Shown one piece after another: positions 1-64,000 of a DNA stretch of 64,000 bases; position 1 is the stretch's first letter; each line of letters begins with the position of its first letter. The stretch is from NCBI GenBank assembly GCA_020241865.1, contig GCA_020241865.1_4709.1; one strand, 5' to 3'. The stretch is from a phage. The position numbers and the translations under genes were made by a program. The notes beneath the pieces were generated by a model. That model ran no database searches and had not been told where the DNA came from. It saw nothing but the letters and a program-made list of their open reading frames with translations.

Positions 1-132
1 ATTCCTCCGGTTGGTTCTGGTTGCGGTAATATCGGTTACGGACAATCCGAAACAATCCAGCCTCAGTGGGTACGCGCACAAATCAAACAGTATCTTGCCA
101 CCGTACCGAACGTTCATTTCTACTTGTTCTAA
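1..132 (+). CDS. 3' end of a gene truncated by the window edge; C-terminal fragment related to the C-termini of 3808..4449 and 4561..5277
   Basis: Frame 1 is open from nt 1 to TAA at 130-132 (IPPVGSGCGNIGYGQSETIQPQWVRAQIKQYLATVPNVHFYLF); shares a G-x-CGNI ... P-x-WV-x-Q motif with the two minus-strand paralogs; convergent with gene 198..572 across hairpin 149..180. Confidence 0.4.
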   Translation: MPPVGSGCGNIGYGQSETIQPQWVRAQIKQYLATVPNVHFYLF

Positions 133-148
133 CGCAACGGTAACATAA

Positions 149-180
149 CCCTCTCCCTTCCCTGCTGGGTTGGGAGAGGG
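149..180. terminator. GC-rich hairpin (9-bp stem CCCTCTCCC/GGGAGAGGG, 14-nt loop) between convergent genes; member of the recurrent hairpin family
   Basis: Perfect inverted repeat 149-157/172-180; loop ttccctgctgggtt nearly identical to loops at 5290-5303 and 43785-43798; followed by CTTATGCTGTTATG. Confidence 0.6.
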
Positions 181-197
181 CTTATGCTGTTATGCTA

Positions 198-572
198 TTA
201 ATGTTCGTTCCAGATGGCATCTTCCGGTGGAACAATAGGATCTTTCTTCGGCATTGATGGCACTTCATGGCGATGTTTACGGAACTGCCTATCAATAACC
301 TCACGAAGCCGGTACGCATCAACCCATGTTGATTTATTGAACAGCTCCAATGTCACAGTTAATCGTGTTCTTGACATTGAATAGCTTTTCTTTGCAATCA
401 AATTGGGATAATTCAGTTGAGCGAACCACGCACGTATTTGTGCTTCGGTAAAAGCGATGCTGTAATAACTAAGTTTACCGTCATTAAAATCGTGCGCGTG
501 GGTGTAACGTCCAGCGTAACGCCAGACAAGATGCACATTCAGATCGATCCATGGTGGGGTGGTATCAGCCAT
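198..572 (-). CDS. hypothetical protein
   Basis: 124-aa ORF with ATG start, tightly packed with co-oriented neighbours; no recognisable motif. Confidence 0.5.
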   Translation of the reverse strand: MADTTPPWIDLNVHLVWRYAGRYTHAHDFNDGKLSYYSIAFTEAQIRAWFAQLNYPNLIAKKSYSMSRTRLTVTLELFNKSTWVDAYRLREVIDRQFRKHRHEVPSMPKKDPIVPPEDAIWNEH

Positions 573-581
573 GTGTTACCC

Positions 582-1151
582 TCAACGATTCTTCATCACT
601 TTACCCAGGCTTTCGATATTATCCCAAAAGCGATTTTTACTTGGCGCATCGCCGACGATAACCGACATCAAATCACGACGTTCGCGACTGATGATGCCTT
701 GTGATTTCCAGATCACCATCGTCCAGCAAGCGGCCAGAACGAACAGATGGTTAATGCTCGGTTTGGTTTGCGCGATGAACGCAAGCCATGCCCAGATACC
801 GGTGTATACTAGCGTCACTAAAAAGAGCGAGATTGTTGCAACGACAACAACGAAGTTTTGGACAGCGGGTTGATTAGCGTTATCATGAATAGCGGTAAGA
901 TCAGGAAGATTACCTTCAACTGAACTCGTTTCATCGATTTCCAATTCTTCGATTTCTTTTCGTGTGTCAGGAGCTAATCCAGCATCATCGAGATGCTTTT
1001 TTAACCGCTGTATGCTTAATCGTTGACCGACAGGAATGTTGATGTTGTCGTAACTATTAAGCGCATCAACCAGGGAGCGTCCATCAACGAGAACCAAGCT
1101 CGCGGTACCCATCGTTTGCGGTTTTATTTTGTAAAGGTCTTTTACTTTCAT
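582..1151 (-). CDS. hypothetical membrane protein
   Basis: 189-aa ORF; long hydrophobic stretch (VVVVATISLFLVTLVYTGIWAWLAFIA ... FVLAACWTMVIW) consistent with two transmembrane helices. Confidence 0.5.
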   Translation of the reverse strand: MKVKDLYKIKPQTMGTASLVLVDGRSLVDALNSYDNINIPVGQRLSIQRLKKHLDDAGLAPDTRKEIEELEIDETSSVEGNLPDLTAIHDNANQPAVQNFVVVVATISLFLVTLVYTGIWAWLAFIAQTKPSINHLFVLAACWTMVIWKSQGIISRERRDLMSVIVGDAPSKNRFWDNIESLGKVMKNR

Positions 1152-1172
1152 GTAGACACCACCTCCAACGTG

Positions 1173-3785
1173 TTAAGCGTCCGGCGTAAAATCAAAAGGA
1201 ATGTCCGTACGAATGATATCATAACGTTTTCCGAGGAAATAAAACTCTTCGGGAACCTGACCGGGAATAATGCTATCACCGATGAACTGCGGATACGCCC
1301 AGATGTACTGAGTGAGTCCTTCGAACATATCCAGGTTATTTGCGTGGTTACCCATGATACGTTTCCAGAGTTCGCGTTTATACGGCGTTTTAACATCGAA
1401 ACCATAAAGCGGTGCAAGATCTTCACCAGGAACAAATCCCAGGTAATAGTGAATCTGACTAACCGGGAAACCAAGCGTATCTCGCGGAATGGTGATCGCT
1501 TGCTCAGCTTTGGTGACATGCGTTTCAATAATCCAGTCGTAACACTCTGAATAGAACCGATCGAATTTCTCTGGATTATACCACGCTTTGGGAAGATTCA
1601 GTTTCTCCGTGAACGCATTCGACATGATCGTCGGTAAGAACGGAAGAACACCGGTTTTGATCTGCGTGTATTTCGATTTTACCCGGTTAGCCAAATTCCA
1701 GCAACTGTATCCTAACTGTTCGTTACAAAACTCAACGTAGAGATCGTAATCACCGCCGGATAATGGGTTGTTGATATCACCAATGTCTGCAGCGTATTTG
1801 TTGGGATATCGGTTATTGAAAGCCAGTTTGGTTTGGTAATCGTAGATACACGGTTTGTTGTTCGCTGTATTGATCCACCACCAGGGTTCACCCACCTGTA
1901 CACAAATGTCCTGGACATGAGGGTAAATAATATCGGCAAACGCGGTTAACACATCCCCTAACCACGCCATCGCCTGTTGGTTACATGGAGACAGCAACCA
2001 GGATGGTGGTGTATATCCGGTTGCTGCGATGTTTCCTTCCCAATCCTGCTGCGCCCACTCGAACGGGCATGCTGTACTCATCAATTCGTAACTTAAACTG
2101 ATGGTGACAGAGAAATGGTGTTTTGCAGCATATGCGGCGAAAGCTTCATGCCACGCGATACAGGGTGGATTTAATACATCCGTGGTGTTCACCAGTAACT
2201 TACCCGCACTTGGCGTCCAGACAGTATCGTAGAAATGCGACATTCCAACATAATGCACTAATTCATCTTGATACCCCGCATAAACCAGGTTCTCAAATAC
2301 GCGCTCCGGCGTGATGTTGTAATGGTCATCATAAGCGGTTATCGCACGAAGTTCGTGTGGTGTACAGTGGTGACGATTAACCGTCATTTCCTGATACACC
2401 CCATCGATAGGAAGAATCTCGAGGGTTAAACCGAGGTCGATTGGCGTTTCCAGATAGGTCGTTTCAGTCGCACCTTCCTTATAATGTCGAGAACTCATGC
2501 TGAACATCAACGATGCTACCGATTCGAGTTCGATAGGCTCGTCAGCATAGAACCCCGCCATTGCGTCATTGAAATCGATCGTTACGATTGCGCTTCTACC
2601 GTCTTCAGAGACATCGGTGGCGTATCGGGTTAATGAGATATACTGACGGCTATCGTCTTTGTGTACGACGGTTAAAACCGGCGGGTTTTCGGTATCTGCA
2701 AAGTTACGCTGATCGCCAGTAAACGTGATCTTCGCTTTAAAGATCAAACCGAATAACGACGTCATGGGATCATACGCAATACAACCGTGATCCAGCGTAT
2801 CCGTTGTCCGCCATTCTATCCCGACCAACCCGTTAGCGGTATGGCATCGCATATACGCATTAAGTACCATGTCTTCACTGACAACCGCGAAGTTCTCTGT
2901 TGACTGACCGTTGATAATCCAATACATCGGTTGCCAGAGGTTACGCGTACCTTTTGCGTAGCGGTAGGTTGGTGCGCCTTTGGGGTTGCCATTATTAAGA
3001 TGGAATACTGCAGTACCTTGATAATGGTCGTTCGTATTAATCGGAACACTGTAAGCGTCACCGAGGTCCGTACGTTCCACCTTCGTGACCGTTGCGTTTT
3101 CAAATAACCCACGCAGCGCGGGTAAACCGATATCTTCAGGCGCGTTTTCTCGACGAATCGCATCCGCGATGCGATGGGCTAAGGCGGGGTAAATAGCTTC
3201 ACCCTGTTGTAGGTTTGCAAGACCTACAAAGCGATCAGGGTCGATACCAGCAATCAATAACTCAACATCACCCTTCGTTCTATCGTCGTTAAGATATTTC
3301 AGTCCGGTAAGGTCAAGATGCTGAATAAGCGACAACAGGTTGTATTTACGGTTTTCAACAGTTAGTACAAGATCGCCTGCCCAAACCAAACTTCCCTCAT
3401 CCGCTGTTACTTTAACAGATTGTCGGCCTGTGGTAGACGTTGTTGTCGTTTTATTTAATTGTCCTTGTAGGAAGTCGGTTGCGAGGTCAAAGGCAATGCC
3501 GTAACGGTCAGCGACCGCTTGCATGATTTCACGTAACTGGGTATCTTCTTCAATGATAATCTTGACAGGTATTCCCAGGAACGCTTTAGCGAGGTCTCGT
3601 TTAACCAACGAGACGAATACGGATTTGTAGTATCGGCTTCCATCTTTCCCTTTAAAAAGAATGGAGGTTGTTTCGGGTGCCGATAGAACACGTGCAAATA
3701 CAACATCGTCGGAAGTAAGAGAAAGTCCGTTTTTCTCGTTGACCAATCCTAGTATTTCATTTTGCGCGGTTTCATGTAACTTCAT
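1173..3785 (-). CDS. tail fibre/tailspike protein with shared N-terminal anchor module
   Basis: 870-aa ORF; N-terminal ~150 aa (VKRDLAKAFLGIPVKII ... YGIAFDLATDFL) paralogous to the N-termini of 9406..9954, 10090..11859, 15493..16323 and 54310..55764; large unrelated C-terminal domain. Confidence 0.7.
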   Translation of the reverse strand: MKLHETAQNEILGLVNEKNGLSLTSDDVVFARVLSAPETTSILFKGKDGSRYYKSVFVSLVKRDLAKAFLGIPVKIIIEEDTQLREIMQAVADRYGIAFDLATDFLQGQLNKTTTTSTTGRQSVKVTADEGSLVWAGDLVLTVENRKYNLLSLIQHLDLTGLKYLNDDRTKGDVELLIAGIDPDRFVGLANLQQGEAIYPALAHRIADAIRRENAPEDIGLPALRGLFENATVTKVERTDLGDAYSVPINTNDHYQGTAVFHLNNGNPKGAPTYRYAKGTRNLWQPMYWIINGQSTENFAVVSEDMVLNAYMRCHTANGLVGIEWRTTDTLDHGCIAYDPMTSLFGLIFKAKITFTGDQRNFADTENPPVLTVVHKDDSRQYISLTRYATDVSEDGRSAIVTIDFNDAMAGFYADEPIELESVASLMFSMSSRHYKEGATETTYLETPIDLGLTLEILPIDGVYQEMTVNRHHCTPHELRAITAYDDHYNITPERVFENLVYAGYQDELVHYVGMSHFYDTVWTPSAGKLLVNTTDVLNPPCIAWHEAFAAYAAKHHFSVTISLSYELMSTACPFEWAQQDWEGNIAATGYTPPSWLLSPCNQQAMAWLGDVLTAFADIIYPHVQDICVQVGEPWWWINTANNKPCIYDYQTKLAFNNRYPNKYAADIGDINNPLSGGDYDLYVEFCNEQLGYSCWNLANRVKSKYTQIKTGVLPFLPTIMSNAFTEKLNLPKAWYNPEKFDRFYSECYDWIIETHVTKAEQAITIPRDTLGFPVSQIHYYLGFVPGEDLAPLYGFDVKTPYKRELWKRIMGNHANNLDMFEGLTQYIWAYPQFIGDSIIPGQVPEEFYFLGKRYDIIRTDIPFDFTPDA

Positions 3786-3807
3786 TAAAAACCTCAGCCC
3801 TTTAGAA

Positions 3808-4449
3808 TTAAATGTACTGCTTACCGCCCACGAAGGAAGTTAACCAGTTCCCGCTGACGAGTTGTGATACCCAGCCTGGAACGGCTCTACCATTCTGGCT
3901 CATGATGTTACCACACCAACCAGGGAATCCGGGACGGATGTAATAGAAAGTTAAATTGTAGAGATGGCAATTCCATACCGCAACGTTATGTTTACCAGAA
4001 ACCGCTTTAAAGACAAACGCGACAGGTAACGGAGACGATAACAATTCGGTCACAGGGACGGCTGACCAGTTCGCATTCGCGTTCCATGGTTGCCAGGTAT
4101 GGCTGCGCGAGTCGCAATATACGTTACCGTTGTTACCGCGCCCACCCGCATTCCACCACAGCGACGGACTCATGTTCTTAAGTGAGGTAAATTGCTGCGG
4201 TGGAATATTAGGAATAATAACAGGGTTGGTACCTTGCCCATGTTTCTTTTCTTTTGCGTTCACATACCCGCTTATCGATTCGAGGTATTTGACACCAGGA
4301 TAATTATTCTGGACTTGTGTCGCAATATCACGAACATCGAACGTCCAGCAGATCATGGTGTTGTAGTAAGCATCGGTGTTGTCGTACCATGCGTTACCAT
4401 CTTGTAAACGTGCGCCACTATTCGGTGTTTTATCTGTGTTTATAGCCAT
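3808..4449 (-). CDS. small protein of the tail-fibre locus, paralog of 4561..5277
   Basis: 213-aa ORF; C-terminal 40 aa (GFPGWCGNIMSQNGRAVPGWVSQLVSGNWLTSFVGGKQYI) nearly identical to the C-terminus of 4561..5277. Confidence 0.55.
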   Translation of the reverse strand: MAINTDKTPNSGARLQDGNAWYDNTDAYYNTMICWTFDVRDIATQVQNNYPGVKYLESISGYVNAKEKKHGQGTNPVIIPNIPPQQFTSLKNMSPSLWWNAGGRGNNGNVYCDSRSHTWQPWNANANWSAVPVTELLSSPLPVAFVFKAVSGKHNVAVWNCHLYNLTFYYIRPGFPGWCGNIMSQNGRAVPGWVSQLVSGNWLTSFVGGKQYI

Positions 4450-4547
4450 AGTGTTGTCCTATACTGCGATGATTGAGATATCGGATGCCGGATGTGTGTT
4501 GCCATCAGGTGGTACGTACAGAAACACCCACAGATAAAACAGTAGCT

Positions 4548-4578
4548 TATCTAACTTCAATTAAATTGAAGTTAGATA
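4548..4578 (-). terminator. 31-bp perfect palindrome (15-bp arms) overlapping the stop codon of 4561..5277; terminator or operator-like site
   Basis: tATCTAACTTCAATT-A-AATTGAAGTTAGATa with every position paired; on the minus strand it is followed by a U-rich tract (CUGUUUUAUCUG). Confidence 0.4.
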
Positions 4579-5277
4579 TTGTTTACCTCCAACAAACGAC
4601 GTTAACCAATTACCTGAAACAAGTTGCGATGCCCAGCCAGGCACTGCCCTACCGTTCTGGCTCATCACGTTACCTGCCCATCCCGGAAAACCAGGTCGGA
4701 AAATATATACTTGAATATGTGTTAAAGCGTTATCATTACCACCGCCAACAGCAACGTTACGACTCCCAGATGACGGGAAATATTCTTTTAAGAACAGAGG
4801 ATCGGTTGCTAATAAAGATGCGGGCCAAGGGTTCGCAGATGCATCAACATCGAATTCGGTCCATCGCCATTTACGTCCCGTGTCGAACCATGTCGATGTA
4901 CCACCACCCCTCACGACAAGATTGCGCGCATCATGGACATTATAAATTGATTCGATGTTACGCCATCCACCTTTTGCAGCGTTTGCTGCATAGCAAACCG
5001 CATTACCACCATTCTTCTTCTCGTAAACGGTTCGTTTGATATGAACACGGTCGATGAACGCTTCACCGTATTTGTTGACGAGCGTTTGTGCGATATCACG
5101 AAGATCGTGCATGTGAAAAGCGATGTCTTCGTTATGGAACCATGTTGTCTGGTTCCAGACGGTACCGTTTGGTTCGGCACACATCGATCGGATATTGTTG
5201 CGTTGATTAATCGCGATAAAACCCATTGTATACCTCGTTCCTATTCTCAAAAAGGAAATTTCATACGATGACGCCAT
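4561..5277 (-). CDS. small protein of the tail-fibre locus, paralog of 3808..4449
   Basis: Track ORF 4561..5313 trimmed to ATG at 5277 (MASSYEISF), because the first 12 codons are the translation of hairpin 5282..5311; the 3' arm of that hairpin (GGAGGAGC) sits 4 nt upstream of this ATG as a Shine-Dalgarno sequence. Confidence 0.55.
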   Translation of the reverse strand: MASSYEISFLRIGTRYTMGFIAINQRNNIRSMCAEPNGTVWNQTTWFHNEDIAFHMHDLRDIAQTLVNKYGEAFIDRVHIKRTVYEKKNGGNAVCYAANAAKGGWRNIESIYNVHDARNLVVRGGGTSTWFDTGRKWRWTEFDVDASANPWPASLLATDPLFLKEYFPSSGSRNVAVGGGNDNALTHIQVYIFRPGFPGWAGNVMSQNGRAVPGWASQLVSGNWLTSFVGGKQYLTSI

Positions 5278-5281
5278 AGCA

Positions 5282-5311
5282 GCTCCTCCTTCCCTTACGG
5301 GTTGGAGGAGC
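5282..5311 (-). terminator. GC-rich hairpin (8-bp stem GCTCCTCC/GGAGGAGC, 14-nt loop) between genes; its purine arm doubles as the ribosome-binding site of 4561..5277
   Basis: Inverted repeat 5282-5289/5304-5311; loop ttcccttacgggtt matches the loops of the hairpins at 149 and 43776. Confidence 0.55.
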
Positions 5312-5319
5312 ATACTTAA

Positions 5320-5826
5320 TTACTTACTGATAACCTCAACGGAGTTGGGATCAGCGATCAATGCACGATCGGTAGAACAGTTGAAGAAGACCATACCAAC
5401 ACCATCACCGTTCGAGTTCAGGGTTGAACTTACATAAGACAGGGTTGGTTTATTCATGCGGTAGAAGCGTTCGCTGGTAGTGGTATTGAACCCCAGATCA
5501 ACGTAGTCTTTCACCGTGGTGTACAACTGTGTGGACTCGAAAACGGTTACCGGAGAGTCAACGGTAAACTGACTGCCTTCATCCACAACCAGAACTTTAT
5601 CGTTCCAGATTTCAGTGGTTGAAAACTTCGGTTTCCAGTGTTCGAATTCCTGGGTTGCGCCCCAGCAAGAATAAACAGCGAGATTGCTGTTCTTCTCAAC
5701 AGGTTTCAACCCCACCAGTTGTGTCAGGTCTTTATCCAGGTTCGGTAAGCCTTCCAGCGTAGCGCACCCACCCAGAGAAAGTACCATCAACATACCAAGA
5801 ACGATCGCGCAGAGTTTTTTCATCAT
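5320..5826 (-). CDS. putative lipoprotein (candidate receptor-blocking or superinfection-exclusion protein)
   Basis: Start placed at tandem ATG ATG (5821..5826) preceded by AAGGAAA; signal peptide MMKKLCAIVLGMLMVLSLGGC with lipobox-like LGGC; sits inside the receptor-binding locus. Confidence 0.6.
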   Translation of the reverse strand: MMKKLCAIVLGMLMVLSLGGCATLEGLPNLDKDLTQLVGLKPVEKNSNLAVYSCWGATQEFEHWKPKFSTTEIWNDKVLVVDEGSQFTVDSPVTVFESTQLYTTVKDYVDLGFNTTTSERFYRMNKPTLSYVSSTLNSNGDGVGMVFFNCSTDRALIADPNSVEVISK

Positions 5827-5874
5827 TAGATTTCCTTGTGTGTTAACGGAAGTGACTTCCATAAGGATTGATGA

Positions 5875-8800
5875 TTACTTTTTGAGCGCTTTAAGTTCTT
5901 CTTCCAACGCTTCCACTTTTGCCGTAAGCTTCTGTACTTGTTTGATTAATGGAACCACCAAACGTTCGTACATGACACCTTCAGCGACGAGTCCGTTAGA
6001 AGAAACGATAGCGGGGTCATCTTCTTCTGTTGCATCACGCCAGTGCACGTACTGCGGTGCGATCTCGCCAACCTCTTCAGCAATCAACCCATACCAACCC
6101 CAATCCTTGTTGTCTGCTTCACATGTAGAACGATACCACACAGGACGCATCTCCAATACTTTATCCGCTTGTTCATCCGTGATATTCTCGATATCTTTCT
6201 TATAGCGACGCGACGACGTTGAACGAAACACATTGTTGATCCCAGAAACAGGACTGATATACATGTTAGCCCCGCTGGTTGTAGTGCTAATGTCCCATAC
6301 CGCAAATCCGCCGTTACTCCCATTTTTTACGATCAATGTGTTGGCAATAATGTCCAGGTTATTGTCGTAACCGGTTAATTGTCTTTCCGTTACATAACTG
6401 GATAGATTGACCGAGTAGTTCTTACTGTTATAACAACGACGCCATCCTGGGCTGTTGGTACTGCCATTATAGTTGTCGTAGCTATAAATGAACTCGGAGT
6501 TGGTTTTCGCACCACTGACGGAAGACGTGGTTGCGGTCGTAACACGGATGGTATAGTTTGTCATCCCGAAGCTAACGACCTCGATAACAGCACCAGCCAG
6601 AGGGATAATACCGCACTTGGTTTCACTGTCTGGGATGTATGCGCTGTCGGCAGCTGCGAAGGAGCAACGTGCGACCCAGGCGCGGGTATTGAATGCACCT
6701 TGGTTTTGCAACAACGTGATAAACGATGAGGTCGTAATCGAGCTGTTATTATCACCGGTGATCAACCAGCCGGTCGGGCATGCGGTTGCGCCAACGTTTT
6801 TCGCTGTTAACGTGATGTTCTGCGATCCGTCGAAGGCTACGCCACTGATAGTACGCGCAGTCTGCAGTTTCGTCGCCGTTGCTGCGTTCCCTGATGTGTT
6901 CTGGTTCCCTGCGGCGTTAACACCCGGCAGATTGATATTCGCACTACCGTCGAAAGACACCCCACCAATGGTGCGGGCGGTTTTCAGTTTTGTCGCCGTG
7001 GCGGCATTACCGGTCGTGTCTTGGTTACCGGTGGTGTTTACCCCAGGTAGGTTGATATTGGCCGTTCCGTTAAATGAAACACCACCAATCGTCCGTGCCG
7101 TTTGCAACTTCGTTGCGGATGCCGCATTCCCCGTGGTGTTTTGGTTACCTGTTGTATTCACACCTGGGATACTATCCTTAGATGTGTAGATCTGTGCCCA
7201 TTCCGACCAGTTCGCATCTGATGCATCACGACGCGAACGTAGGTAAGCTGGAGCGTGTGCGCCTGAAGTACCTGACCATCCAATAAGGATCTCACCTTCA
7301 CCTACTGCGGTTGCTCCTTTAAGATGAACAACGTTACCGTAGGCTGTAGGGTATCCGTTATTGTACGCTTCATACATCTGGATACCCGTATTGCTGCCCT
7401 GGGTCGCATTAGCTAAAGCGGTGACCCGTCCCTTGGAAGCGAGCACGTTAATGCTAAAGCTAATATCGGTTGTACCGTCAAAGGCGACCCCATTAATCCT
7501 CCGCGCTGTTTGGAGTTTCGTGGCAGTAGCCGCATTACCAGAGGTACTCTGATTGCCTGCTTTGTTCACACCTGGTAAATCAATGTTGGCGGTTCCATCA
7601 AAGGACACGCCCCCTATGGTTCTCGCCGTCTGAAGTTTTGTTGCTGAACCAGCGTTTCCGGAAGTGCTTTGATTACCCGCCGCGTTGACACCTGGTAGGT
7701 TAATGCTAGCAGAACCATCAAAAGAAACTCCACCGATCGTAATAGCTGTTCGCAACTTCGTGGCTGTCGCAGCGTTACCCGTCGTATTCTGATTACCAGC
7801 TGCATTGACGCCAGGTAATGCGATATCAGCTGTGCCATCGAACGCGACACCTCCGATTTTACGGGCGGTTTGTAGCTTGGTTGCTGTAGCAGCATTACCG
7901 CTGGTATTTTGCGTACCGGCTTTATTTACACCAGGAAGATCGATGTTAGCAGAACCATCGAAGCTGACGCCACCTATCGTTCTTGCAGTAGCAAGTTTAG
8001 CGGCTGTAGCAGCGACGTTACCGACTTTTAACCATTCTCCCCATGGACCATCCACACCGTTCCATGATGCCGTTAAACTGCGCACGTATATGTTTCCTGT
8101 ACGTACTGTGTAACGTTGTGTTCCACCGAATTGACCGGCTGGGAGCACTTCGATGTAACCTACAGCATTTGCTTCAGGGAAATTGTGGGCAGCATCGGCA
8201 TTCGTTGATGTTTGTTTGGACCAAATACCCACAGACGCTTCAACCGGACCGTAGGTATTCAGGTTTGCATCGGTTGGGAGTTGTCCTCTGAAACGACGGA
8301 ACGACGAGGCGTTAATTCCCAATATCGTTTGCATCCCTTCAACACCGGACTGCTGTAAGAGAGCGCGTGCGGTAGAAGTGATCGTTGCAAGCGCTACTTT
8401 ATCAGCACCTGTGAAATACGGTAATTTATTCGCTGATGTTGTTAGTCCAGAAAGGGCTGTGAGCAAAGCGTTCAGCGGTTGTTTGCCAGCTAAAGCGTTT
8501 GTTACAGTTGTCGCGAAGTTAGGATCGTTACCTAACGCTTGCGCCAATTCATTGAGTGTGTCCAACGCTTCAGGAGACGATCCGACAAGCGCTGCGATAG
8601 CACGCATCACAAATTCGGTATTCGCAATCTGCTGACTTTTATCGCCTTCGGCTGCGGTTGGTGTTGTCGGCTTATCGGTAAATGCCGGGCTAGAAAGATC
8701 CGCTTTAGCGCTAATTTGTGTTGCTAGGACTTTCCCGGCTTTCGCGGATAGTGCGAGTACTTCACTATCACTGTTCGTCGCCGAGGTTAACTGAACTAAC

Positions 8801-9399
8801 CCTTTACGTGTGGTACTAGCGTCCACTGCTGTGTACTTTCCTTTCGCAACATCCATCACAGCTTTAACTGCTTTTGATGTTGCGGCTTTGGTTTCGTCGT
8901 CACTATTTGTTTCGCTGCTAAGGATCGTTAATCCCCGTTTCTCGGTGGTCGCATCTGGTAAGAATGCGTCACTAACAACCTTCAATTCGATCGCATCGGT
9001 ATTGCTTACGACAACAAATACCTGACAATTTAACACACGTCCTGCCCCTTCGGAAGGCAGTGGTTTGTACCCTTCTGGCGCATTGCCGACAACGACAAGT
9101 TCACCCTGATCGTCGTACAGACCGATCTCACGCACCCAGAACCCACCTTGACTGGCGGGAATAATGCCTTCAACAACAATCCGGGTTGTGTCGTCAACAT
9201 CAATGTGGATGTTAGAAACTTCCCCACGATAAACTTCGTGTACGAGCGCTGTTTGGCTAACATCGGGGGTTGGTGTAGAGCCGTTTCCGTCACCAACAGC
9301 AAAATGTGTGATTCTTAGTTTCTCACCGTCAGGAAGTAGCGCTGCGGCAATACGTTCAGCGCCTTTATCGGTAATGACCGTTTTATAAGTTGTACTCAT
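5875..9399 (-). CDS. long tail fibre: P2 gpH/Stf-like N-terminus, Phage_fiber_2 tandem repeats, C-terminal S74-type intramolecular chaperone
   Basis: 1174-aa ORF; N-terminus MSTTYKTVITDKGAERIAAALLPDGEKLRITHFAVGDGNG is collinear with P2 H / lambda Stf N-termini; eight ~40-aa repeats (ATATKLQTARTIGGVSFDGSANI(D/N)LPGVN); C-terminus has the STSSRRYKKDIENI motif and a coiled-coil tail typical of self-cleaving chaperone domains. Confidence 0.85.
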   Translation of the reverse strand: MSTTYKTVITDKGAERIAAALLPDGEKLRITHFAVGDGNGSTPTPDVSQTALVHEVYRGEVSNIHIDVDDTTRIVVEGIIPASQGGFWVREIGLYDDQGELVVVGNAPEGYKPLPSEGAGRVLNCQVFVVVSNTDAIELKVVSDAFLPDATTEKRGLTILSSETNSDDETKAATSKAVKAVMDVAKGKYTAVDASTTRKGLVQLTSATNSDSEVLALSAKAGKVLATQISAKADLSSPAFTDKPTTPTAAEGDKSQQIANTEFVMRAIAALVGSSPEALDTLNELAQALGNDPNFATTVTNALAGKQPLNALLTALSGLTTSANKLPYFTGADKVALATITSTARALLQQSGVEGMQTILGINASSFRRFRGQLPTDANLNTYGPVEASVGIWSKQTSTNADAAHNFPEANAVGYIEVLPAGQFGGTQRYTVRTGNIYVRSLTASWNGVDGPWGEWLKVGNVAATAAKLATARTIGGVSFDGSANIDLPGVNKAGTQNTSGNAATATKLQTARKIGGVAFDGTADIALPGVNAAGNQNTTGNAATATKLRTAITIGGVSFDGSASINLPGVNAAGNQSTSGNAGSATKLQTARTIGGVSFDGTANIDLPGVNKAGNQSTSGNAATATKLQTARRINGVAFDGTTDISFSINVLASKGRVTALANATQGSNTGIQMYEAYNNGYPTAYGNVVHLKGATAVGEGEILIGWSGTSGAHAPAYLRSRRDASDANWSEWAQIYTSKDSIPGVNTTGNQNTTGNAASATKLQTARTIGGVSFNGTANINLPGVNTTGNQDTTGNAATATKLKTARTIGGVSFDGSANINLPGVNAAGNQNTSGNAATATKLQTARTISGVAFDGSQNITLTAKNVGATACPTGWLITGDNNSSITTSSFITLLQNQGAFNTRAWVARCSFAAADSAYIPDSETKCGIIPLAGAVIEVVSFGMTNYTIRVTTATTSSVSGAKTNSEFIYSYDNYNGSTNSPGWRRCYNSKNYSVNLSSYVTERQLTGYDNNLDIIANTLIVKNGSNGGFAVWDISTTTSGANMYISPVSGINNVFRSTSSRRYKKDIENITDEQADKVLEMRPVWYRSTCEADNKDWGWYGLIAEEVGEIAPQYVHWRDATEEDDPAIVSSNGLVAEGVMYERLVVPLIKQVQKLTAKVEALEEELKALKK
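6620..8100 (-). repeat. diverged tandem coding repeats (Phage_fiber_2-type) inside the fibre gene
   Basis: Five plus three ~120-nt units encoding the GNAATATKLQTARTIGGVSFDGS motif; they generate the antisense pseudo-ORFs at 6617..7189 and 7805..8113; boundaries approximate. Confidence 0.7.
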
Positions 9400-9405
9400 G
9401 GCGTT

Positions 9406-9954
9406 TTATCCCGGGTAAATAGTGATGACATCACCGATGACAGTTGCCGCACCGGCGCAAAGATACGCTGGTGATGTATCACGCTGGTTTGTCACGATAA
9501 GATCCAATTGCCCACGCCAAACCATGGAGGTATTCGCGATGGGAATCGAGATCTTCTTGGATGTGTCGTCACGAAAATCAATGACAGTAGCAAGGATAGC
9601 TGAATCAAAATCAGCATCGGTTTCAAAGATGAATCCGTACTGATCTGAAATAGCTTGAATAACCGCTCTTATAGTTGTTGTTTCAACCGACTCCAAAACG
9701 ATTTTCATCGGTATCCCTAGAAACGCTTTCGCGATATCACGTCGTGTGTAAGTGATAAAACTTTCACCACACCACCTTGTTCCTTCATTTGCTGTGACGA
9801 TCACTTTTGCCCTGTTAGCACCAGAACTCCTATCCAGGGTTAAAGTGAGATCGGAGTTGCTGAACACGCTACCGTTACGTTGGTTTATCAACGTAATCAG
9901 TTCGTCTTTCCACGGCAGGTAAAGTGAACGCATAAGCGCACCCTCCTCCAACAA
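9406..9954 (-). CDS. anchor-module-only protein (N-terminal fibre domain with no distal domain)
   Basis: 182-aa ORF; contains the shared module (YTRRDIAKAFLGIPMKIVL ... YGFIFETDADF) and ends 6 nt before the start of fibre gene 5875..9399. Confidence 0.6.
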   Translation of the reverse strand: MLEEGALMRSLYLPWKDELITLINQRNGSVFSNSDLTLTLDRSSGANRAKVIVTANEGTRWCGESFITYTRRDIAKAFLGIPMKIVLESVETTTIRAVIQAISDQYGFIFETDADFDSAILATVIDFRDDTSKKISIPIANTSMVWRGQLDLIVTNQRDTSPAYLCAGAATVIGDVITIYPG

Positions 9955-9973
9955 TCAAATTAAGATGCAAAAC

Positions 9974-10001
9974 GCCTCGAAACCGGAGTGCGATTCGAGG
10001 C
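9974..10001 (-). terminator. rho-independent terminator (8-bp stem, 12-nt loop) downstream of fibre gene 10090..11859
   Basis: GCCTCGAA/TTCGAGGC inverted repeat; on the minus strand it is followed by GUUUUGCAUCUUAAUUU. Confidence 0.6.
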
Positions 10002-10046
10002 AAACGTAAACAGTCTTAACGACCGCATAAAATTCCGCGCATATTA

Positions 10047-10058
10047 CCCCCCCCCCCC
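10047..10058. repeat. C12 homopolymer (G12 on the minus strand) in an intergenic hairpin context
   Basis: 12 consecutive C, followed by TCGCTTCGTCGAGGTAGGGGAGG, which can pair with the C tract; 32 nt downstream of the stop of 10090..11859. Confidence 0.9.
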
Positions 10059-10089
10059 TCGCTTCGTCGAGGTAGGGGAGGATAACACT

Positions 10090-11859
10090 TTATGCCGCTA
10101 CATACCCAGGCCAACGTTCTCTTGGCCAGTTTGTTGCGCCCTGTCCAACGTTGTCCTTACCAGAAGTTACATTACTTACGTCCCAACCACTAAGATCCTG
10201 GTTAAATGCGGTGTTGTTGCGCATCATGAGGTCGATCCTACGTAACGATTGGGTATTCCAGCCGGAAATGTCTTGGTTGAATGCCGCGTTGTAAGCAAAC
10301 ATGTTAACAACGTCTTGTAATTTTGAAGTGTTCCAGCCGCTTATATCGCTATTGAACCGCATGTTCGAGAACATACTGCTAGCGTTGACAAGACTACCTG
10401 TTTTCCAGTTAACCAGCTTGTCCCCATCAAGTGCATAGCAGCTACTGAACATGTAACTCATGTCGTTAACTTTGGATACATCCCATTTATCTAACCCGTT
10501 ACCAACGAACTTGCGACAATCTTGGAACATCGAGCTCATATCGGTAACCTGGCTCACATTCCATTTGCTAAAGTCGAGGTTGAGGTTTGTGCATCCGGAG
10601 AAGGTTTGATACATACTGGTGATACGACTAACATCCCATTCTTGAATGTTAGGATCATTAAGTATAGATAAGAATTTGAACAATTCGTCTAACGACGTCC
10701 ATTTCTCTGGGATACGGTTTGGTACGGTACGGAGTGATAAAAGGTAACTGGTTGACGGAGAGCGGAACATACCGTTATCCCAATTTACGATTTCTGTAAT
10801 GTTGGACCCACGGATCGTTTGGCGTCCGTTACCATTATACACAGACCCTGTTGCAGTTATTGTATATTCGTTTGTATCAGCATACGTATATTCAGCCTGT
10901 GTAGGCCACTCACCTATTACATCCCTATTCCCATCGCCCCAATCAATGGAAATATCTATCCAACCATCAAGATCTAGGGTAACGGTCCCGCCATTGGTCT
11001 TCAGGACGTATTTACCTGCATTGTCGGTATAATAACAAACAATCATCGCACCGTACAGGTTACCAATTTGCCAATCATCCTTTTGAGTTACCGCGATATG
11101 TGCTGTGCCACGTTGTAGGAAAAGAACCGTACGGTTCTCGTCAGTCTGTAATGTGGTTAATGCTTGAGCCTTATCATCGTCGGTAATTTCACCAGCTTCC
11201 ACTAAAGCACTTAACATTCTTTCGAAGTATTCGATGGGTAATTGGCGTCCTACAGACATATCAACTGATGGAACAGCGAGATCATCCAATGCGGCGGCAG
11301 TTGCAAGCACTAATGATCCATTGGTGGTGTCTGTTTCTTGGAGGTAATGCAGTCCCGTAATCTGGTACGCTTGAATGATTGTAATCAGATCCAGCGTATC
11401 GTTAATGACCTGTACTTGTAAATGTCCAGACCAAACATAGCTGCTTTCAGCAATCGGTAATTCGACCGACTGAATACCCGATGTTTCAAAACTGATCTTC
11501 TTATTAAGATCGGCTTCCAGGAAATCAACCGCGAGGTCGAAATTTATACCGTACTTTTCAGCGATGGAATCTATGATGTTCCTGAAAGCAACATCGGTAC
11601 TTACGATGAATCGTAAAGGGATTCCTGTGAACGCATTAGCAATATCTCGACGAACATACGTAAGTGATTGTTCGAAGAAATAGGGACTGTTATCTCCAGG
11701 TTTGATGGTTACCTGACACATTTCAGGATGTTCAGCTGGGATGAACGATTCAAATTTAACATCGGATTCCTTCAACGAAAGCATGTTCTTCCGGTTTACC
11801 AGCGCCAGAAGATCGGCTTTCCATCCAGGATAAACAGTAGACATAAGCACTCCAATCAT
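10090..11859 (-). CDS. tail fibre with shared N-terminal anchor module and C-terminal DUF285 (BspA-like) repeats
   Basis: 589-aa ORF; N-terminus YVRRDIANAFTGIPLRFIV ... YGINFDLAVDFL; C-terminal repeats such as WNVSQVTDMSSMF, WDVSKVNDMSYMF and FNQDISGWNT match the DUF285 repeat pattern. Confidence 0.75.
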   Translation of the reverse strand: MIGVLMSTVYPGWKADLLALVNRKNMLSLKESDVKFESFIPAEHPEMCQVTIKPGDNSPYFFEQSLTYVRRDIANAFTGIPLRFIVSTDVAFRNIIDSIAEKYGINFDLAVDFLEADLNKKISFETSGIQSVELPIAESSYVWSGHLQVQVINDTLDLITIIQAYQITGLHYLQETDTTNGSLVLATAAALDDLAVPSVDMSVGRQLPIEYFERMLSALVEAGEITDDDKAQALTTLQTDENRTVLFLQRGTAHIAVTQKDDWQIGNLYGAMIVCYYTDNAGKYVLKTNGGTVTLDLDGWIDISIDWGDGNRDVIGEWPTQAEYTYADTNEYTITATGSVYNGNGRQTIRGSNITEIVNWDNGMFRSPSTSYLLSLRTVPNRIPEKWTSLDELFKFLSILNDPNIQEWDVSRITSMYQTFSGCTNLNLDFSKWNVSQVTDMSSMFQDCRKFVGNGLDKWDVSKVNDMSYMFSSCYALDGDKLVNWKTGSLVNASSMFSNMRFNSDISGWNTSKLQDVVNMFAYNAAFNQDISGWNTQSLRRIDLMMRNNTAFNQDLSGWDVSNVTSGKDNVGQGATNWPRERWPGYVAA

Positions 11860-11882
11860 GGGGCGGTAACCGCCCCCATCAG

Positions 11883-14800
11883 TTAAATTGTCGGTTTCAC
11901 GTCGCGTAATAGGGCAATATAATAGCCTAATCCTCGGAGGATCTCCCCACTCCAGAAACCAAAATACATTCCGTCTCTGCCGAGATTAGCACTATCTGGT
12001 GCAGGACTCCACCCACCATTCATTGCGTCATCAACGGTGTAGCGGTTGATGTAGTTTTCAACGATTTCATTATAAACGTTAACGGCAACAGGATAGCCTT
12101 TATCGTTGGGATGCCCATACAACATCGCTAACGACGCACCCGCTAACCATAATCCTGCCATATGACCAGTAAAGTCATTAGGGATAAAAGCAGGGGGTTT
12201 ATCCATCGGAAAATCCGTAGGAGATTGATAAGCGTTTTCCTGTTGATACGTAAACAAGAAATCGATCCAATGGCTGATGTAAGTGGTTAACTTCTCAGGG
12301 ACAGCCAAACCACGATCAAGCAGTCCGGCATAAAGCCTCACCACTGAAAAGAAAGCCCTCGGCTGATAACCAGGCCATGCTGTCTGATCGCCGAAGTGGT
12401 ACATCGTAAAATCATTAACTTTCGATCCGCTTGGCGCATCCCAACGATCCCACACGTACGCACTTGCTCCTGGCCCTAAAACCCCGAATTTCTGATAATA
12501 CCACTGCTGCGAGTCATACCAGAAATTCACAACATTCTGAATCATGAGGTCACGTCGTTCAGCCGATACGTCCATATCCAGGAAGACCCATGGATGTTGG
12601 TAGCCGGGATAAGGCTGACCACGCCAGCTGTCGAACGTCGGTGCGTTAGGGATATAGTTGTTCGAGAACGGAATAATACCCGGAGTATAAGGCAATGGAT
12701 CCAGACGTTGGTTGACAATCGTACAATCGCCAACACGCAATGTGCCCTCTGCCTCAAAGATTGCTTTTAACGTAAACAGCATGGTATATCCGTCATCCGT
12801 GGTGTAAGTTGACGGTGGATTGTTGATGGCGTAAAGCTTAAATACCCCTTCAGCGATATCGCTGTCATCAGGCAAGAACAGAATTTCAGTTGAACCGTCG
12901 CCCCACACAGGTGCGGAAGGTTTAGGGTCAGTATCAGCATGGCCAGGTTGATACCCTGAGAGCCTCCATCCGTTCGCCGAAAGCGTCAATGTATTTCTTG
13001 CTGTGGTGGCCGGTAGCATATACCACCATCGCCAACCATTTGCATCTTCTACACGAACGTTGTAGTCAATCGACGCGAAATAACTGACCTGCCTTACGAT
13101 CTGTTTTGCGGTTGGATTGAATTCAAATTGTCCGCCTGCCGCAGTAAGCTGCGCTTTTAGGAACAACCCATCCCAGGAATCTTCCACTGCTTCGCTGAAT
13201 TCTGTTGTGATTGCGATATCGTCTTTCCAGCCGACTTTATCAGCCGACATCAACACCGAACCTGTAACAGCATCACCGGTTGGTATTGAAGCTTCATCAA
13301 CCGCATCAGCGGGAATCAACGAGCCTATTTTGAAATCCCATCCTTTCGGTTCAACGCTGGAAGGTAATACCAGCTTGTACGTTTTGGCTTTCGCTTCGGT
13401 TTTGTCCAAAGAAAGCGATAATGAGATCTCAACCGGAATTGCAACGCCTGTCGTATCTTTACCGCCGCAGGTTACCCGAAGAATTGAATCACGATTGACG
13501 CGGAACGGAATGGCCTGCTGTTCAAGGTAAATTTGTGCTGAAGATGCTTGAATCACGATCCAACCATCGGTATCACGCGTGATTGTGAACGGCGCTTTCG
13601 ACGGGTATGTATACGTGTAAGCGATACCGTCGGTGTCGTAACGATCGGTTCCTTTTACTTGACGGAAGAACTTATCGTTAGCGTCAATACGGGTATATTC
13701 TTCAATCGTAAACAAAGACGCCTTGTACGCTTTCTGATAACGCTCCTGCTGCGTTAAACGGTATAAGGTGTAGGCTGCTTCACAAAACCACTGTTCAGCG
13801 TCTGACGCGTTTCCCATGTAGTCTCTGGTGACCGGCACCTGGATCGGTCGGTTATGCTGACACTCGTTCGTTTTGATAAGGTATCCGCCATATTCAACAG
13901 GAACACGCGGTGCCCATGCAACCAAGTAAGAACCGCTGACGGATTTATTTTTGAGTACGATAGTACCTACTTCATCGTCAGTACACGCTTCAAGATCGTC
14001 CCCGTCAGCACTTACGTAACGTTTTGTGCGTAACGCAACTTTCTCGATAGGGAACACCGTACCCTTTGTATCCCAGTCAATCGTCCCATCATCATTGGTT
14101 TTGAACACATCCGCGTTCAAATTCTGCCAGCCGAGTTTACCTTCATAGACCTGAACAACAAGATCCATGTATTCCCCGAACGTTGGTGCCCCATGTGTTA
14201 TTTTCCCGATACCGTTGGTGAATGTAACCGCTGTGTCATGGAAACCGCCATGTGTTGGGTAATCGTCTTTTGCAAGAGGATAATGGGCCAACACAGGTTG
14301 TTTACCATTAACAATCCAGTTAGCGATCCAGCGTGCCGGTGTATCCGGTGGTTCAAGGCCTGCATAGAACGCTTTTATATACGCATCGAACGATGCCTCT
14401 GCTAATGTGAGATAGTGCGCTTTAAGCTTGGTATCATCCGTTGTATGACTGAATATACCCGCACCCAGAATTAACAACGACTGTCCTTCTGTTGTTGCGT
14501 CACCATCCGGTTGTGCTTCTTGTCGTGTTGCTGCAATGAAATGACGGTTGTTTACCATGACCCCGCTTTCATTTAACACGTAATGATCGGTTTCTGGGTC
14601 GGTAAACGTTCCTGTGTTTCGGGTTAAGAATCTTGCATGGCCATAACCAACGAAATTAACCGGCGACGCTGTAATCATCCATTTACCGATAAGTTGAGCA
14701 ACATCATTATAACGCTCGGATGCGGTGATTTGTTTCACGTACCAGTCTTTATGGTTAAATGTCCAAAGCAGGAAGTAATAAGTTGTATCGATTTCCATCA

Positions 14801-15479
14801 CTGGGAACGTCGGCGTTAACGGCTCCAGCGTTAAGTAGTTGCTCCAGTCAATCTGTCCGCCAACCACCGATGGGGTAATCTCTAATAACTGACACCATTC
14901 ATAACGGTCCGGTACACTACTGGACGTTGTTGGTAAAGGTAACTTGTATACGCCAGTACGATTCAGATCGAACGCTTTTCTAGCCGATCCTAAATCAACA
15001 TAAATACTCGATGATGCGCTTGCACTATATGCCCCCAAAGCACCTAGCGTTGACCGATACATTGAGATGAACAACGTATCTTTCCAGTAAGGGTTATCCT
15101 TGGTTGGTTCTAAAGCGATTTGTGCGGAGATGCTGTTCCATGTCCCTAACTGGTATGTCGCATTTAAAGATTCTTCTGTGAAATAACTTTCTGCAATCGT
15201 CAGATGGAACTGCTCGTTCAATAACGCGAGTGCGGCGCGGCCAGTAACATCCTCGTTACCGGTTTCTTTTTTCACGATCGCGCCGAACGGAAACAGTGTC
15301 GCGAATGACCGTTTTGGTTTATTAACCGTAACCGTCCCTGTGTAATTTCCAACACCGTCGAGTTTTTGACTATCGCCAACAGCAGTGACTGCGATACCAT
15401 CAACCGGGATATCTGTTTTATTTAGTATATTGAGTTGGTCAACCAGATCCTGCTTATCGTCAGGTAAGAATGTCGCCAT
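11883..15479 (-). CDS. large tail/baseplate-associated structural protein (possible tailspike)
   Basis: 1198-aa ORF inside the fibre locus; the N-terminal ~80 aa resemble the shared anchor module only weakly; no catalytic motif recognised. Confidence 0.55.
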   Translation of the reverse strand: MATFLPDDKQDLVDQLNILNKTDIPVDGIAVTAVGDSQKLDGVGNYTGTVTVNKPKRSFATLFPFGAIVKKETGNEDVTGRAALALLNEQFHLTIAESYFTEESLNATYQLGTWNSISAQIALEPTKDNPYWKDTLFISMYRSTLGALGAYSASASSSIYVDLGSARKAFDLNRTGVYKLPLPTTSSSVPDRYEWCQLLEITPSVVGGQIDWSNYLTLEPLTPTFPVMEIDTTYYFLLWTFNHKDWYVKQITASERYNDVAQLIGKWMITASPVNFVGYGHARFLTRNTGTFTDPETDHYVLNESGVMVNNRHFIAATRQEAQPDGDATTEGQSLLILGAGIFSHTTDDTKLKAHYLTLAEASFDAYIKAFYAGLEPPDTPARWIANWIVNGKQPVLAHYPLAKDDYPTHGGFHDTAVTFTNGIGKITHGAPTFGEYMDLVVQVYEGKLGWQNLNADVFKTNDDGTIDWDTKGTVFPIEKVALRTKRYVSADGDDLEACTDDEVGTIVLKNKSVSGSYLVAWAPRVPVEYGGYLIKTNECQHNRPIQVPVTRDYMGNASDAEQWFCEAAYTLYRLTQQERYQKAYKASLFTIEEYTRIDANDKFFRQVKGTDRYDTDGIAYTYTYPSKAPFTITRDTDGWIVIQASSAQIYLEQQAIPFRVNRDSILRVTCGGKDTTGVAIPVEISLSLSLDKTEAKAKTYKLVLPSSVEPKGWDFKIGSLIPADAVDEASIPTGDAVTGSVLMSADKVGWKDDIAITTEFSEAVEDSWDGLFLKAQLTAAGGQFEFNPTAKQIVRQVSYFASIDYNVRVEDANGWRWWYMLPATTARNTLTLSANGWRLSGYQPGHADTDPKPSAPVWGDGSTEILFLPDDSDIAEGVFKLYAINNPPSTYTTDDGYTMLFTLKAIFEAEGTLRVGDCTIVNQRLDPLPYTPGIIPFSNNYIPNAPTFDSWRGQPYPGYQHPWVFLDMDVSAERRDLMIQNVVNFWYDSQQWYYQKFGVLGPGASAYVWDRWDAPSGSKVNDFTMYHFGDQTAWPGYQPRAFFSVVRLYAGLLDRGLAVPEKLTTYISHWIDFLFTYQQENAYQSPTDFPMDKPPAFIPNDFTGHMAGLWLAGASLAMLYGHPNDKGYPVAVNVYNEIVENYINRYTVDDAMNGGWSPAPDSANLGRDGMYFGFWSGEILRGLGYYIALLRDVKPTI

Positions 15480-15492
15480 TATTTACTCCACC

Positions 15493-16323
15493 TTAATCGT
15501 AACTAAAATAAAGTTTGCTGCTGACGCCGCTATCGGAATGAGGTTTTAATACCAGAACAGAGCTTCCGAACGACGGAAGTATTGGAACATCTAAATCGTT
15601 CGCATCGGCAACTTTTCCATTATAAACGACATTGGCTGTTGTGATGAGTTCCCAGGCTAAGGTATAACTCATTGAAATCAGCGACGAGGCTAAACGGAAC
15701 GCATTGTATCCTTCTGGAGTATCTCCAACCGACATCGAACGTATCGCATCTTGCGGCGGTAAATTTAGCTTGATGCCGTATGTACTGAATGTGTGGAAAT
15801 CCCCTTGTTTACTATCTTCTGGATAATACGAGGTTAGCGGTTCTCGTACCGTAAACAGTTCGCTAATATCGGTACTTACCGCTTTTCGTGCGAGGAATTG
15901 AAACGTACCGTACCACGATGCCGATGCATCAGAATGAACGGGAACAGATATGGTTTTCTCGCCGCTTTCGAATTTAACCTGTGACGCTAACGCTGAAGAA
16001 TCAAAGATCGTTAAATCGATCTTCAACCCATACTTCTTAAACAGCTGCGTTAAGCAGTCTGCTATCGTCGTCATATCAGCAACGACAATAAAAGGTTGGT
16101 GTTTGATAAAGAGCTTATTAATGTCTCGACGTTGAAGATAAACCTGTACGGAGTCTTCGATATAGTAAGTCGATTGTGGTGTGGGGACTATAGAAAGGCG
16201 TAACCGACCCGATGCACCATACCAGGCTGGCGTTAACATAATGTCTGACAGGGATAATGGATGCTGGAGATAGGTGTTTATTTTAGATAACACTTCCTCC
16301 TGCCATGATGCTTCAGGATACAT
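15493..16323 (-). CDS. tail fibre-like protein with divergent copy of the shared N-terminal anchor module
   Basis: 276-aa ORF; YLQRRDINKLF ... YGLKIDLTIFD matches the module pattern (W-x-EE-L, RRDI, YG-x-x-D) of the other fibre genes. Confidence 0.55.
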   Translation of the reverse strand: MYPEASWQEEVLSKINTYLQHPLSLSDIMLTPAWYGASGRLRLSIVPTPQSTYYIEDSVQVYLQRRDINKLFIKHQPFIVVADMTTIADCLTQLFKKYGLKIDLTIFDSSALASQVKFESGEKTISVPVHSDASASWYGTFQFLARKAVSTDISELFTVREPLTSYYPEDSKQGDFHTFSTYGIKLNLPPQDAIRSMSVGDTPEGYNAFRLASSLISMSYTLAWELITTANVVYNGKVADANDLDVPILPSFGSSVLVLKPHSDSGVSSKLYFSYD

Positions 16324-16382
16324 GCTGACCTCATAGATGATCGTTGATAGGAAAGAAACCTAATTCATACCATGGGAACCTC

Positions 16383-16439
16383 AAAAAAAAAACGAAAAAA
16401 TAGGAAAACGGTGTTCATCCTTTTTAGGGATGAACACCG
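16383..16439 (-). terminator. strong rho-independent terminator closing the fibre-locus transcription unit
   Basis: 12-bp perfect stem (16409-16420/16428-16439, loop tttttag) followed on the minus strand by a U tract (A10 at 16383-16392 on plus). Confidence 0.8.
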
Positions 16440-16459
16440 CGTACCGTTATATCGAACGA

Positions 16460-17035
16460 TTAGTAAGGAATCAGATCATTAAGCTTTTCTTCTTCAATGA
16501 CAAAGAAGTTGTTCTGGTCGTCTAAATCTGTTAACAGGACTTGTCCGACAGTAAAGCACGTACCGCCCTTCTTAGGCACCCATACCGGCTCATTCGTTAC
16601 CTTATCGGGATACCATTTGAAACGATTGGTATCCAAGAAGAACGCTGCTTTGTTTGCTTTATCGGTTGAACGATAGCTAACCAATGCAGGCCACTCAATC
16701 CAGGTGTTTGTGCATGGTACATGTAAAGGATACCATGCGCGCCAGCGTTTGCCCGGACTGTTAGGATCAACCCAATACTCGGCAGTCAATACAGCATCTT
16801 TATAATGTTTCTGCATTAACATTTCGAGCACAAGCTCATTGCCTTTTGATGCGTCTAAAGTCACTTCCGTCATATAAAGAGATTTAGGTAATTCAGACTG
16901 TTTTGCGGGTGTTACAACACCGGTAACCAACGGTCTGCTCGGTTTACGTTTCTGTTCTTTCCGACGTGTGTAAAAGAATAGTCCGATAGATACAGCAACA
17001 AGTATAATAAACAACACTACCTTAATCCAATTCAT
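16460..17035 (-). CDS. membrane-anchored protein (N-terminal signal-anchor)
   Basis: 191-aa ORF; N-terminal hydrophobic helix MNWIKVVLFIILVAVSIGLFFYTRRK followed by a soluble domain. Confidence 0.5.
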   Translation of the reverse strand: MNWIKVVLFIILVAVSIGLFFYTRRKEQKRKPSRPLVTGVVTPAKQSELPKSLYMTEVTLDASKGNELVLEMLMQKHYKDAVLTAEYWVDPNSPGKRWRAWYPLHVPCTNTWIEWPALVSYRSTDKANKAAFFLDTNRFKWYPDKVTNEPVWVPKKGGTCFTVGQVLLTDLDDQNNFFVIEEEKLNDLIPY

Positions 17036-17781
17036 TCGTCAATATCTCCTTCCACAAACAGAGTCAATTTGATTTCAGGATCATAGAACATGGTAATCAC
17101 ATCATCTTGCTCTACTGAACGCTGTGCTGTCCATATTAACTGTTCATCCCGAATATCAAATTTATGTCGTTCGTCACTCACCACAGCTTCCGCATCAACG
17201 TAATGGTAAACATCACCGAGAGGATTCTCAATCCAGCCGCGTACCATCAAACGTTCTTTTTGTTTACGTGTAAAGAAGCGATAGGGATCTTCGCACGTGC
17301 GCCATACGTCCCCCTTCTCGCTAACCAGTTCATCATAAACTTTAGAGAGTTCGTCAGGCACCGGAATCAAAATGTTATCTTGATAGTTCGACCAGAAACG
17401 ACGTACGTCTTGGATCAACTCATCGTCTGGGAGTTTAGTCGCTATGTTACTATAATCGATTTCAACAGTATCGATATCAAGACGGGTAAACGGAAGAGCG
17501 TCTAGGTTTCCCACCATGACCTCGATCTGATCATGATGGACACGAATCCATCCATCGAACCATCTGTACCCATCAGCTTGATATAACGTTGTGTGATAAG
17601 TGACGACGTTAATATCCTCGAACGATTCTAATAAGGCTTTAGCGGCTAAAAGCGGTGAAAAGTTCTTCGATTGTCCTGGTTTACGTATTTCTTCTTTGAT
17701 AAACAATTTACCGAGCAGTGGGTGTTCGATAACAAAACCACAGGAAAGCATGATGCTTCCTTGATAACGTGCTTCTTGCAT
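17032..17781 (-). CDS. hypothetical protein
   Basis: 249-aa ORF overlapping the downstream gene by 4 nt (ATGA coupling); no motif recognised. Confidence 0.5.
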   Translation of the reverse strand: MQEARYQGSIMLSCGFVIEHPLLGKLFIKEEIRKPGQSKNFSPLLAAKALLESFEDINVVTYHTTLYQADGYRWFDGWIRVHHDQIEVMVGNLDALPFTRLDIDTVEIDYSNIATKLPDDELIQDVRRFWSNYQDNILIPVPDELSKVYDELVSEKGDVWRTCEDPYRFFTRKQKERLMVRGWIENPLGDVYHYVDAEAVVSDERHKFDIRDEQLIWTAQRSVEQDDVITMFYDPEIKLTLFVEGDIDE

Positions 17782-17956
17782 TTTTTATTCCTTAAACAAA
17801 AGATTGTCTTTTACGCGACATGATTACAAGTACACAGGTTACTGAATTTCTGTAAAAGTTAATTTTCGTAAACTAAAAGAAAATGTATCCGTGTTTCCTG
17901 GTTCTTCCCCTCCACAGCCTCAGGAAGAGAAGAACCGTTTGCTAAGTTGTTATGTA

Positions 17957-18205
17957 TTAAAATGCATTGATTGGACTGTTCAACGCTTTATCACGGATTT
18001 GAATCGCCGCCAGCATTGCTTTCTGGTACGAATCGTAGGCATCGACAGAAACAGTCGTATCAACCAATTCCTTTAATGCGGATTCAGCCGCTTTTACACG
18101 GACGCGGAACTTGGTGATTGCGTTATCTTTGTTACGATAAACCGTGATATGGTGCAGCGGTTGAACTTTGGTTTTAACAGATTTAGTTGCTTTGATCGTT
18201 TTCAT
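17957..18205 (-). CDS. hypothetical small protein
   Basis: 82-aa ORF with ATG start preceded by AAGGAAA. Confidence 0.45.
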   Translation of the reverse strand: MKTIKATKSVKTKVQPLHHITVYRNKDNAITKFRVRVKAAESALKELVDTTVSVDAYDSYQKAMLAAIQIRDKALNSPINAF

Positions 18206-18259
18206 GATGATTTCCTTCTTTATTAGGATGATTACGTTTAGTCAGTTTAACAGCATAAA

Positions 18260-18284
18260 CCCTTCCCGCCTTACGCAGGAAGGG
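18260..18284 (-). terminator. hairpin of the recurrent family (CCCTTCC/GGAAGGG) followed on the minus strand by GTTTATGCTG
   Basis: 7-bp stem 18260-18266/18278-18284; the same pyrimidine-arm/purine-arm/TTTATGCTG arrangement as the other family members. Confidence 0.55.
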
Positions 18285-18298
18285 CATACGGATTTGTT

Positions 18299-18796
18299 TT
18301 ACGTGTGTCGTCGTTTACCAAAGAAAATGTGGCTATCTACCACGGTGATATTGGTAGCATGTTTTCTGAAATGTTTAGGGCGAAGATGTTTCGCGTTAAA
18401 GAATACGGCTCCTCGTGTTGGGTCGGCTTTATGGTAAGCCGCAATGTCAGTATAACGTAATGTTGCGACCTCTCGTGCTATTGCTCTTGCTCGCTCAAAA
18501 GCAGCATGATCGCGTATGACAATACGCCTTTGTTTTGTCCAGGGGAATTGACCTCTTTGCAGTACGACGTCTCTGACGTTCGTAGGGAATCGGTAGTCCA
18601 TAGATCGATTATGTATTAAAAACGCCACGGAGTATTGCCCTTTTACAGATTCGCCTCTGGCTTCCATATACACCGCACATGCGACGATCTCTTTCCGGCA
18701 ATCGATTCTAGGTCCTGCGTTCACCGATGCTTGACTGAACGGTGTAATAAGCAACATAACAAGCCCTAAAATCAACGTGTGTAAAATACCTTGCAT
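18299..18796 (-). CDS. secreted cell wall hydrolase, SleB/Hydrolase_2-like (endolysin candidate)
   Basis: 165-aa ORF; N-terminal signal peptide (MQGILHTLILGLVMLLITPFSQA) and the VACAVYMEARGES motif characteristic of SleB-type hydrolases. Confidence 0.6.
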   Translation of the reverse strand: MQGILHTLILGLVMLLITPFSQASVNAGPRIDCRKEIVACAVYMEARGESVKGQYSVAFLIHNRSMDYRFPTNVRDVVLQRGQFPWTKQRRIVIRDHAAFERARAIAREVATLRYTDIAAYHKADPTRGAVFFNAKHLRPKHFRKHATNITVVDSHIFFGKRRHT

Positions 18797-19337
18797 CTTA
18801 ATAACCTCACGATAAGGTGCTGTCCACTGGCGTCTTGATAACGCATCCCGTCATCGGGTTGTTCTATTCAGCGGGCAGCAGGTTAGCGTCAGATGTTTGC
18901 CCGACATCCACGACAGAAATAAACGGTACTGAAATTACGGTCTCCTCTGGTTTGGCAATAAACATAACGTTGGATAACAGAACCCATTTCCCGCATCCAA
19001 CGCGGTAAAGGTGTACATCGTTTGAATTCATATAGTTTCTCAAAGATGTTAACCTCTACCGTCAAGCCATAGGTTGTATTTATCCCGAACATACGGATCG
19101 CGATAAATACGTCGATAGACTTGATGTGGTATAAACTCGCAATGTACGAGTTCGTCGCTTAATTTATGCCGTCGCTCCATACCGTTGTGAATACGACGTA
19201 TCTCCCGGATATTAAAGGTTGTTTTATTCAAGAGAATAGACATAATGGCAGATCGATGATCCAGATTAAAGATCGCCATCACGCTTCGTATCTCGCGTAA
19301 AACAACTTCTCTATCGACAAGGATGCGATTAGTTAAC

Positions 19338-19709
19338 TTAAGATTCTCCGTGATACCCATAACCTTCATCCTCGACACGTCGACACATCGGTAAAAATAA
19401 ACACCAGCTTGTTGCACTGAGGATCGCCGTTGCGATGATATTTGCGATATCACTCAATCGAGCATCGGCTTGCCACATAACAAGCATGAAAAGAACGTAC
19501 GCGAACCCATACACGACAAACCGTCTGATGTTACGCGTCGACCACGTACAAATATACAAAAGGGGAAGCTGCCCTATAACACAAACGATGGTTCGGATAA
19601 CGTAATAAACGCGTTCCGTCGTTGTTTCAAAATCGATATTCGTTGCAGAAATCCCAATCATTATAAAAGTGAAAATGAAATAGATTTTTGCGTATGCTTT
19701 TAAACTCAT
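19338..19709 (-). CDS. small multi-pass membrane protein (holin candidate)
   Basis: 123-aa ORF with 3-4 hydrophobic helices; overlaps track ORF 19049..19453, one of which is probably spurious. Confidence 0.4.
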   Translation of the reverse strand: MSLKAYAKIYFIFTFIMIGISATNIDFETTTERVYYVIRTIVCVIGQLPLLYICTWSTRNIRRFVVYGFAYVLFMLVMWQADARLSDIANIIATAILSATSWCLFLPMCRRVEDEGYGYHGES

Positions 19710-19725
19710 GGCTTTTCCCGATCGT

Positions 19726-19959
19726 TTATTTGTGTTTTCCTACATTCCTCAACAAGGTAACGATAACGAATACCGCTATCATCAAGAAGACGAACCATAA
19801 CCCTACGTTAATTCGGGCAGCAGGTTCATCGACCATGAAGAACATCATCCCACAAAACCCAATGACCATCCATGCTAGAACCATCCCCGTTAATCCCCGT
19901 AGTAGCATATGTCCCATCATGAACTCCTTCTTACTTTTTCTGATAAAGCGATGATTCAA
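19726..19959 (-). CDS. small membrane protein with two transmembrane helices (holin-like)
   Basis: 77-aa ORF; helices LTGMVLAWMVIGFCGMMFFMV and LWFVFLMIAVFVIVTLL; charged C-terminus. Confidence 0.45.
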   Translation of the reverse strand: MNHRFIRKSKKEFMMGHMLLRGLTGMVLAWMVIGFCGMMFFMVDEPAARINVGLWFVFLMIAVFVIVTLLRNVGKHK

Positions 19960-20093
19960 ATTTTAGAAACATCACTAACGCGAATGCGAGTAATAACGCA
20001 CGTACCCACATACCTCCTTGACAACTGTTGTACAACATAAAGACCAGAGCGATGCCGCCCATATGCAGGCGGCACTTATCGAACAGTGTTGGT

Positions 20094-20321
20094 TTATACA
20101 TAAGAGATCAATCGTTGAATGATTTTTACTTTGCCTTTGCCTGGACCTTTCTTGCGGCGATTCAACAGACGGATACTGTTTCCAGTTACGGTGTCGCCAT
20201 CATAATCAGCCCGGAACTGTGATAAAAAAGCAGGTTGTATCTGATCGACACCAGGATTGCTGTGGAAAGGATTGAGACTTAAAAGAGGGTTAGCTGGAAT
20301 CATCGTATTGTCCTTACTCAA
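20094..20321 (-). CDS. small basic protein with KKGPGKGK motif
   Basis: 75-aa ORF abutting the stop of 20322..20672; the C-terminal RRKKGPGKGKVKII motif is shared with the three small proteins at 38985..39551. Confidence 0.4.
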   Translation of the reverse strand: MSKDNTMIPANPLLSLNPFHSNPGVDQIQPAFLSQFRADYDGDTVTGNSIRLLNRRKKGPGKGKVKIIQRLISYV

Positions 20322-20672
20322 TTATTTACCCAGATAGAGATATTCACCGCCCTGAACAACACCGGTTGCTGGATCAACAAGTATACGAACCCTCGCGTAG
20401 GTCTTGAAAGAGGGGTTGAAAACTTCGAAGTCTGCCACTTTCAATTTCACGCTGGGGTTGGTAGGGTTCTTAACTCCGGGAAGTTCTTTCGGGGTACCGA
20501 AATCAACACCGCATTCTTCAAGGTCTGCTGGCGTCATGCTCTCCATGGCCATGTAGATTGCTTTTGCTTTATCGTAAACTTCTGGGCTATCCAGCAATCC
20601 AGCCTGCGCCGAACCGACAACACTACCGAACAGAATAGCAACAGCAACAAACAATTTAGTTAACGTTTTCAT
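20322..20672 (-). CDS. secreted/periplasmic protein
   Basis: 116-aa ORF; signal peptide MKTLTKLFVAVAILFGSVVGSAQA. Confidence 0.5.
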   Translation of the reverse strand: MKTLTKLFVAVAILFGSVVGSAQAGLLDSPEVYDKAKAIYMAMESMTPADLEECGVDFGTPKELPGVKNPTNPSVKLKVADFEVFNPSFKTYARVRILVDPATGVVQGGEYLYLGK

Positions 20673-20708
20673 GATATTTTCCTCGAAAGTAAAATGTTAC
20701 AATACCTA

Positions 20709-21131
20709 TTAACGTACGGCCGCTACGCTGTTAGCGCATGCCTGAATATCATCGGTATTTACGATGATGGTTTCGTTAAACGCACGAATACGTGCACGAC
20801 GTGCTTCTTTAAGGCTGGCGATTGCGCTAGCAGCTTGATCTGTATTCGCGAGGCTAATAACCGGGATCAAACGCATGTCAGGACTGCAGATATTCAATGC
20901 TTGGTATACACGTCCATTGATTCCTACGGTATCAGACATCGGATAGTGCGCACGGCATTGAAATTGACCCATGACAACAAGCGAACGATCTGAGATACCA
21001 ATCTGATAACGACCATCTTCACTGTAGGCGTAGCAGTTATTCCCACGAGCCATCCAGTTAGCCTGTGCTTGCGTGCTAACAAAAGCCAGGGTGGTGACGA
21101 TAGCGAATACGATATTTTTGAACAGTTTCAT
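20709..21131 (-). CDS. secreted/periplasmic protein
   Basis: 140-aa ORF; signal peptide MKLFKNIVFAIVTTLAFVSTQAQA; several Cys residues. Confidence 0.5.
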   Translation of the reverse strand: MKLFKNIVFAIVTTLAFVSTQAQANWMARGNNCYAYSEDGRYQIGISDRSLVVMGQFQCRAHYPMSDTVGINGRVYQALNICSPDMRLIPVISLANTDQAASAIASLKEARRARIRAFNETIIVNTDDIQACANSVAAVR

Positions 21132-21191
21132 GATAAAGATCCTTATTGAAATAAAATCGGTATAAAGGCCCCCCCATTTAGGGGGACCTGA

Positions 21192-21509
21192 TTAGTTTGC
21201 ACGTAAGAAATGACCTAGAACCGTTACAATTGGAAACAGTCCTGTAACCGTATTATCACCCGAAAACATCATCTTTGAGTCGTTAACGGTGATGAAACGG
21301 ATGTCGGTTGCGGATCCGTCGATAGCGACAAAACGCATTGAGTTCGGTGGAAGATCCTCAACAACTTCCACGAGGTGTTCACGATTTTCAAAGGCTTCTT
21401 TAACACGACGCATGAAACGAATCAATGTTCCTTCAGCGTCGGCTTCCAAATGACCTAAGATATCGCGATTATTGCGAATAGCGAATACAGACATTTTAAA
21501 CATACACAT
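21192..21509 (-). CDS. hypothetical protein
   Basis: 105-aa ORF downstream of the conserved 25-nt motif. Confidence 0.45.
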   Translation of the reverse strand: MCMFKMSVFAIRNNRDILGHLEADAEGTLIRFMRRVKEAFENREHLVEVVEDLPPNSMRFVAIDGSATDIRFITVNDSKMMFSGDNTVTGLFPIVTVLGHFLRAN

Positions 21510-21574
21510 CTTGACATCCTTTTATATTGGATTGATTGCTAATAGTTCAAGGTGAAGCTGATTACTGCATTGCT

Positions 21575-21599
21575 TCACCTAGGTAATATAGCCGTGAAA
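21575..21599. promoter_or_regulatory. conserved 25-nt intergenic motif TCACCTAGGTAATATAGCCGTGAAA (copy 1), candidate phage promoter
   Basis: 24/25 identical to 51961..51985; both lie 41-66 nt upstream of a minus-strand start codon; contains a TATATT (-10-like) element on the minus strand; flanked by inverted repeat 21551-58/21572-79. Confidence 0.45.
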
Positions 21600-21617
21600 A
21601 TTAATGCATTAATTTAT

Positions 21618-22643
21618 TCACGACTTCGCCATGTAGGGTTGAATCGCATGGAAGCGTTTAACCACAACTTCAGGAAAAAGTTTGATGATTTCATCAGGCG
21701 GTGCTGCACCTTCTGTCCAACGATAGCGTTCAACCTTCTCGATGCGTGGACTCCCTCCGACGTCAGCGATACGAAAGATACAGGCGATGCCTAAATCAAA
21801 ACACACGCTGTAAATATCTTCCGTGCCTCCTTTATCAGCAAGTATTTTCGCAAAATGCTCGTTATCAGGAAGAATGGCTAAATTACGTATACGCCAAACA
21901 TTATTACCCATTTCTTCAAGGATTGGGTATGTTAAAGTGTGTCCGTGTCGTGTTAACCATCGATGATTTTCGAGGTAGAAGTCCTTATCCCCTGGCCGGT
22001 AACCCATAATCACTCCCGTGTAGAAGAGATTGGGCATATCGAGCAGTTCTTGAATCGTTGGGCCGGTATACTCCCAGAGACAGATTTGTTTGCGGTCTAT
22101 ATCGTAATCTGTGACGTTACTCACCTCCCAACTTATCGTAAGTTCGTCGATAACATGCCAACCTAAAGTGTGTTCGCAACAAAATAGATTAACAATGGCT
22201 GATATCTCATACTTGTCAAATACCCCCAAATTACACGGTGGTTGCATCGTACGTAACGGCTCCCATAACGCACTGTAATCATAGAGCAAGTGCCGACACA
22301 AACTTTTTGTTAGTGGTGTCTGTTCAGTAAACAGTGGAAGAATCACCTTATCCAATAACAGACGTAACGGATGGTCGTCTGGTGGTAGAGGAGCAACTAG
22401 ACGACCTCCTTCTTTAGGGTAATCAAGGCCAAACCCGTAACGCTCCGAAATGAGTGCAATCAACACTTTTGCTACGCGATTACGTAGCATGCGATGGATA
22501 TCATCACTGTAACTGAATTTCGGTTTATTTCCGCAAACGAAGGTGAAGTATCTAGGTGATAGCTTAACCATAATCTTTTCCTTAATCCAAATAGTACGTG
22601 ATGGATAGGTCTTTTCCATCGAATACAATATCCGTGCAGTCAT
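21618..22643 (-). CDS. hypothetical protein
   Basis: 341-aa ORF; no motif recognised. Confidence 0.5.
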   Translation of the reverse strand: MTARILYSMEKTYPSRTIWIKEKIMVKLSPRYFTFVCGNKPKFSYSDDIHRMLRNRVAKVLIALISERYGFGLDYPKEGGRLVAPLPPDDHPLRLLLDKVILPLFTEQTPLTKSLCRHLLYDYSALWEPLRTMQPPCNLGVFDKYEISAIVNLFCCEHTLGWHVIDELTISWEVSNVTDYDIDRKQICLWEYTGPTIQELLDMPNLFYTGVIMGYRPGDKDFYLENHRWLTRHGHTLTYPILEEMGNNVWRIRNLAILPDNEHFAKILADKGGTEDIYSVCFDLGIACIFRIADVGGSPRIEKVERYRWTEGAAPPDEIIKLFPEVVVKRFHAIQPYMAKS

Positions 22644-23028
22644 GGATGGTCGGTAATACCATTTTTGCTGCTATTGGGACGTATGCCTGCAGTTCCATGA
22701 AGTTGTTCATACGGAACGCACGACGTACCATCAACGGCGTTAAAGTAAACGTTACGCTAACGTTACCGCTTGGGAGCAGGTGCATTATCGCATGTCCGTG
22801 ATCGCACCAGCAATGGTTTTCGATCCATCCGGTGTAAATCAGAATGTCTTTATCTTCGTCGTAATAAGCAATGCCAGTCTGCTTTAAACGGCTGGTAAAT
22901 CGAGAGGCCTGCTCATAGCCCGCACGCAACATTCGAGCAACCAGGCGAGTGTTGTTAGCGATTCGATTCTGTTCGTTGGTTTTTGTGGTTTTGAAAAGTT
23001 CGATACGTTCTGCTTTTGTAATTTGCAT
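22582..23028 (-). CDS. hypothetical protein
   Basis: 148-aa ORF; overlaps the 5' end of the downstream ORF, so the start is uncertain. Confidence 0.4.
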   Translation of the reverse strand: MQITKAERIELFKTTKTNEQNRIANNTRLVARMLRAGYEQASRFTSRLKQTGIAYYDEDKDILIYTGWIENHCWCDHGHAIMHLLPSGNVSVTFTLTPLMVRRAFRMNNFMELQAYVPIAAKMVLPTIHDCTDIVFDGKDLSITYYLD

Positions 23029-23033
23029 GATTA

Positions 23034-23399
23034 CTAACCTAATGAATTGCGTTTAAATAATTGGATGTATGGGGTACCAAATAAAGGACTGTATGAATGT
23101 ATTCGGTTCTCCTCTGATTCGTAATACTCGATAGGCCACGATATTGGTTTAGGTAAACGATCTAACGCTTGCAACACGGCGAGTTTAACGCTATTACTTT
23201 CGATCGGATACGGAAGTACCGTTGACGAACAGAACACACGTGTTCGATGTAAATAAATGAGATGCTGCTGTAGCTTAGACAAACGCCTACGCTTGATTAA
23301 GAAACCAGTTACGCGGCAATCGGAGTGATCGTAGTGATAACGTGCGCTATCGAAATAAACCTGTTCTCCTCTAACAATGAGATACTTTATCGCTTGCAT
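23034..23399 (-). CDS. hypothetical protein
   Basis: 121-aa ORF. Confidence 0.4.
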   Translation of the reverse strand: MQAIKYLIVRGEQVYFDSARYHYDHSDCRVTGFLIKRRRLSKLQQHLIYLHRTRVFCSSTVLPYPIESNSVKLAVLQALDRLPKPISWPIEYYESEENRIHSYSPLFGTPYIQLFKRNSLG

Positions 23400-23446
23400 G
23401 AAAGAGTAACGGCGTAATTATCCATTAGCCAACATGACACGAATCA

Positions 23447-24046
23447 TTACTTATGTTCCAGTGTTGGTCCAAACAACCAGAATGTCAGGCGCTGATAGAC
23501 CTGTTCGCTGACCGCGGCTTCTGTTTGCTCTTCTAGTGATTTCCCTTTTTTATGCTGTATTTCTGGCGGGATGTCGCCCGTGTAAACATACCCTGTTGAG
23601 AAGTCCCACGCCAGCCGTTTACCGAATGTGGGTAAGAACACCTCTTCGAATCGGAACGCTTTCGAATTCCAATGAAGCAGCTGATCGGATTCAACACGTA
23701 ATGCTTTATTACGTTTGCTTGGCATGTTTCCGAAGTACTGAACGATGGCTGACTTCATAACCCGATCAGCGAAGTCTTTGGCTTCGGTCTCATCGAGGGG
23801 AGGCAGGCGATGCGATAGATTCAGCTTGCGTTGTTCAACATCAATCTTACGCATCGCTTTAATCAAATCACTAGGGACGATTTTACCCTTATGTCCTTCC
23901 TGTCGGTGTATGAAACACCCCTGGAATAACACGCAAAGTTCTTGAGGTGCGGTACTTTCCATTCGTCCGTAAGCAACGATCACCGAACGGCGACGGTCGA
24001 TAACTTCGCGGATAAACCGCGGCTCAGTAATACTCACCACTGTCAT
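23447..24046 (-). CDS. hypothetical protein
   Basis: 199-aa ORF. Confidence 0.45.
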   Translation of the reverse strand: MTVVSITEPRFIREVIDRRRSVIVAYGRMESTAPQELCVLFQGCFIHRQEGHKGKIVPSDLIKAMRKIDVEQRKLNLSHRLPPLDETEAKDFADRVMKSAIVQYFGNMPSKRNKALRVESDQLLHWNSKAFRFEEVFLPTFGKRLAWDFSTGYVYTGDIPPEIQHKKGKSLEEQTEAAVSEQVYQRLTFWLFGPTLEHK

Positions 24047-24090
24047 TTAAAGCCCTCTTTATCTTTTTCCATTTCTCTTTACATAACCAC

Positions 24091-24816
24091 TTAAGACGTT
24101 GCCATCTTATCTTCCAGAGACTTCTTCGGTAAACCATGGATAACTCCTTCCGGGGTTAAGAACACACAGTCTGGATTCTGCGTTCGCGAACGGTCGTCTG
24201 GAGTGTTCAACGAGAACAACAACGCAGAAATACCTTTCGTCCGGTTTAACGTCGCTACGATCACGTCAAGCTGCCGTAGTGCATCCGATACCGTTCGATG
24301 AGGAACGATACGTGACTGTTTGAAGCTGGCTAACCGCCAAGTCTCGAACAAACAACGCAGTTTAAACACGTCAGACGGAACAGCAGTAGATCCCTGTTCG
24401 ATAACCTCAACCCGATCAGCTTCAGGATAACCTACGGCAACCGCACTAAAGTGTCTTACCCCATTATGAAAATCATCGATAGATGCTTCAGCGTATTTAC
24501 ATACCGTGCCAGAAACGACCATCACTTTTGCTAAACCGCGATAATTGATCGTCAACGGAATACGAAATACACGTAAAGCATGTTCCGGATTTAATGAGAC
24601 GTCGTTAACCTTCGTTGCGGTCAGCTTACCACGCTCGTAACGTGCGGTGAACGGCAGCCCGTCATAAACGGGATTGATTACAACGCCCCCTGGGGAGGCG
24701 TTAGCGTTAAGATGGACATTAAGCCAATCGGATACTTCCTGTCTACTAGTTACGATTAACATAAAACGGTCCTCCATTTCTTTTCCTTTATTCATGACGA
24801 GTATCTTCCAAATCAT
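24091..24816 (-). CDS. hypothetical protein
   Basis: 241-aa ORF; a degenerate copy of the 25-nt motif core (TATATGCCGTGAAAG, 24866..24880) lies about 50 nt upstream of its start, inside the preceding gene. Confidence 0.45.
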   Translation of the reverse strand: MIWKILVMNKGKEMEDRFMLIVTSRQEVSDWLNVHLNANASPGGVVINPVYDGLPFTARYERGKLTATKVNDVSLNPEHALRVFRIPLTINYRGLAKVMVVSGTVCKYAEASIDDFHNGVRHFSAVAVGYPEADRVEVIEQGSTAVPSDVFKLRCLFETWRLASFKQSRIVPHRTVSDALRQLDVIVATLNRTKGISALLFSLNTPDDRSRTQNPDCVFLTPEGVIHGLPKKSLEDKMATS

Positions 24817-25438
24817 CCCTTTGTTTTGTAAATTCTGATTGCTTGCGATAAACCGTCCACGAATCGTATATGCCGTGAAAGTTCAAATGACGTGCATTTA
24901 AGTTAACGGTGAATTCTTCCACAGAGGAGAAATCCGAACGAAGCATCGAATGGAAGGCGTCATCTCCGGTGCAGCCCCCGTATCCCTCACCCTGATAGAT
25001 CAAAAGCTGATGTGGTTGAATACGCGCGGCAACCAGCGCAGCTTGTGGTTCGCAGTAAGGCGGCCACGACAGTAAAATAACATCGTACTGTGAAAGATCG
25101 ATGTTCGTGTAGTCGACCTGCTGAATGTCCTCGATAAACGGGTGGGGATGTAATTCCGTATCGTAGGCGGTAACGTCCTCAACACCAAGTTTACGTAGTA
25201 CATAAGTCAGGTAACCTGTCCCACAACCCAAATCAGCGACACGTCGCCCGTAACAGATATTCGCTAACTGGAGCGCGGTATCCATGGTTAACAACGACCA
25301 TCCAATGTGCTGGGTACATTCTTCACGCACACTCCATTGTTGATGGTACGTCATGGGTTCTATGATACTAGCAAGCTGCTGGTACGGCAATGGCATTCTG
25401 GTTTCGCCTTGCGTGAGTAATGCAATAACGTTGTTCAT
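24788..25438 (-). CDS. class I SAM-dependent methyltransferase
   Basis: 216-aa ORF; SAM-binding motif I VADLGCGTGYLT followed by an acidic residue at the end of beta-2 (YDTE); substrate not inferable. Confidence 0.6.
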   Translation of the reverse strand: MNNVIALLTQGETRMPLPYQQLASIIEPMTYHQQWSVREECTQHIGWSLLTMDTALQLANICYGRRVADLGCGTGYLTYVLRKLGVEDVTAYDTELHPHPFIEDIQQVDYTNIDLSQYDVILLSWPPYCEPQAALVAARIQPHQLLIYQGEGYGGCTGDDAFHSMLRSDFSSVEEFTVNLNARHLNFHGIYDSWTVYRKQSEFTKQRDDLEDTRHE

Positions 25439-25463
25439 TTTGTTTCCTTTTTTATCAGCATAA

Positions 25464-25484
25464 ACCCTCCCGTGCCGGGAGGGT
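25464..25484 (-). terminator. hairpin of the recurrent family (ACCCTCCC/GGGAGGGT) followed on the minus strand by GTTTATGCTG and an 8-codon mini-ORF
   Basis: 8-bp stem with loop gtgcc; downstream ATG CTG ATA AAA AAG GAA ACA AAA TGA ends in an ATGA overlap with the start of 24788..25438. Confidence 0.55.
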
Positions 25485-25488
25485 ACGA

Positions 25489-25917
25489 TTATTCATTTTC
25501 AATAACTTTAAGATTCGGCGTACCGAGTGTTTTCTTGACCAACGCCTCAGCAACGCGTTTCTCGATGAAATCGGTCGCATTGCTTCCGTCTATCGTGCGC
25601 ATGTCACCACGGAAGTTATTGAAGACCATAAACAAGTCGCAACCGTCGATAGGTATCGCAAGATCATAACTGACTTGTGATGCCGTGAAATGGACACCGA
25701 CGACAACGGCGGGAACGAATTTAACCGCTGTGTTATCTCCTTCTTCTCCGGTTCCGAACGGAAGCTCAACCCGATCACCGATAGAAAATTGCGCAACATC
25801 ACCAATGATGCGAGTTAATGCTGCTCGTTGCATGTCGGCGATATTTTCCTTATTCGCGTCGCAAGGTAGGTCTAAGACTTCTTCCAACGTGAAGAATTTA
25901 CGATCGAACCAGCTCAT
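25489..25917 (-). CDS. hypothetical protein
   Basis: 142-aa ORF; start 2 nt after the stop of the GNAT gene. Confidence 0.45.
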   Translation of the reverse strand: MSWFDRKFFTLEEVLDLPCDANKENIADMQRAALTRIIGDVAQFSIGDRVELPFGTGEEGDNTAVKFVPAVVVGVHFTASQVSYDLAIPIDGCDLFMVFNNFRGDMRTIDGSNATDFIEKRVAEALVKKTLGTPNLKVIENE

Positions 25918-25918
25918 G

Positions 25919-26452
25919 TTAAGCTCCTTTCTGTTTGATTGATGATGTTAACCACGATGATCTTACCGTGAAACCCTCGGACTCGTAGAACGCCTGGGCT
26001 TCGTCGTTATCAGCACGAACATCCAGGCCGATAGAATGCCCGCCGCATCGGTAAGCGATGTTACGTGCTTCGTTCATCAAGGCGTGGCCGATCCCGCGTC
26101 CACGGTATTTCGGTTTTACAACAATCGATGTAACATCATGAATGCCCATATGGCTCTCTGTATTCACTTCCAAGAGGCCTACCGGTATCGAAGCGATGGT
26201 GTCGATCATAACGACCAACTTTGCGGTGTCCGGTAAACGCTTCTCTAATTCTAAGGCATCGTACTCGCGTTTTAAATCGGGGATATTCTCAAACATAAAC
26301 GTGGTTGCCCATGCCTCTGATTCTACATCATCGAGAATACGGTACAGCTCACGAATCTGTCGTTTATGTGGGTAAAGGTGTGGATCGGCAGCCGTTGAGG
26401 CGATAACGCAATAGAACGGCCGTTCATTAATAACTACTGTTTTGATGCTCAT
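25919..26452 (-). CDS. GNAT-family N-acetyltransferase
   Basis: 177-aa ORF; acetyl-CoA-binding motif A (VVKPKYRGRGIGHALMNEA) and C-terminal motif B (AFYESEGFTV). Confidence 0.65.
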   Translation of the reverse strand: MSIKTVVINERPFYCVIASTAADPHLYPHKRQIRELYRILDDVESEAWATTFMFENIPDLKREYDALELEKRLPDTAKLVVMIDTIASIPVGLLEVNTESHMGIHDVTSIVVKPKYRGRGIGHALMNEARNIAYRCGGHSIGLDVRADNDEAQAFYESEGFTVRSSWLTSSIKQKGA

Positions 26453-26955
26453 GCTAAAATTCCCTCATTACCTAACAGTCGATTACGGTGACGTCGGTAC
26501 ATTTGACAAAGTGTTGTGATTTGATAAAGTTTGTTATAACGTAATTCGATACGTTTTTGCACCTCTTTCCATGAAAGTTTATCATATTGCCGATAACGAT
26601 GGATTTCATTCAACATCCGAAGACGCGTAGGATCGGTATTCTTTATTGTTACGAGCTTCACGCGTTGGTATCCGCGCTGCAACCCCGATTCAGAATACGT
26701 AATGCCGAACTCATCCTGAATGATAGTAATGATCTCCCGCCATCGGCGCTTCTCGCCGTCACGTAAATGGACAACCCGCGATAAGATATCGTTCCGATTA
26801 CGATGACTCAGTTTAATGTTAAGCATTGAAGCAATCGCGCTAATTGCTCTCTGACTCCGCCCTAACGCCTCACCGATCTCTTTCGATGTCATGACGCCAG
26901 CGTTTCGACGTATGAATGCGATTTCGGTTGTTGTGTATTCTTTACCTGCCGCCAT
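26449..26955 (-). CDS. GcrA-like / sigma-70 region-4-like HTH protein, paralog 1 of 6
   Basis: 168-aa ORF; repeated HTH modules (TTTEIAFIRRNAGVMTSKEIGEALGRSQRAISAI ...) matching the W-x-EE-D...L...IA..LGRT...V...R pattern of paralogs 2-6. Confidence 0.6.
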   Translation of the reverse strand: MAAGKEYTTTEIAFIRRNAGVMTSKEIGEALGRSQRAISAIASMLNIKLSHRNRNDILSRVVHLRDGEKRRWREIITIIQDEFGITYSESGLQRGYQRVKLVTIKNTDPTRLRMLNEIHRYRQYDKLSWKEVQKRIELRYNKLYQITTLCQMYRRHRNRLLGNEGILA

Positions 26956-27419
26956 TTCTTACCACGCGTGTTATAATAGTAACGTTGACAAAGATGTGTG
27001 TGATGGTACTCCCGTTTGAACTCGACATTGATAATGCGAGCAACTTCTCTCCAGCTAACCCCTTCATGTCGAAGTGTCGTGATACGGTCTGAAATTTTGC
27101 ACCATTCACCAGGATCGTATCGTCGCAGTTTATGACGTCGTATTACGGAGGCGACGCTCGCTTTCGAGCGACCAAGATGATTCGACATTCGTTTAATCGA
27201 GTATCTATGGATATTATCGCGAATATAGGAAAGCTCGTTGTCTGTATACGTCGCGTTGGTTCTCGGCGAAGGGAACAATACGTATAACTTATTCTTAATC
27301 GCGCTTTCTGTGCGTTGAAACACGGTAACCAGTTCACTAATCGATGGTCTAGGTATTTGATACGCGTAATTCTCGAGGCGTGAGAGTTCCTCATCTGTCC
27401 AGCGGCGGTATTTGCGCAT
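26889..27419 (-). CDS. GcrA-like HTH protein, paralog 2 of 6
   Basis: Start placed at the internal ATG (MRKYRRWTDEELSRLENY); the track ORF extends to 27503 and would overlap paralog 3; 3' end overlaps paralog 1 by 67 nt. Confidence 0.55.
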   Translation of the reverse strand: MRKYRRWTDEELSRLENYAYQIPRPSISELVTVFQRTESAIKNKLYVLFPSPRTNATYTDNELSYIRDNIHRYSIKRMSNHLGRSKASVASVIRRHKLRRYDPGEWCKISDRITTLRHEGVSWREVARIINVEFKREYHHTHLCQRYYYNTRGKKWRQVKNTQQPKSHSYVETLAS

Positions 27420-27894
27420 GGGCAACTCCTTTGTTTTTCGTGTAATAACACCAACGTTGATACAACGCATGTTTATTCGTTGTAATCCCAAATTTAACAA
27501 CAACGTCGTATGTGATAATATTCCAATTTTGGGTGACGTTAAGTCGTTCCGCGATAAACGCGATAATCGCTTCCCGTTCTTGCTTGGTTAACGCACGACG
27601 AATTCCATTAAGCCGTATAAACTGACGAACCGAGTCATACGAACGGTTTAAATCATACGCAATCTCCCTCAGCGATTTTTGTTTGATTACGGACTTGATG
27701 TACGCACGTTCTTCTTCCGTATACGGTCGATGCTTCTGGCGTTGACGTATTCCCAAACGCCCCAGACACGCGTCGATGCTGGCGTATGTTCGTCCTGTCC
27801 GTTGTGCGATTTCATCAATCGTCAGCGGCGTGTTCAAGTACATGTGTGTAACATCTTTTAACTCATCGTTACGCCACGGCCGAGGTCGTCGCAT
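27391..27894 (-). CDS. GcrA-like HTH protein, paralog 3 of 6
   Basis: 167-aa ORF; WRNDELKDVTHMYLNTPLTIDEIAQRTGRTYASIDACLGRLGI plus a second HTH repeat. Confidence 0.6.
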   Translation of the reverse strand: MRRPRPWRNDELKDVTHMYLNTPLTIDEIAQRTGRTYASIDACLGRLGIRQRQKHRPYTEEERAYIKSVIKQKSLREIAYDLNRSYDSVRQFIRLNGIRRALTKQEREAIIAFIAERLNVTQNWNIITYDVVVKFGITTNKHALYQRWCYYTKNKGVAHAQIPPLDR

Positions 27895-28372
27895 CTTGTA
27901 TCCCTCTTTTCTTTCTATGATGCCACCAACGCTGATAAACAGCTTGCTTCGTCCGTGTTATGCCAAAATGCGCATTAACCCGTTCAGCAATGTGGTACCA
28001 ATCCTGCGTTTCTTCTAACAATGCATCAACGAAGGCTATGAAGATCTTAGTATCATCCTCGCTTAACCGCTTGAAGCCATGGCGGTGTGCTATTGTTCGA
28101 ATACTGTTTGGATCTCTGTTTAAATCGCGTGCGAGCTGTTTGTAACTTTTGTGCTTACAGTGTAGTCTGATATGTTCTAATTCATCGACGCTGAAACGTT
28201 TATGCGGTTTACGGCGTTCGACGTTTAAGTACCTCAACCTTGATTCGATTGCACCGTACGTCGTTTCCATGATTTCCGCGATTTCACGGATTTTTAATTT
28301 CGGGCGACGATCGTATAGTTTCAGCAACTGCTCATCGTACTTACGATTCCATCGTCGTACTGGGGGTTTCAC
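27869..28372 (-). CDS. GcrA-like HTH protein, paralog 4 of 6
   Basis: 167-aa ORF; WNRKYDEQLLKLYDRRPKLKIREIAEIMETTYGAIESRLRYL plus a second repeat. Confidence 0.6.
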   Translation of the reverse strand: MKPPVRRWNRKYDEQLLKLYDRRPKLKIREIAEIMETTYGAIESRLRYLNVERRKPHKRFSVDELEHIRLHCKHKSYKQLARDLNRDPNSIRTIAHRHGFKRLSEDDTKIFIAFVDALLEETQDWYHIAERVNAHFGITRTKQAVYQRWWHHRKKRGIQDATTSAVA

Positions 28373-28374
28373 AA

Positions 28375-28854
28375 CTAGATTTCTCCTGTTCTACGCGTTT
28401 TTAATGCTTGAGTGTAGTAAAGGGTATGAACACCGCTTAACGTGTAATGGGTGTTAAATTCGTTATTGATGATATTCTGTATTCTCTCCCAGGTTTTCTT
28501 CTCTTTTCTAAGAGTATGTATTCGGTGATAGATCATCTCTCGACGTTGCGCTTTGCACGCGATAATACCGTAGCGGTAGCAGAGTTTAGCGATCGCATCC
28601 ACGCTACGATTGAACATTACCGCGGCTTCTTTCACGCTGTGCGTCTTGAGATAATCGGCTAACATCACGCGTTCTTCGAAACAACAATAGCGGTGACGCG
28701 ACGTGAGTTTCCAGCGCTTGCGATTACGGTTAATTCGACCTTGAACCGAACCTTCCGTTCGGCCAAGTCGTACCGCAATCTCTTGCATCGGTATACCGTT
28801 TCGGTACAGGGTAATCAACATCGCATCTTCTTCGGGTGTCCAGTCCTTGACCAT
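28375..28854 (-). CDS. GcrA-like HTH protein, paralog 5 of 6
   Basis: 159-aa ORF; WTPEEDAMLITLYRNGIPMQEIAVRLGRTEGSVQGRINR, the closest match to the GcrA N-terminal domain pattern (W-T-D-E ... L ... G-x-S-x-x-x-I-A-x-x-L-G). Confidence 0.6.
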   Translation of the reverse strand: MVKDWTPEEDAMLITLYRNGIPMQEIAVRLGRTEGSVQGRINRNRKRWKLTSRHRYCCFEERVMLADYLKTHSVKEAAVMFNRSVDAIAKLCYRYGIIACKAQRREMIYHRIHTLRKEKKTWERIQNIINNEFNTHYTLSGVHTLYYTQALKTRRTGEI

Positions 28855-28866
28855 AATGCCACCCCA

Positions 28867-31557
<2,691 letters not shown>

Positions 31558-31637
31558 AAAATTGTCAAAATGTACATCGGCATAACGCCCGTGCCCGCCC
31601 GTGATGGGAGGGACACAGGCAATACGCTTTTATTTCA

Positions 31638-32270
31638 TCAAGACTTCACAACGCATTCGACTTCGTCGTTCATATAGGCTTCGTATAAAGACAGTACTTC
31701 CTTCATTTTAATTTCAGGTAACGCAACAGAACGAATCGCTTTCAGGATATTCCGTGTCTGATGATGTTTAACCTTCGCTTCACGTAGTTTACAGAATTGA
31801 CGGATGCAGGTATTAACTTTACCACCTTCCGCACGTTCGAGGGCGACGTGCAGTTTCAGATCCAGTAATACTTCCGTGAGTTCCTGGGTGGCAGGATCGT
31901 TACGAATAAGTCGCACCGTCCGTTCATCCGGATTCAACATCGTGAGGAACTGAAGCTTGATCTGTTCAGGTACGGGTTTCGTGTTCATCATGATGGCGTC
32001 AAACTGTTCCTTAACATCCAACTCATTGAACACATAACGTTCGATGTGTACGACGTGTGCTTTTCCCGACTCACCGTAAATCGCCATCGCACGATAGTCA
32101 TCGAACAACACGACATACATCAGATCTTGTTCCGGTCCGATGGTACCATCCATGAGCTTCGGGGCGTGTTTCCTAAAGAAGCCGTAGCGAACCGCTTCAT
32201 CCGGCATGAGCGTCCACGCATTAACGGGCTGTTTTACGAGTTCCATGTAACACCTCATCAAGATTATCAC
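31638..32270 (-). CDS. hypothetical protein
   Basis: 210-aa ORF. Confidence 0.45.
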   Translation of the reverse strand: MIILMRCYMELVKQPVNAWTLMPDEAVRYGFFRKHAPKLMDGTIGPEQDLMYVVLFDDYRAMAIYGESGKAHVVHIERYVFNELDVKEQFDAIMMNTKPVPEQIKLQFLTMLNPDERTVRLIRNDPATQELTEVLLDLKLHVALERAEGGKVNTCIRQFCKLREAKVKHHQTRNILKAIRSVALPEIKMKEVLSLYEAYMNDEVECVVKS

Positions 32271-32529
32271 TTACGCCAGGCGGTACCACAATACCGGTAC
32301 GAATCACAGCAGCAACTTCCTGCATGCCCTTACCCTTCAACGCATAGGTTTCATGTACCACATTACGTCGAGTCGTTAATCCAACAAATTTACATACAAC
32401 CATGTTGTTTTCTGAAAGATAAGCGGTGTCGAGTTCACCGTGCAACAATTCTTTTTCTTTGGTATCAATACCTAATAACGCAATTTGATAAGCAGAAAGT
32501 TTCCAATAACGCATAATCGTCCTATTCAT
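32221..32529 (-). CDS. hypothetical protein
   Basis: 102-aa ORF; overlaps the downstream gene, so the start is uncertain. Confidence 0.35.
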   Translation of the reverse strand: MNRTIMRYWKLSAYQIALLGIDTKEKELLHGELDTAYLSENNMVVCKFVGLTTRRNVVHETYALKGKGMQEVAAVIRTGIVVPPGVSDNLDEVLHGTRKTAR

Positions 32530-33350
32530 AAACTATCAAATATTCTGAAACCAAGTTTCTTGTTTCTACTTTTGCCGAAATCGTTCTTCGTACAGTTACA
32601 GGGTACAATTTTGTCGCCGAACTATAAATCTCTTCAGTCAACGCACAAGCACTGTTGCTAATGATTGTAGGAATTCCCCGCGAGCGCAAGTTGTCAGCCT
32701 TTTCTGCAAGATAACGATGATCGTCTAATGTAAACCCCTCTTGAGTATAGCCCGTAAACGATGCGGTGGGGGAAATGGGAATATAAGGAGGGTCGCAATA
32801 AACGACGTCACCCGGAACCACCTTTTCAAGATGCTTCTGGAACCCACCACTTACAATTTCTACCCCCCCCCCCCTCGACGAAGGCAGCCTGAAGATGGTT
32901 CGCTGCCAGACGCAATTCCTGTTTCGGGAAATAGACGGTCTTATACCGCCCATGCGCAACATTAAATAAACCATCACGATTATAACGACATAAGCCATTG
33001 AAACCGTAACGGTTTAAATACATGAAGCAAACTGCGCGTTCCCACGGATCTTCAGCGCGGTTAAAACGTTCACGTATCTCGTAGTAGCTTCTGACGTCGG
33101 TAGGATCCGTTTGAAAAAGACGTTCCACTTCTTCGATGAAAGATTCTGGACGCGCTAGCAACGCAGACCATACTGAGAGAATATCCTCATTCGCATCACC
33201 TATCGAATACGCTGGGTACTTAAGAGCAAGCGTAACAGCGCCGGAACCAACGAATGGTTCAACAAGACGCTTTCCTTTAGGTAACACTTTTTCAATCTCA
33301 GGGATAAGCCTGGTTTTGTTCCCAAGCCATTTAAGAAATGTTCTGCTCAT
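32522..33350 (-). CDS. dam: DNA adenine (N6) methyltransferase, Dam family, reading frame interrupted at a G12 homopolymer
   Basis: Two overlapping ORFs (32826..33350 and 32522..32998) whose frames differ by 1 are together collinear with E. coli/T4 Dam: N-terminal KWLGNKTRL ... EPFVGSGAV SAM-binding region in the first, catalytic DPPY motif in the second; the junction is the G12 run (C12 at 32863..32874 on plus); one fewer G would fuse the frames. Confidence 0.8.
32863..32874. repeat. C12 homopolymer (G12 on the coding strand) inside the dam coding sequence
   Basis: 12 consecutive C counted directly; encodes GGGG in the upstream frame; same length and same TCG 3' flank as the tract at 10047..10058. 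Confidence 0.9.
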
Positions 33351-33765
33351 CGATTGGCGTTCCGATAATGTTGATGACTATTTCCGTTCGAACCGGATTG
33401 GTCAGTACGGCCTGCATGCATTCAAGCATTGTTGGGTTATCCGTAACCACCACATCGGCGTAACACAACGGATGGCTTTCGAACGCTTCGGTATCACTTA
33501 CTAACAGAACACCCATCATATTTACGTATTGCGGTATGCGACCACGAATGCGTTGCCACATGTCTTGAGTAAGGTCCTCGCTTTCTAATGCAACCACAAC
33601 AACAGGACTGATATTTACCGGAAAACGCGGATGCACCGTACGACGAAATGTTATCCAGTTTTCGATGTGGGATAATGCAAGTTCGAGAGAACAGCATTTT
33701 GGAGAAATCTGTATGTTTATTTGTTGAATCAATGAAAGGGGGTTTTGTACAGTCGCTTCAGCCAT
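33331..33765 (-). CDS. hypothetical protein
   Basis: 144-aa ORF. Confidence 0.45.
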   Translation of the reverse strand: MAEATVQNPLSLIQQINIQISPKCCSLELALSHIENWITFRRTVHPRFPVNISPVVVVALESEDLTQDMWQRIRGRIPQYVNMMGVLLVSDTEAFESHPLCYADVVVTDNPTMLECMQAVLTNPVRTEIVINIIGTPIDEQNIS

Positions 33766-34743
33766 TTACTTTTTCCTGAAAATTAATGTTGGTAAGCCGT
33801 TTCTTACAGCATAATACAACACTAAGAGGTTAATCTTACCTGCGGATACCGTAAGCATTTTACGACGACGTGGTAAACTAACCGGTACGGTAGATGCCAT
33901 CGTTGCGCTGTTCTTGAACGTTTGGGAATAACGTCGCAGCGACGCTTCACCTAACAATGGAAGGAACAGATCCTCAGTAAGAATATCATCGCAGATATAC
34001 GTAATCGCAAGTAACGGTGGATTCCACTCGTTCAGGAACTCGAAAATCTCGTTTGCGATACCCAGCGCGTTATTGGGAAGCGGAACCTCACGAACGTATT
34101 TCTGATTGCCTTTATCCAGCAGGATTCTTGACATACAGTAATCGTGGATTATACCCGCAACATCATCCGCTGTTTCTGCGTTCTGCATCAACGCCCGTGC
34201 TTCTTCCCAGGTCAGCTGACGTTTTGTTTCGTAGTAGGTTGGTTTCAAAACCGCGTAAAAATCGCGGATTAAGCGACCAACATCCCCACGGGTTTTCTCT
34301 GCCAACGCGATCGCGTACGCTTTCTTCTCCGCATCCGTTAAGATCTGATTACGCCACAGTTCGTATTCGTCTAACAGCTCGGTGTATTTGGCTGTCCATT
34401 CAGAGGAAAGATAATAACCAATACTGTCAATCAATGCGTGCGTTAAAACACCCAGACGCTCGCGTTTTGGATCGACTGACGGCTCATAGACAAAAGGTAG
34501 CTTCGGTTTTTCAAAGCCGCTGGCTACGACGGTATCTGAAAAAGCGTTAGCGAAAACACCCATCGGTTTCCATGACGTAAGGAGATCCTGATATAGCATC
34601 GGATGAACGTTATTAATCGCTGTGAGTTTATCATCGAAAAGACTCACGCTTGGATGTTCAGCATTCGCAAGCTCAAAATAAATTCTTTCGAGCAACGCCT
34701 TTACCGCATCGCGTGTCTTATCGATTGGGCCAATAGAAGCCAT
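33766..34743 (-). CDS. hypothetical protein
   Basis: 325-aa ORF. Confidence 0.5.
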   Translation of the reverse strand: MASIGPIDKTRDAVKALLERIYFELANAEHPSVSLFDDKLTAINNVHPMLYQDLLTSWKPMGVFANAFSDTVVASGFEKPKLPFVYEPSVDPKRERLGVLTHALIDSIGYYLSSEWTAKYTELLDEYELWRNQILTDAEKKAYAIALAEKTRGDVGRLIRDFYAVLKPTYYETKRQLTWEEARALMQNAETADDVAGIIHDYCMSRILLDKGNQKYVREVPLPNNALGIANEIFEFLNEWNPPLLAITYICDDILTEDLFLPLLGEASLRRYSQTFKNSATMASTVPVSLPRRRKMLTVSAGKINLLVLYYAVRNGLPTLIFRKK

Positions 34744-34757
34744 GTAAATTATCCTCG

Positions 34758-35024
34758 TTAAAAAGTACCCATGATCGATAGGGCAATATGGTCTTTGTTC
34801 ACACGCGCATTTAACGACATATCGAGACCGTTTTTCTTAATATGCCAGCGTGCCACCAGTTCCGGTTGGTCAACGGAATACAGCCCTTCTCGATGTTGAT
34901 TCAACCATTTAGCAATTGGATGCAGTTTATCGGGATTGACCACACCCAATTCCAACCCACCGGGTGTTAATGGTTTAGAATAAAAGTCAAGTGCGTTCCG
35001 TAAAAAGTCATCCTCGATGCTCAT
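34758..35024 (-). CDS. hypothetical protein
   Basis: 88-aa ORF. Confidence 0.45.
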   Translation of the reverse strand: MSIEDDFLRNALDFYSKPLTPGGLELGVVNPDKLHPIAKWLNQHREGLYSVDQPELVARWHIKKNGLDMSLNARVNKDHIALSIMGTF

Positions 35025-35137
35025 CGTAGCATACCTACCATGCCGATTACAGCAAACAGTACGCCGACAGCGCTATACGCAAGCAGCGCTTTAGCAACCC
35101 AAGATTTTATTTCCGTATACTCTTCATTATTCACCAT
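35021..35137 (-). CDS. small hydrophobic peptide (38 aa, one transmembrane helix), absent from the ORF track
   Basis: ATG at 35135..35137 preceded by GAGGTGA; encodes MVNNEEYTEIKSWVAKALLAYSAVGVLFAVIGMVGMLR; its TGA stop overlaps the ATG of 34758..35024 (ATGA). Confidence 0.5.
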   Translation of the reverse strand: MVNNEEYTEIKSWVAKALLAYSAVGVLFAVIGMVGMLR

Positions 35138-35214
35138 GTCTCACCTCGTTCGGTTATTGTCTGATCTCATACCTTTACTTAAGCGTATCCCCCGTCATTA
35201 AGACGGGGTGTTTA

Positions 35215-35589
35215 TCACCAGAGACGATTACCTTCCTCGTCCCACCAAGCAATCGCTCGTGTCGACTCGAATGTGTTAGGGCGTAACGTCATGCCCTTGC
35301 GGTCAACGATTAACCGCAACTCAGTACCGAACCACTCAATCGAGATAAACAAACCCTTCCGAATGATTGCTTGATAACCTGATAGCCGCTCAAAGAGTCG
35401 TTGAAAGATCTCATCATGCCCACACGACACTAATGCTTCTGAATAGCGTCGCATCGATTTTGCATCGCTAGGTAAACGTGTTTTACAATCCCACCATAAC
35501 ACAGCGTACATCAGTGCAGCATTACGCAATCGTAACGATTGAACTGGTGTTAGCTGTCGTCCTTCAACATCATCGATAATGACATACAT
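35215..35589 (-). CDS. hypothetical protein
   Basis: 124-aa ORF, followed by a 7-bp GC hairpin at 35190..35208. Confidence 0.45.
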   Translation of the reverse strand: MYVIIDDVEGRQLTPVQSLRLRNAALMYAVLWWDCKTRLPSDAKSMRRYSEALVSCGHDEIFQRLFERLSGYQAIIRKGLFISIEWFGTELRLIVDRKGMTLRPNTFESTRAIAWWDEEGNRLW

Positions 35590-35822
35590 CGCATCTTATT
35601 CCGCGCTTGTTTCCTTAACATGGACACATTCCGCATCGATAGTCACACCGGTAGAACGATGGGTCTCGTTGGTAGAATCAAATCCGCTGTTGAACAACAC
35701 TGCGAATGTGTTATTATCCATACGAGCAAAGGTCTCCGCAATACGATCGGGATGAAAATCAGTGCGGCTGATGGTCGATTTCACAAAAACTCCTATAAAC
35801 AATTTAATTATTGGTATTAAGA

Positions 35823-36308
35823 TTAAAGCAGGATCTGCGGACAGCAGCATGATTCGTAACCACCTTCATGTGGTAACGTATTGCTGGTGTCAGGCCAAAC
35901 GAGCTGAATACCCGCAACCTTTTTACCATATCGAGCGAAAGCCGCTATCGCATACACTTCGTTGAAGGATTCAATATCCTCTATTTCACGCACGTCAAGA
36001 CGCAAGGTTTCACCCGTACCTTTCAGAGTTAGATTGCCATCGAACGCGCCTAACGGGATGGTCTTTGCCTTCACCATGAAGTTACCCAGTTTGTTGATTG
36101 CTGAACCGAGAGCAGGGCAATAACCGGATACGAAGATTTCCGGCATTCCGTGTTCGGTTAGACCAACAGTATACATAAAGCCAGGCTCGTCGCTTCCCTC
36201 ATCAGGAGCGACACTGATAATAGCCCATTGCTTTTTCTCGATATATTCTTCGATAAAATCGTCCAGTTTTGAAAAATTGTTTTCATTAAGTTTAACTGTG
36301 TTACTCAT
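35823..36308 (-). CDS. DUF4262-like protein
   Basis: 161-aa ORF; PGFMYTVGLTEHGMPEIFVSG and GIQLVWPD motifs resemble the DUF4262 family signature; recalled from memory, not searched. Confidence 0.45.
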   Translation of the reverse strand: MSNTVKLNENNFSKLDDFIEEYIEKKQWAIISVAPDEGSDEPGFMYTVGLTEHGMPEIFVSGYCPALGSAINKLGNFMVKAKTIPLGAFDGNLTLKGTGETLRLDVREIEDIESFNEVYAIAAFARYGKKVAGIQLVWPDTSNTLPHEGGYESCCCPQILL

Positions 36309-36594
36309 GTTCTTTATCCTTTAATGCGTTTTCTAACCAGCGGACATAACTTTCACGATAAAGGTGAATATGTCTTTTACCGTCGCGAAAGTTAGGGTCA
36401 ATAAGATGAATCGCAGCATGGGTTGAGGTCGTCGCATGCTGTAAATGTTTTCGTGTTAATCGCCCAAGTTTTACCCAACGTTGAATATACCGTGCGTCTG
36501 CCGCTAAACAGGTACGTTCATCGATGAAAGGTACCAATACCTGAACGATACTACCGTAATACACCATCGAACTGTTGAACATCTGCGTCTCCAT
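36301..36594 (-). CDS. hypothetical protein
   Basis: 97-aa ORF, 8-nt overlap with neighbour. Confidence 0.4.
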   Translation of the reverse strand: METQMFNSSMVYYGSIVQVLVPFIDERTCLAADARYIQRWVKLGRLTRKHLQHATTSTHAAIHLIDPNFRDGKRHIHLYRESYVRWLENALKDKEHE

Positions 36595-36612
36595 GCAAAT
36601 GGATGGGGCGGA

Positions 36613-36921
36613 TTAGTGAAGAATTACCGTTTGCGATCCGTTCTCGTATTCGGTAAGTAACTCGTCATACCGACGATCGACTACCTTGATTGCATTATCG
36701 ATCTCTGTCGTGTCTGATACAACAGATCGTTTCGCTTCCAGTCGATATACTAACGCATCACGCATACCCTCGGCTGCAGCGAGTTCACAGGTTGCTTGAT
36801 GTTTATTATCCGAAAAGACGAAGAATGGTTTGTTCTCTTCATCGGCCAGGAAGTAGTTACGAATCTCAACCAACCTTTCATCTGGAACCAGTTCACATTT
36901 GTTTTCGTTCATTTTCATCAT
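36613..36921 (-). CDS. hypothetical protein
   Basis: 102-aa ORF. Confidence 0.4.
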   Translation of the reverse strand: MMKMNENKCELVPDERLVEIRNYFLADEENKPFFVFSDNKHQATCELAAAEGMRDALVYRLEAKRSVVSDTTEIDNAIKVVDRRYDELLTEYENGSQTVILH

Positions 36922-36926
36922 CTCTC

Positions 36927-37259
36927 TTAAAGTTTTAACGTATTGACGCCGCTTATAAAGGCGTTGATTTCATTGTCAATATTACCAGTTTGCTCGATAA
37001 TCTTCTCCACGGTCAATCTTGGTTTGTTGTAAGCGATACATACAGCATCGGGACCATTTCCATACATGCTCGCGACGTAAATTCGAAGTTCTTTTAAACG
37101 ATCAAGTAACAACTGTGTGATATCCAGAACTTCTTCTGTGGCGGTCTGTGTGTTGCATTCGCGTAACTTGTGTTCTAACAGCGAAGTCGCAGCATCGAGC
37201 ATGGATGTGTATTTACGGTAGTTATAAATATCAATTATAGCTGTCTGATTCATATACAC
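36927..37259 (-). CDS. hypothetical protein
   Basis: 110-aa ORF. Confidence 0.4.
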   Translation of the reverse strand: MYMNQTAIIDIYNYRKYTSMLDAATSLLEHKLRECNTQTATEEVLDITQLLLDRLKELRIYVASMYGNGPDAVCIAYNKPRLTVEKIIEQTGNIDNEINAFISGVNTLKL

Positions 37260-37264
37260 GTTAT

Positions 37265-37633
37265 TTATTTATCGGGGTCTGGAAAATAGTAAAATCGCCA
37301 ATGCAACATAGAAATCGCATTTCTTATTCGATTCGCACGAACACGGCGTCCGAGAAAGGACTTGTAGCAAGAATCGCAATCCATAAACAACTCATGGCTC
37401 GATTTCATCAGAACCACGATATCTCTTATATACGAATTGCAGTACTCGATAAACGGGTCTGTATCGTACGTATATTTCCTCGCACTACCTATCCCCAACC
37501 CTCTATTTAACTCACGACAATTTATCATGAGCTTCACATAACGGATAAGCCGAACGAAGTCACGTAAATTACGATTAAACCAATATCGATACCAAAATGA
37601 CTGTATACTCCGAACAGTTCTATTTAACTTCAT
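37265..37633 (-). CDS. hypothetical protein
   Basis: 122-aa ORF. Confidence 0.4.
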   Translation of the reverse strand: MKLNRTVRSIQSFWYRYWFNRNLRDFVRLIRYVKLMINCRELNRGLGIGSARKYTYDTDPFIEYCNSYIRDIVVLMKSSHELFMDCDSCYKSFLGRRVRANRIRNAISMLHWRFYYFPDPDK

Positions 37634-38261
37634 TGATACCTTCTATTAGTTGTACAGCAACTTCTTTTTCGGTGCTATAAAAGAACTTGCGATGGAACTG
37701 AACAAGAAGTTTTTCGAATTTACATTGAACGATCTTTTTGCGTTCGATATGACCCAGGGAGAGCAAAGCACCCATGCAACGTACCGCTTGTTCGAGAACT
37801 TGTTTCGCGGTATCGTGATCGTCCGGTAACGGTAAATCTTCCTCATCGTCTTTAGCGATAAGGCGTCTGATGATGTTATCGATACGTATCTCATCACCGT
37901 TAATAAAAGCCCCCTTCTCCCAGTCATCGAATCGTTGATGGATTCGACGTTGTAAGTTGGCCCTGTCTTCCATTAACTCTTTCAACTGGCTTTCTAAATG
38001 GGATACGGTACGGCGGTCGGTTTCAGTGAAGTTTTCCGATTCTTTGTACCACCAATCATTACGCGATAGTAAATCGTTAACGCGCGAAATCGTCCGACGA
38101 CACTCACTAACAAGCCCGTCACCATTCGGTAGCTCTGTACCAAAATAGCATTTGTATTTATAACGCATAACACGGATTAAACGTTTCGCTAGAAAACCTT
38201 GCCTTTCCAGTTTCTTCTTCAGTTGTGTGTATTTCTCTTCTTTTGTTTCCATTAATTCCAT
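37620..38261 (-). CDS. hypothetical protein
   Basis: 213-aa ORF. Confidence 0.45.
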   Translation of the reverse strand: MELMETKEEKYTQLKKKLERQGFLAKRLIRVMRYKYKCYFGTELPNGDGLVSECRRTISRVNDLLSRNDWWYKESENFTETDRRTVSHLESQLKELMEDRANLQRRIHQRFDDWEKGAFINGDEIRIDNIIRRLIAKDDEEDLPLPDDHDTAKQVLEQAVRCMGALLSLGHIERKKIVQCKFEKLLVQFHRKFFYSTEKEVAVQLIEGINEVK

Positions 38262-38650
38262 GATGTTGTACCTCGTTCAGCAATCAGGAGAGTCGTGGTT
38301 GTGCTTTTCACTAATCTATTAAAGTCTTGATATATCCGCCTGAGGGATGATTTCAAATCACAATAACGGCTGAAATAAACCTTCAAGTCATCTTTTGTCA
38401 CAGTCTCCGTATTTATTTTCGTAGAAACACCGAGATCGATAAACTCTTTTCTTAATTGGGATAATTCATCAAGAAGTCGATGATGGCTTAGATAAATAAC
38501 AGATTTATCGGATAACAACTCGCCGGTTATCCGGCTCTGGCGTTCATCGAAATATTGGAGCCGCCATTCAATTCGCTTACGTAATTTATCAAGTAAATCA
38601 ACAAAAGCGGTATAGCTGTTAACGGCTAGGTTAACTTGACTCGTTATCAT
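38252..38650 (-). CDS. hypothetical protein
   Basis: 132-aa ORF. Confidence 0.4.
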   Translation of the reverse strand: MITSQVNLAVNSYTAFVDLLDKLRKRIEWRLQYFDERQSRITGELLSDKSVIYLSHHRLLDELSQLRKEFIDLGVSTKINTETVTKDDLKVYFSRYCDLKSSLRRIYQDFNRLVKSTTTTLLIAERGTTSWN

Positions 38651-38997
38651 TCCACTTTCTCCGTTATATGCTTTAAACTGTTACGTATACTTTTCAATCG
38701 ATGGTTAAATCCGGAACGATAACATTTCCGTACATCCCGTGCTGATCGCGCTTTATTCGCCTGATTAAGCTGCTCATTCACCTGCGACGCTATACGTAAA
38801 CGCTCTAATAAAGACCTCAACCGAACGACAACCAACGGCTGTTCTTTCACCTTCTCTAGTTTGAGTAAAGAGTCAATATGAAACTTTATTTCGATAATCT
38901 GATTCCTGTTTTTGCGGTACTGATGAATATACCAACATCGACGAAAATAGGCGATGTTTAGCATCGGGTAGATCCTTTTCAACGCTACCTCCAACAA
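38647..38997 (-). CDS. hypothetical protein
   Basis: 116-aa ORF, basic. Confidence 0.4.
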   Translation of the reverse strand: MLEVALKRIYPMLNIAYFRRCWYIHQYRKNRNQIIEIKFHIDSLLKLEKVKEQPLVVVRLRSLLERLRIASQVNEQLNQANKARSARDVRKCYRSGFNHRLKSIRNSLKHITEKVE

Positions 38998-39182
38998 TAC
39001 ATCGGATTAGGCGCTTTATGGTATTTATAGATACCTACTTTCTTCTGTCTGCCTTTACCCGGGCCTCGTTTAATACGTTTGTTATAAACACGATCCAAAT
39101 ATCGATCAACGATAAATCGGGATAAATACACCGGATCGATATAAGCCAGGGTACCCGCTTCTGTTTCTTCGAGACATTGCAT
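38985..39182 (-). CDS. small basic protein with KRGPGKGRQKK motif
   Basis: 65-aa ORF; motif shared with 39209..39412, 39405..39551 and 20094..20321. Confidence 0.45.
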   Translation of the reverse strand: MQCLEETEAGTLAYIDPVYLSRFIVDRYLDRVYNKRIKRGPGKGRQKKVGIYKYHKAPNPMYCWR

Positions 39183-39208
39183 GCGTAACCTCTCTTTCCT
39201 CTAAAAAG

Positions 39209-39412
39209 TCAGTCCAACATAAGCCATGGCATCGCTTTCGCGATAGAATCCACCGCAGCATTTGCGATCCTTCGTTCGGTGGTTGGTACCACATGCGCCA
39301 CGAACCGTTTTCCTTTATTGCAACCTTTCTTGTGTTTTCCTTTGACTAAACGAACACCAATCATGTCGTTGATAACATGATTTAGTATATGGCGCTGTAG
39401 AGAATTAATCAT
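39209..39412 (-). CDS. small basic protein with KGKHKKGCNKGKR motif
   Basis: ATG at 39410..39412 (the track start is a GTG one codon upstream); paralog of the neighbouring small basic proteins. Confidence 0.45.
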   Translation of the reverse strand: MINSLQRHILNHVINDMIGVRLVKGKHKKGCNKGKRFVAHVVPTTERRIANAAVDSIAKAMPWLMLD

Positions 39413-39551
39413 CACTTTTACTCCAGGCCGAGAAGATTCTCGGTTTTAGTTCTATCTGTCCGCATATCCAGGTGTATCTCCATTTACCTTTACGAGGACC
39501 TTTCTTATTTTTAACACCTATCAGAATACGATAGGGATATGACCAAGCCAT
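39405..39551 (-). CDS. small basic protein (48 aa) with KNKKGPRKGK motif, absent from the ORF track
   Basis: ATG at 39549..39551 preceded by AGGAG; encodes MAWSYPYRILIGVKNKKGPRKGKWRYTWICGQIELKPRIFSAWSKSDD; stop overlaps the start of 39209..39412. Confidence 0.5.
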   Translation of the reverse strand: MAWSYPYRILIGVKNKKGPRKGKWRYTWICGQIELKPRIFSAWSKSDD

Positions 39552-39581
39552 TCTAAACTCCTAAAATAAATCTCGATATTC

Positions 39582-39908
39582 TTAATGCAGTTGCTTCTTA
39601 AAACCTAATTTAAGAAGCGTCATTCTCTTGTCGATGGTATCTAATGCTTCCAGCAAGGATTCACGCTGTTCTTTCGTAAGCATATCGACGCGTAGACGTT
39701 CGTTAATTTCCGCTTTAAGCTGTATAGGAAGGGTTTGTGTAAGTATGCTATCAGCCTCCATCTCGTAACTATTTTTCGGTGTGGGTAATGCTTCAGTAAC
39801 ACCAGTGAGATAAAAACCGATAGTGGTTACTCGTTCATCCATTGCTTCTAGCAGTTCAGAACTTACCTCATCCACGATAGTTCTCCGTATTAGGGTGGGC
39901 GTACCCAC
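39582..39908 (-). CDS. hypothetical protein
   Basis: 108-aa ORF. Confidence 0.45.
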   Translation of the reverse strand: MGTPTLIRRTIVDEVSSELLEAMDERVTTIGFYLTGVTEALPTPKNSYEMEADSILTQTLPIQLKAEINERLRVDMLTKEQRESLLEALDTIDKRMTLLKLGFKKQLH

Positions 39909-39922
39909 CCTCAGTTGTTAAT

Positions 39923-40942
39923 TTACACCGCCACCTTAGCCTTGATAGCGGGGTGTGATTGATATCCGACGAACACAAAGTCTTCGTAACGGTAATCCGT
40001 AATACTTTCTGGTTTACGTACGATTGTTAGCTTCGGTAATGGATACGGCTCACGACTAAGTTGTTCTTTAACCTGTTCGAAATGGTTGTGATAGATATGA
40101 CAATCTCCACCTGTCCACACGAACTCACCAACGTCCATATTCAGCTGTTGGGCAAGCATATGTGTTAACAACGAGTATGATGCGACGTTAAAGCTCCAAC
40201 CCAAGAGCGTGTCGCACGAACGTTGATAAAGCTGACAGGATAAAGCACGTGTTGGTACGTTATGCGCATTCAACCAGAGTTCTGTTTCACTGTGTCGTAC
40301 ATCATCCGTAACCCACTGGGTTCTTAGTACGTCATTGCGCTGGACATAATCAACGCGTTCATCGATCGTGAGTTCGTGGGTATAGAACTGATAGAATGAA
40401 TGGCACGGAGCGAGATGCATATCGTCTAAATCACCTACGTTCCACGCGCTAACGATGATTCGTCGAGAATCAGGATCTTCTTTGAGTTGACGCATCATGT
40501 TTGCGATTTGGTCGTGGTGTTTAACATACAAGAGATGTTTGACCATACCGGCGTCAACAACACCGCAATACTCATAGCCGCGTTGCATCAACTCACGAGT
40601 ACGTTCTGTATCATGCGGAACAACCACTTTGTAGTCAATCCATTCTCGCCATTGTCTGCCGTAAATCGGTCCTAGATTCCCTTCCTTATCAGCCCATTCA
40701 TTCCAAATACGAACACCGTTATCTTGAAGATAAGCAACGTTTGTGTCGCCGTTAAGAAACCAGAGCAGTTCGTGGATAACGCTCTTAAGGTGAATCTTCT
40801 TGGTGGTTACCAGCGGAAATCCTTTCTTCAAGTCAAAACGCATCTGACGCCCGAATACCGAACGGGTCCCGGTGCCCGTGCGGTCGGCCTTATCGCGACC
40901 GTTATCCATGATGTCTTGCAAAAGGTCCAAATACTGTTTCAT
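39923..40942 (-). CDS. thyA: thymidylate synthase (ThyA type) with two insertions
   Basis: 339-aa ORF collinear with E. coli ThyA ([27 protein letters not shown], active-site [35 protein letters not shown]); two inserts of roughly 30-40 aa after QWREW and after FYQFY. Confidence 0.92.
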
Positions 40943-41151
40943 TTTAATCCTCTAAGTGTTTCGAGTAGTTCCTGAAATTTATAACGATATTTAGGATTGC
41001 TTAACGTGTAACAGCAGCCATGTAACACGTTATACGCGTAATCAACTTGTAAACCACGAACCTTCGGATCCGATGATAGATTCAATGGCACATCATCAAA
41101 AATCCACGCTTCAATGTTCTTCTTAGATTCCTTCGTTAACATCGTTTTCAC
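40939..41151 (-). CDS. hypothetical protein
   Basis: 70-aa ORF overlapping the thyA start by 4 nt. Confidence 0.45.
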
Positions 41152-41215
41152 CTCGTAGTAAAAATAAATAGAGTTTTTGTCGAGACGCCCTAATTACTTA
41201 CAACGTAGGTTATCC

Positions 41216-42100
41216 TCAATAACGACCGTAGCGTTCCTCGAGCCGTTTTGGTTTTCTCAGAAGGCTATCTTTAAGTGGTACGACGTCGATATCAACACTC
41301 TCTGAGTAATAGCCGTTAGAACTACCATACCAACGGATAACAACACAACCCTTTGCAGTACGGATATGGTAGAATGTCCATTGTGTACGTTCGCTATAAT
41401 AGCCGTAGTCATCGGTTCTTTCCTCGGTTCTTTCTTCAGCACTGAGTATCTTTTCACCGATGATATCATTAATATCGCCGTCAATGTCTTCAAGATACAC
41501 CTCTTCGCAGCAATCCTGCTGATGACAGAATTCGACAACGTTTCCATCACCACGATAGAAAAGAAGGGCGATACCGTTTCGTAATTGCTCGCTCGTTACA
41601 TCAGACACACAATGCAAACTTTTATCGTCGGTAATCACCAAGACGTTGTTGATTACATGTCCGGCAAGCGCTCCGATCTTATTTACCGTGATAATCGGAC
41701 GAACCGGTTCAGATTGAACGATAGGAATACGGACACAACCAATTAAAGCCATCCGTCCTTTCTTTGGTCTAACCGCAAGATACGGTGATTTTCTTGGGTG
41801 GTTATGTAGTCGTATTTCTACTTCGTTGAATTTAATCCCGTATGAACACAGAAAATAATTGAATAGTTTACGGAATTCCTCGGTTGCTTCTTGCAACGTG
41901 ATGTTATTTACTGTGAGTTTATGTCCCCTGAACACCCGGGTTAGATCGATAACATCCAGCGTTTTGAAATATATTTCCGTAAGGGGATGACCTGTGTATT
42001 CCAGGCAAGTAATTGTTCTTTGAACCACGATTTTAGGTTGTGCACCTTTAAAACGTTTCAGGTATTTAACACGATAGCGTGTATGATCTGATGTTAACAT
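41216..42100 (-). CDS. hypothetical protein
   Basis: Track ORF trimmed to ATG 42098..42100 (MLTSDHTRY), which is preceded by GGGAGAGGAG; the longer track start translates hairpin 42174..42196. Confidence 0.5.
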   Translation of the reverse strand: MLTSDHTRYRVKYLKRFKGAQPKIVVQRTITCLEYTGHPLTEIYFKTLDVIDLTRVFRGHKLTVNNITLQEATEEFRKLFNYFLCSYGIKFNEVEIRLHNHPRKSPYLAVRPKKGRMALIGCVRIPIVQSEPVRPIITVNKIGALAGHVINNVLVITDDKSLHCVSDVTSEQLRNGIALLFYRGDGNVVEFCHQQDCCEEVYLEDIDGDINDIIGEKILSAEERTEERTDDYGYYSERTQWTFYHIRTAKGCVVIRWYGSSNGYYSESVDIDVVPLKDSLLRKPKRLEERYGRY

Positions 42101-42173
42101 TTTAATCTCCTCTCCCGACTTCAGAGAATTCTTAAAATCCGTTAGTTTTGATAGATAGGGTAAGACGGCATAA

Positions 42174-42196
42174 AAGCCTCCCATTACGGGAGGCTT
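42174..42196 (-). terminator. hairpin of the recurrent family (AAGCCTCCC/GGGAGGCTT, loop attac) followed on the minus strand by TTATGCC
   Basis: 9-bp perfect stem; lies between the stop of 42208..42756 and the start of 41216..42100. Confidence 0.55.
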
Positions 42197-42207
42197 CATT
42201 AATCAGC

Positions 42208-42756
42208 TTATTTCACAAGAACAGCGAATTCGAGAACATGAATAGCTTCATCGTCCATCGGATTTGTCGCGGTATAACCAACGAAGCAATAGCCCATATC
42301 CACGATAAACTCGCTAAGTTTATCGATGACTGATACCCCGATACGATCGTCAACAGACAGACGACATTTACGGGTTATGTTTTGCCCGCGAGGAACGCCA
42401 GCTAACACGGATAGGAAATGTACGATCCGGTTATTGGTTGCGAACTGCATGTAATCATCGTAGTACTTAAGGTCTTTCATCGCAGACTCTACCGTCATAC
42501 GACGACCAGGTGACACATACTCAGAATAAGAATAAGCTGCGATCGTACGACGATCTTCAGTAAGGTAAGTATTCCCTTCGGGATGATAACTCTCGACTGT
42601 TCCGTCTTCATGGGTGACGGTCACAACAGGTGCGCCGTACTCGTCGCGACCGAATTCAATCTTACATTTATCCGAAAGCGGTAGAATCGTACAAGGCTTT
42701 GCGTTGTTCTCATCAGGGAGATTGTAACCGCTCATCATTTTCAAAAAGATAGACAT
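42208..42756 (-). CDS. hypothetical protein, paralog of 42843..43376
   Basis: 182-aa ORF; N-terminus MSIFLKMMSGYNLPDENNAKPCT ... IEFGRDEYGAPV parallels MSVIVKVMGNCDTSDRNNAKPFT ... IEFNRDSMGRPT of the neighbour. Confidence 0.5.
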   Translation of the reverse strand: MSIFLKMMSGYNLPDENNAKPCTILPLSDKCKIEFGRDEYGAPVVTVTHEDGTVESYHPEGNTYLTEDRRTIAAYSYSEYVSPGRRMTVESAMKDLKYYDDYMQFATNNRIVHFLSVLAGVPRGQNITRKCRLSVDDRIGVSVIDKLSEFIVDMGYCFVGYTATNPMDDEAIHVLEFAVLVK

Positions 42757-42842
42757 AATAGAACCTCATGATAATAGATAATAGAAATGATAGATAGTAC
42801 AACAAATTGAGGGGGTATTATCCCACCCCCTCGTAGGGATTA

Positions 42843-43376
42843 CTACTTAACGACCGCGATGATTTTGCCGCTCGCACCGGCGTAATATGCCGTTAATTCA
42901 CCAGTAAACAACTCTTGTAAAAGACGATTTACATGACTAACAAAGTTAGGATTGTCTGATTTTACAAACTCGATATTGCGCGTTTGTTTTATATCACGAT
43001 CGATTAAACGTATTTCCAACAACGCACAAATAAGGCGATCGTCGAGTTTACCACTCGTATCCAACACTTCCCCATACGTCGTAGCACGGACGTCCGCATA
43101 CATACGGTCAACATCATCCTTCCCAAAACCACAGGAATAGGCGTACGTTGCGATGGTATTACCGTTGTCCATCACGTAAACGTTACCGCCCGGGTAATCG
43201 ATAAATCGTTGATCCTTATCGCCATGAGCGACGAACTCCAGTGTCGGTCTACCCATCGAATCACGGTTGAATTCAATTGTGGTCAAACGGTCAGGCACCA
43301 CATGCAACGTAAACGGTTTCGCGTTGTTACGATCGCTAGTATCGCAGTTACCCATTACTTTTACGATAACACTCAT
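42843..43376 (-). CDS. hypothetical protein, paralog of 42208..42756
   Basis: 177-aa ORF; see the paralog. Confidence 0.5.
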   Translation of the reverse strand: MSVIVKVMGNCDTSDRNNAKPFTLHVVPDRLTTIEFNRDSMGRPTLEFVAHGDKDQRFIDYPGGNVYVMDNGNTIATYAYSCGFGKDDVDRMYADVRATTYGEVLDTSGKLDDRLICALLEIRLIDRDIKQTRNIEFVKSDNPNFVSHVNRLLQELFTGELTAYYAGASGKIIAVVK

Positions 43377-43453
43377 GTTTTATTCCTTAGTAGTCCTAGT
43401 AGTAGTAGTATTGAGGAATTTCACCTCATTAGATAGTCTATTTTGGTAATGTT

Positions 43454-43753
43454 TTACTGAAACAAGACATTAAATTCGACAAGATACCCATCGGATCTAT
43501 CACCACGATATCTGTTGCAGAAAACACCGAATTTCATCAAGAACGCACATAACTCTTCGGCTTTGTATAACGGAATACGATTTTCGTCGAGCAGAGGGCA
43601 ACTATGGCTAACCCGCTCCGACGAATCAACGCAACACAAATAAAGAAGGAACCGAACAATAGCTCGGTTCTTAGTGAAGCTCTCGAATTCACCCGCAGTT
43701 CTGAACTCATCGAGGAGCTTTGTCGTTTTCTTCAATCGTTCACGATCGAGCAT
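43454..43753 (-). CDS. hypothetical protein
   Basis: 99-aa ORF, Cys-rich. Confidence 0.45.
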   Translation of the reverse strand: MLDRERLKKTTKLLDEFRTAGEFESFTKNRAIVRFLLYLCCVDSSERVSHSCPLLDENRIPLYKAEELCAFLMKFGVFCNRYRGDRSDGYLVEFNVLFQ

Positions 43754-43775
43754 GTTAACCTCAATACGAACATAA

Positions 43776-43807
43776 CCCTCCTCCTTCCCTGTTGGGTTGG
43801 AGGAGGG
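43776..43807. terminator. hairpin of the recurrent family (CCCTCCTCC/GGAGGAGGG, 14-nt loop); covarying copy of the hairpin at 149..180
   Basis: 9-bp stem; loop ttccctgttgggtt; flanks ACATAA ... ATATGCTGTTAT are conserved with site 149 while the stem differs by compensatory changes. Confidence 0.6.
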
Positions 43808-43816
43808 AATATGCTG

Positions 43817-44131
43817 TTATTCTGTTTTCGGTGTTGAACCGTTCTTCTTGAAGTCGGATTCGTATTTCACGTTAGAATCGAGAACCTCACGAACGGTTTT
43901 ATCCGTACAACCACGAGCGATGTATGCATTAAGATCATCACGTAATTTACGCATCGTTGTTTTATCCGCATCAGAAACATCTGACTTGGTAAGACGGAAT
44001 GCGATTGCATCGCGAATTTTATTCAACGTTGCTGGGTTATTACGCTGTTCTGCAAATACCGCTTTGATGAACTTATCGCTATCTTTCGAAGCAATAGCAG
44101 CATCAAGAATCTCAATATGCTTTTCAGACAT
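43817..44131 (-). CDS. hypothetical protein
   Basis: 104-aa ORF. Confidence 0.45.
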   Translation of the reverse strand: MSEKHIEILDAAIASKDSDKFIKAVFAEQRNNPATLNKIRDAIAFRLTKSDVSDADKTTMRKLRDDLNAYIARGCTDKTVREVLDSNVKYESDFKKNGSTPKTE

Positions 44132-44182
44132 CTTCTTTCCTTTAATAAACGATCATCGTCATATTCATTGCGCGTGACGTCG

Positions 44183-45436
44183 TCACTTCAGAAGCTTAGA
44201 CGCCGCCATGCTTCGCGCCTTCGCAACGTCATACGCATCCATGATTGCGTCACCGATAGCGGTATGACGGATCAACGGAATACCCATATCTGGATACTCT
44301 TTGGTACCTAAGATGGATACCGGTTTGTCTTGATATGCGGCAATCATCGAACGGATATCCTGAACCTGGTTATAACGACAAACTGGCTTAAAGCCTGCTT
44401 TACGGAACCAATGCTCTAATTGAGGCCAATCTGTTTCACCGCGAGCAAGATAATAGAAGGCATCCTTACCGTAATATTCGGTCATTTCATCACGGATATT
44501 GTTAACAAACGCATTCACTGTGGTAATGGCTTCTTTATAGTCCATCACTCCGTCATGCTGAAAACAATAGTCGCGCGCTTCCTTCGGTGCTTTGGTTTGC
44601 CACCATTCTACCGTGGACTTACTAATATCACCACCATCAGCGATTTGACCATAAACGTCAGGGAAGATATCTATACGTGGGCCGTTAATAACAGATTCTG
44701 GATTAGCTAGATCAAAGAACAAGATGCCGATTTCCAGCAGTACCCCGTTCTTTTCCAGACTGAGATTCTCCACATCCAGGCAAAACGCAGGTTTCTCTAC
44801 CGCTGAAAAATCAAAATATCCTTCGAAACGTGGCGTTGGTTCAGCAGCGAGAAACGTCTCATGGACGAACTGAGAGAATGTCTTATTCTCTGCTACTAAG
44901 TCAATGCCCAATTTACTTAGCAGTGGTATAAGCGCACGGTCGTTCTGCTCGATTATCACCAACTCTTGGTTTTTGATATAACGACCAATTGAGTAAAAAA
45001 GATGAACGATATCTAACGGTTTATACGGAGCCCCAAATGTTGTTCCCTGGAACGACTGAGCTAGCGCCTTATGCGTTTCTTCGCGATGATTCATCAGTTG
45101 GATAATAGCGCAGCGCAGATAATACCGTAATGTTATCTCGTGAAGATGCGACGTATCTTCCTGAAATAACGTCATGAAACCGTGATACGTATAATACTCT
45201 CCTCTTTTAATTTCTTCGAGGAGTTCTTTGTCCCCATTTATTTCCTCTGGTGTTATCGGTTCGATTTGATCGTGGATAATGTTGAGCAGGTCACTGCCGT
45301 GTACCTTAAACAGTTTTTCAACGTCAAGATTAGGTAAAGTCGCAATCGCCGCGTACATTAATGTTTCTGCGGGATTAAGTTCTTTATTGTCAATTGTGAT
45401 GGTTAAAGCCATTTTGTTATACCTCATCGAAATCAA
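44183..45436 (-). CDS. putative DEDDh-type 3'-5' exonuclease with N-terminal extension
   Basis: 417-aa ORF; Exo I-like motif FCLDVENLSLE (D-x-E) and Exo III-like motif HTAIGDAIMDAYD (H-x4-D) in the C-terminal half. Confidence 0.5.
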   Translation of the reverse strand: MISMRYNKMALTITIDNKELNPAETLMYAAIATLPNLDVEKLFKVHGSDLLNIIHDQIEPITPEEINGDKELLEEIKRGEYYTYHGFMTLFQEDTSHLHEITLRYYLRCAIIQLMNHREETHKALAQSFQGTTFGAPYKPLDIVHLFYSIGRYIKNQELVIIEQNDRALIPLLSKLGIDLVAENKTFSQFVHETFLAAEPTPRFEGYFDFSAVEKPAFCLDVENLSLEKNGVLLEIGILFFDLANPESVINGPRIDIFPDVYGQIADGGDISKSTVEWWQTKAPKEARDYCFQHDGVMDYKEAITTVNAFVNNIRDEMTEYYGKDAFYYLARGETDWPQLEHWFRKAGFKPVCRYNQVQDIRSMIAAYQDKPVSILGTKEYPDMGIPLIRHTAIGDAIMDAYDVAKARSMAASKLLK

Positions 45437-45437
45437 A

Positions 45438-45779
45438 TTAGTTCAGTTCTGGTTTATTAGCAGCCAAACCAAGTCCAGCTAATATCACGTAGTCGTACCA
45501 AGCTTTTACTTTTGCTTTCGCCTCATCTAAACTATCTGCGTTGATGTGCGAAAACTCATCGTTGACTGGGAAAGGTAAATCGCAGTCGTAGCTTGTATAG
45601 TCTTTCCAACCTTTCCATTCGATAGTTAGAGAACCAAAAACGGTCTCAGCAACAACGTGGTTATAGCGACATTCTTCACATGGCGAGCGCTCTTCCGACC
45701 AAACAAGCTCATGCTGCGCTAAAAGTTGTTGTACGACCGATAACGGTTGCTCTTCATTAAGTTCGATGCTGTCTATCAT
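45438..45779 (-). CDS. hypothetical protein
   Basis: 113-aa ORF. Confidence 0.4.
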   Translation of the reverse strand: MIDSIELNEEQPLSVVQQLLAQHELVWSEERSPCEECRYNHVVAETVFGSLTIEWKGWKDYTSYDCDLPFPVNDEFSHINADSLDEAKAKVKAWYDYVILAGLGLAANKPELN

Positions 45780-46372
45780 CGTATACCCTCCTTTTCCTTA
45801 TCGTAATCGCTGCAAATATTGACAAACGCAGTATTATCAGACAGCGTGGCGACCATCTGACGGATTGCGGCCAACGGTTCAAGTTTAGGATTGATTGATT
45901 CACCGGTCAACGCGCTTATTGCTCGTGTGATCTCAACCAAATCAACGTTCGGGTCGTTATCATCGATGATGAGCAGACTCTTCGCTGGTTTCTGACGACG
46001 TTTGATGATCAACAAATACGTGATGAGGTTCTCACGCCAAGCATCAGAATCCAGATTGCGTATCAGGGTTAACGCGCGACGTTCTTCCGCCCACGATGGT
46101 TTCTCACGGATAACAGGCATGTAAGATAATTGCTCAGCAAGCCCTTTCAAGCTAACACGGTTGGTGCCGCCAGGATGCTCGCTAATCCGCAACATCTCGG
46201 TTAACAAACGGACATAGGCGGCTGTTGTCGAAACACCCCGCAACGGCAGGAACACATTATGTCCTGGAACCCCATCATGACTCAGTGGTGCGATATATGC
46301 CATGAATCGCCGAATATCATCGTCGGTCTGTTCTCCAGCAACGAACTTAAACGCTTCCCGTAGAACGCTCAC
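45776..46372 (-). CDS. hypothetical protein
   Basis: 198-aa ORF. Confidence 0.45.
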   Translation of the reverse strand: MSVLREAFKFVAGEQTDDDIRRFMAYIAPLSHDGVPGHNVFLPLRGVSTTAAYVRLLTEMLRISEHPGGTNRVSLKGLAEQLSYMPVIREKPSWAEERRALTLIRNLDSDAWRENLITYLLIIKRRQKPAKSLLIIDDNDPNVDLVEITRAISALTGESINPKLEPLAAIRQMVATLSDNTAFVNICSDYDKEKEGIR

Positions 46373-46658
46373 TATGAAGTCTCCTTAATGTTTCTTGTAT
46401 ACGCAGTCTCTCCGGCAGGTACAGACGTTTGTATAGATCAACTAACAGATAACGCATAACGGAAGCAACCACCAGGTATTCGCCTTCGGCTTCCGAGTAG
46501 CGTATCATGTTAATCGGGTAGTTCAAATAAGAATAAGAAAAGAGATCATCGTTGGTGAGGCGATGATCTTCAAGATACTGACGAAACAATTTTGCTAAGG
46601 CATCGTACTCCATTCCGTAATAACACAACGACACCTGTCTTGCAGATAATCGTTTCAT
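46347..46658 (-). CDS. hypothetical protein
   Basis: 103-aa ORF. Confidence 0.4.
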   Translation of the reverse strand: MKRLSARQVSLCYYGMEYDALAKLFRQYLEDHRLTNDDLFSYSYLNYPINMIRYSEAEGEYLVVASVMRYLLVDLYKRLYLPERLRIQETLRRLHSERSTGSV

Positions 46659-47497
46659 GCTGGGTTACCTTTTAGTTTTTCGCGTATCGCATCGACAACG
46701 CCTGAAGGGTTAGTAATAATAGCAGCGATAAGGTAATCAATAGGCAAGTCAAGAATGATTTTCTTCAGCTGGAAAGTCGTATCTTTACGACGTACGCCGT
46801 AGAACACACCATCTTTAAACACAACTTCGTACGAAATTGATAGCTGACTGATAATAGTGTTAGCGTAATCGCCCAACCACATCGACCCCGCCATCAGATG
46901 CGCACAAATCGCATGACTGATGCGCACATCTTTGTTCTTCTGGCTAACATCTTTTATTTTCGACATGTTGACCAGAAGCTCGCCGATCTTACTCAACATA
47001 TCGTCATATACCCCAAAGAACTTAATCAGTTGCCGGACACCTAACACCATATACGTTTCTCGTGGTAAGACACAACACACCTGCGGTAGAGTTCCAACCC
47101 CATAGACACAACTGTGTGGTGACAATGGGAGCAATTCAGCAACCGCGTTTTTGATGTTGTTATACTCAACGATATCATTGAACGGTGAAAGGCCTTTCGT
47201 AATCGGTTTATCAAGCGTTACATCAAACTCTGCGAATGTCCATGCTGCTTTACGGGGTTCCCCCTTCTGGTACGGTGGAGCCAATACCGCAACAACGCGA
47301 AGCCGATATTCATGGGTATCACGTAACTTAAGTTGGACCCCATCATCGTCTCCTTCACGCACCAGTATGTAGCGGCTTGCGCAGTCATCACATACCACCG
47401 TTGGTTCGTGTTGACCGTATGCTGCAAGCATCGGTTTACTAAGATCTTTATCACAGTGTTTACAGCGATGATCCTGTTCCTGATAACTAATTTTCAC
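46655..47497 (-). CDS. hypothetical protein with N-terminal zinc-ribbon-like Cys pairs
   Basis: 280-aa ORF; CKHCDK ... CDDCAS. Confidence 0.45.
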   Translation of the reverse strand: MKISYQEQDHRCKHCDKDLSKPMLAAYGQHEPTVVCDDCASRYILVREGDDDGVQLKLRDTHEYRLRVVAVLAPPYQKGEPRKAAWTFAEFDVTLDKPITKGLSPFNDIVEYNNIKNAVAELLPLSPHSCVYGVGTLPQVCCVLPRETYMVLGVRQLIKFFGVYDDMLSKIGELLVNMSKIKDVSQKNKDVRISHAICAHLMAGSMWLGDYANTIISQLSISYEVVFKDGVFYGVRRKDTTFQLKKIILDLPIDYLIAAIITNPSGVVDAIREKLKGNPA

Positions 47498-47512
47498 ACC
47501 GAGACCCCTTTG

Positions 47513-48469
47513 TTAATGCAAGACACGATCTGCTGGAATTATCGAGGCATTGCTGTCGGACAGATTCGTCGCTTTACGATCAGGACTGAATCGACGAGCG
47601 TTCTCTTCATGGTGGTTGACGGGGTTATCCTGTTTTAACAGTTCCATTGCCTCATCAAACGTTAGTTCCCGAAATCCTCTTGGATAGAGGAACAGGGGTT
47701 CATCAACATCCAACCCTTTAACAAACCCGTGCGACAACCAGACGCTACCATCAGCACTGTAAAGAACCGGCTCAACGTCGTAATCCAAGACGTATTGATA
47801 CCAATAATTAAACAGTTGAGCAATCCACCGATTACGTAATAAGTAATCGATCATAACCGCACTACGCACGCTATGACACCAGCCGATCTTACCATCAACT
47901 TTCTGCAGCAACGTACCCTCATTTGCTTGATGAATAACCGCATTAAATAACCACGCAAGATCGGTTGCGAAAAGTGCGGCTTCTTGAATATCGCTAATGT
48001 AACGCATGGGTATCGTCAGATGCGTGCGGTAATGCGACATTGCCTCTTCGTAGTTGTCTCCTTCGATGCAGAGAGTCCCGTTTGGTGACAGATGTCCCTG
48101 ATTCAACGACTGGCCAATATAAAGATCAGCGATCGCGTTAATATGTTCGACGGTACCCAAGGTTAACTCAGACATAAAACAATCGACATCAACAGCCATC
48201 GATGTGCTGGAAACAAACGGATTGGTTGGGCGAGTTGTATTAGAGAAAATAATCGACCAAATCGCTTCGTGTTTTTCATCCGATGGCATAAACGAAATAT
48301 GGCGTTCTGCGCTATTATCGACAACAAATACCTTAACGGTTTTCAAACAGCTAGTACAAACATAGCACGTGTTCGGCAACGGCATATCCGAAAACATATC
48401 GTAACGAATCGATGCCAGCGAAATGTCATGTCCGCAATGAGGGCATGTCGTATCAATAAGCGTTTTCAT
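47513..48469 (-). CDS. hypothetical protein with N-terminal zinc-ribbon-like Cys pairs
   Basis: 318-aa ORF; CPHCGH ... CYVCTSC. Confidence 0.45.
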   Translation of the reverse strand: MKTLIDTTCPHCGHDISLASIRYDMFSDMPLPNTCYVCTSCLKTVKVFVVDNSAERHISFMPSDEKHEAIWSIIFSNTTRPTNPFVSSTSMAVDVDCFMSELTLGTVEHINAIADLYIGQSLNQGHLSPNGTLCIEGDNYEEAMSHYRTHLTIPMRYISDIQEAALFATDLAWLFNAVIHQANEGTLLQKVDGKIGWCHSVRSAVMIDYLLRNRWIAQLFNYWYQYVLDYDVEPVLYSADGSVWLSHGFVKGLDVDEPLFLYPRGFRELTFDEAMELLKQDNPVNHHEENARRFSPDRKATNLSDSNASIIPADRVLH

Positions 48470-48732
48470 TATTGAATTCCTTTTGATAAGAATAACTGAA
48501 TATCGGTAAACTGTTCTTCGGGAACATCGTCAGCAGCCGTTAGAACCTTAGAGCCATGTTCATTGAGGTAAGCTTCCCGTAGACAACGATGACGTCGATT
48601 GGCTTCCTGGAACTCAGTGTCCGTCATGTAAACCAGCGTAAACTTCGAACGTTTATTCGGATTGTATCTCTTATTACGTTTCTTTGGTTTCTTCGCCATA
48701 ATAGCCTCGTGAAGGTGGATGGATACACCCAT
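48469..48732 (-). CDS. hypothetical basic protein
   Basis: 87-aa ORF; the real start may be the internal MAKKPKKRNKR. Confidence 0.4.
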   Translation of the reverse strand: MGVSIHLHEAIMAKKPKKRNKRYNPNKRSKFTLVYMTDTEFQEANRRHRCLREAYLNEHGSKVLTAADDVPEEQFTDIQLFLSKGIQ

Positions 48733-48747
48733 CCACCTTCCTCCATG

Positions 48748-49269
48748 TTAAAGTGCGTTCAATTCTTCAGGTGTACGTACGGTACGCGTGTTGGGATCAA
48801 CCATTGCTGGCACGCCCGCTGGACATTTACGGACATCGATCCGCATCTCCGGCTCGATCGGACGAACGCGATACGTTTTGCCGTCATCGGTTAACACCGA
48901 AATGGTCAACGCTTGATTCAACTCACTAACGAAGTTCACCAAACGCTGTTGTCCGCCCTTCGACCAGAAGTTAAGATCGGTTTCTCCATTGAAATAACTG
49001 ATTCCATCAGCGGTTCCAATCGTGATTTTAACGATACCCGGATAGTCACGAAGAAGAGGTGCCTGATAACCTTCATCTTCCGTATCCAGTTTTACCCACG
49101 CGCCTCCCGTAGACAAGCAGTTAACTTCCAGGGCGGTTGGTGCACTGACTTCTGCTGATGACCAGGTATACATCGTGCCTAGTTTAGCGTGTCCGGTTTC
49201 CAGTTCGCTATAATCCCAAGCATGTGCTGATGCCGTAATAAAGAAAGCCGCAAGAAATAACTTTTTCAT
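48748..49269 (-). CDS. secreted protein
   Basis: 173-aa ORF; signal peptide MKKLFLAAFFITASAHA. Confidence 0.5.
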   Translation of the reverse strand: MKKLFLAAFFITASAHAWDYSELETGHAKLGTMYTWSSAEVSAPTALEVNCLSTGGAWVKLDTEDEGYQAPLLRDYPGIVKITIGTADGISYFNGETDLNFWSKGGQQRLVNFVSELNQALTISVLTDDGKTYRVRPIEPEMRIDVRKCPAGVPAMVDPNTRTVRTPEELNAL

Positions 49270-49323
49270 TCTTTCGATTCCTATTAAAAGTGACCGATTT
49301 CTGTGGTCGAGATTGCTAATAAA

Positions 49324-49785
49324 TTAATTCCGGTTTTGTTTCCGTATTGCACGGTTACGTTTACGTTCTTGGTCTTTGACTGCACCAAGAAACTTCTTTA
49401 ATTCTGATGGTTCGAGTGTACCCTCACGTACCACACCGTTTTGTTCGATATGGTACGACCAATAACCAACTTCAGCCGTTAAGGATAACGTTGTCGGTTG
49501 CTCATCAGGTAACGATCGGGGTGAAAAAATAAAGAGTAATTCAAAAGGCGTTTCTCGGCTGATGGTGGGACGGATACTCACATCGAGTCCCTCCCATCGC
49601 TGAGGTTTAAATATTCCTCCGGCGGCGATGATTGTCTCCGAGCGCTGGTCTACAAGCTCAGCTAATTCACGATCATCATTGAAATAAATATCGTGAAGGA
49701 TATCCGTATCGATAAAAAACCCGCGATCCGAATCGTGACGAACAATGGAATTCTTCATTCTAACGCCTTTATTGTTTGTTTTCAT
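49324..49785 (-). CDS. hypothetical protein
   Basis: 153-aa ORF. Confidence 0.45.
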   Translation of the reverse strand: MKTNNKGVRMKNSIVRHDSDRGFFIDTDILHDIYFNDDRELAELVDQRSETIIAAGGIFKPQRWEGLDVSIRPTISRETPFELLFIFSPRSLPDEQPTTLSLTAEVGYWSYHIEQNGVVREGTLEPSELKKFLGAVKDQERKRNRAIRKQNRN

Positions 49786-49832
49786 GTCCTATACGAACAT
49801 GAAAAACCGTTAATTTTTACCGTAGTCGCGTG

Positions 49833-50108
49833 TTAAAAATCCACCCCGCGACCCGTCATCGACGAAGGAAGCGCGCGATAATAGAAGTAGATGTAATGGT
49901 CGCGATGGCTAAAACAGTTTTTGCAAGCATAGAACTCTCCAGATCCAATGAATGATTTAATACGTGTAACTTGAGGGTGTCGTGCGAGTAACGCCCGTAG
50001 GACGATTTCCATTTGGTGTGCGCTCAAACCGGGTCGAGCTGCGACATGATAATGAAGCTCCGTAAGAAATCGTTTCCAGGGATCAGTTTGTGTCGATGAT
50101 CGAGACAT
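49833..50108 (-). CDS. hypothetical protein
   Basis: 91-aa ORF; preceded by a 10-codon mini-ORF that starts at the TTTATGCTG tail of hairpin 50147..50164. Confidence 0.45.
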   Translation of the reverse strand: MSRSSTQTDPWKRFLTELHYHVAARPGLSAHQMEIVLRALLARHPQVTRIKSFIGSGEFYACKNCFSHRDHYIYFYYRALPSSMTGRGVDF

Positions 50109-50146
50109 CTTTATCTCCTTAACAGGTGCTGGTAACGCAGCATAAA

Positions 50147-50164
50147 CCCTCCCCGAAGGGAGGG
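50147..50164 (-). terminator. hairpin of the recurrent family (CCCTCCC/GGGAGGG, loop cgaa) followed on the minus strand by TTTATGCTG
   Basis: 7-bp stem; 11 nt downstream of the stop of 50175..50732. Confidence 0.55.
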
Positions 50165-50174
50165 CGATTAACGA

Positions 50175-50732
50175 TTACTCCATCCATACTTCTTCGTCGT
50201 AATGATTTTCTATCGCATTACGCCAAAAACGCACGGTGTCCAAACTAATCGGTGCATAAAAATGCTGATCAACGCCGACATTAAGTCCGTTGGCCTTCGC
50301 TAACATACAGCGATGAATATGACCGAATAAATTAAAGTAGCCTGGGTTTCTTTCGCTGGGCTTATGGCAGAGCCAGTAGGATTCGTCATTGCTAATCGGT
50401 AGCACCAACGGATGTTCATAAACCGCAGCAAACCCCATACCGAGCAGTTTATCACGCCAAGCTTCGAAGCTTAACCCTGTTGCTCTGCATGCGTCTTCGT
50501 CCCAATTCCCCAATACCAATTGAACCTGGATATCAGAACGAATGGCTTCCACGAACTCGAACTTACCCCAATCACCTAAATGCCATAACACACTGTTCTT
50601 TGGAAGCTTATTGATGGCTTTCAGCATATGCTGGTTCATATCGGCGACGCTTGCGAACGGACGGCGTGAATACGTCCATGTACGCTCGCTATCAAAATGG
50701 GTATCCGATATAAAGAAGATGGGTGAGGTCAT
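50175..50732 (-). CDS. calcineurin-like metallophosphoesterase (Ser/Thr phosphatase-like)
   Basis: 185-aa ORF; ordered motifs DTHF (D-x-H), HLGDW (GD), GNWD (GNH(D/E)-like) and FGHIH (GH-x-H). Confidence 0.7.
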   Translation of the reverse strand: MTSPIFFISDTHFDSERTWTYSRRPFASVADMNQHMLKAINKLPKNSVLWHLGDWGKFEFVEAIRSDIQVQLVLGNWDEDACRATGLSFEAWRDKLLGMGFAAVYEHPLVLPISNDESYWLCHKPSERNPGYFNLFGHIHRCMLAKANGLNVGVDQHFYAPISLDTVRFWRNAIENHYDEEVWME

Positions 50733-51211
50733 TGATCTAATTGCTCCAGAAACGCACGACCCGATTTACTTGCTTTTAAATGCTGTTCTGCGGAAGTAAG
50801 CAGAAGATCGGTTGGTGTGAACGCAGCGCTACCTTTCCATGCTGTTTTCAGTTTACCCTTTTCGATACTGAACTGAATCAGTTGTTGGGTACCGAAGTTA
50901 AGCGTGTTCGTCGCGGCGCTAAATACACCACCAATCATGCTGTAACCAAAGACTTTCACATTTTCCGTGTAGAAGTCATTGTCGATCAGTTTGTTCTGGA
51001 GCTCGAGTTGGTCGGACGGCAGCAATCCCCCATCAAAGACACTTAAAATACCAGCCAGGCGATACATACTCACCTTTCCTGAAACGCCCACAACGTAATT
51101 GCCGTACAGGGTTTCTTCCAGTTTAGCAACAACGGTGCGATCGTCGGAGGTTTTCATCGAAACCTCAATACCATCACCAATTTCTGTTAACGTTAAATCA
51201 ACGATACTCAT
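50729..51211 (-). CDS. hypothetical protein
   Basis: 160-aa ORF, 4-nt overlap with the phosphoesterase gene. Confidence 0.45.
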   Translation of the reverse strand: MSIVDLTLTEIGDGIEVSMKTSDDRTVVAKLEETLYGNYVVGVSGKVSMYRLAGILSVFDGGLLPSDQLELQNKLIDNDFYTENVKVFGYSMIGGVFSAATNTLNFGTQQLIQFSIEKGKLKTAWKGSAAFTPTDLLLTSAEQHLKASKSGRAFLEQLDQ

Positions 51212-51233
51212 TCATTATTCTCCGCTTTCATGT

Positions 51234-51920
51234 TTAACACATGATTTCACCATGTTTCTTTTCGACATACGTATAAACATCATCCAAATAAGCAATGAGT
51301 TTATCACGATCCGCACAAAGCGATTTAATCGCCGCAATCTCTTTCATATAAAGCTGCTGACCTAACGCTGGATACGTAATCCAAGCGTAGCCGTCAGGCG
51401 CAAATTTAGAAATAAGATAATCGGCGGTTTCCTGTAATGCGAACTCTTTGCTCATCTGACCGTAACGATGTTCGATTGCGCGGATACCAAAACGTTCGCT
51501 ATCAAGACGACCCATATCCGCCAGACGAAGCACCTGAGAAGCAACCGAGCTGCGTGGACCAGAGTACGAGGCACGATGTTCAGCAATAAGTACACGTATC
51601 TCTTCGATGTCTTCCGGTGTGAAAATATGCTGCTCGTTACGAAGCAGAATAACCGACGCACGAATACCCCCGATAAGGTGGTGGTAGGTTCTGTTTTCAT
51701 GGCAAGCGATATCATGCATAAAAGCAGCTGTTAATAGACGGCGGCGTTCGGTAGGTCTAATAATCCCAACCACATCAGCAAGTTCATTTGCCAGTTCAAC
51801 AACAGCAAGCACATGTTCTTCTTGATGTGCAAGATCGTTCTTCCGAATATTTTCAATTACTTCAGCGCGTGTTTCCTGAGATAAGAAATTTAAACAATCC
51901 AACGAATATAAAGATTTCAT
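51234..51920 (-). CDS. HD-domain phosphohydrolase
   Basis: 228-aa ORF; H ... HD ... D pattern (EEHVLAV, AAFMHDIACH, RLADMGRLD). Confidence 0.5.
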   Translation of the reverse strand: MKSLYSLDCLNFLSQETRAEVIENIRKNDLAHQEEHVLAVVELANELADVVGIIRPTERRRLLTAAFMHDIACHENRTYHHLIGGIRASVILLRNEQHIFTPEDIEEIRVLIAEHRASYSGPRSSVASQVLRLADMGRLDSERFGIRAIEHRYGQMSKEFALQETADYLISKFAPDGYAWITYPALGQQLYMKEIAAIKSLCADRDKLIAYLDDVYTYVEKKHGEIMC

Positions 51921-51960
51921 CGCACGTACCTCTTTGAATCTATTAATAAATTTTCTTTAC

Positions 51961-51985
51961 TCACCTAAGTAATATAGCCGTGAAA
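51961..51985. promoter_or_regulatory. conserved 25-nt intergenic motif TCACCTAAGTAATATAGCCGTGAAA (copy 2), candidate phage promoter in a divergent region
   Basis: 24/25 identical to 21575..21599; 41 nt upstream of minus-strand start 51920 and 144 nt upstream of plus-strand start 52129. Confidence 0.45.
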
Positions 51986-52064
51986 GGATTTGTGTTGGCC
52001 CGTTTCGATGCCCATCGTATTTTATGGATTGTCGAATGACGTCATTTTAAGGGACATCCCCGGC

Positions 52065-52100
52065 CTCCTCCCCAGGAAAGGTGTGGGGAGGAGTTTTTAT
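52065..52100 (+). promoter_or_regulatory. terminator-like GC hairpin plus T5 tract in the 5' leader of the plus-strand helicase gene
   Basis: 9-bp stem CTCCTCCCC/GGGGAGGAG (52065-52073/52085-52093) followed by TTTTTAT; no plus-strand gene upstream, so an attenuator, insulator or leader structure is more likely than a gene-end terminator. Confidence 0.45.
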
Positions 52101-52128
52101 CATACATTCTATTAAATCGAGCGCGATT

Positions 52129-54210
52129 ATGTTGGATAGAATCAATCGTCTAATGAACCGAATAACGGTTAAAAATCAGAGTAACAATACCGTGCATATC
52201 GGGGGTATCGATGCCTGGCGTCTTTCAGATGACATTCAGCGAATATGGGGTACCTCCCGATTTATGAAACATATGTTTCGTAATTTCTCTTCTAGTGGAC
52301 TCAGCCTCCACAACTTTTACCTCCCCGATTTCGTTTATATTCTCGAGACGATCATCGAAGCAAAGAATACCCGCAGTAACAAACGCATGCTGAAACACCT
52401 TATTGAGGTACTGCTACAGGAAACCTGGTTGCAAAATACCACAATCGAGCAACCTGCAATCCTCGATAAAGCACGCATGAACAAAATGCTAACGCTCTCT
52501 TTGTTCGATTATCAAGATGAGTTTATCGACATCTATAACCGTAACGTACCTAAATATCGACTGAAAGGATACGTGTGCGCGATGGGTGCCGGTGCGGGTA
52601 AAACGATCACCGCGTTGGCATTAAGCGCCGCAATGAACGTCGATGTATTTGTGGTCTGCTGTCCTAAGAACACGATGCGTTCAGCATGGCAATCCGATGT
52701 ACACAAAGCCATCGTTGACCCTGCAACAGAAACCGCGTTCTGGTCAGATACGATGCCACCATCACAGCTGCAGAAAAGCGATAAGTACTATTTTCTGCAT
52801 TACGAATCGATGGGTTTATTAAACGATGTAATGATCAAGCATAAACGCACAGCGAAGCGCGTGTTGATCGTGGTTGATGAAAGCCATAACTTCAACGACA
52901 AGAACAGCCAACGTTCCCAACGACTGGTCGATCTCGTACAGACGATGCGTCAAACCATGAATGCGGATGTGCATGTCTTGTTTATGTCAGGTACGCCCGT
53001 TAAACAGATGGGTTCTGAGATGATCCCCTGTTTAGGTTGTATCGACCCGATGTTCCAAGGACAGGTGGTTGATAGCTTCAAAGCAATTTACGGTTTAACC
53101 AGCAGTCGCGCTAACGATATCCTCAGACATCGTCTTGGGTTCATGATGCATGTCGTACCTAAAGAAGCTTATCGTAAAACCCGGCCGGAAGTTCAGGATG
53201 TTTACGTGAAGCTCCCTAACGGTAGCGATTATACCATCTCAAGTATCCGCGACGACATGGCGATATTTGTACGCGATCGGGCGAAGTATTACAAGGATAA
53301 CTGGGGACACTACAGAAAGATTTTTGATGACGCCTTGGACTACTATCGTAAGACTATTCGTACCGACGGAGAACGTAAAGAGCTATCTCGATACGAATCG
53401 ATCGTCGCTCGTTTCCAGAAAGGTTACGATCCCGTCAGAGACAAAGAAGATGCGATGTTCTGCAATGCGTTTGAAAAACGTTCTATCATGCCGGTTCTTC
53501 CTTCCGATTTAAGGATTGCTTTCAAAGACGCCAAGAGTGTCATCAAGTACGTTGGGTTGAAAATTCAGGGTGAGGCGTTGGCCCGTGTTCTAGGTGCAGC
53601 CCGCATTCGGTGTCATGTCGATATGGTGGAGTACATCGACTTCGAGGGGTATATCAACAACGCTGAAGCCAAGGTGTTGATCTTCACGTCGTACGTTCAG
53701 GTGGTTGAGCGCGTCGACAACCTGCTTCGTGATGCGGGTTTCTTACCTGAACCCATTTACGGGAAGACCAACAAAAACATCAACCAGATACTTGCTCGCT
53801 TACGGGACGATCCTGACAGCGGTCCCGCTATCGCAACATTTGATAGTTTAGCTGAAGGGGTTCCAATGTTGATGTGTAACGTGGGTCTCTTCTTGAACAA
53901 TCCGTGGCGCTCATCCGATGAAATCCAGGCCATCAGCCGTCTCGACCGTGTAGGGCAAACACAACCCGTTCGGATTTATCGTTTCATGTTAGATACAGGA
54001 AGCGAGGGTAACGTTTCTACACGCAGCCACGAAATCATGGAGTTAAGCCGACAGCTTGTTGAAGAAATCACGGGTGTCAAATACGTGGTGAACAAGCAAG
54101 ACGATGTTAACTTGCAAGAAACGTTGGCGATGGAAGGATACGATCAATACGTTACCGTAAACACCACGGAATACGATATTAAACCACGACCTGCGTTCTT
54201 GGAATGGTGA
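52129..54210 (+). CDS. SNF2-family (SF2) helicase-like ATPase
   Basis: Walker A GAGAGKT, motif II DESH (VIVVDESHNF), motif III-like LFMSGTP, and SNF2-type motif VI QAISRLDRVGQ; start set at the first ATG after the leader hairpin (the track start is a GTG inside the hairpin). Confidence 0.7.
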   Translation: MLDRINRLMNRITVKNQSNNTVHIGGIDAWRLSDDIQRIWGTSRFMKHMFRNFSSSGLSLHNFYLPDFVYILETIIEAKNTRSNKRMLKHLIEVLLQETWLQNTTIEQPAILDKARMNKMLTLSLFDYQDEFIDIYNRNVPKYRLKGYVCAMGAGAGKTITALALSAAMNVDVFVVCCPKNTMRSAWQSDVHKAIVDPATETAFWSDTMPPSQLQKSDKYYFLHYESMGLLNDVMIKHKRTAKRVLIVVDESHNFNDKNSQRSQRLVDLVQTMRQTMNADVHVLFMSGTPVKQMGSEMIPCLGCIDPMFQGQVVDSFKAIYGLTSSRANDILRHRLGFMMHVVPKEAYRKTRPEVQDVYVKLPNGSDYTISSIRDDMAIFVRDRAKYYKDNWGHYRKIFDDALDYYRKTIRTDGERKELSRYESIVARFQKGYDPVRDKEDAMFCNAFEKRSIMPVLPSDLRIAFKDAKSVIKYVGLKIQGEALARVLGAARIRCHVDMVEYIDFEGYINNAEAKVLIFTSYVQVVERVDNLLRDAGFLPEPIYGKTNKNINQILARLRDDPDSGPAIATFDSLAEGVPMLMCNVGLFLNNPWRSSDEIQAISRLDRVGQTQPVRIYRFMLDTGSEGNVSTRSHEIMELSRQLVEEITGVKYVVNKQDDVNLQETLAMEGYDQYVTVNTTEYDIKPRPAFLEW

Positions 54211-54215
54211 TTAAG

Positions 54216-54250
54216 AAGCTCTGCCTGACATCAGGCAGAGCTTTATGCTG
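54216..54250 (+). terminator. hairpin immediately after the helicase stop, followed by TTTATGCTGTAT and a 22-codon mini-ORF
   Basis: 10-12-bp stem GCTCTGCCTG/CAGGCAGAGC; downstream ATG at 54245 opens an ORF (MLYLLQDRMTYMRCIYLIRQNK) whose TGA overlaps the ATG of the fibre gene at 54310. Confidence 0.55.
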
Positions 54251-54309
54251 TATTTGTTGCAAGATCGTATGACGTATATGCGTTGTATTTATTTAATAAG
54301 GCAGAATAA

Positions 54310-55764
54310 ATGAAACTTAAACAAAGCTGGAAAGACGAACTTCTCGCGTTAGTAAACAGCAAAAACAGTTTACAACTGACATTAGACGATGTAAAATTTG
54401 AACTAACGGCACCGGTAAGCGAAGTGCCTGGAACGGTCGTTGTTACAATCAAACCGAACGATAATAGTCGCTACTTTAACGAGCAGTCTCTGACCTACAT
54501 CCGTCGAGACATCGCTAAAAACTTCACTGGGATCCCGTTACGGGTCATCGTTAAAAAAGATACCGCTGTAAGGGATATCATCAATACGATTGCTGAACGT
54601 TACGGATTGGTATTTGACACAGCCGTCGACTTCCTCGAATCCGAGCTGAATAAACAAATTACGTTCGCAGACACCGGTATTAAAGACATTACGGTTCCGG
54701 TTGCAAACACGTCTTATGTTTGGGCGGGTAATCTTCAGTTCAATATTGCTAACGATACGTTAAGCTTGATTACTATCATCAAGAAAACCGATCTTACGAA
54801 TCTGGTTTATCTGGATGGTGTTGAAGCTGACACATCTGGTTCGTTACTATTAGCAACCGCAGCACTTGTTAACGAACACGTAAATGAACCGATGGTTGAA
54901 AACGAAGATATCGTTAATGAATTTATTAACGTTCTTAATACTCTAGCCAAATATGGTGACATAACCGGCGATGAATTAGATGCCGCCTTACAAGCGTACG
55001 ATGAAGCAGAAAACAGGAATAAAACCACGGTAATAACTCTTGGTGATATCCAGTGTGTTGCAACAGAAAAAGACGATTGGGAAATTGGACGTTTACGCGG
55101 TCAGATGGTTCTCGCGCTCAAATCCGATAAATACCCGGAGCCCGATAACACGTTCAGGTTGTTTACGAATGGTGGTGACGTATCGCTAACGTTAAACACA
55201 ATGAAAGATATAAGTATCGATTGGGGTGATGGGAATAAAGTAACGTTGGATGCTGAAGAAAGATACGCGCACCACACATACGCCGACAATAACCAGTACC
55301 AAATCGAAATTGTGTCTCGTACGGACCCAGATGTGCTGCGACCAAATTATATTTCTGGGAGTGAGATAACCGAAGTAATTCACTGGGCTACTACTTCAAC
55401 AATAGCTCTGAATTTTGTTGGATGCGATAATTTAGCGACTGTTCCAGATGAGATCCCAACTTCGTGGACAACGTTGGACAGCATGTTTGAAAGTTGTACG
55501 AATTTGAATGATCCGTCTATCTCTAACTGGAATACAAGTAACATCACATCAATGAATGGTATGTTCGGCGGATGCACTAAATTTAACCAACCTTTAGCTG
55601 CCTGGGATGTCAGCTCAGTAACTGACATTGGTGGTATGTTTAACGGATGCAACAGTTTTAACCAAGATTTAAGTGGGTGGCGATTACCGTCAGGAGTAAC
55701 CCACGACAATTACGATAGTGGTGCTTTCTCGTGGCAGACGGAACATAAACCGACGTTCCAGTAA
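54310..55764 (+). CDS. tail fibre with shared N-terminal anchor module and C-terminal DUF285 (BspA-like) repeats, displaced from the main fibre locus
   Basis: 484-aa ORF; N-terminus SWKDELLALVNSKNSLQLT ... YIRRDIAKNFTGIPLRVIV ... YGLVFDTAVDFL; C-terminus FESCTNLNDPSISNWNTSNITSMNGMF, WDVSSVTDIGGMFNGCNSFNQDLSGW. Confidence 0.75.
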   Translation: MKLKQSWKDELLALVNSKNSLQLTLDDVKFELTAPVSEVPGTVVVTIKPNDNSRYFNEQSLTYIRRDIAKNFTGIPLRVIVKKDTAVRDIINTIAERYGLVFDTAVDFLESELNKQITFADTGIKDITVPVANTSYVWAGNLQFNIANDTLSLITIIKKTDLTNLVYLDGVEADTSGSLLLATAALVNEHVNEPMVENEDIVNEFINVLNTLAKYGDITGDELDAALQAYDEAENRNKTTVITLGDIQCVATEKDDWEIGRLRGQMVLALKSDKYPEPDNTFRLFTNGGDVSLTLNTMKDISIDWGDGNKVTLDAEERYAHHTYADNNQYQIEIVSRTDPDVLRPNYISGSEITEVIHWATTSTIALNFVGCDNLATVPDEIPTSWTTLDSMFESCTNLNDPSISNWNTSNITSMNGMFGGCTKFNQPLAAWDVSSVTDIGGMFNGCNSFNQDLSGWRLPSGVTHDNYDSGAFSWQTEHKPTFQ

Positions 55765-55818
55765 AAAAAAAAATAGTTAGCATATCTTCCTCCCTACCCA
55801 TAACGGGCGGGGAGGAAG
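55763..55818. terminator. bidirectional terminator between convergent genes (A11 tract plus GC hairpin plus GTTTTATGG)
   Basis: A11 at 55763-55773 (U11 for minus-strand transcripts), then stem CTTCCTCCC/GGGAGGAAG (55786-55794/55810-55818) with an inner CCC/GGG pair, followed by T-rich sequence on plus. Confidence 0.7.
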
Positions 55819-55836
55819 GTTTTATGGCGTTATGAC

Positions 55837-56175
55837 TTAGAACCAGAGTTCTTTCATGAAGTAGGCTTCCGTATCGTAGATAAGCCACTCATCAGGGATT
55901 TCTAAAGGATCGTCTTCGGTTAAGGTGAGCATGTGCAGGGCGAACGCACGCTTAATATCTTCCAACAGCTTATCATCACCGTAACCTTCGGGTAGTTTAC
56001 GGTCAGCCAGCTGAGTTTGTTTATAGACATCGCGGAACGCTTCAGGGCTGTGTTTATCCATCGGAAATTGTTCAGCAGCCTGAACCATAGAAAGCGTCCA
56101 GCTTACAACATTGTAACGCTCACCGTTAATTTCACTGAACTTATCATCGATTAAACAGATTTGTTGTATATTCAT
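55837..56175 (-). CDS. hypothetical protein
   Basis: 112-aa ORF; ATGA overlap with the upstream gene. Confidence 0.45.
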   Translation of the reverse strand: MNIQQICLIDDKFSEINGERYNVVSWTLSMVQAAEQFPMDKHSPEAFRDVYKQTQLADRKLPEGYGDDKLLEDIKRAFALHMLTLTEDDPLEIPDEWLIYDTEAYFMKELWF

Positions 56176-57065
56176 TCATTTTCTCCATTCTTATCTTGGT
56201 CGCAATCGCACTCTTCGACGTCTTTCTTACTTAAACGTAAGACACCGAGTGCGGCATGCTTGAGTTCTTGCAACGCGCTTTTCAGCTGACCTTCTTCATC
56301 GAAATCAAAATACTTCTCGTTGTAGCTTAATGCTGGAATCATATTTACGAGAGGCTCGATGGCAGGCATCAACATTTCGATGACGACCTTAGGATCAACA
56401 AAGCGATCGAACCCTTCAGGAAGTTTGCTCGCTACAACCTTATCGTTCTTGATGAAGAATTTGTTCTTGAACAAATCGTCAAGAATAGCGTTCTCTTCAT
56501 CCGTACGTTTTGCGTGGGGACGATCGATCATCTGAACGAAAACACCACTCAACGCTTCAGGCAAAGTCGGATTTTCACGAAGAGAAGTTCCAGCCGGAAT
56601 TTCAATATCGATCTTTGCCCACTCAACAACCTGGTGATCTCGTGTGTAGATAACGTCTACTTCCCACGCCAGGCCGTCCGGACTTTCCACGGTGTAACGT
56701 GTTTTCGCTTGACCTTCCGGAGCCATACGCTCAATGGCATCAAACATCTCGACTGGAATTTCTACCTCGCTTTCCGTTGCATCACCTGGACCACGATACA
56801 CCTTCGTGGTCATGATGTATTTCGGTTCTTCGTTATCGATCTGTATAGCTCGTGCTCGTACTTGACCTTTCACACCACCAACGGCCGTGTTATCAAACAA
56901 CCATTGATGTTGCACCATATGTTCAATTTTTGATGCTACTTGACGAAGACGTTCAACACCATCCTCAGCCAGTTTGCCAAAGAAGACCAACTCACGTTCC
57001 TGCTGTGTCTCACCACTTAACATCATTAAATTGGCGATTTGTTTCACGCCTCTTACTTTTGACAT
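56172..57065 (-). CDS. hypothetical protein (acidic C-terminus)
   Basis: 297-aa ORF; start preceded by GGAG; no motif recognised. Confidence 0.5.
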   Translation of the reverse strand: MSKVRGVKQIANLMMLSGETQQERELVFFGKLAEDGVERLRQVASKIEHMVQHQWLFDNTAVGGVKGQVRARAIQIDNEEPKYIMTTKVYRGPGDATESEVEIPVEMFDAIERMAPEGQAKTRYTVESPDGLAWEVDVIYTRDHQVVEWAKIDIEIPAGTSLRENPTLPEALSGVFVQMIDRPHAKRTDEENAILDDLFKNKFFIKNDKVVASKLPEGFDRFVDPKVVIEMLMPAIEPLVNMIPALSYNEKYFDFDEEGQLKSALQELKHAALGVLRLSKKDVEECDCDQDKNGENE

Positions 57066-57133
57066 ACATGCTCCGGTTATAAGGGCCTGCTTCGAGGCCC
57101 TTCATTGATTTTTGATTCCACCAAACGCTATCG

Positions 57134-59395
57134 TTACAATTCAAAATCTTCATCGATAACGCGCTGGGTAAGCACTTTGTCGCTGAAGAACTCCACCTTG
57201 CGCTGATGGTATTTACGATGTGCTTCTATCGAAGTACATACCAGATACCAGAACGTTGGTGTCATTCCTTCAAACTTCCCTTTCAGCTGACGTAGCCGTC
57301 CCAACACCTGAATGTTACCGGTTCGTGACCCCATCGCTAACGTCATGAACGTCATCACCAAGTCAGGAAGGTCGATGCCCGTACCTGCCGATTTCACGGT
57401 TGTAACGCTAATATCGTTATCCAACAAGACCATGAAATCTTCTTCAGCAGTATAAGGACCAATCTCTAACTCAGGAATACGTTCACTGAGATAATGCGAC
57501 AACGACTTACACATATCGACGGTTGCACAATACACCAGCATCTTCATACCTTCCTGATACTGGTTCATGAAACCTTTGATTATAACGGTATAGATGAAGT
57601 TAAAGTACGCGAGTTTGAGTTGCTTGTTCTTCATGATAGACTGTTCGAATATCGTGTGAGAATAAGAACCCCCAAAGCCTTTGTATCTGACTTTATCTGT
57701 ACTGCGTAGTCGATACGTCACGGCATTTACCGCAATGTATTTCTTGTATTCGCCTTTTGCATAACGGGCTTCTTTCGGATACATCAAATACAACATCCGC
57801 TCGATGAATGGATCGTCGGACACCGCCGTTGCTGACAGATAGATGATTTCCGGAATACTAGCGTAACACTTGACCTTAAACAAGAAATGCAATGCTTCAT
57901 GGCACTCGTCATGAATCAGAAGGCCTATGCCGGTCTTTTCCCAAAACTCGGCGGGATGGAAGGCATATGGCGCAACGCAGTTATTCTTCTCGTAGTCCGC
58001 AATATAACGTTGGAACATGTTCAAGGAGAACAATGCGATTTTGAAGTCGAGTTCACCTTGTTCAACCAAGGTTTGAAACTCCAACATACTGTAACGAGGA
58101 ATGTCGGGATGCGGTGGATCCTCCTTAGCGTTCCCGCGTATCTCGATAACATCCCCTGGTTCCATCCCGAAGAAGTTCAGCAGTGAGCTTCGCCAACCTG
58201 GCATATACCGCGGAGAAAGTATAATACCTGTGCGTACACCCCGCCTAAACACGATTTCCTGCGACATCGCGGTGTTATGCGTGACGATGTGGTCTTTAAT
58301 AACATAAAGGCTTTCGTCATTGTCCACCGTGATACAACGTGCTTTCGATTTCACCGTCGGCACGATGCTATCAATCGCTAAACCAGGAAGTCGGTTAACG
58401 GGGAGATCGTCTGGAATCTCAATGTCGTCAGGAATAAGCTTACGCAAATCGGAATGGTAAATTAATGTCACCATTATGTAACTATCAATGGGGTATTTAT
58501 ACGCAATTCCTCCTAACTGATAAGCCAACTCCCAGACCTTGGCTGTTATCTGCGAATTGACGGTTCTGACCGCAAGGTGAGCTTCCCCGTTTTTGATTCT
58601 CAGTTCACAACGACCTTTGATTACCGCCTTAAATTCCTCGAGACCGACGAGTTCTTTCGGTTCGTAAAGTCGGATTCTTACTGGACGAGATCGAGCAGGT
58701 CTGTCGTAAATACATTCCATGATTTCGTCCGTACTGAGAACTTTATCAGGGTCAGTACACTGCCAGAGATGATCACCACACGCTTCAACCATCCTACCGT
58801 CCTCAAAGAAGATAGCATAAAGCTGAATATCGTCATGATCAAATATAGCGGTTACGTTCGTCGGTAACCCATCCGCACCAATAACCTGATCCCCTAACTG
58901 AAGCTCGCCAATCGGCTTCCAACCGCCTGGAACCTTCACAGGTGTATTAAGCGGAATTGCTTTTCCTGACCCTGTTTGAGCGGTGTTTAGGCTCATTCTG
59001 AAGGGGGTATCCTTACCCCCGTCCATGTACTCCAACCATTCTTGCTGATCTTGACGCCATGGAAACTTCCATTTCTTTACGAACTCCACTTCTTTACCTG
59101 GTACCGGATCGTGATAGACGATTTCCAACCACTCTTTTCGTATCCCTCGAGAAAAGATAAAATCCAAAAACGATTTCAACTGTTCACGGAGTAAGTATAC
59201 CTCGCTATAATCGCTTCTTGCCGCGGCATACGTGTTTATGGTATCGGTAACCATTCTCCGTGTACGAGGGTCACGCCGTTTCCTCAGATGCAAACAACGG
59301 TCTCGAAGGTAATGGCCGATAAGATGGGCAAATCGAAGTCCGTATCCGCTCAGCCTCATGCCATGCGAGAAGACGTCGATACGAGCTAACTTCAT
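57134..59395 (-). CDS. SF2 DExH-box helicase/ATPase interrupted by an in-frame intein in the Walker A motif
   Basis: 753-aa ORF; Walker A is split as TGSGK / intein / T, which would read TGSGKT after splicing; motif II LLIHDECHEA downstream; start overlaps the stop of the upstream gene (ATGA). Confidence 0.75.
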   Translation of the reverse strand: MKLARIDVFSHGMRLSGYGLRFAHLIGHYLRDRCLHLRKRRDPRTRRMVTDTINTYAAARSDYSEVYLLREQLKSFLDFIFSRGIRKEWLEIVYHDPVPGKEVEFVKKWKFPWRQDQQEWLEYMDGGKDTPFRMSLNTAQTGSGKAIPLNTPVKVPGGWKPIGELQLGDQVIGADGLPTNVTAIFDHDDIQLYAIFFEDGRMVEACGDHLWQCTDPDKVLSTDEIMECIYDRPARSRPVRIRLYEPKELVGLEEFKAVIKGRCELRIKNGEAHLAVRTVNSQITAKVWELAYQLGGIAYKYPIDSYIMVTLIYHSDLRKLIPDDIEIPDDLPVNRLPGLAIDSIVPTVKSKARCITVDNDESLYVIKDHIVTHNTAMSQEIVFRRGVRTGIILSPRYMPGWRSSLLNFFGMEPGDVIEIRGNAKEDPPHPDIPRYSMLEFQTLVEQGELDFKIALFSLNMFQRYIADYEKNNCVAPYAFHPAEFWEKTGIGLLIHDECHEALHFLFKVKCYASIPEIIYLSATAVSDDPFIERMLYLMYPKEARYAKGEYKKYIAVNAVTYRLRSTDKVRYKGFGGSYSHTIFEQSIMKNKQLKLAYFNFIYTVIIKGFMNQYQEGMKMLVYCATVDMCKSLSHYLSERIPELEIGPYTAEEDFMVLLDNDISVTTVKSAGTGIDLPDLVMTFMTLAMGSRTGNIQVLGRLRQLKGKFEGMTPTFWYLVCTSIEAHRKYHQRKVEFFSDKVLTQRVIDEDFEL
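58274..58960 (-). mobile_element. intein (about 229 aa, Ala1 ... His-Asn, +1 Thr) inserted in the helicase P-loop
   Basis: Begins AIPLNTPVKVPGGWKPIGELQLGDQVIG (Hint block A-like) and ends ITVDNDESLYVIKDHIVTHN followed by T (blocks F/G with terminal HN); no LAGLIDADG or HNH motif recognised in the middle. Confidence 0.7.
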
Positions 59396-61398
59396 AACGT
59401 GATTACATCCTCCGGTTTAGGTTCTTTACGCGGTAACAGCATGTAGTCGATCGGATGATCCGGCTTCATGGTTGGGATATAACTGTTCGGGTTTTGGAAC
59501 GCATCCAGTTGCTCTTGGTGAGCGAACTTCATACTCAAGGAGCGCATGTTCATGTTCTTCTTGAAGGTACTGAAGTATCGTGTTGTTCCCTGTTTCGGCA
59601 TGCGATAATCTTTCGTGTGTGGCGAACGAATCATGCTGGCGTAGAGAATAACGTCGAGATGCGAAAGGTTCATTCGCAGACGCTGGGCACACAGACGATG
59701 CCAATAATACAGCACGTTTGCAACTTCTTCCGGTGTTGCTTCGTCTTCCGAGAGGAATCCGGCACTGAAAGAACCTTTCCCGAATTTGAACTCACGTTCG
59801 ATTTCTTTTGCGTATTCCATCATGTTTTTGTGGATTAACGGCATCTGGAATAACGTACGTGAATTGTCCCAATGTTTCAAGTCGAAAATCACAATCCCGT
59901 CAGACGTCACTTCCCAGCTATGGCGTTTAAGATAACGGATAAACGCTTTACTCGGTACAACAGGACGACCGCAGAAATCGAAATTGACTTTGAGCTTACG
60001 ATAGCTTTCATCTTTCCTGTCGTAAATCTCCATATCGCAAAGCGTCATGTTAAACAAACGTTGCGGTATCAGCGAACTGATTTCTTCCGCTTCGGCTACA
60101 TCGTACAACATGTTCGCAAGACCTAACTTCATCTTAATCAGCACGTGTTTACCTTTCAGCTCACGTGCGAGTTTGATGTCGTTCATGTTCTGGCTGTAGC
60201 GAAGGATATGTTGATATTCAGGTGGGATTGGTGCTGTGGATACCGTTGACGAACCATCGTGGTGTTTGGTAGAAAGAATGTTCTGCGTTACCTGTTGCGA
60301 GCAGGTACGCGCTGCACCATCGCCGACATTATCGGTTAGTGCGAAGTTATGACTTAATTCACCGTAACACGTTGTACATACCCCAGCAGGATCGGGATGA
60401 TGGCAATAGTTAACGGAGCGCATGCGTACCGTCGTACCAATCAATTCTTTCATGTGTGGTTGTATCGCTACCAACGAACCGTCATCACGAATAATGAATC
60501 GACCATGGAAGCCACGCAGGTCGGTCTCATCGCGGATTGGCATCGGGATGGTCTCTTTACTACCACAATCACCAGGATGGAGTCGTTGCACGACCGCTGT
60601 CGCTATCTGAAGTTCACGACCGAAGTATTCAGACTTCTTGATCTGCTCTTTGTTAAACAACAACGATTTTGCCGCAGAACGGCTTTCTTTCAAGCTGTCG
60701 GGAAGAGAGATCAAACCTGCCGCGTATGACCGCATTACTGGATCACGGAATATCTCGGAGTTAATATCAGTCAAGAATCCACGCATCCCAATACACTGTA
60801 GCACCTGCCCAATCGAAACGTGTTCGGTTCTTACCGCACGTGCAATAGGGTTTGCATGTAACGTTTTATCGGTGCTCAGTACCTTGGTCAGTTTCTTGTA
60901 TGCGCTTTCGATACCTTCACGGGTGGGTTCCGCTTCGGCGATGATTTTCTTAACTTCGGGGTGTACAGTAATCTGATAAAAATCATCCGCGCAAATCGTT
61001 GTTACGTATTCCTCCAACGCATACGTAAAGAAGTTATACACATTGTTAAACATATCGAACAATGCTTTCCAGAGAACCTCACGATTCTCTTGTGGGTAAG
61101 CATACATGCATTGACGATACGCGGCGCTTTGCAACGCAACCGATGAACCCGCTGTGAACTTGCGTTTATCAACCAGGTTCTCTTTTGTCAGTGGTGTCTC
61201 AGGATACATGCGATGCACAGACCAGTGCATGTAACTAAAGAAAATGCGTCGCGCACGTAATTCATGAACGCCATCGTCCATCTCGATATATACGCGGTCA
61301 TTAGGCTGTGCCCACTCGAATACCTCATCAACCGGCCAGTGCATAAGCTCGCGTGCCCTCACACGACGTTTCGTGGTGGTCGTCTGTGTTGTAGTCAT
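59392..61398 (-). CDS. large hypothetical protein with Cys/His cluster, translationally coupled to the helicase
   Basis: 668-aa ORF; CHHPDPAGVCTTCYG cluster; function not recognised. Confidence 0.5.
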   Translation of the reverse strand: MTTTQTTTTKRRVRARELMHWPVDEVFEWAQPNDRVYIEMDDGVHELRARRIFFSYMHWSVHRMYPETPLTKENLVDKRKFTAGSSVALQSAAYRQCMYAYPQENREVLWKALFDMFNNVYNFFTYALEEYVTTICADDFYQITVHPEVKKIIAEAEPTREGIESAYKKLTKVLSTDKTLHANPIARAVRTEHVSIGQVLQCIGMRGFLTDINSEIFRDPVMRSYAAGLISLPDSLKESRSAAKSLLFNKEQIKKSEYFGRELQIATAVVQRLHPGDCGSKETIPMPIRDETDLRGFHGRFIIRDDGSLVAIQPHMKELIGTTVRMRSVNYCHHPDPAGVCTTCYGELSHNFALTDNVGDGAARTCSQQVTQNILSTKHHDGSSTVSTAPIPPEYQHILRYSQNMNDIKLARELKGKHVLIKMKLGLANMLYDVAEAEEISSLIPQRLFNMTLCDMEIYDRKDESYRKLKVNFDFCGRPVVPSKAFIRYLKRHSWEVTSDGIVIFDLKHWDNSRTLFQMPLIHKNMMEYAKEIEREFKFGKGSFSAGFLSEDEATPEEVANVLYYWHRLCAQRLRMNLSHLDVILYASMIRSPHTKDYRMPKQGTTRYFSTFKKNMNMRSLSMKFAHQEQLDAFQNPNSYIPTMKPDHPIDYMLLPRKEPKPEDVITL

Positions 61399-61543
61399 TA
61401 TTGCTTTCCGATTTAAATGGTTTTATCATACGGTTTACCAAATCCGTTGGACTTTACTATCGTTGTGATAGCATCGGGAATCCCTTCCCTTAGGTTATGT
61501 AGGTGTTAATATATCTCCACTGCTGACCTTTATGTCGGCAGCA

Positions 61544-62029
61544 TTATCCAGCTTTCTGTTGTAAAGCGTATGGATCCATAGCGTCAGACATATCCGCAAA
61601 AACGGTGAGAATAAACCCCTTTATCTGTCTCACCTCGGTTACACGAAGCCCTTTATCATTGCGATATACGTTTTCTTCACCGACTAACTTTGGTCGAATA
61701 ACATAAACTCCATCAACAAGCGGGAATGTCGGATACGGATAAATACCGATACGAATGATGTTTGGGTGATCGCCTAGAAGGTCACGTCCAAACTTATCGA
61801 CTCGACCATAAATCGTTCCATCCGCACCTTCCACCTCAATGAGATCATTTCGAATATCCTGAAATAGCTGTTCTAACGTGTCGGTGGGATACGCATATGC
61901 GACGCCTAACGCTGGATCCTCAATGGTTTTGACACTGAATCCGTTAAGCCAAACAATCCGTTCATCCGCCCATGTTTCTTCATATACCGTTAACCCATCG
62001 CCGTATATGTTGGCGTGTGCTATCTCCAT
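61544..62029 (-). CDS. hypothetical protein
   Basis: 161-aa ORF; preceded by a 31-codon mini-ORF that starts just after hairpin 62144..62173. Confidence 0.45.
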   Translation of the reverse strand: MEIAHANIYGDGLTVYEETWADERIVWLNGFSVKTIEDPALGVAYAYPTDTLEQLFQDIRNDLIEVEGADGTIYGRVDKFGRDLLGDHPNIIRIGIYPYPTFPLVDGVYVIRPKLVGEENVYRNDKGLRVTEVRQIKGFILTVFADMSDAMDPYALQQKAG

Positions 62030-62143
62030 AATCTCATTTCCTCTTATACGTTAGGATAGATGACATGTTGGATATACGTTGCCTTTGCATATATTGCTTT
62101 ATTTCCGTCAGAAATAACGGAAAATAAAAACAACGACATAGTT

Positions 62144-62173
62144 CCCTCCCACCTCCACATGGGAGAGGGAGGG
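62144..62173 (-). terminator. hairpin of the recurrent family (CCCTCCC/GGGAGGG with inner CC/GG pairing)
   Basis: 7-bp stem 62144-62150/62167-62173; on plus it is followed by TATTCGTGTTTATTACTCTATGCTG. Confidence 0.5.
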
Positions 62174-62186
62174 CTATTCGTGTTTA

Positions 62187-62549
62187 TTACTCTATGCTGT
62201 CTTCTTCAGCACAATCCTCTTCTGAACCGTCGAACGTTTTCTGCACTGCAGTGGTATCCCAGTTGGCAGCGTAATCAGCCATCGCTTCGCGCAGCGCTTC
62301 TTCACCGGCATCACCAGCCAGGTCAAGCACAACCAAACCTTGCGCGACGTTTTGAGCAACTGTATCAATAACGGTTGCATCTTCTTCAAAACTACGTACC
62401 GGTTCAATGGTGCCTACATCAACAGCATAGTTCGTGGTCGCTGTAAGCACGGCGACTTGTAGCGCATCGCTATCTTCATCATGCAATGCTGCTTCAATAC
62501 CGATTGGACGGACCAGTTCTTGCAGAGTTAATTTGCGAATTAAGTTCAT
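62187..62549 (-). CDS. small highly acidic protein, paralog of 63041..63451
   Basis: 120-aa ORF rich in D/E; the AQGLVVLDLAGDAGEEALREAM segment parallels ARGLMLLELFGEQGRTELQSEL in 63041..63451. Confidence 0.5.
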   Translation of the reverse strand: MNLIRKLTLQELVRPIGIEAALHDEDSDALQVAVLTATTNYAVDVGTIEPVRSFEEDATVIDTVAQNVAQGLVVLDLAGDAGEEALREAMADYAANWDTTAVQKTFDGSEEDCAEEDSIE

Positions 62550-62570
62550 TATATTTTCCTCAGGTGAATG

Positions 62571-62921
62571 TTAGCAATCGTTTAAAACTTTTTCGATACG
62601 ATGGTTGACGAATTCATTGAACGACTCTTCGGCTTGTTCGATAATTTCATCAACGTCGATATCTAATTGTTGGGGTTGGATAACATGCTCTTTCATGGTT
62701 TCTAGCCAGTATTCGGCTTTAACCATAACGTTAGCGACTTGTTCGACCTGACTGCGTATGTCGACGATCTGGCAATCAGGATTGTTAATATCGATGATGT
62801 GTCCGTGGTGTTTGATAAACCCTAACTTATTCGACGCCCTTACCGCATCGCGGGCAAGCTCTTGCAAGATTAAATTATTTACATAGTTCACTGCTATGGA
62901 ACGATTTTCTTTATCACTCAT
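62571..62921 (-). CDS. small acidic protein
   Basis: 116-aa ORF. Confidence 0.45.
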   Translation of the reverse strand: MSDKENRSIAVNYVNNLILQELARDAVRASNKLGFIKHHGHIIDINNPDCQIVDIRSQVEQVANVMVKAEYWLETMKEHVIQPQQLDIDVDEIIEQAEESFNEFVNHRIEKVLNDC

Positions 62922-63000
62922 ACCAGGGATCCTCTTTTAAGTGTTCACATTCTAGTGTTAAGCAGTTAAAATAAACCGTCCCTTTAATCAGCATAAACAT

Positions 63001-63029
63001 CCTCCTCCCACCACATAGGCAGGAGGAGG
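63001..63029 (-). terminator. hairpin of the recurrent family (CCTCCTCC/GGAGGAGG) followed on the minus strand by ATGTTTATGCTG
   Basis: 8-bp stem; a 28-codon mini-ORF starting at ATGTTTATGCTG ends overlapping the start of 62571..62921. Confidence 0.55.
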
Positions 63030-63040
63030 CGTAATATGCA

Positions 63041-63451
63041 TCAGAAAGGAGGACGATCTTTAAATTCTAGCAACGTGTCTTCGAAGCAAGCGATGAGTTC
63101 AGACTGCAATTCGGTACGGCCTTGTTCACCGAAGAGTTCCAGCAACATTAACCCCCGAGCGGTCTTCGTAGCAACCTCTTCGCAGATGCGGAGATCGTGA
63201 ACTTCATCATCGTTGACATCTTTACGTAACTGCGCTGCAATGAGCTTAAGATTGCCGTTTTCATCGTACTCGTCACGAAATGCATCATAAGCCGCATCGA
63301 TGTTCGCTATCCGTGTCAACCCTTCAGAATCCCGCCAGTCTCGATATAATCCAAGCAGGCGATTATGATTCTTCGTTTTGATGTTCGGTGCTGGAAGGTT
63401 GCGCAACAGATGTGGTGTAATCATTGCTATCACGCTATCCGAATGATCCAT
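63041..63451 (-). CDS. small acidic protein, paralog of 62187..62549
   Basis: 136-aa ORF. Confidence 0.5.
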   Translation of the reverse strand: MDHSDSVIAMITPHLLRNLPAPNIKTKNHNRLLGLYRDWRDSEGLTRIANIDAAYDAFRDEYDENGNLKLIAAQLRKDVNDDEVHDLRICEEVATKTARGLMLLELFGEQGRTELQSELIACFEDTLLEFKDRPPF

Positions 63452-63462
63452 CGTATACCTCG

Positions 63463-63969
63463 TTAGCTTTCGCAGTCATCTGCGTCGATGATTTGTCCGC
63501 CAGCAACGTTCAGTTGATGATACAGAATCCTCAACGCACGGTTGCCACCAATGGGATACTTCTCGAAGTTGGTTGCGATAGGAATCGCTGACGGCTTATC
63601 GGTCGCATAGATGCTTTCAGTGATGCTATCCACCTGTTTTGGATTGTTCGCATAATCCATAAAGACGCTTGCGAACCATCCGCCAGCAAAGGCGGTCACT
63701 TCGCGATGTTCAGATTCACCACAGTAACGAGTCGGTTGCTCTTTACCCGGAGAACTGTATTTATCGCTATTACTGAGCTTCGACGGTAATCCATGCGCCT
63801 GCAATTTAGGGATACCCACAGCTGACCAATCGTTCGCCGTCTTCTCCAACATCATGATGTACGTGTCACCGATCGCAATATCGTTCTTGGTTGTCCGCCA
63901 CTGCCCAGAACGTCCACGATACCGTACAGGACCTTTCTTCAACGGGAACTCACGAATCAGATTCTCCAT
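63463..63969 (-). CDS. hypothetical protein
   Basis: 168-aa ORF with ATG at 63967..63969. Confidence 0.45.
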   Translation of the reverse strand: MENLIREFPLKKGPVRYRGRSGQWRTTKNDIAIGDTYIMMLEKTANDWSAVGIPKLQAHGLPSKLSNSDKYSSPGKEQPTRYCGESEHREVTAFAGGWFASVFMDYANNPKQVDSITESIYATDKPSAIPIATNFEKYPIGGNRALRILYHQLNVAGGQIIDADDCES

Positions 63970-64000
63970 ACGTTCTGAACCGGCTGCGATACTGTCCGTT

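Follow-up and report, generated by a model that had tools for sequence, protein, structure and literature searches.

Diverged tandem paralogs in the tail-fibre cluster of a Goslar-like jumbo phage are candidate host-recognition subunits with a conserved Pro/Gly/Trp-rich block

The 64,000-nucleotide stretch of phage DNA analysed here (GenBank assembly GCA_020241865.1, contig GCA_020241865.1_4709.1; hereafter the window) belongs to a phage closely related to Goslar, a nucleus-forming jumbo phage that infects E. coli (95.7% DNA identity). Its beginning holds a minus-strand tail-fibre cluster that converges on the end of a plus-strand gene and includes two related genes, here called paralogs A and B (Table 1). 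The gp086 homolog next to A matches PF25613 (2e-44), PF23844 (1e-10) and PF23845 (4e-85) and is 97–99% identical among relatives; gp086 has been described as a DUF7941 host-recognition protein (10.64898/2026.04.21.720040). The gp088 homolog, a conserved neighbour of the paralogs, matches phrog_9559 only and is 94–98% identical among relatives, and the fibre heading the cluster is a mosaic with just 66–88% identity. Goslar gp085 has been estimated at ~3–7 copies per virion by mass spectrometry (MS) and gp088 at ~490–1160 copies (10.64898/2026.04.21.720040). A sigma-70 promoter scan returned fewer sites than shuffled sequences, which says little about a phage with its own RNA polymerases.

Table 1. 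Features at the beginning of the window.
Position	Strand	Feature	Evidence or remark
1..132	+	3' end of macro-domain gene, Goslar gp083 homolog (43 codons and stop)	Not a member of the paralog family
144..186	-	Strong hairpin between convergent macro gene and minus-strand operon; terminator in Goslar annotation	-30.6 kcal/mol, z -5.6
198..572	-	gp084 homolog, 124 aa, highly conserved flank	97–99% aa identity, four Goslar-like genomes
582..1151	-	gp085 homolog, 189 aa, highly conserved flank	Flanking genes 94–99.5% identical, four Goslar-like genomes
1173..3785	-	gp086 homolog, 870 aa: N-terminal DUF7941 filament module, NCTSP_N, TIM-barrel glycosidase-like domain	Pfam
3808..4449	-	Paralog A, Goslar gp087 homolog, 213 aa	Residues 1–172 predicted CBM-like jelly-roll body
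3811..3936	-	Conserved Pro/Gly/Trp-rich block of A, residues 172–213	Alignment with B, block HMM
4548..4578	-	14-bp perfect palindrome centred on the TAA stop of B, B–A junction	-15.6 kcal/mol, z -4.1
4561..5277	-	Paralog B, 238 aa, ORF open up to 5313	ORF scan and homology to A
4573..4698	-	Conserved Pro/Gly/Trp-rich block of B, residues 194–235	Block HMM 97.3 bits
5282..5311	-	Hairpin between gp088 homolog and B; 3' arm holds the Shine-Dalgarno of B	-25.4 kcal/mol, z -4.95
5320..5823	-	gp088 homolog, 167 aa from MKKL start, ORF open to 5862	Lipoprotein-type signal peptide and lipobox
5875..9399	-	Tail fibre, 1174 aa, heads cluster: N-terminal collar, fibre repeats, C-terminal S74 intramolecular chaperone	PF12571, PF03406, PF13884

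A and B are true paralogs over their whole length and were anciently duplicated. They share 38% identity across 221 alignment columns (BLASTP E 1e-34 with compositional adjustment), which is more than low-complexity similarity, and score 284 and 276 bits, respectively, against the full family profile. The initial annotation, which described related C-termini behind differing N-terminal parts, thus overstated the difference: the two proteins are homologous end to end, with body identity of ~32% within the Goslar-like group. A is 95.8% identical to Goslar gp087 (YP_009820772.1, HOV27_gp087), has the same length and block and lies equally upstream of gp086, although Goslar, unlike the window, has a single copy. 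For B, tblastn against 50,697 phage records gave paralogous matches only and no ortholog in deposited phage genomes. Its ATG at 5277 follows a strong Shine-Dalgarno sequence, GGAGGAG, at 7 nt, and its N-terminal MASSYEISFLRI also occurs in P0003.

The shared C-terminal motif stands for this pair. Near the C-terminus both carry the block RPGFPGW[C/A]GN[I/V]MSQNGRAVPGW[V/A]SQLVSGNWLTSFVGGKQY[I/L], with 38 of 42 residues identical. The consensus in the wider gp087-like family is FPGW..(V/I)M.QNG..VPGW.SQL..GNWL(T/S).F.GG..Y, an excursion of 36–40 residues in which F-P-G, P-G, Q-L and L are invariant in the family alignment. The block is the most conserved part of the family: between the Goslar-like members and the PCH45-like and metagenomic ones, the block retains 52% identity, as against 17% for the body. 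It is kept across phages of E. coli, Salmonella and Serratia.

The family comprises ~20 sequence clusters among billions of proteins, all from nucleus-forming jumbo phages of Enterobacterales that are either Goslar-like or PCH45-like. Full-length homology to gp087, the invariant block and a location in the tail-fibre cluster define membership, and A and B show all of these. The location recurs in 10/10 multi-gene loci examined (window, Goslar, L002, L003, PCH45, SPLA10, L007, L008, L009 and L010), and in six PCH45-like loci the family gene lies directly downstream of an S74-chaperone fibre gene, with gaps of 30–44 nt. PCH45 YP_011108444.1 (370 aa) and SPLA10 WNT47125.1 (218 aa), both encoded right after such a fibre gene, have the same body and block as A and B, but their bodies are only ~17% identical to those of A and B. 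The neighbouring fibres are also not orthologous between the lineages, the adjacent PCH45 fibre corresponding to Goslar gp025 and not to gp090. In the short SPLA10 type the block Trp residues are replaced; in the PCH45 type the block is followed by a further, C-terminal domain of ~130 residues and is therefore internal in these longer homologs.

Pfam, PHROG and NCBIfam gave no match for A, B or any of 14 aligned members, and a profile search with the family found none among PDB sequences. Membership of a carbohydrate-binding module (CBM) family was likewise without a match in Pfam, NCBIfam and PDB, and no Pfam or PHROG match to the gp38 adhesin family was obtained for any of the 14 aligned members. 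DUF7941 (PF25613), readily detected in gp086, is not matched by A, B or their homologs. We found no paper discussing gp087 or its homologs.

The body of these proteins varies far more than the genes around it. Among four Goslar-like genomes gp084, gp085, gp086 and gp088 are 94–99.5% identical, as against 75–96% for A and 38–97% for the slot upstream of it. In a comparison of the window with L003, synonymous divergence is saturated in the body of A (pS 0.62–0.76), whereas pS is 0.035 in the block and 0.23 in the adjacent gp086; the contrast places a recombination breakpoint at the block. The body is a hypervariable cassette swapped by recombination at the conserved block. Copy number also changes. 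Goslar lacks the B slot through a deletion equivalent to window 4502–5222, and its sequence MASSYEISFLRIETR* is a 5' remnant of a P0003-type gene at the deleted slot. In L002, A is a pseudogene with an internal stop.

Structure prediction models the body (~170 residues) as a jelly-roll β-sandwich that is CBM-like. In the model of A, pLDDT is low at residues 173–208 (block means 46–62), while the final strand at 209–212 is confident. The block is the only long low-confidence stretch of the monomer models, a behaviour that in such predictions is typical of segments folding on a partner. The block is not a free C-terminal tail: the last four residues are predicted to rejoin the β-sandwich as a strand, and in the longer homologs the block is internal. 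A Foldseek search against the PDB gave no match below E 0.01, its top matches being picornavirus capsid jelly rolls, and a BFVD structural search returned only the gp087-like family itself and weak CBM and tail-protein matches. β-Sandwich CBMs, such as the DNRLRE/CBM96 chondroitin-sulfate module (8wab_B), an alginate-binding module (7vbo_A) and CBM15 (1gny_A), show 4–10% sequence identity to A and B and have no counterpart of their 36-residue conserved excursion; no binding site is discernible in the comparison. The jelly roll is a generic fold.

Goslar gp087 was detected in CsCl-purified virions by 4 peptides covering 28.6% of the protein (Table S4 in 10.64898/2026.04.21.720040). Copy estimates (low/median/high) were 13/19/30 for gp087 and 29/43/68 for the fibre gp090 (10.64898/2026.04.21.720040), and the two are thus of the same order. 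The same data set contains thymidylate synthase, a non-structural protein, at ~20 copies, near the level of gp087, and its authors noted that non-virion assemblies co-purified (10.64898/2026.04.21.720040). The virion signal of gp087 is weak. Although listed in the virion MS table, gp087 is absent from the cryo-EM model and from the discussion of that paper (10.64898/2026.04.21.720040). The block peptide AVPGWASQLVSGNWLTSFVGGK, looked for as a sign that the mature virion protein retains the block, is not among the Goslar MS peptide matches listed, which says nothing either way.

We propose, with a probability of about one half, that A and B are interchangeable low-copy accessory host-recognition subunits of the tail, anchored via the conserved block; the proposal is plausible and unproven. 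The subunits would probably bind glycans and sit on the tail-fibre or peripheral-baseplate apparatus. The variable body would contact the cell surface, and the conserved excursion would be the constant interface, holding the subunit on a conserved virion partner or subunits to each other. Two diverged copies would give the phage of the window two specificities, and relatives with one copy (Goslar, L002) would have a narrower or different range. Inferred in this proposal are the binding of carbohydrates or receptors, the block's function as an anchor and the identity of the partner. The earlier suggestion of tail-associated, adhesin-like proteins with a conserved attachment region is consistent in outline, for A and B, with their location in the fibre cluster, the predicted CBM-like body, its hypervariability and the detection of gp087 in purified virions.

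Known systems offer partial parallels. The tip adhesins of the gp38 type in T2, T6 and S16 are likely a functional analogy: they too are small and Gly-rich, are encoded next to a fibre gene and combine a variable receptor-facing part with a constant attachment part. In gp38, attachment is through the N-terminal domain, and the Gly-rich motifs lie in the receptor-binding C-terminal part. Polarity is thus reversed in A and B, which have a predicted jelly roll rather than a polyglycine-II sandwich and do not co-vary with the fibre tip. Receptor-binding proteins usually attach by their N-terminal end and here the proposed attachment is near the C-terminus, which speaks against our explanation. The DUF7941 filament proteins (Goslar gp22, gp23 and gp86) come from the same phage group and neighbourhood, gp086 being the next gene. 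They have been modelled as carriers of carbohydrate-binding domains that are anchored on the peripheral baseplate and dock on a neighbouring subunit by a flexible segment (10.64898/2026.04.21.720040). Our proposal for A and B is the same in kind, although these lack a DUF7941 domain and the neighbours of the family member in PCH45 have no DUF7941 match. Mimicry of the docking linker of DUF7941 proteins by the block was also considered and rejected: six-frame scans of the window and of Goslar 14–50 kb, where gp22, gp23, gp31, gp33 and gp34 are encoded, gave no block similarity to these linkers or to any other sequence there.

In a more specific and rather doubtful version, the excursion could be a universal adaptor 'plug' that mounts interchangeable lectin-like heads on a conserved peripheral-baseplate or fibre socket of nucleus-forming jumbo phages, with recombination at the plug swapping heads and tandem copies giving two specificities per virion. 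The socket might lie in the still unmodelled peripheral baseplate or in the DUF7941 filament cloud. If true, Goslar-like and PCH45-like chimalliviruses would have a distinct host-range cassette system of their own, anchored through the C-terminal region. Host recognition by nucleus-forming jumbo phages is poorly understood, and the peripheral baseplates of Goslar and PhiKZ are largely unmodelled. A small unannotated family that is hypervariable, cassette-exchanged, copy-variable and detected in virion preparations is a candidate host-range determinant, and its sharply conserved segment is an obvious starting point for mapping interactions and for exchanging heads by engineering.

The division of labour could also be the opposite, with the Pro/Gly/Trp excursion as the ligand site, either an aromatic platform for a common Enterobacterales surface structure or a membrane-interacting element, and the β-sandwich as scaffold or attachment. 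Trp, Phe and Gly abound in the block, which is conserved in phages of all three host genera, and CBM binding sites are typically lined by aromatic side chains. Furthermore, divergence between the two lineages leaves no obviously conserved docking partner among the neighbouring tail proteins; PCH45 tail-module proteins gave no BLAST-level match to the window except the family member itself. We nevertheless consider this arrangement improbable, since in phage adhesins the residues that touch the receptor normally vary most and are not the best conserved, and variability here sits in the body, the exchanged cassette. In addition, some family members, PCH45-like ones included, have Ser/Asn, Ser/Leu or Lys/Ala in place of the two block Trp residues, and the block has no confident placement on the predicted fold.

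Equally improbable is an accessory role of A and B inside the cell, such as counter-defence or host takeover, with their genes merely placed in a variable island near the tail genes and the virion signal as contamination. Anti-defence islands, too, typically show presence/absence variation, paralogy, rapid divergence and a very narrow distribution; by MS the protein is about as abundant as a metabolic enzyme, and A and B have no signal peptide. Such an island fits poorly with a place within tail-fibre clusters that is conserved in two distant phage lineages, and with genes that are co-oriented with the flanking structural genes and separated by short gaps. In Moabite, moreover, the syntenic slot lies between phiKZ gp131-like and gp164-like baseplate genes, and the viral structural neighbours of the CBM-like fold appear, from model comparison, to be tail proteins.

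Non-structural fibre-assembly factors (chaperones), active in the infected cell and leaving traces in virion preparations, are another improbable identity. Small genes directly downstream of fibre genes often encode chaperones, the family adjoins fibres in all loci, and the copy number estimated for virions lies close to that of contaminants in the MS data. However, the window fibre has its own intramolecular S74 chaperone, while the Goslar fibre is gpS-like and served by a separate Tfa, the Caudo_TAP protein gp089. Neither Caudo_TAP (PF02413) nor any other chaperone family is matched by A, B or the 14 aligned members; true Caudo_TAP genes lie elsewhere in relatives (Goslar gp089; L002 456–1040). 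The test for co-variation of the family with the distal end of the cognate fibre was negative: A keeps 96% identity between Goslar and the window in spite of different fibre distal ends, and among PCH45-like phages a fibre identity of 93% goes with only 58% in the family member. An independent specificity element would account for this better than a chaperone dedicated to the fibre, and tandem diverged paralogs with a hypervariable body are unlike the chaperone of one fibre. Both the fibre-assembly role and the docking on the C-terminal fibre tip that had been suggested initially are disfavoured by the same result.

There is very little room for the view that the shared sequence reflects recent gene conversion or recombination, or a DNA/RNA element, rather than selection on protein. 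The copies are in tandem, and the block is a recombination junction between alleles, as the comparison with L003 revealed. Within this one genome, however, the blocks of A and B are only 72% identical in DNA, and 25 of the 38 identical residues are encoded by different codons. By the NG86 method pS is 0.91 and pN 0.088; with synonymous sites saturated, recent gene conversion is ruled out, also as the main cause of the shared block. The protein sequence is conserved in the distant PCH45-like phages as well. Together, these values indicate that the block has been kept by purifying selection on the protein after an old duplication.

Least probable of all, at close to zero, is the original proposal of three paralogs that share a C-terminal docking motif and bracket a fibre gene, with the plus-strand fragment 1..132 as the convergent third member. 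Its basis is a short resemblance, CGNI...P.WV, which in the best alignment with A amounts to 8/17 identities with one gap (pairwise E 0.05). The fragment is identical in 43/43 residues to the C-terminus of Goslar gp083 (residues 144–186), a protein that matches phrog_335 and, at full length, Pfam Macro (PF01661; 24.1 bits, cut-off 22, residues 40–158). The G-x-CGNI stretch falls within that match; the window carries just the last 43 codons of the gene, the Macro domain being mostly outside it. With the family block profile it reaches just 1.5 bits, compared with 95.8 for A and 97.3 for B, and the fragment was not among the hits of that profile in a six-frame scan of the window. Shuffled versions of the fragment reached the real score against full-length A in 163/2000 cases (8%), and, when compared with only the block, a target picked post hoc, in 44/2000. 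The residues it matches (C, I, V) are not those conserved in the family, and the invariant F-P-G, P-G, Q-L and L are missing. Lastly, an exhaustive profile search of 1.84 billion representative proteins retrieved no macro-domain protein. The fragment was rejected as a third paralog on the gp083 identity, the Macro match, the shuffles and the profile score. In practice, the annotation needs correcting: there is no three-paralog bracket, and the gene called the first fibre (1173..3785) is no classical fibre but the DUF7941/TIM-barrel protein, the real fibre being 5875..9399.

Two minor observations concern the intergenic sequences. In L003 and P0004, AAA replaces the stop codon of the B slot and the ORF continues for 34 codons. 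We considered read-through of the B stop into this hydrophobic frame and rejected it, there being no evidence of coding constraint; by a rough estimate, an open frame of 34 codons has a chance expectation of ~20%. Finally, three hairpins, including those at 144..186 and 5282..5311, carry a CCAACCC-N4-GGGAAGG-type core, a count of 3 against 0.01 expected.

The ORFs A and B (table below) are homologous over their full length (38% identity, 53% positives, E 1e-34 with compositional adjustment), and their final ~42 residues, which hold a Pro/Gly/Trp-rich block, match at 38/42 positions. The initial annotation had correctly seen the related C-termini but took the likeness to be confined to them. 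At the DNA level the block is only 72% identical between A and B in the window, with different codons at 25/38 identical residues, and Nei-Gojobori estimates give pS 0.91 and pN 0.088. The copies thus stem from an old duplication, with the block peptide held under purifying selection; the same figures exclude gene conversion as the cause of the common block, an explanation we regard as refuted.

Features of the paralog and tail-fibre cluster in the window and in Goslar
Feature	Coordinates	Strand	Description
A	3808..4449	minus	213 aa ORF
B	4561..5277	minus	238 aa ORF
gp088 homolog	5320..5823	minus	ORF open to 5862
Window fibre	5875..9399		collar domain, fibre repeats, C-terminal S74 intramolecular chaperone
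Goslar gp089		minus	tail fibre assembly (annotation)
Goslar gp090		minus	tail fibre (annotation)

Gene A is already present in Goslar without annotation, and the family itself is undescribed. Four relatives came from a word-indexed search over 5.8 billion protein clusters and 11 from an exhaustive profile search over 1.84 billion representatives; a second profile search brought the family to ~20 clusters, none of them informatively named or carrying a Pfam domain. Family members searched against Pfam, PHROGs, NCBIfam and PDB sequences gave no match for any of them. Members occur in just three deposited phage genomes, those of Goslar, Serratia phage PCH45 and Salmonella phage SPLA10, and a B ortholog in none of 50,697 deposited phage records. 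The family is marked by the block FPGW..(V/I)(M/L).QNG..VPGW.SQL..G(N/H)WL(T/S).(F/Y).GG.(E/Q)YL, which is 52% identical across homolog groups (Goslar-like versus PCH45-like plus metagenomic), compared to 17% for the body preceding it. In longer homologs (316–370 aa, PCH45 type) an extra domain of ~90–150 residues comes after the block, placing it internally. The syntenic slot of Serratia phage Moabite encodes only this extra domain: gp269 (L011 4824-5351), a 175-aa hypothetical protein with ~30% identity to that domain only, lies after a phiKZ gp131-like structural gene and before a convergent phiKZ gp164-like baseplate gene and a RecN-like gene. This arrangement suggests that domains have been shuffled at this site in phiKZ-like phages.

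The structure of A was predicted with AlphaFold2 from 6 and from 14 aligned sequences (mean pLDDT 74.3 and 81.6, pTM 0.73 and 0.77, respectively). Both runs gave a confident β-sandwich for residues 1–172 together with a final strand at 209–212, while the conserved block (residues ~173–208) has low confidence, with 10-residue means of 36–57 in the first run and 46–62 in the second, and is the only long part left unplaced by the monomer model. The block is thus an extended excursion that separates the last two strands, and not a free tail. A BFVD search returned Goslar and PCH45 proteins, then weak matches to pectate-lyase, CBM96 and tail proteins; Foldseek against the PDB gave nothing significant, listing generic jelly rolls. 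The CBM likeness of the predicted body is a lead, not proof of glycan binding.

Window bases 1–5400 are 95.7% identical, over 89% of the query, to Escherichia phage vB_EcoM_Goslar, a jumbo phage (237 kb; genus Goslarvirus) that has been assigned to Chimalliviridae (10.64898/2026.04.21.720040). As annotated, the Goslar order runs from the macro-domain gene gp083 on the plus strand through a terminator to gp084–gp090 on the minus strand. The window follows this order with two differences, namely an additional gene between the gp087 and gp088 homologs and a fibre of another type, and the order in Goslar-like phages is fibre, (Tfa), gp088, (upstream slot), A, gp086. Across four Goslar-like genomes (the window, Goslar, L002 and L003), the flanking gp084, gp085, gp086 and gp088 show 94–99.5% protein identity, A is 75–96% identical and the fibre is a 66–88% mosaic. 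The upstream slot has two alleles, a B type and a type represented by the family protein P0003, 38–42% identical to one another. Between the window and L003, synonymous divergence is saturated in the A body (pS 0.62–0.76) as opposed to 0.035 in the block and 0.23 in the adjacent gp086, so the body has been exchanged with a breakpoint at the block. Both copies are kept in the window and L003. Goslar is without window 4502–5222, essentially gene B, and holds a remnant, MASSYEISFLRIETR ending in a stop, left over from a P0003-type gene; its gp087–gp088 'intergenic' region (L001 10450-10626) is the scar of that deleted paralog. L002 has an intact P0003-type gene and an A copy that starts at GTG and is interrupted by a stop codon. 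In this pseudogene (2441-3082) the stop follows ...SPSL, and the gene caller split it, reporting only a 97-aa ORF.

The text of the Goslar cryo-EM and mass-spectrometry preprint does not mention gp87, but HOV27_gp087 appears in its Table S4, detected through 4 peptides at 28.6% coverage (10.64898/2026.04.21.720040). One of these peptides, AISTDKTPNSGAR, is the N-terminus minus Met, which confirms the A-type start codon. The estimated copies per virion (low/median/high) are 12.7/19.1/30.0 for gp087, a signal to be read with the caveat of ~20 copies of thymidylate synthase in the same table, 29/43/68 for the fibre gp090, 3/4.5/7 for gp086 and 491/737/1158 for gp088 (10.64898/2026.04.21.720040). 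According to the authors, non-virion assemblies co-purified. The peripheral baseplate is mostly unmodelled, and gp086 belongs to a group of ten DUF7941 proteins; these are proposed to assemble head to tail into filaments that are anchored there and carry carbohydrate-binding/hydrolysing domains (10.64898/2026.04.21.720040).

The best-supported reading, to which we assign a probability of about one half, makes A and B accessory subunits for host recognition, associated with the virion in low copy number. Contact with the cell surface would fall to the variable CBM-like body, while the conserved excursion would serve as an invariant interface, either with a conserved partner or between copies, and the two diverged copies may be alternative specificities, a view that fits the single-copy states of Goslar and L002. 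The paralogy, block selection, body exchange, synteny, copy turnover, fold prediction and peptide detection come from this analysis or from published data; binding, anchoring and the partner are inferred. Proteins of the kind proposed are familiar, being small accessory receptor-binding proteins encoded among fibre genes. A bolder version, in which such proteins make up a plug-and-socket system of host-range cassettes anchored C-terminally on the chimallivirus peripheral baseplate, is speculative and rather unlikely. It is improbable that A and B are intracellular accessory or anti-defence proteins, for which the virion peptides would be contamination of the sort that the thymidylate synthase count cautions about. 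Similarly improbable is that the block, conserved as it is, would itself be the ligand site in place of the variable body.

A further alternative would make A and B non-structural fibre chaperones, and bears on their genomic setting. In six PCH45-like loci a family member lies 30–44 nt downstream of a 575–576 aa S74-chaperone fibre. This fibre is the ortholog of Goslar gp025, not gp090 (33% identity full length, E 2e-106); tail-fibre clusters are therefore the setting of the family, with non-orthologous fibres. The family member is among the most variable genes in PCH45-like phages, as between L006 and L007, where the fibre is 93%, a baseplate gene 97% and the family member 58% identical. The A proteins of the window and Goslar are 96% identical, although the distal modules of their fibres differ. 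This lack of co-variation argues against a fibre-specific chaperone, as does the presence of dedicated chaperones, leaving that role doubtful; it also disfavours docking on the fibre tip, as initially proposed.

Of the orthologous fibres (PCH45 L005 7226-8956 and Goslar gp025 L012 4463-6511), gp025 is S74, YomR-like. The PCH45 module of 822, 159, 887 and 576 aa proteins corresponds to Goslar gp029, gp028, gp026 and gp025, followed in Goslar by an endolysin gene, with the family gene ~75 kb away. The fibre beside that gene resembles P1 gpS in the Goslar record. At their ends, the window and L003 fibres have the S74 intramolecular chaperone, whereas the Goslar fibre (L001 11591-15565) is gpS-like with the separate Caudo_TAP gene gp089; L002 has a Caudo_TAP gene as well. 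Internal fibre repeats give many off-diagonal BLAST matches.

The supposed third paralog, a fragment at 1..132 on the plus strand, proved unrelated. It is identical at 43/43 residues to the C-terminus of Goslar gp083, which at full length passes the Pfam Macro cut-off (24.1 bits, cut-off 22) with a match at residues 40–158 that includes the 'GSGCGNIGYG' stretch. Its best alignment with A has 8/17 identities and one gap, a score reached by 163/2000 shuffled fragments; 44/2000 scored as well when the target was only the block, a choice made post hoc. The family block profile gives 95.8 bits for A, 97.3 for B and 1.5 for the fragment. The residues behind the resemblance (C, I, V) vary within the family, and the family-invariant F-P-G, P-G, Q-L and L are absent from the fragment. 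We therefore reject the three-paralog reading outright. A six-frame profile scan of the 64-kb window found no members besides A and B.

The gp088 homolog starts with MKKLCAIVLGMLMVLSLGG followed by C, a lipoprotein-type signal peptide with lipobox, is 94–98% conserved and always lies between fibre and paralogs. Few unmodelled proteins are as abundant in purified virions as Goslar gp088, with ~490–1160 copies (10.64898/2026.04.21.720040). It could be a contaminant carried in membrane vesicles, an exclusion lipoprotein resembling Llp/Cor, or a lipoprotein that truly belongs to the virion.

Three strong minus-strand hairpins (window 156-173, 5288-5305 and 43783-43800) have the common core CCAACCC-N4-GGGAAGG, found three times in the window against 0.01 expected by chance. 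Each sits immediately downstream of a minus-strand gene, and the first is the terminator in the Goslar record. Two were folded, at -25.4 and -30.6 kcal/mol (z about -5). Because its 3' arm holds the Shine-Dalgarno of B, the hairpin at 5282-5311 may couple termination with translational control. Between A and B (intergenic 4450-4560), a 14-bp perfect palindrome at window 4548-4578 is centred on the TAA stop of B. In L003 (9889-9991) and the family protein P0004 this stop is AAA, and the ORF runs 34 more codons (KLLFYLWVFLYVPPD..., hydrophobic), ending just before the A start. The 34-codon frame is open in the window and L002 as well, probably by chance.

What the first reader, a model, noticed from the sequence alone, without database searches (positions are those of the whole stretch)
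149..63029. Recurrent GC-rich hairpin family with covarying stems and a conserved TTTATGCTG tail that often opens a mini-ORF
At least 12 intergenic hairpins share one architecture: a pyrimidine arm (CCCTCCC-like), a loop, a purine arm (GGGAGGG-like), then (G)TTTATGCTG. Stems differ by compensatory changes, for example CCCTCTCCC/GGGAGAGGG at 149, CCCTCCTCC/GGAGGAGGG at 43776 and GCTCCTCC/GGAGGAGC at 5282, all with near-identical 14-nt loops; this is the covariation expected of a functional RNA structure. Other copies are at 18260, 25464, 42174, 50147, 54216, 55786, 62144 and 63001, with a variant at 10047-10080. The purine arm is a perfect Shine-Dalgarno sequence and the tail supplies an ATG 3-5 nt later, opening short ORFs that stop at or overlapping the next gene's start (24788, 49833, 54310, 62571). 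The elements may therefore act both as intrinsic terminators and as structured translation-initiation or coupling sites; they do not match canonical U-tract terminators.
Basis: seen in the sequence. Interest (0 to 1): 0.65.

Follow-up and report, generated by a model that had tools for sequence, protein, structure and literature searches.

The report
phiKZ-type transcription terminators in Goslar-like phage
The repeated GC-rich hairpins followed by TTATGCTG are the sequence-conserved transcription terminators already mapped experimentally in phiKZ-like giant phages, here found in an E. coli relative (a Goslar-like phage); the small reading frames they seem to open are most likely incidental.

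Summary
The window comes from a jumbo phage about 94% identical to Escherichia phage Goslar, a nucleus-forming phage with its own RNA polymerases. Thirteen intergenic hairpins carry 16 tails, because three are two-sided, and TATG is invariant in every tail (consensus TTATGCTGT). Fifteen of 50 strong-hairpin sides have TATG within 0-5 nt, against 0.9 expected.

Fifteen of 16 tails lie 4-21 nt after a same-strand stop codon, and both convergent gene pairs carry tails on both strands. The architecture matches the terminator motif mapped by 3'-end sequencing in phiKZ (BCCYCCCC-loop-GGGRRGG-BYTTATKYYGT) and 201phi2-1. I found the same tail in phiKZ, 201phi2-1 and Erwinia phage RAY, but not in the SPN3US stretch examined or on the T-run side of T4 hairpins.

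So the terminator reading is supported, by motif identity rather than by RNA data. The mini-ORF and translational-coupling reading is not: ORF lengths are erratic (3-41 aa), stops near the next start are no more frequent than chance, and indels in two close relatives break the pattern.

The open point is that the invariant TATG equals the core of the phiKZ late promoter, which the phage polymerase binds directly. Verdict: new member of a known kind, modest interest.

The parts
141..190 (.). Two-sided terminator between convergent genes (plus-strand gene ends at 132; minus-strand gene 198..572 ends at 198). Hairpin 149-180, CCCTCTCCC-TT-CCC-tgct-GGG-TT-GGGAGAGGG. Plus-strand tail cTTATGCTGT at 181-190; minus-strand tail TTATGTTA at 148-141.
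   Evidence: -25.9 / -23.4 kcal/mol. The Goslar record annotates the orthologue as a putative terminator. The loop segment is inverted relative to Goslar.
5275..5311 (-). Hairpin 5282-5311 (GCTCCTCC...GGAGGAGC), 8 nt after the stop of 5320..5862. Tail is tgCTATG. Here the tail ATG (5277-5275) is the likely start codon of ORF 4561..5277, and the purine arm is its Shine-Dalgarno sequence.
   Evidence: -21.0 kcal/mol. The downstream gene is absent from Goslar.
10036..10082 (-). Variant hairpin (CCTCCCCTaCCTCG-acgaag-CGAGgGGGGGGGG), 7 nt after the stop of 10090..11859, with tail taATATGCGCGG. One arm is a G12 homopolymer.
   Evidence: -32.9 kcal/mol, z -4.25. The Goslar orthologue has a different stem sequence but still folds (-24.3 kcal/mol) and keeps the same tail.
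18251..18284 (-). Hairpin 18260-18284, 14 nt after the stop of 18299..18796 (cell-wall hydrolase homologue). Tail TTTATGCTG at 18259-18251. The next gene starts at 18205.
   Evidence: -18.9 kcal/mol. Loop inverted relative to Goslar.
25456..25484 (-). Hairpin 25464-25484 (ACCCTCCCG-gca-CGGGAGGGT), 4 nt after the stop of 25489..25917. Tail TTATGCTG. The next gene starts at 25438.
   Evidence: -16.4 kcal/mol. Goslar has CTTATGCCG and a 2-nt deletion downstream.
31578..31620 (-). Imperfect hairpin 31587-31620 (GCCTGTG-t-CCC-t-CCC...GGG-c-GGG-CACGGGC), 17 nt after the stop of 31638..32270. Tail gTTATGCCG.
   Evidence: -24.8 kcal/mol, z -3.2. Conserved in Goslar with tail TTATGCTG.
42165..42196 (-). 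Hairpin 42174-42196 (AAGCCTCCC-gtaat-GGGAGGCTT), 11 nt after the stop of 42208..42756. Tail TTATGCCGT. This is the only copy that fits the fixed-length phiKZ IUPAC motif, with 2 mismatches.
   Evidence: -16.1 kcal/mol. The Goslar record annotates the orthologue as a putative terminator.
43768..43817 (.). Hairpin 43776-43807, a near-copy of the one at 149. Minus-strand tail TTATGTTC lies 9 nt after the stop of 43817..44131 and 18 nt before the start at 43753. A second tail, aATATGCTGT, sits on the plus strand, where no convincing gene arrives.
   Evidence: -25.9 / -23.4 kcal/mol. Loop inverted relative to Goslar. The minus-strand ORF 43454..43753 shows only synonymous differences from Goslar.
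50138..50164 (-). Hairpin 50147-50164 (CCCTCCC-ttcg-GGGAGGG), 10 nt after the stop of 50175..50732. Tail TTTATGCTG. The next gene starts at 50108.
   Evidence: -14.0 kcal/mol. Conserved in Goslar and in the IMG/VR phage 3300011560, where the tail is TTTATGCCG.
54216..54251 (+). Hairpin 54216-54243 (AAGCTCTGCCTG-acat-CAGGCAGAGCTT), 5 nt after the stop of helicase gene 52081..54210. Tail (TT)TATGCTGT. The next gene starts at 54310.
   Evidence: -21.4 kcal/mol. Annotated as a putative terminator in Goslar, where the tail reads TTCATGCTG. The tetraloop is inverted in the IMG/VR relative.
55778..55829 (.). Two-sided terminator between convergent genes 54310..55764 (+) and 55837..56175 (-). Hairpin 55786-55818. 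Plus-strand tail gtTTTATGGCG; minus-strand tail aTATGCTA.
   Evidence: -23.1 / -23.5 kcal/mol. The hairpin and both TATG are identical in three phages, although the upstream gene is only 61% identical in protein.
62134..62173 (-). Hairpin 62144-62173, 13 nt after the stop of 62187..62549. Tail aaCTATGTCG. The 31-aa ORF opened by the tail ATG is annotated as Goslar_00167.
   Evidence: -20.4 kcal/mol. Identical in Goslar.
62989..63029 (-). Hairpin 63001-63029 (CCTCCTCCtgcc-tatgt-ggtgGGAGGAGG), 11 nt after the stop of 63041..63451. Tail atgTTTATGCTG. The next gene starts at 62921.
   Evidence: -22.9 kcal/mol. One loop substitution relative to Goslar.

Best explanation
These elements are factor-independent transcription terminators of the type described for phiKZ-like (chimallivirus) jumbo phages. 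Each is a strong GC-rich RNA hairpin, usually with a pyrimidine-rich 5' arm and a purine-rich 3' arm. A short, sequence-conserved tail, (T)TTATG-YYG-T, follows immediately in place of a long U run.

They punctuate the long same-strand gene arrays of this Goslar-like phage and stop transcription from both sides where genes converge.

Shown here:
- the family exists;
- it is far more frequent than chance;
- it sits just after stop codons, in the direction of transcription;
- it is conserved between relatives;
- its sequence matches the experimentally mapped phiKZ and 201phi2-1 terminators.

Inferred:
- RNA 3' ends form in or just after the UUUAU segment, because hairpin folding destabilises a weak rU:dA-rich hybrid.
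- The conserved tail is read by the phage's own multisubunit RNA polymerases rather than by host factors. The reason is that the same tail occurs in phages of Pseudomonas, Erwinia and Escherichia.
- The ATG inside the tail is a by-product of the TATG signal, not a designed start codon. The 5282 site is the exception, where it coincides with a real gene start.
For: Identity of the phage: the window is 93.9% identical over 12 kb to Goslar, a Chimalliviridae phage with phage-encoded RNAP subunits.

Published motif: in phiKZ, 61 terminators defined by ONT-cappable-seq share BCCYCCCCHWWDGGGRRGGBYTTATKYYGT (PMC10914365). A similar motif occurs in 59 terminators of 201phi2-1, eight terminators of which were tested in a terminator trap (PMC11512511).

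Within the window:
- 16 tails all contain TATG, with consensus TTATGCTGT.
- Enrichment is 13-15 tailed hairpin sides against 0.4-0.9 expected.
- 15 of 16 tails lie 4-21 nt downstream of a same-strand stop codon (the 31590 distance was counted by hand).
- Both convergent junctions (149, 55786) carry tails on both strands. Single-direction sites mostly carry the tail on the sense side only.

Other phages scanned the same way:
- phiKZ: 18 of 38 hairpin sides (1.04 expected), including literal TTTATGCTGTT tails. Two of its three convergent junctions carry TATG tails on both sides of a single hairpin; the third has two adjacent hairpins, each tailed on one side.
- 201phi2-1: the convergent gp230/gp231 junction has ACGACATAA-hairpin-TTTATGCTGTT.
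- Erwinia phage RAY: CATAA-hairpin-TTATGCTGC followed by a T9 run, at three sites.

BLAST of one element: full-length matches (hairpin plus tail) came only from Goslar and phiKZ-like Pseudomonas jumbo phages, at 8-16 places per genome. Other phages matched the hairpin core alone.

Conservation between close relatives:
- The 55786 hairpin and both tails are identical in three phages despite a 61%-identical neighbouring gene.
- The 10047 hairpin has a different sequence in Goslar but still folds and keeps its tail.
- The Goslar record itself annotates several of these hairpins as putative terminators.
Against: - No RNA-end data exist for Goslar or this phage, so termination is inferred from motif identity and position.
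- Only one copy fits the published fixed-length IUPAC motif within 3 mismatches, because loops here are 3-16 nt rather than 4.
- The 43776 element has a tail on a strand from which no convincing gene arrives.
- In Goslar the 54216 tail is TTCATGCTG, so TATG is not absolute.
- About ten other intergenic hairpins lack the tail, so it is not required for every terminator.
- The 50-kb stretch of the chimallivirus SPN3US that I scanned shows T-run tails and almost no TATG (1 of 32), so the tail is not universal in the family.
- I could not build a covariance model, because MAFFT does not align hairpins of variable length in register.
Confidence: 0.8

Rival explanations
1. Terminator-promoter modules. 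The tail's TATG is a working late promoter for the non-virion RNA polymerase, with the start at the G. Each element would then end one transcript and start the next, possibly without the polymerase leaving the DNA. This is compatible with the main explanation; it adds a second function.
For: - The phiKZ late-promoter consensus is T(-3)ATG(+1). Each of the four bases is needed in vitro (PMC4666361), and the beta-like subunit GP123 binds the non-template TATG (PMC12809450).
- TATG is invariant in the 16 tails and usually lies 0-3 nt after the stem.
- Ten tails are followed by a same-strand gene start 18-108 nt downstream of the G, similar to the 31-40 nt typical phiKZ 5' UTR (PMC8244752).
- TATG is among the 2-6 most under-represented of 256 tetramers on both strands in the window, Goslar, phiKZ and SPN3US. 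In T4 it ranks 68 and 17.
Against: - At the convergent junctions examined (2 in the window, 3 in phiKZ, 1 in 201phi2-1, 2 in RAY), TATG tails face both ways, in most cases on the two sides of one hairpin. A promoter there would only make antisense RNA.
- No tailed hairpin lies at the divergent junctions examined, where promoters are needed.
- The model late promoter P119L has no upstream hairpin and a different downstream sequence, TATGTAGACAG.
- The phiKZ motif allows T in place of G (TTATK).
- The papers that mapped transcription starts do not report hairpins in the late-promoter motif.
Confidence: 0.2
2. The purine arm acts as a Shine-Dalgarno sequence and the tail ATG opens a translated mini-ORF. 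Termination of that mini-ORF at the next start codon couples translation to the downstream gene.
For: - GGAGG-like arm with an ATG 2-6 nt later at all sites.
- Three mini-ORFs stop in an ATGA overlap with the next start (25464, 31590, 54216), one stops 2 nt before it (50147) and one 8 nt after it (63001).
- At 5282 the tail ATG is very likely a real gene start.
- One mini-ORF (62144, 31 aa) is annotated as a gene in Goslar.
Against: - Mini-ORF lengths are 3-41 aa and four stop far from any start.
- The base rate for any off-frame reading to stop within -8 to +2 nt of a start in this window is 24% overall and 39% in the relevant frame.
- Indels of 2 nt (Goslar, 25464) and 1 nt (IMG/VR relative, 54216) destroy the arrangement, and 5 of 10 codons change amino acid at 50147.
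- Tails at convergent sites cannot serve any downstream gene.
- The SD-like arm is buried in a stem of -14 to -26 kcal/mol.
- Terminated transcripts would end before or at the ATG. Transcripts started at the G of TATG would lack it.
- In RAY the stem polarity is reversed (purine arm first), so no SD precedes the tail, yet the tail is kept.
Confidence: 0.05
3. An RNA-level signal other than termination. The 3' hairpin plus conserved tail would be a processing site, a stability element or a protein-binding tag, for example for export of mRNA from the phage nucleus.
For: - The conserved primary sequence beyond what a generic terminator needs, shared across phages of three host genera, suggests recognition by a conserved phage protein.
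- Nucleus-forming phages must export mRNA, and an RNA-binding protein (ChmC) with no defined motif is known (10.1101/2023.09.22.559000).
Against: - ChmC binding peaks lie near start codons, not at 3' ends.
- If RNAs end in the UUUAU segment, most of the conserved tail (GCUGU) is not in the RNA. That points to a DNA- or polymerase-level signal.
- There is no direct evidence.
Confidence: 0.08
4. Mobile or recombinogenic repeat. The hairpins would be REP-like or PeSL-like cassettes that spread in the genome and mediate gene shuffling, with transcriptional effects being secondary.
For: - Three copies (149, 5282, 43776) share an inner helix and flanks.
- Loop segments are flipped between close relatives at four sites.
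- Three whole-gene differences from Goslar lie next to hairpins.
Against: - Most copies have unrelated stem and loop sequences and share only the functional consensus.
- Positions are orthologous and stable between three relatives.
- The strict placement after stop codons and the orientation with transcription are what terminators need, not what mobile repeats show.
- Loop flipping is a common mutational property of any perfect inverted repeat.
Confidence: 0.05

Closest known systems
Conserved intrinsic terminator motif of Pseudomonas phage phiKZ, 5'-BCCYCCCCHWWDGGGRRGGBYTTATKYYGT-3' (Putzeys et al. 2024, microLife, PMC10914365), and 'motif A' of 201phi2-1 terminators (PMC11512511)
   Same: - Pyrimidine-rich arm, loop, purine-rich arm, then TTAT-G/T-YY-GT; literal TTTATGCTGTT tails occur in both.
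- Placed shortly after genes.
- Two-sided copies at convergent genes.
- The host phage is a chimallivirus with its own multisubunit RNA polymerases.
   Different: - Loops here are 3-16 nt, often with an inner helix, instead of about 4 nt, so only 1 of 13 sites fits the fixed-length motif.
- G after TTAT is invariant here, where phiKZ has K.
- The host is E. coli and genome GC is 45% against 37%.
- No RNA-end data exist for this lineage.
Canonical bacterial intrinsic (Rho-independent) terminators
   Same: A GC-rich hairpin followed at once by a T-rich segment (TTTAT), located after genes. ARNold classed the phiKZ examples as intrinsic terminators (PMC10914365).
   Different: There is no run of 5 or more T. 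The T tract is interrupted after 2-3 T by a conserved A-T-G-Y-Y-G. A simple hairpin-plus-T-run scan recovers only one of them. Real T4 terminators in the control have T runs and no TATG on that side.
phiKZ late promoter of the non-virion RNA polymerase, T(-3)ATG(+1) (Yakunina et al. 2015, PMC4666361; structure in PMC12809450)
   Same: The same four bases, TATG, are invariant in the tails. In the promoter they are read on the non-template strand by the beta-like subunit.
   Different: The promoter needs no hairpin; P119L has none within 200 nt upstream. The tails occur facing gene ends at convergent junctions, where a promoter has no gene to serve. Whether any tail fires as a promoter is unknown.
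PeSL (promoter-early stem-loop) cassettes of T4-type phages.
   Same: Repeated intergenic stem-loop plus transcription signal, lying next to variable genes.
   Different: PeSLs pair a sigma-70 early promoter with a stem-loop and are proposed to drive recombination. Here the signal is a terminator tail, and sigma-70-like promoters are depleted.

Membership tests
phiKZ-type conserved terminator (Putzeys 2024) | GC-rich stem-loop, typically with a CCYCCCC-like 5' arm and a GGGRRGG-like 3' arm | tested here: met
   13 sites, -14 to -33 kcal/mol. The 5' arm is 77-100% pyrimidine at 10 of the 12 sites where measured the correct hairpin; the exceptions are 42174 (67%) and 54216 (58%). The coordinates used for the 31590 site were off, so its value is not counted.
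phiKZ-type conserved terminator (Putzeys 2024) | Tail TTATKYYGT directly after the stem | tested here: met
   TATG is present in 16 of 16 tails, at offsets of 0-5 nt. Consensus is TTATGCTGT, with C 10/15, T 10/15 and G 11/15 at the three positions after TATG.
phiKZ-type conserved terminator (Putzeys 2024) | Match to the full 30-nt IUPAC motif (4-nt loop) | tested here: inconclusive
   Only 42165-42194 (minus strand) matches within 3 mismatches. The others differ in loop length, not in arm or tail composition.
phiKZ-type conserved terminator (Putzeys 2024) | Located downstream of genes with short 3' UTRs; two-sided copies between convergent genes | tested here: met
   15 of 16 tails lie 4-21 nt after a same-strand stop codon. 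Both convergent junctions carry tails on both strands.
phiKZ-type conserved terminator (Putzeys 2024) | Host genome is a chimallivirus with virion and non-virion multisubunit RNA polymerases | tested here: met
   93.9% nucleotide identity to Goslar. Orthologues of genes annotated as RNAP beta-like subunits lie in the window, e.g. 59392..61398.
phiKZ-type conserved terminator (Putzeys 2024) | RNA 3' ends map at the element (the operational definition used in the papers) | not testable with these tools
   No transcriptome data for Goslar-like phages were found in the library.
Canonical intrinsic terminator | Hairpin followed by a U run (at least 5 T in 8) | tested here: not met
   In 40-60 kb the scan finds 17 sites against 17.1 expected. 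Of the tailed hairpins only 50147 qualifies.
phiKZ late promoter (nvRNAP) | TATG with transcription starting at the G | tested here: inconclusive
   TATG is present in every tail, but the start site cannot be tested. Tails at convergent junctions argue that the motif serves termination there.
SD-led upstream mini-ORF / translational coupling | Accessible ribosome-binding site, and a reading frame and stop position conserved between relatives | tested here: not met
   The SD-like arm is paired. Frame and stop position are changed by indels in Goslar and in the IMG/VR relative. Proximity of the stop to the next start is within the base rate.

The most novel reading that the evidence does not exclude
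The terminator tail works because it contains the polymerase's own promoter core. The non-virion RNA polymerase keeps its sigma-like subunit permanently, and its beta-like lobe binds non-template TATG. It would therefore recognise TATG during elongation just as the hairpin forms. That recognition would cause a sequence-specific pause, replacing the long U tract in termination, and would leave the enzyme positioned on T(-3)ATG(+1).

At same-strand gene boundaries it could then restart at the G without leaving the DNA (termination-coupled re-initiation). Long gene arrays would be cut into separate mRNAs in this way.

The terminator papers I read do not mention TATG (0 occurrences in each). In the searches I ran, no paper connects the terminator tail to the late-promoter core.
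Probability: 0.2. Interest if true: 0.7.

Novelty: new member of a known kind. Interest (0 to 1): 0.3.

Why it matters
For annotation, these 13 sites, and their equivalents across Goslar-like genomes, can be labelled as transcription-unit boundaries. They also give a simple search rule: a strong hairpin followed within 0-5 nt by TATGYYG.

For biology, the same tail occurs in phages of Pseudomonas, Erwinia and Escherichia, but not in the SPN3US stretch examined or on the T-run side of T4 hairpins. This argues that the termination signal is read by the phage-encoded polymerases, and that it diverges between chimallivirus lineages.

The coincidence with the four-base late-promoter core, together with genome-wide avoidance of TATG, gives a concrete and testable lead. 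It bears on how these unusual polymerases, whose termination mechanism has not been described in the papers I found, stop and perhaps restart.

For engineering, such elements are candidate insulators orthogonal to host-type terminators.

Tried and rejected
1. Covariance model of the copies. MAFFT placed the two arms out of register by one column, because stem and loop lengths differ. No model was built; I used an explicit hairpin-plus-tail scan instead.
2. MFE-based hairpin census with a -11 kcal/mol cut-off. It was far too permissive, giving hundreds of long imperfect folds inside genes, and was dropped.
3. Rfam (0 hits) and tRNA scan (0) on the window.
4. The tail-only pattern TTATGYYGT as a cross-phage marker. 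It is poorly specific: 7 hits in T4-like Phi1. It also missed RAY, whose tails end in C.
5. Supplementary tables of the phiKZ and 201phi2-1 transcriptome papers, which would have let me check whether transcription starts coincide with tail TATGs. None are held. Ceyssens 2014 is not held either.
6. Distant relatives of the esterase gene (42-48% protein identity). The gene is followed directly by the next gene with no hairpin, so terminator positions are not conserved at that distance.
7. T4-like Phi1 as a negative control failed, because the locus file did not reach the script sandbox. T4 was used instead.
8. A mobile-element reading and a translational-coupling reading were considered and rejected for the reasons given under the rival explanations.


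Full report
What the window is. A 12-kb piece of the window is 93.9% identical to Escherichia phage vB_EcoM_Goslar (237 kb). No other phage in the GenBank phage collection matches at that level. Goslar is a nucleus-forming jumbo phage of the Chimalliviridae. Its record carries genes annotated as RNA-polymerase beta-like subunits, and a handful of features labelled 'putative transcriptional terminator'. Nearly all genes in the window are on the minus strand.

Checking the observation. The exact 9-mer TTTATGCTG occurs six times against 0.49 expected. Four of these are on the minus strand.

When each element is read in the direction in which a tail follows the hairpin, there are 16 tails, because three hairpins have one on each strand. 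In an alignment of the 16, the only invariant columns are T-A-T-G. The wider consensus is TTATGCTGT.

Among 25 perfect GC-rich hairpins with stems of 7 bp or more (50 strand-sides), 13 have TATG within 0-4 nt. Thirty dinucleotide shuffles gave a mean of 0.43 and a maximum of 2. Fifteen have it within 0-5 nt against 0.93 expected, and TATG is the commonest 4-mer after hairpins. So the family is real and far beyond chance.

The '14-nt loops' of 149, 5282 and 43776 are an inner CCC/GGG helix with a tetraloop. And roughly ten other intergenic hairpins have no such tail.

Where the elements sit. Fifteen of 16 tails lie 4-21 nt downstream of a stop codon on the same strand (17 nt for the 31590 site, counted). 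Ten are followed by a same-strand gene start. The two junctions where genes converge (149-180 and 55786-55818) carry a tail on both strands. Single-direction sites mostly carry it only on the sense side. No tailed hairpin lies at the one divergent junction (51921-52128); the hairpin there has a TTTTTATC tail. This is the layout expected of terminators, not of promoters or translation signals.

What is known. ONT-cappable-seq of phiKZ mapped 133 termination regions. Sixty-one predicted intrinsic terminators share 5'-BCCYCCCCHWWDGGGRRGGBYTTATKYYGT-3', described as a stem-loop followed by a TTAT region (PMC10914365). The same type of motif was found in 59 terminators of 201phi2-1, and eight terminators of that phage were tested in a terminator trap (PMC11512511). 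That is the architecture seen here.

I checked this directly against other phages:
- A 50-kb piece of phiKZ has 18 of 38 hairpin sides with a TATG tail (1.04 expected). These include literal TTTATGCTGTT. Its three convergent junctions all have TATG-tailed hairpins facing both directions, two of them as a single two-sided hairpin and one as two adjacent hairpins.
- 201phi2-1 has ACGACATAA-hairpin-TTTATGCTGTT between convergent gp230 and gp231.
- Erwinia phage RAY has CATAA-hairpin-TTATGCTGC followed by a T9 run at three sites, with the stem polarity reversed.
- A BLAST of one element gave full-length matches (hairpin plus tail) only in Goslar and phiKZ-like Pseudomonas jumbo phages, at 8-16 places per genome. 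Other phages matched the hairpin core alone.
- By contrast, 50 kb of the chimallivirus SPN3US shows similar pyrimidine/purine hairpins with T-run tails (…TTTAT…T) and TATG in only 1 of 32 sides.
- In T4, the four TATG cases among 24 sides are all on the side opposite the T run, at offsets of 3-5 nt.
- The fixed-length phiKZ IUPAC motif hits only one window copy within 3 mismatches, because loops here are longer.

Evidence from close relatives. Against Goslar, most elements are conserved at or above the local average. Four things stand out.

First, the 10047 hairpin has a quite different stem sequence in Goslar. It still folds (-32.9 versus -24.3 kcal/mol), and the tail ATATGCGCGG is unchanged.

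Second, the 55786 hairpin with both tails is identical in the window, in Goslar and in a third phage from IMG/VR (3300011560, 237.5 kb). This holds although the gene ending there is only 61% identical in protein and the sequence after TTTATG diverges.

Third, the segment between the stem arms is inverted between relatives at 149, 18260 and 43776 (versus Goslar) and at 54216 (versus the IMG/VR phage). For example, TTCCCTGCTGGGTT becomes AACCCAGCAGGGAA. This preserves the fold, but it is a flip, not a pair of compensating point mutations.

Fourth, TATG is not absolute: Goslar reads TTCATGCTG at the 54216 site.

It cannot be counted as evolutionary covariation.

The mini-ORF idea. ORFs opened by the tail ATG are 3-41 aa long. 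Five of the nine that are out of frame with the next gene stop within -8 to +2 nt of its start. Three of these stop in an ATGA overlap: 25464, 54216 and 31590 (the last once the likely true start is used). In this densely packed genome, however, 24% of arbitrary off-frame readings opened 20-80 nt upstream of a start do the same. In the relevant frame the figure is 39%.

The arrangement is not conserved:
- A 2-nt deletion in Goslar puts the 25464 ATG in frame with the gene.
- A 1-nt insertion in the IMG/VR phage ends the 54216 mini-ORF about 20 nt early.
- Five of ten codons of the 50147 mini-ORF change amino acid in that phage.

Tails at convergent junctions open ORFs that run antisense into the neighbouring gene. 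The SD-like arm is paired in a stem of -14 to -26 kcal/mol. In RAY the purine arm comes first, so no SD precedes the conserved tail. The one site where the ATG probably is a start codon is 5277, for a gene absent from Goslar. I conclude that the ATG is a by-product of the TATG signal.

How it most likely works. I take these to be factor-independent terminators for the phage's own polymerases. The hairpin forms in the nascent RNA and the following UUUAU gives a weak hybrid. That the elements mark RNA 3' ends is shown for phiKZ and 201phi2-1 and inferred here. The conservation of A-T-G-Y-Y-G, beyond what a generic terminator needs and across phages of three host genera, points to recognition by conserved phage machinery. 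This step is inference.

An open lead. TATG is also the complete consensus of phiKZ late promoters, T(-3)ATG(+1). Every base is needed in vitro (PMC4666361). The motif is bound on the non-template strand by the beta-like subunit GP123 of a polymerase whose sigma-like subunit is permanently attached (PMC12809450). The two terminator papers never mention TATG.

TATG is among the 2-6 most under-represented of 256 tetramers on both strands in the window, Goslar, phiKZ and SPN3US (z -4.4 to -6.7). In T4 it ranks 68 and 17. So the polymerase may read the tail as it reads a promoter. That could cause a pause that aids termination, or could allow an immediate restart at the G.

Against a pure promoter role: the tails at convergent junctions in four genera, the absence of tailed hairpins at divergent junctions, and the model promoter P119L, which has no hairpin and a different downstream sequence. 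I could not test whether transcription starts coincide with tails, because the supplementary tables are not held.

Verdict. This is a new member (the Goslar lineage, E. coli host) of a known kind of element. Interest is modest. The main residual value is the untested link between the terminator tail and the polymerase's promoter core.

Noticed in passing
149-180, 18260-18284, 43776-43807 (versus Goslar); 54228-54231 (versus IMG/VR 3300011560, L089): The segment between the two stem arms is inverted (reverse-complemented) between very close relatives at four hairpins. For example, TTCCCTGCTGGGTT in the window is AACCCAGCAGGGAA in Goslar. Hairpin-mediated flips appear frequent in this lineage and can mimic compensatory change.
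   Followed up: partly
4561-5277 (-), 10090-11859 (-), about 41152-42110 (ORF 41216..42199, -): Three whole genes present in the window but not in Goslar each abut a terminator hairpin. They are a 238-aa protein with no Pfam match, a 589-aa protein with DUF285 and DUF7941, and a protein with DUF7448. Homology to Goslar breaks about 54-63 nt beyond the 5282 and 42174 hairpins, which suggests moron-like gene gain or loss at transcription-unit boundaries.
   Followed up: partly
21575-21596 (-) and 51961-51982 (-): A 22-nt motif, CACGGCTATATTACYTAGGTGA, occurs twice (0 expected), each time upstream of a minus-strand gene. It is a candidate early promoter for the virion RNA polymerase: jumbo-phage early promoters are conserved AT-rich motifs of about 10 nt (PMC7598289).
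   Followed up: partly
52065-52093 (+): A strong hairpin (CTCCTCCCCA...TGGGGAGGAG) with a TTTTTATC tail lies in the divergent intergenic region, about 34 nt upstream of the helicase gene start. Goslar annotates it as a terminator. It may be a 5'-UTR (premature) terminator or the end of a small RNA, as reported for phiKZ T102.
   Followed up: no
10048-10059: A C12 homopolymer (G12 on the coding strand) forms one arm of the 10047 hairpin. Goslar has CCCCTCTACCC there instead. The run is prone to slippage and could also be a sequencing artefact.
   Followed up: no
whole window; 40000-59999 for promoters: GATC is the most under-represented tetramer (z about -10), and TATG/CATA rank 4-5 of 256 (z about -6). 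Sigma-70-like promoter matches are depleted (23 found against 39.7 +/- 6.6 in shuffles), in keeping with a phage that does not use host RNA polymerase.
   Followed up: partly
54310-55764 (+): This 484-aa protein is only 61% identical to its counterparts in Goslar and in the IMG/VR relative, while the flanking DNA is about 95% identical. It is a fast-evolving or exchanged gene of unknown function.
   Followed up: no
43454-43753 (-) versus 43604-43837 (+): Goslar annotates the plus-strand ORF here (Goslar_00145). The two window/Goslar differences seen in the first 69 nt of the minus-strand ORF are both synonymous in that frame. The minus-strand gene is therefore probably the real one.
   Followed up: partly
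16403-16445 (-), 17900-17936 (-), 21166-21189 (-), 35190-35208 (-), 39892-39911 (-), 42809-42832 (-), 57081-57102 (-): A second set of intergenic hairpins lacks the TATG tail. The 16403 hairpin is followed by a long T run (TATTTTTTCGTTTTTTTTTT), like a canonical terminator. The phage seems to use more than one terminator type, as reported for 201phi2-1.
   Followed up: no
23549-23557 (+): This exact TTTATGCTG has no hairpin and lies antisense inside gene 23447..24046. It may be chance or an antisense signal.
   Followed up: no

Follow-up and report, generated by a model that had tools for sequence, protein, structure and literature searches.

The closest described counterparts of the locus analyzed here come from phage Goslar. 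An April 2026 preprint introduced the DUF7941 protein family in this phage with mass spectrometry of virions and a model of head-to-tail filaments, and it named gp86, gp91, gp92, gp93, and gp161 the "DUF7941 fiber cloud" (Basu et al., bioRxiv 10.64898/2026.04.21.720040). These proteins, the orthologs of genes described below, were detected in virion preparations at ~111 copies per virion for gp161, ~5 each (estimates of 3 to 8) for gp86, gp92, and gp93, and ~1 for gp91; gp22 and gp23 reached ~580 and ~2140 copies, respectively (bioRxiv 10.64898/2026.04.21.720040). Purified gp22, the sole member with such proof, formed filaments hundreds of nanometers long in negative-stain electron microscopy, and AlphaFold 3 predicted that neighboring protomers join by docking of the linker (plus the C-terminal domain) of the first on the N-terminal domain of the second. 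A gp126-gp127 dimer fit the phiKZ density, and the Goslar baseplate map resolved no DUF7941 density (bioRxiv 10.64898/2026.04.21.720040). In phiKZ, gp127 was modeled at the end of the band of gp139 dimers in the outer peripheral baseplate, with one defined site per star lobe (PMC13250141).

Two further points bear on how these reports are read. The Goslar mass spectrometry table includes the contaminants thymidylate synthase (~20) and DEAD-box helicase (~10), and gp86, gp91, gp92, and gp93 lie at or below these levels; among these orthologs, only gp161 is clearly virion-associated. In addition, genome-wide screens of Goslar on Escherichia coli yielded lipopolysaccharide (LPS)-core genes only, and thus the DUF7941 proteins may be dispensable in the laboratory.

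Shared N-terminal module

The window, the whole 64,000-nucleotide stretch analyzed here (contig GCA_020241865.1_4709.1), matches Goslar DNA at 93.7% identity. Its gene order is syntenic and its proteins are mostly 95 to 99% identical to their Goslar counterparts. By sequence, then, it comes from a Goslar-like member of the chimalliviruses, a jumbo phage that forms a nucleus and infects E. coli, and the same DNA identity assigns its DUF7941 genes to this group. The genes, named here by their first position, include direct orthologs of gp86 (g1173), gp91 (g9406), gp92 (g11883), gp93 (g15493), and gp161 (g54310). Their order and domain layouts are conserved, and identity is 85 to 99%, except for gp161 (61% overall).

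The earlier note on this DNA had proposed that five genes begin with the same N-terminal module, and formal alignment confirmed this. All five open reading frames (ORFs) were recovered at their positions (g1173, g9406, g10090, g15493, and g54310), and each opens with a ~165-amino-acid (aa) module known in Pfam as DUF7941 (PF25613). The Pfam model matches the five proteins at 40 to 152 bits, all above its gathering cutoff of 27 bits. BLASTP among the N termini gave E values from 1e-118 (g10090/g54310) to 4e-7, with the weakest pair, g1173/g15493, at E = 0.011. A hidden Markov model built from the five modules found its own ORFs at E = 1e-63 to 1e-79; the closest other ORF among the 477 from six-frame translation reached E = 0.037. 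Twelve alignment columns are invariant, including RD, YG, F, and W..G positions. Identity between the paralogous modules is only 21 to 42%, and they are old duplicates rather than one module copied around recently; the recent exchange concerns the distal cassette.

The 1,198-aa product of g11883, which the earlier note had set apart from the module genes, is on sequence evidence a sixth, divergent member. Pfam misses it; a profile of 140 modules matches aa 5 to 141 (E = 1.4e-7; hhalign probability, 96%), and P0309 and P0310, homologous to it over the full length, match at E = 4e-15 and 6e-10. The six genes are paralogs of a chimallivirus-specific family. Consistent with this, tblastn found the module only in jumbo phages of 210 to 307 kb. 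In nearly all of 150 listed representatives (150 of 316 clusters at 50% identity), the module starts at residues 1 to 20. DUF7941 proteins fall into three length classes, and the C termini of the long members form about 19 unrelated groups, including DUF285 (11 members), LRR_5, a β-propeller, and one T-even Gp38 adhesin domain.

The module profile also matches phiKZ gp127 (a chain of PDB 9xqd), gp126, and gp143 at E = 1e-19, 1e-14, and 1e-11 (34 to 60 bits), indicating homologous N-terminal domains at low sequence identity. The phiKZ proteins gp131 to gp135, considered as further relatives, were rejected (E = 0.001 to 0.8, ≤8 bits; best, gp132 at E = 0.001). They form a hetero-hexameric fiber base at the peripheral baseplate and follow the same design, with a common N-terminal attachment domain and varying distal parts, but are not homologous. 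AlphaFold 2 modeled the module poorly (pLDDT, 33 to 66). A Foldseek search with the g10090 model had gp127 as its top match, which was weak (E = 0.015, root mean square deviation of 11.5 Å) and involved a poorly modeled module; no solved structure matched at E ≤ 0.001.

Domains carried behind the module

The family in the window has the DUF7941 layout of an N-terminal globular domain, a linker, and an optional C-terminal domain. A profile of the linker and C-terminal domain matches g15493 (E = 4e-18), g1173 (E = 4e-14), and phiKZ gp127. Only its first half is found in g10090 and g54310, and it has no match in g9406 or g11883. The protein encoded by g15493 (15493 to 16323, minus strand; 276 aa, 95% identical to gp93) is a full-length DUF7941 protein with no added domain and has the same layout as gp127. 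The "short domain" that the earlier note had counted among the unrelated C-terminal parts is therefore DUF7941's own linker and C-terminal domain, which recurs at aa 148 to 276 of g1173. Similarly, g9406 (9406 to 9954, minus strand; 85% identical to gp91) consists of the N-terminal domain and a short tail only. Its start is likely the ATG at 9933, giving 175 aa, and g10090 likely starts at 11844, giving 584 aa, since a GGAG ribosome-binding site accompanies each revised start and every ortholog has the corresponding length.

Four members carry distal domains which, as modeled, are an N4-sheath-type TIM barrel, an (α/α)6 glycoside-hydrolase-like body, and two leucine-rich repeat (LRR) solenoids. 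These parts look like domains that bind or degrade host surfaces, and our models agree with the domain calls of the preprint (carbohydrate-binding, glycoside hydrolase, and LRR). In contrast, the phiKZ DUF7941 proteins have no fused binding or enzyme domains.

The first of these members, g1173 (1173 to 3785, minus strand; 870 aa, 98.7% identical to gp86), contains a complete DUF7941 (N-terminal domain, linker, and C-terminal domain; aa 2 to 277), an NCTSP_N domain (PF23844, E = 1.3e-10; aa 285 to 450), and a TIM barrel of the N4 gp64/gp65 type (TIM-barrel_NCTSP, PF23845, E = 3.9e-85; aa 476 to 837). What had been taken for a large unknown domain thus matches solved N4 proteins (PDB 9lc0 and 9yf4): aa 528 to 789 align with gp64 (9lc0_M, E = 2.4e-30) and aa 483 to 543 with gp65 (E = 5e-7), which is the receptor-binding protein of N4. 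The TIM-barrel family is common to both systems, but in N4 the domain lies in the noncontractile sheath around a short tail tube, whereas g1173 carries it fused behind DUF7941 and belongs to a jumbo phage with a contractile tail. An N4-like sheath made by g1173 is unlikely in such a phage; the two share the domain alone.

In g11883 (11883 to 15479, minus strand; 97.7% identical to gp92), the divergent N-terminal domain is followed by a ~920-aa tail-protein body with an (α/α)6 barrel fold of the GH8, GH105, GH88, and GH76 type. Sequence identity to solved glycoside hydrolases is only 8 to 12%, and we regard the body as a putative hydrolase. Over its full length, it is 28 to 42% identical to lateral tail fiber and tail proteins of rV5-like and phi92-like phages (Vequintavirinae), Rosemountvirus, and some podoviruses. 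These fiber and tail proteins belong to branched multifiber adsorption organs; they lack DUF7941 and have other N-terminal attachment parts.

The DUF285 repeats that the earlier note had assigned to g10090 and g54310 were upheld by Pfam (E = 7e-47), together with a match to the PARCEL repeat of NCBIfam. In g10090 (10090 to 11859, minus strand), the DUF7941 N-terminal domain is followed by a helical region (aa 178 to 238), a β-sandwich (aa 239 to 354), and a DUF285/PARCEL region (aa 355 to 584) modeled as an LRR solenoid resembling BACOVA_04585 and internalins. Its paralog g54310 (54310 to 55764, plus strand; 484 aa, 46% identical) has the N-terminal domain and then DUF285 LRRs; it follows a DEAD-box helicase gene, making it the positional ortholog of gp161. 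The same repeats and solenoid fold occur in bacterial BspA-type surface proteins, whereas here they stand behind DUF7941 on a predicted phage virion protein.

Alongside these genes lies a tail fiber gene of the P2 H/P1 S type, as the earlier note had recognized (g5875, 5875 to 9399, minus strand; 1,174 aa; ortholog of gp90). It encodes a tail-collar fiber N terminus, fiber repeats, and a C-terminal Peptidase_S74 intramolecular chaperone. Three small genes (g5320, g4561, and g3808; 3808 to 5862, minus strand) separate it from g1173: g5320 is lipoprotein-like and orthologous to gp88, g3808 is the gp87 ortholog, and g4561 is described below.

Variation relative to Goslar

Several differences from Goslar fall within this conserved framework. 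Goslar lacks g10090, where a deletion scar remains, and has no counterpart of g4561, an extra gp87 paralog. The tip of the g5875 fiber diverges from that of gp90 from about aa 850 onward. In g54310, the module is 96% identical to that of gp161 and the distal part 40%. The swapped cassette (54858 to 55731, plus strand) has no blastn similarity to Goslar, and is flanked by sequence of 96% and 92.5% identity. The breakpoint falls near codon 183, immediately behind the module, and the distal part of g54310/gp161 occurs in at least three allele classes. Likewise, in 51 orthologs of g10090, the module is 91 to 96% conserved and aa 276 to 350 only 50 to 73%. The gp92 body starts behind the module at aa 161 to 166 in P0312 and P0313 and is module-free in other proteins; without the module, it occurs in hundreds of other phages, and of 535 phage records, many label it a tail fiber or tail protein.

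These comparisons indicate that, at the sequence level, the junction behind the module is a natural recombination boundary. The shuffling claimed by the earlier note is borne out in that the same kind of module precedes unrelated distal domains, and that a cassette has been swapped behind it. The idea does not extend to recent copying of the module itself or to g15493, whose C-terminal part is not foreign.

Discussion

We favor a reading, to which we give a probability of roughly 60%, in which the DUF7941 paralogs are minor subunits of baseplate-anchored filaments and display their distal domains for host capture. The filament bulk would be formed by homologs of gp22 and gp23, and the proteins of the window would join, cap, or start the filaments. 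Glycan-cleaving and adhesin domains would be presented for a first, reversible capture of the host, after which the P2 H/P1 S-type fiber g5875 would bind the essential receptor, which for Goslar would be the LPS core. Exchange of the distal cassette behind a constant module could then create new specificity and leave assembly undisturbed. The gp22 and gp23 homologs themselves are encoded outside the window. A narrower version, which we hold only tentatively, has g10090 and g54310 acting as two DUF285 LRR adhesins on long DUF7941 filaments, with host range evolving by exchange of whole cassettes at the fixed breakpoint. The receptor-binding repertoire is in any case smaller than the six or more distinct proteins that the earlier note had counted, because g9406 and g15493 carry no binding domain; four DUF7941-borne candidates and the fiber are left.

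The chief competitor, which we think rather unlikely, is that the DUF7941 N-terminal domains attach independently of one another, each to a fixed site on the peripheral baseplate, so that the paralogs form separate short fibers in a branched arrangement, one kind per paralog, and do not polymerize. The single defined site of gp127 per phiKZ star lobe fits such an arrangement, as do the 3 to 8 copies of gp86, gp92, and gp93 per Goslar virion, which are compatible with six (one per baseplate sector), and the low identity between modules would be expected of differing docking sites. However, the copy numbers of gp22, gp23, and gp161 are far above the number of baseplate sites, gp22 assembles into long filaments, and both the predicted head-to-tail contacts and the fit of the gp126-gp127 dimer to phiKZ density point to polymers. 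The module is therefore probably not the simple independent anchor that the earlier note had envisaged; the Goslar work instead indicates head-to-tail polymers anchored at the peripheral baseplate.

It is improbable that the low-copy members have no part in adsorption and serve as structural or assembly components of the baseplate, or as enzymes of release or matrix degradation, leaving host range to the P2 H-type fiber alone. The restriction of Goslar host factors to LPS-core genes, which fits a P1 S-like fiber, the contaminant-level abundance of gp86, gp91, gp92, and gp93, and the absence of a binding domain from g9406 and g15493 would all accord with that account, but the distal bodies are homologous to tail fiber or receptor-binding proteins (the N4 sheath and rV5/phi92-type lateral fibers), and a constant N terminus with exchanged or hypervariable distal parts is typical of host-range determinants. 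Least credible is the switchable host range mentioned by the earlier note, taken here to mean that mutually exclusive paralogs are chosen by a DNA switch of the Mu Gin/P1 Cin type or a diversity-generating retroelement. P1 uses an invertible segment, and the Goslar fiber tip is P1 S-like; yet positions 1 to 17000 contain no inverted repeats of at least 20 nucleotides, every gene is a complete ORF, and a single virion preparation yielded several of the paralogs side by side.

Our findings open no new category, because the family, its link to the virion, and a mechanism were published for Goslar in 2026. What is new here is minor: an additional DUF285 paralog, lost from Goslar, and exchanged cassettes. 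If the narrower reading of two DUF285 adhesins on filaments is correct, these proteins would provide the first functional role of DUF285/PARCEL repeats as phage adhesins and an example of polyvalent, filament-borne host capture, distinct from classical trimeric fibers. Chimalliviruses serve as model systems and as candidate therapeutic phages, but little is understood about the way they locate a host. The locus shows natural variation in a recently proposed host-recognition system, with a gene deleted in Goslar, a cassette replaced exactly behind the module, and bodies common to N4 and to rV5/phi92-type fibers, which suggests that the distal domains could be exchanged by design. The differences from Goslar offer handles for testing the role of DUF7941 proteins in host range.

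Identification of the DUF7941 module in window proteins

The open reading frames in the earlier note are all present, and its observation that five of them (named here by start coordinate: g1173, 1173 to 3785; g9406, 9406 to 9954; g10090, 10090 to 11859; g15493, 15493 to 16323; and g54310, 54310 to 55764) share an N-terminal module is confirmed far beyond chance. BLASTP comparison of N-terminus pairs gave E values from 1e-118 (g10090 versus g54310) to 4e-7, with g1173 versus g15493 the weakest pair (E = 0.011). Pfam assigned DUF7941 (PF25613) to all five (40 to 152 bits; cut-off, 27), their module alignment has 12 invariant columns, and when 477 six-frame ORFs (≥50 aa) were searched with an HMM of the five modules, exactly these proteins were recovered (next best E = 0.037). 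Start codons are likely at 9933 for g9406 and 11844 for g10090. Within the phage, the paralog modules are only 21 to 42% identical to each other; they are old duplicates.

Profile matches place the 1198-aa protein g11883 (11883 to 15479) in the family as a sixth member. A wide module profile, built from 135 database modules and the five window modules, matched its residues 5 to 141 (E = 1.4e-7; hhalign probability, 96%) and also matched two full-length homologs, P0309 (E = 4e-15) and P0310 (E = 6e-10). In P0312 and P0313, a Pfam-recognized DUF7941 precedes a g11883-type body, and the order of secondary-structure elements agrees between two AF2 models.

Two distal parts were reassigned. The "short domain" previously ascribed to g15493 belongs to DUF7941 itself, being its linker and C-terminal domain: the profile made from this region matches g15493 (aa 152 to 275; E = 4e-18), g1173 (aa 148 to 276; E = 4e-14), and phiKZ gp127 (aa 172 to 290), matches g10090 and g54310 over its first half only, and finds nothing in g9406. 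The "large unknown domain" of g1173 consists of NCTSP_N and TIM-barrel_NCTSP (Pfam, E = 3.9e-85) and matches two coliphage N4 sheath proteins of solved structure, gp64 (E = 2.4e-30) and gp65, the latter being the receptor-binding protein of N4 (PMC13434306). NCBIfam contributed only the PARCEL repeat, in the DUF285 part.

The wide profile also matched phiKZ gp127 (E = 1e-19), gp126 (E = 1e-14), and gp143 (E = 1e-11). The gp127 link was found by this profile only; a narrow five-sequence profile gave nothing significant against PDB sequences (best E = 0.32). In PDB 9xqd, gp127 is one of the chains, and it lies in the outer peripheral baseplate, at the end of the gp139 dimer band (PMC13250141). 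It was also the top Foldseek match to the g10090 model, although this match is weak (E = 0.015) and the module is poorly modelled (AF2 pLDDT, 33 to 66). Membership of the phiKZ gp131 family was rejected; the gp131-135 paralogs are unmatched by the module profile.

Architectures of the DUF7941 family

An exhaustive representative search (E ≤ 0.001) returned 316 clusters at 50% identity, and nearly all of the 150 listed representatives have a module that begins somewhere in residues 1 to 20. Protein lengths form three classes (about 160 to 195, about 270 to 325, and 340 to 1537 aa). The range of architectures comes from this search, as the module alignment, used as query in a word-indexed homolog search, retrieved no more than close gp91- and gp93-like proteins. 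By tblastn, the module was found only in jumbo phages of 210 to 307 kb, often annotated "virion structural protein." The C termini of 59 long members fall into about 19 unrelated groups; by Pfam, their distal parts include 11 with DUF285, two each with LRR_5 and a beta-propeller, and one each with an N4-type TIM barrel and a T-even Gp38 adhesin domain. P0088 and P0123 lack a Pfam DUF7941 and match the profile in many short pieces; each also has a Spiralin or LRR_5 domain, and both were set aside as probably spurious.

Six database proteins (P0095, P0102, P0134, P0142, P0171, and P0180) carry two to four DUF7941 modules per polypeptide, and P0134 has a T-even Gp38 adhesin domain beside them. 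Modules joined covalently in tandem would be in keeping with a head-to-tail filament; these proteins may also be fused gene calls.

Mosaicism relative to Goslar

Escherichia phage Goslar is a nucleus-forming chimallivirus of 237 kb. Window positions 1 to 16400 are 93.7% identical to it across 74% of that stretch, with the same gene order and proteins that are mostly 95 to 99% identical to their counterparts: g1173 corresponds to gp86, g9406 to gp91, g11883 to gp92, g15493 to gp93, and g54310 to gp161, the gene next after DEAD-box helicase gp160.

Sequence comparisons show that the recently mobile part of these genes is the distal cassette and not the module. Residues 1 to 160 of g54310 are 95 to 100% identical to gp161, falling to 28 to 57% from about residue 170; in the DNA, window positions 54858 to 55731 have no blastn similarity to Goslar, between flanks of 96% and 92.5% identity. 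Among gp161 orthologs, the module is 90 to 96% identical, while the distal sequences sort into three or more allele classes. g10090 orthologs (n = 51) have a module conserved at 91 to 96% and a beta-sandwich region (aa 276 to 350) at only 50 to 73%. The gp92 body directly follows the module from aa 161 to 166 in P0312 and P0313 and is module-free in other proteins.

As for g10090 itself, 1745 bp are cleanly present in the window and absent from Goslar. Since the first bases of the gene, comprising the ribosome-binding site, and its last ~11 bases are still found in Goslar, the gene was lost there. The scar (Goslar 13100 to 13304; window 9955 to 10089 and 11860 to 11882) reads ribosome-binding site TTGGAGTG and then TAGTAGCATAA, which resembles the last codons of g10090, indicating a near-precise deletion. 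Orthologs of 584 aa form about 50 clusters on Goslar-like contigs. An identical protein is encoded by a 239-kb contig of an NCBI assembly and by five further contigs, consistent with the origin of 59/60 known Goslar-like genomes from bacterial isolate assemblies (bioRxiv 10.1101/2024.12.31.630880).

Downstream of g10090 in the window, a terminator stem contains a run of about 12 to 13 G. On a Logan contig (ERR11019281, positions 1 to 3150), the gp93 start, the gp92 C-terminal part, and the g10090 DUF285 end are joined across two deletions with overlaps of 10 and 18 nt, and gp91 leads directly to a Tfa gene without a fibre gene. A defective phage variant or an artefact of assembly would each explain this contig, which was kept out of the evidence.

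Tail fibre and neighboring genes

The P2-H/P1-S-type tail fibre g5875 (5875 to 9399, minus strand) is a mosaic relative to Goslar gp90. Its N-terminal third is 77 to 87% identical, with divergent stretches, and its central repeats (aa ~420 to 840) are 87 to 100% identical; from about aa 850 (window about 5875 to 6850) the tip is replaced. A Peptidase_S74 intramolecular chaperone forms the end of the window fibre; in Goslar, the tip is P1-S-like and the Tfa chaperone is a separate protein, gp89. Because the tip has been exchanged, the receptor may differ from the LPS core used by Goslar.

Directly downstream, g5320 (5320 to 5862, minus strand) is an ortholog of Goslar gp88 (98% identical) that carries a signal peptide of the lipoprotein type, with the lipobox MKKLCAIVLGMLMVLSLGG followed by C. 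In Goslar, mass spectrometry gave ~737 copies of gp88 per virion preparation (bioRxiv 10.64898/2026.04.21.720040). Three identities are conceivable for g5320: a receptor-blocking lipoprotein resembling T5 Llp, a genuine component of the virion, or a contaminant from membrane vesicles. Next to it, g4561 (4561 to 5313, minus strand) is an extra paralog of the gp87 counterpart g3808 (3808 to 4449, minus strand; 38% identical), in a ~720-bp stretch missing from Goslar and from the 239-kb contig. The two proteins have a conserved C terminus in common, RPGFPGW.GN.MSQNGRAVPGW.SQLVSGNWLTSFVGGKQY; neither matched Pfam or PHROGs.

A proposed filament model for the DUF7941 proteins

This kind of system has already been described in Goslar. 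Basu et al. (April 2026) reported ten Goslar DUF7941 proteins, including gp86, gp91, gp92, gp93, and gp161, with fused carbohydrate-binding, glycoside-hydrolase, and LRR domains, and observed Goslar DUF7941 proteins in virions by mass spectrometry (bioRxiv 10.64898/2026.04.21.720040). Purified gp22 formed filaments, with head-to-tail docking predicted; a gp126-gp127 dimer was fitted to the density of the phiKZ baseplate, and the proteins were proposed to form a "DUF7941 fiber cloud" with its anchor in the peripheral baseplate (bioRxiv 10.64898/2026.04.21.720040). Estimated copies per virion were ~111 for gp161, ~43 for fibre gp90, ~4.9 for gp92, ~4.8 for gp93, ~4.5 for gp86, and ~1.2 for gp91 (bioRxiv 10.64898/2026.04.21.720040). 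Since the nonstructural thymidylate synthase (~20 copies) and DEAD-box helicase (~10 copies) are more abundant in the same Table S4 (bioRxiv 10.64898/2026.04.21.720040), this background exceeds the estimates for gp86, gp91, gp92, and gp93, and virion association of these low-copy members is not secure. The refuting outcome named in the earlier note, only one of these proteins in virions, did not occur, but the result is clean for gp161 only.

In the reading with the best support, DUF7941 filaments are anchored at the baseplate and include the six proteins as minor subunits, which would join, cap, or initiate them. The predicted glycan-cleaving and LRR adhesin domains borne on the filaments would make first host contact, and g5875 would bind the essential receptor; genome-wide screens for Goslar host factors recovered LPS-core genes only (bioRxiv 10.64898/2026.04.02.716166). 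Beyond the homology, domain identities, mosaic boundaries, and gp127 position, which are shown, we infer the polymerization of these six members, their place within filaments, and their ligands.

The chief alternative has each module docking independently on a baseplate site, with which both the ~6-copy estimates and the divergence of the paralog modules are compatible. A DNA-inversion switch of host range, in contrast, is not supported, because inverted repeats of ≥20 nt are absent from window positions 1 to 17000; nothing points to the "switchable" host range proposed earlier. The interpretation in the earlier note is partly supported: the shared module stands, but it is probably a polymerizing module and not a simple anchor, and "at least six" receptor-binding proteins is too many, with four DUF7941-borne candidates and the fibre. 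What the window adds is a variant of the Goslar type in which there is a second DUF285 paralog, the gp161 cassette is swapped, the fibre tip differs, and gp87 has an extra paralog.
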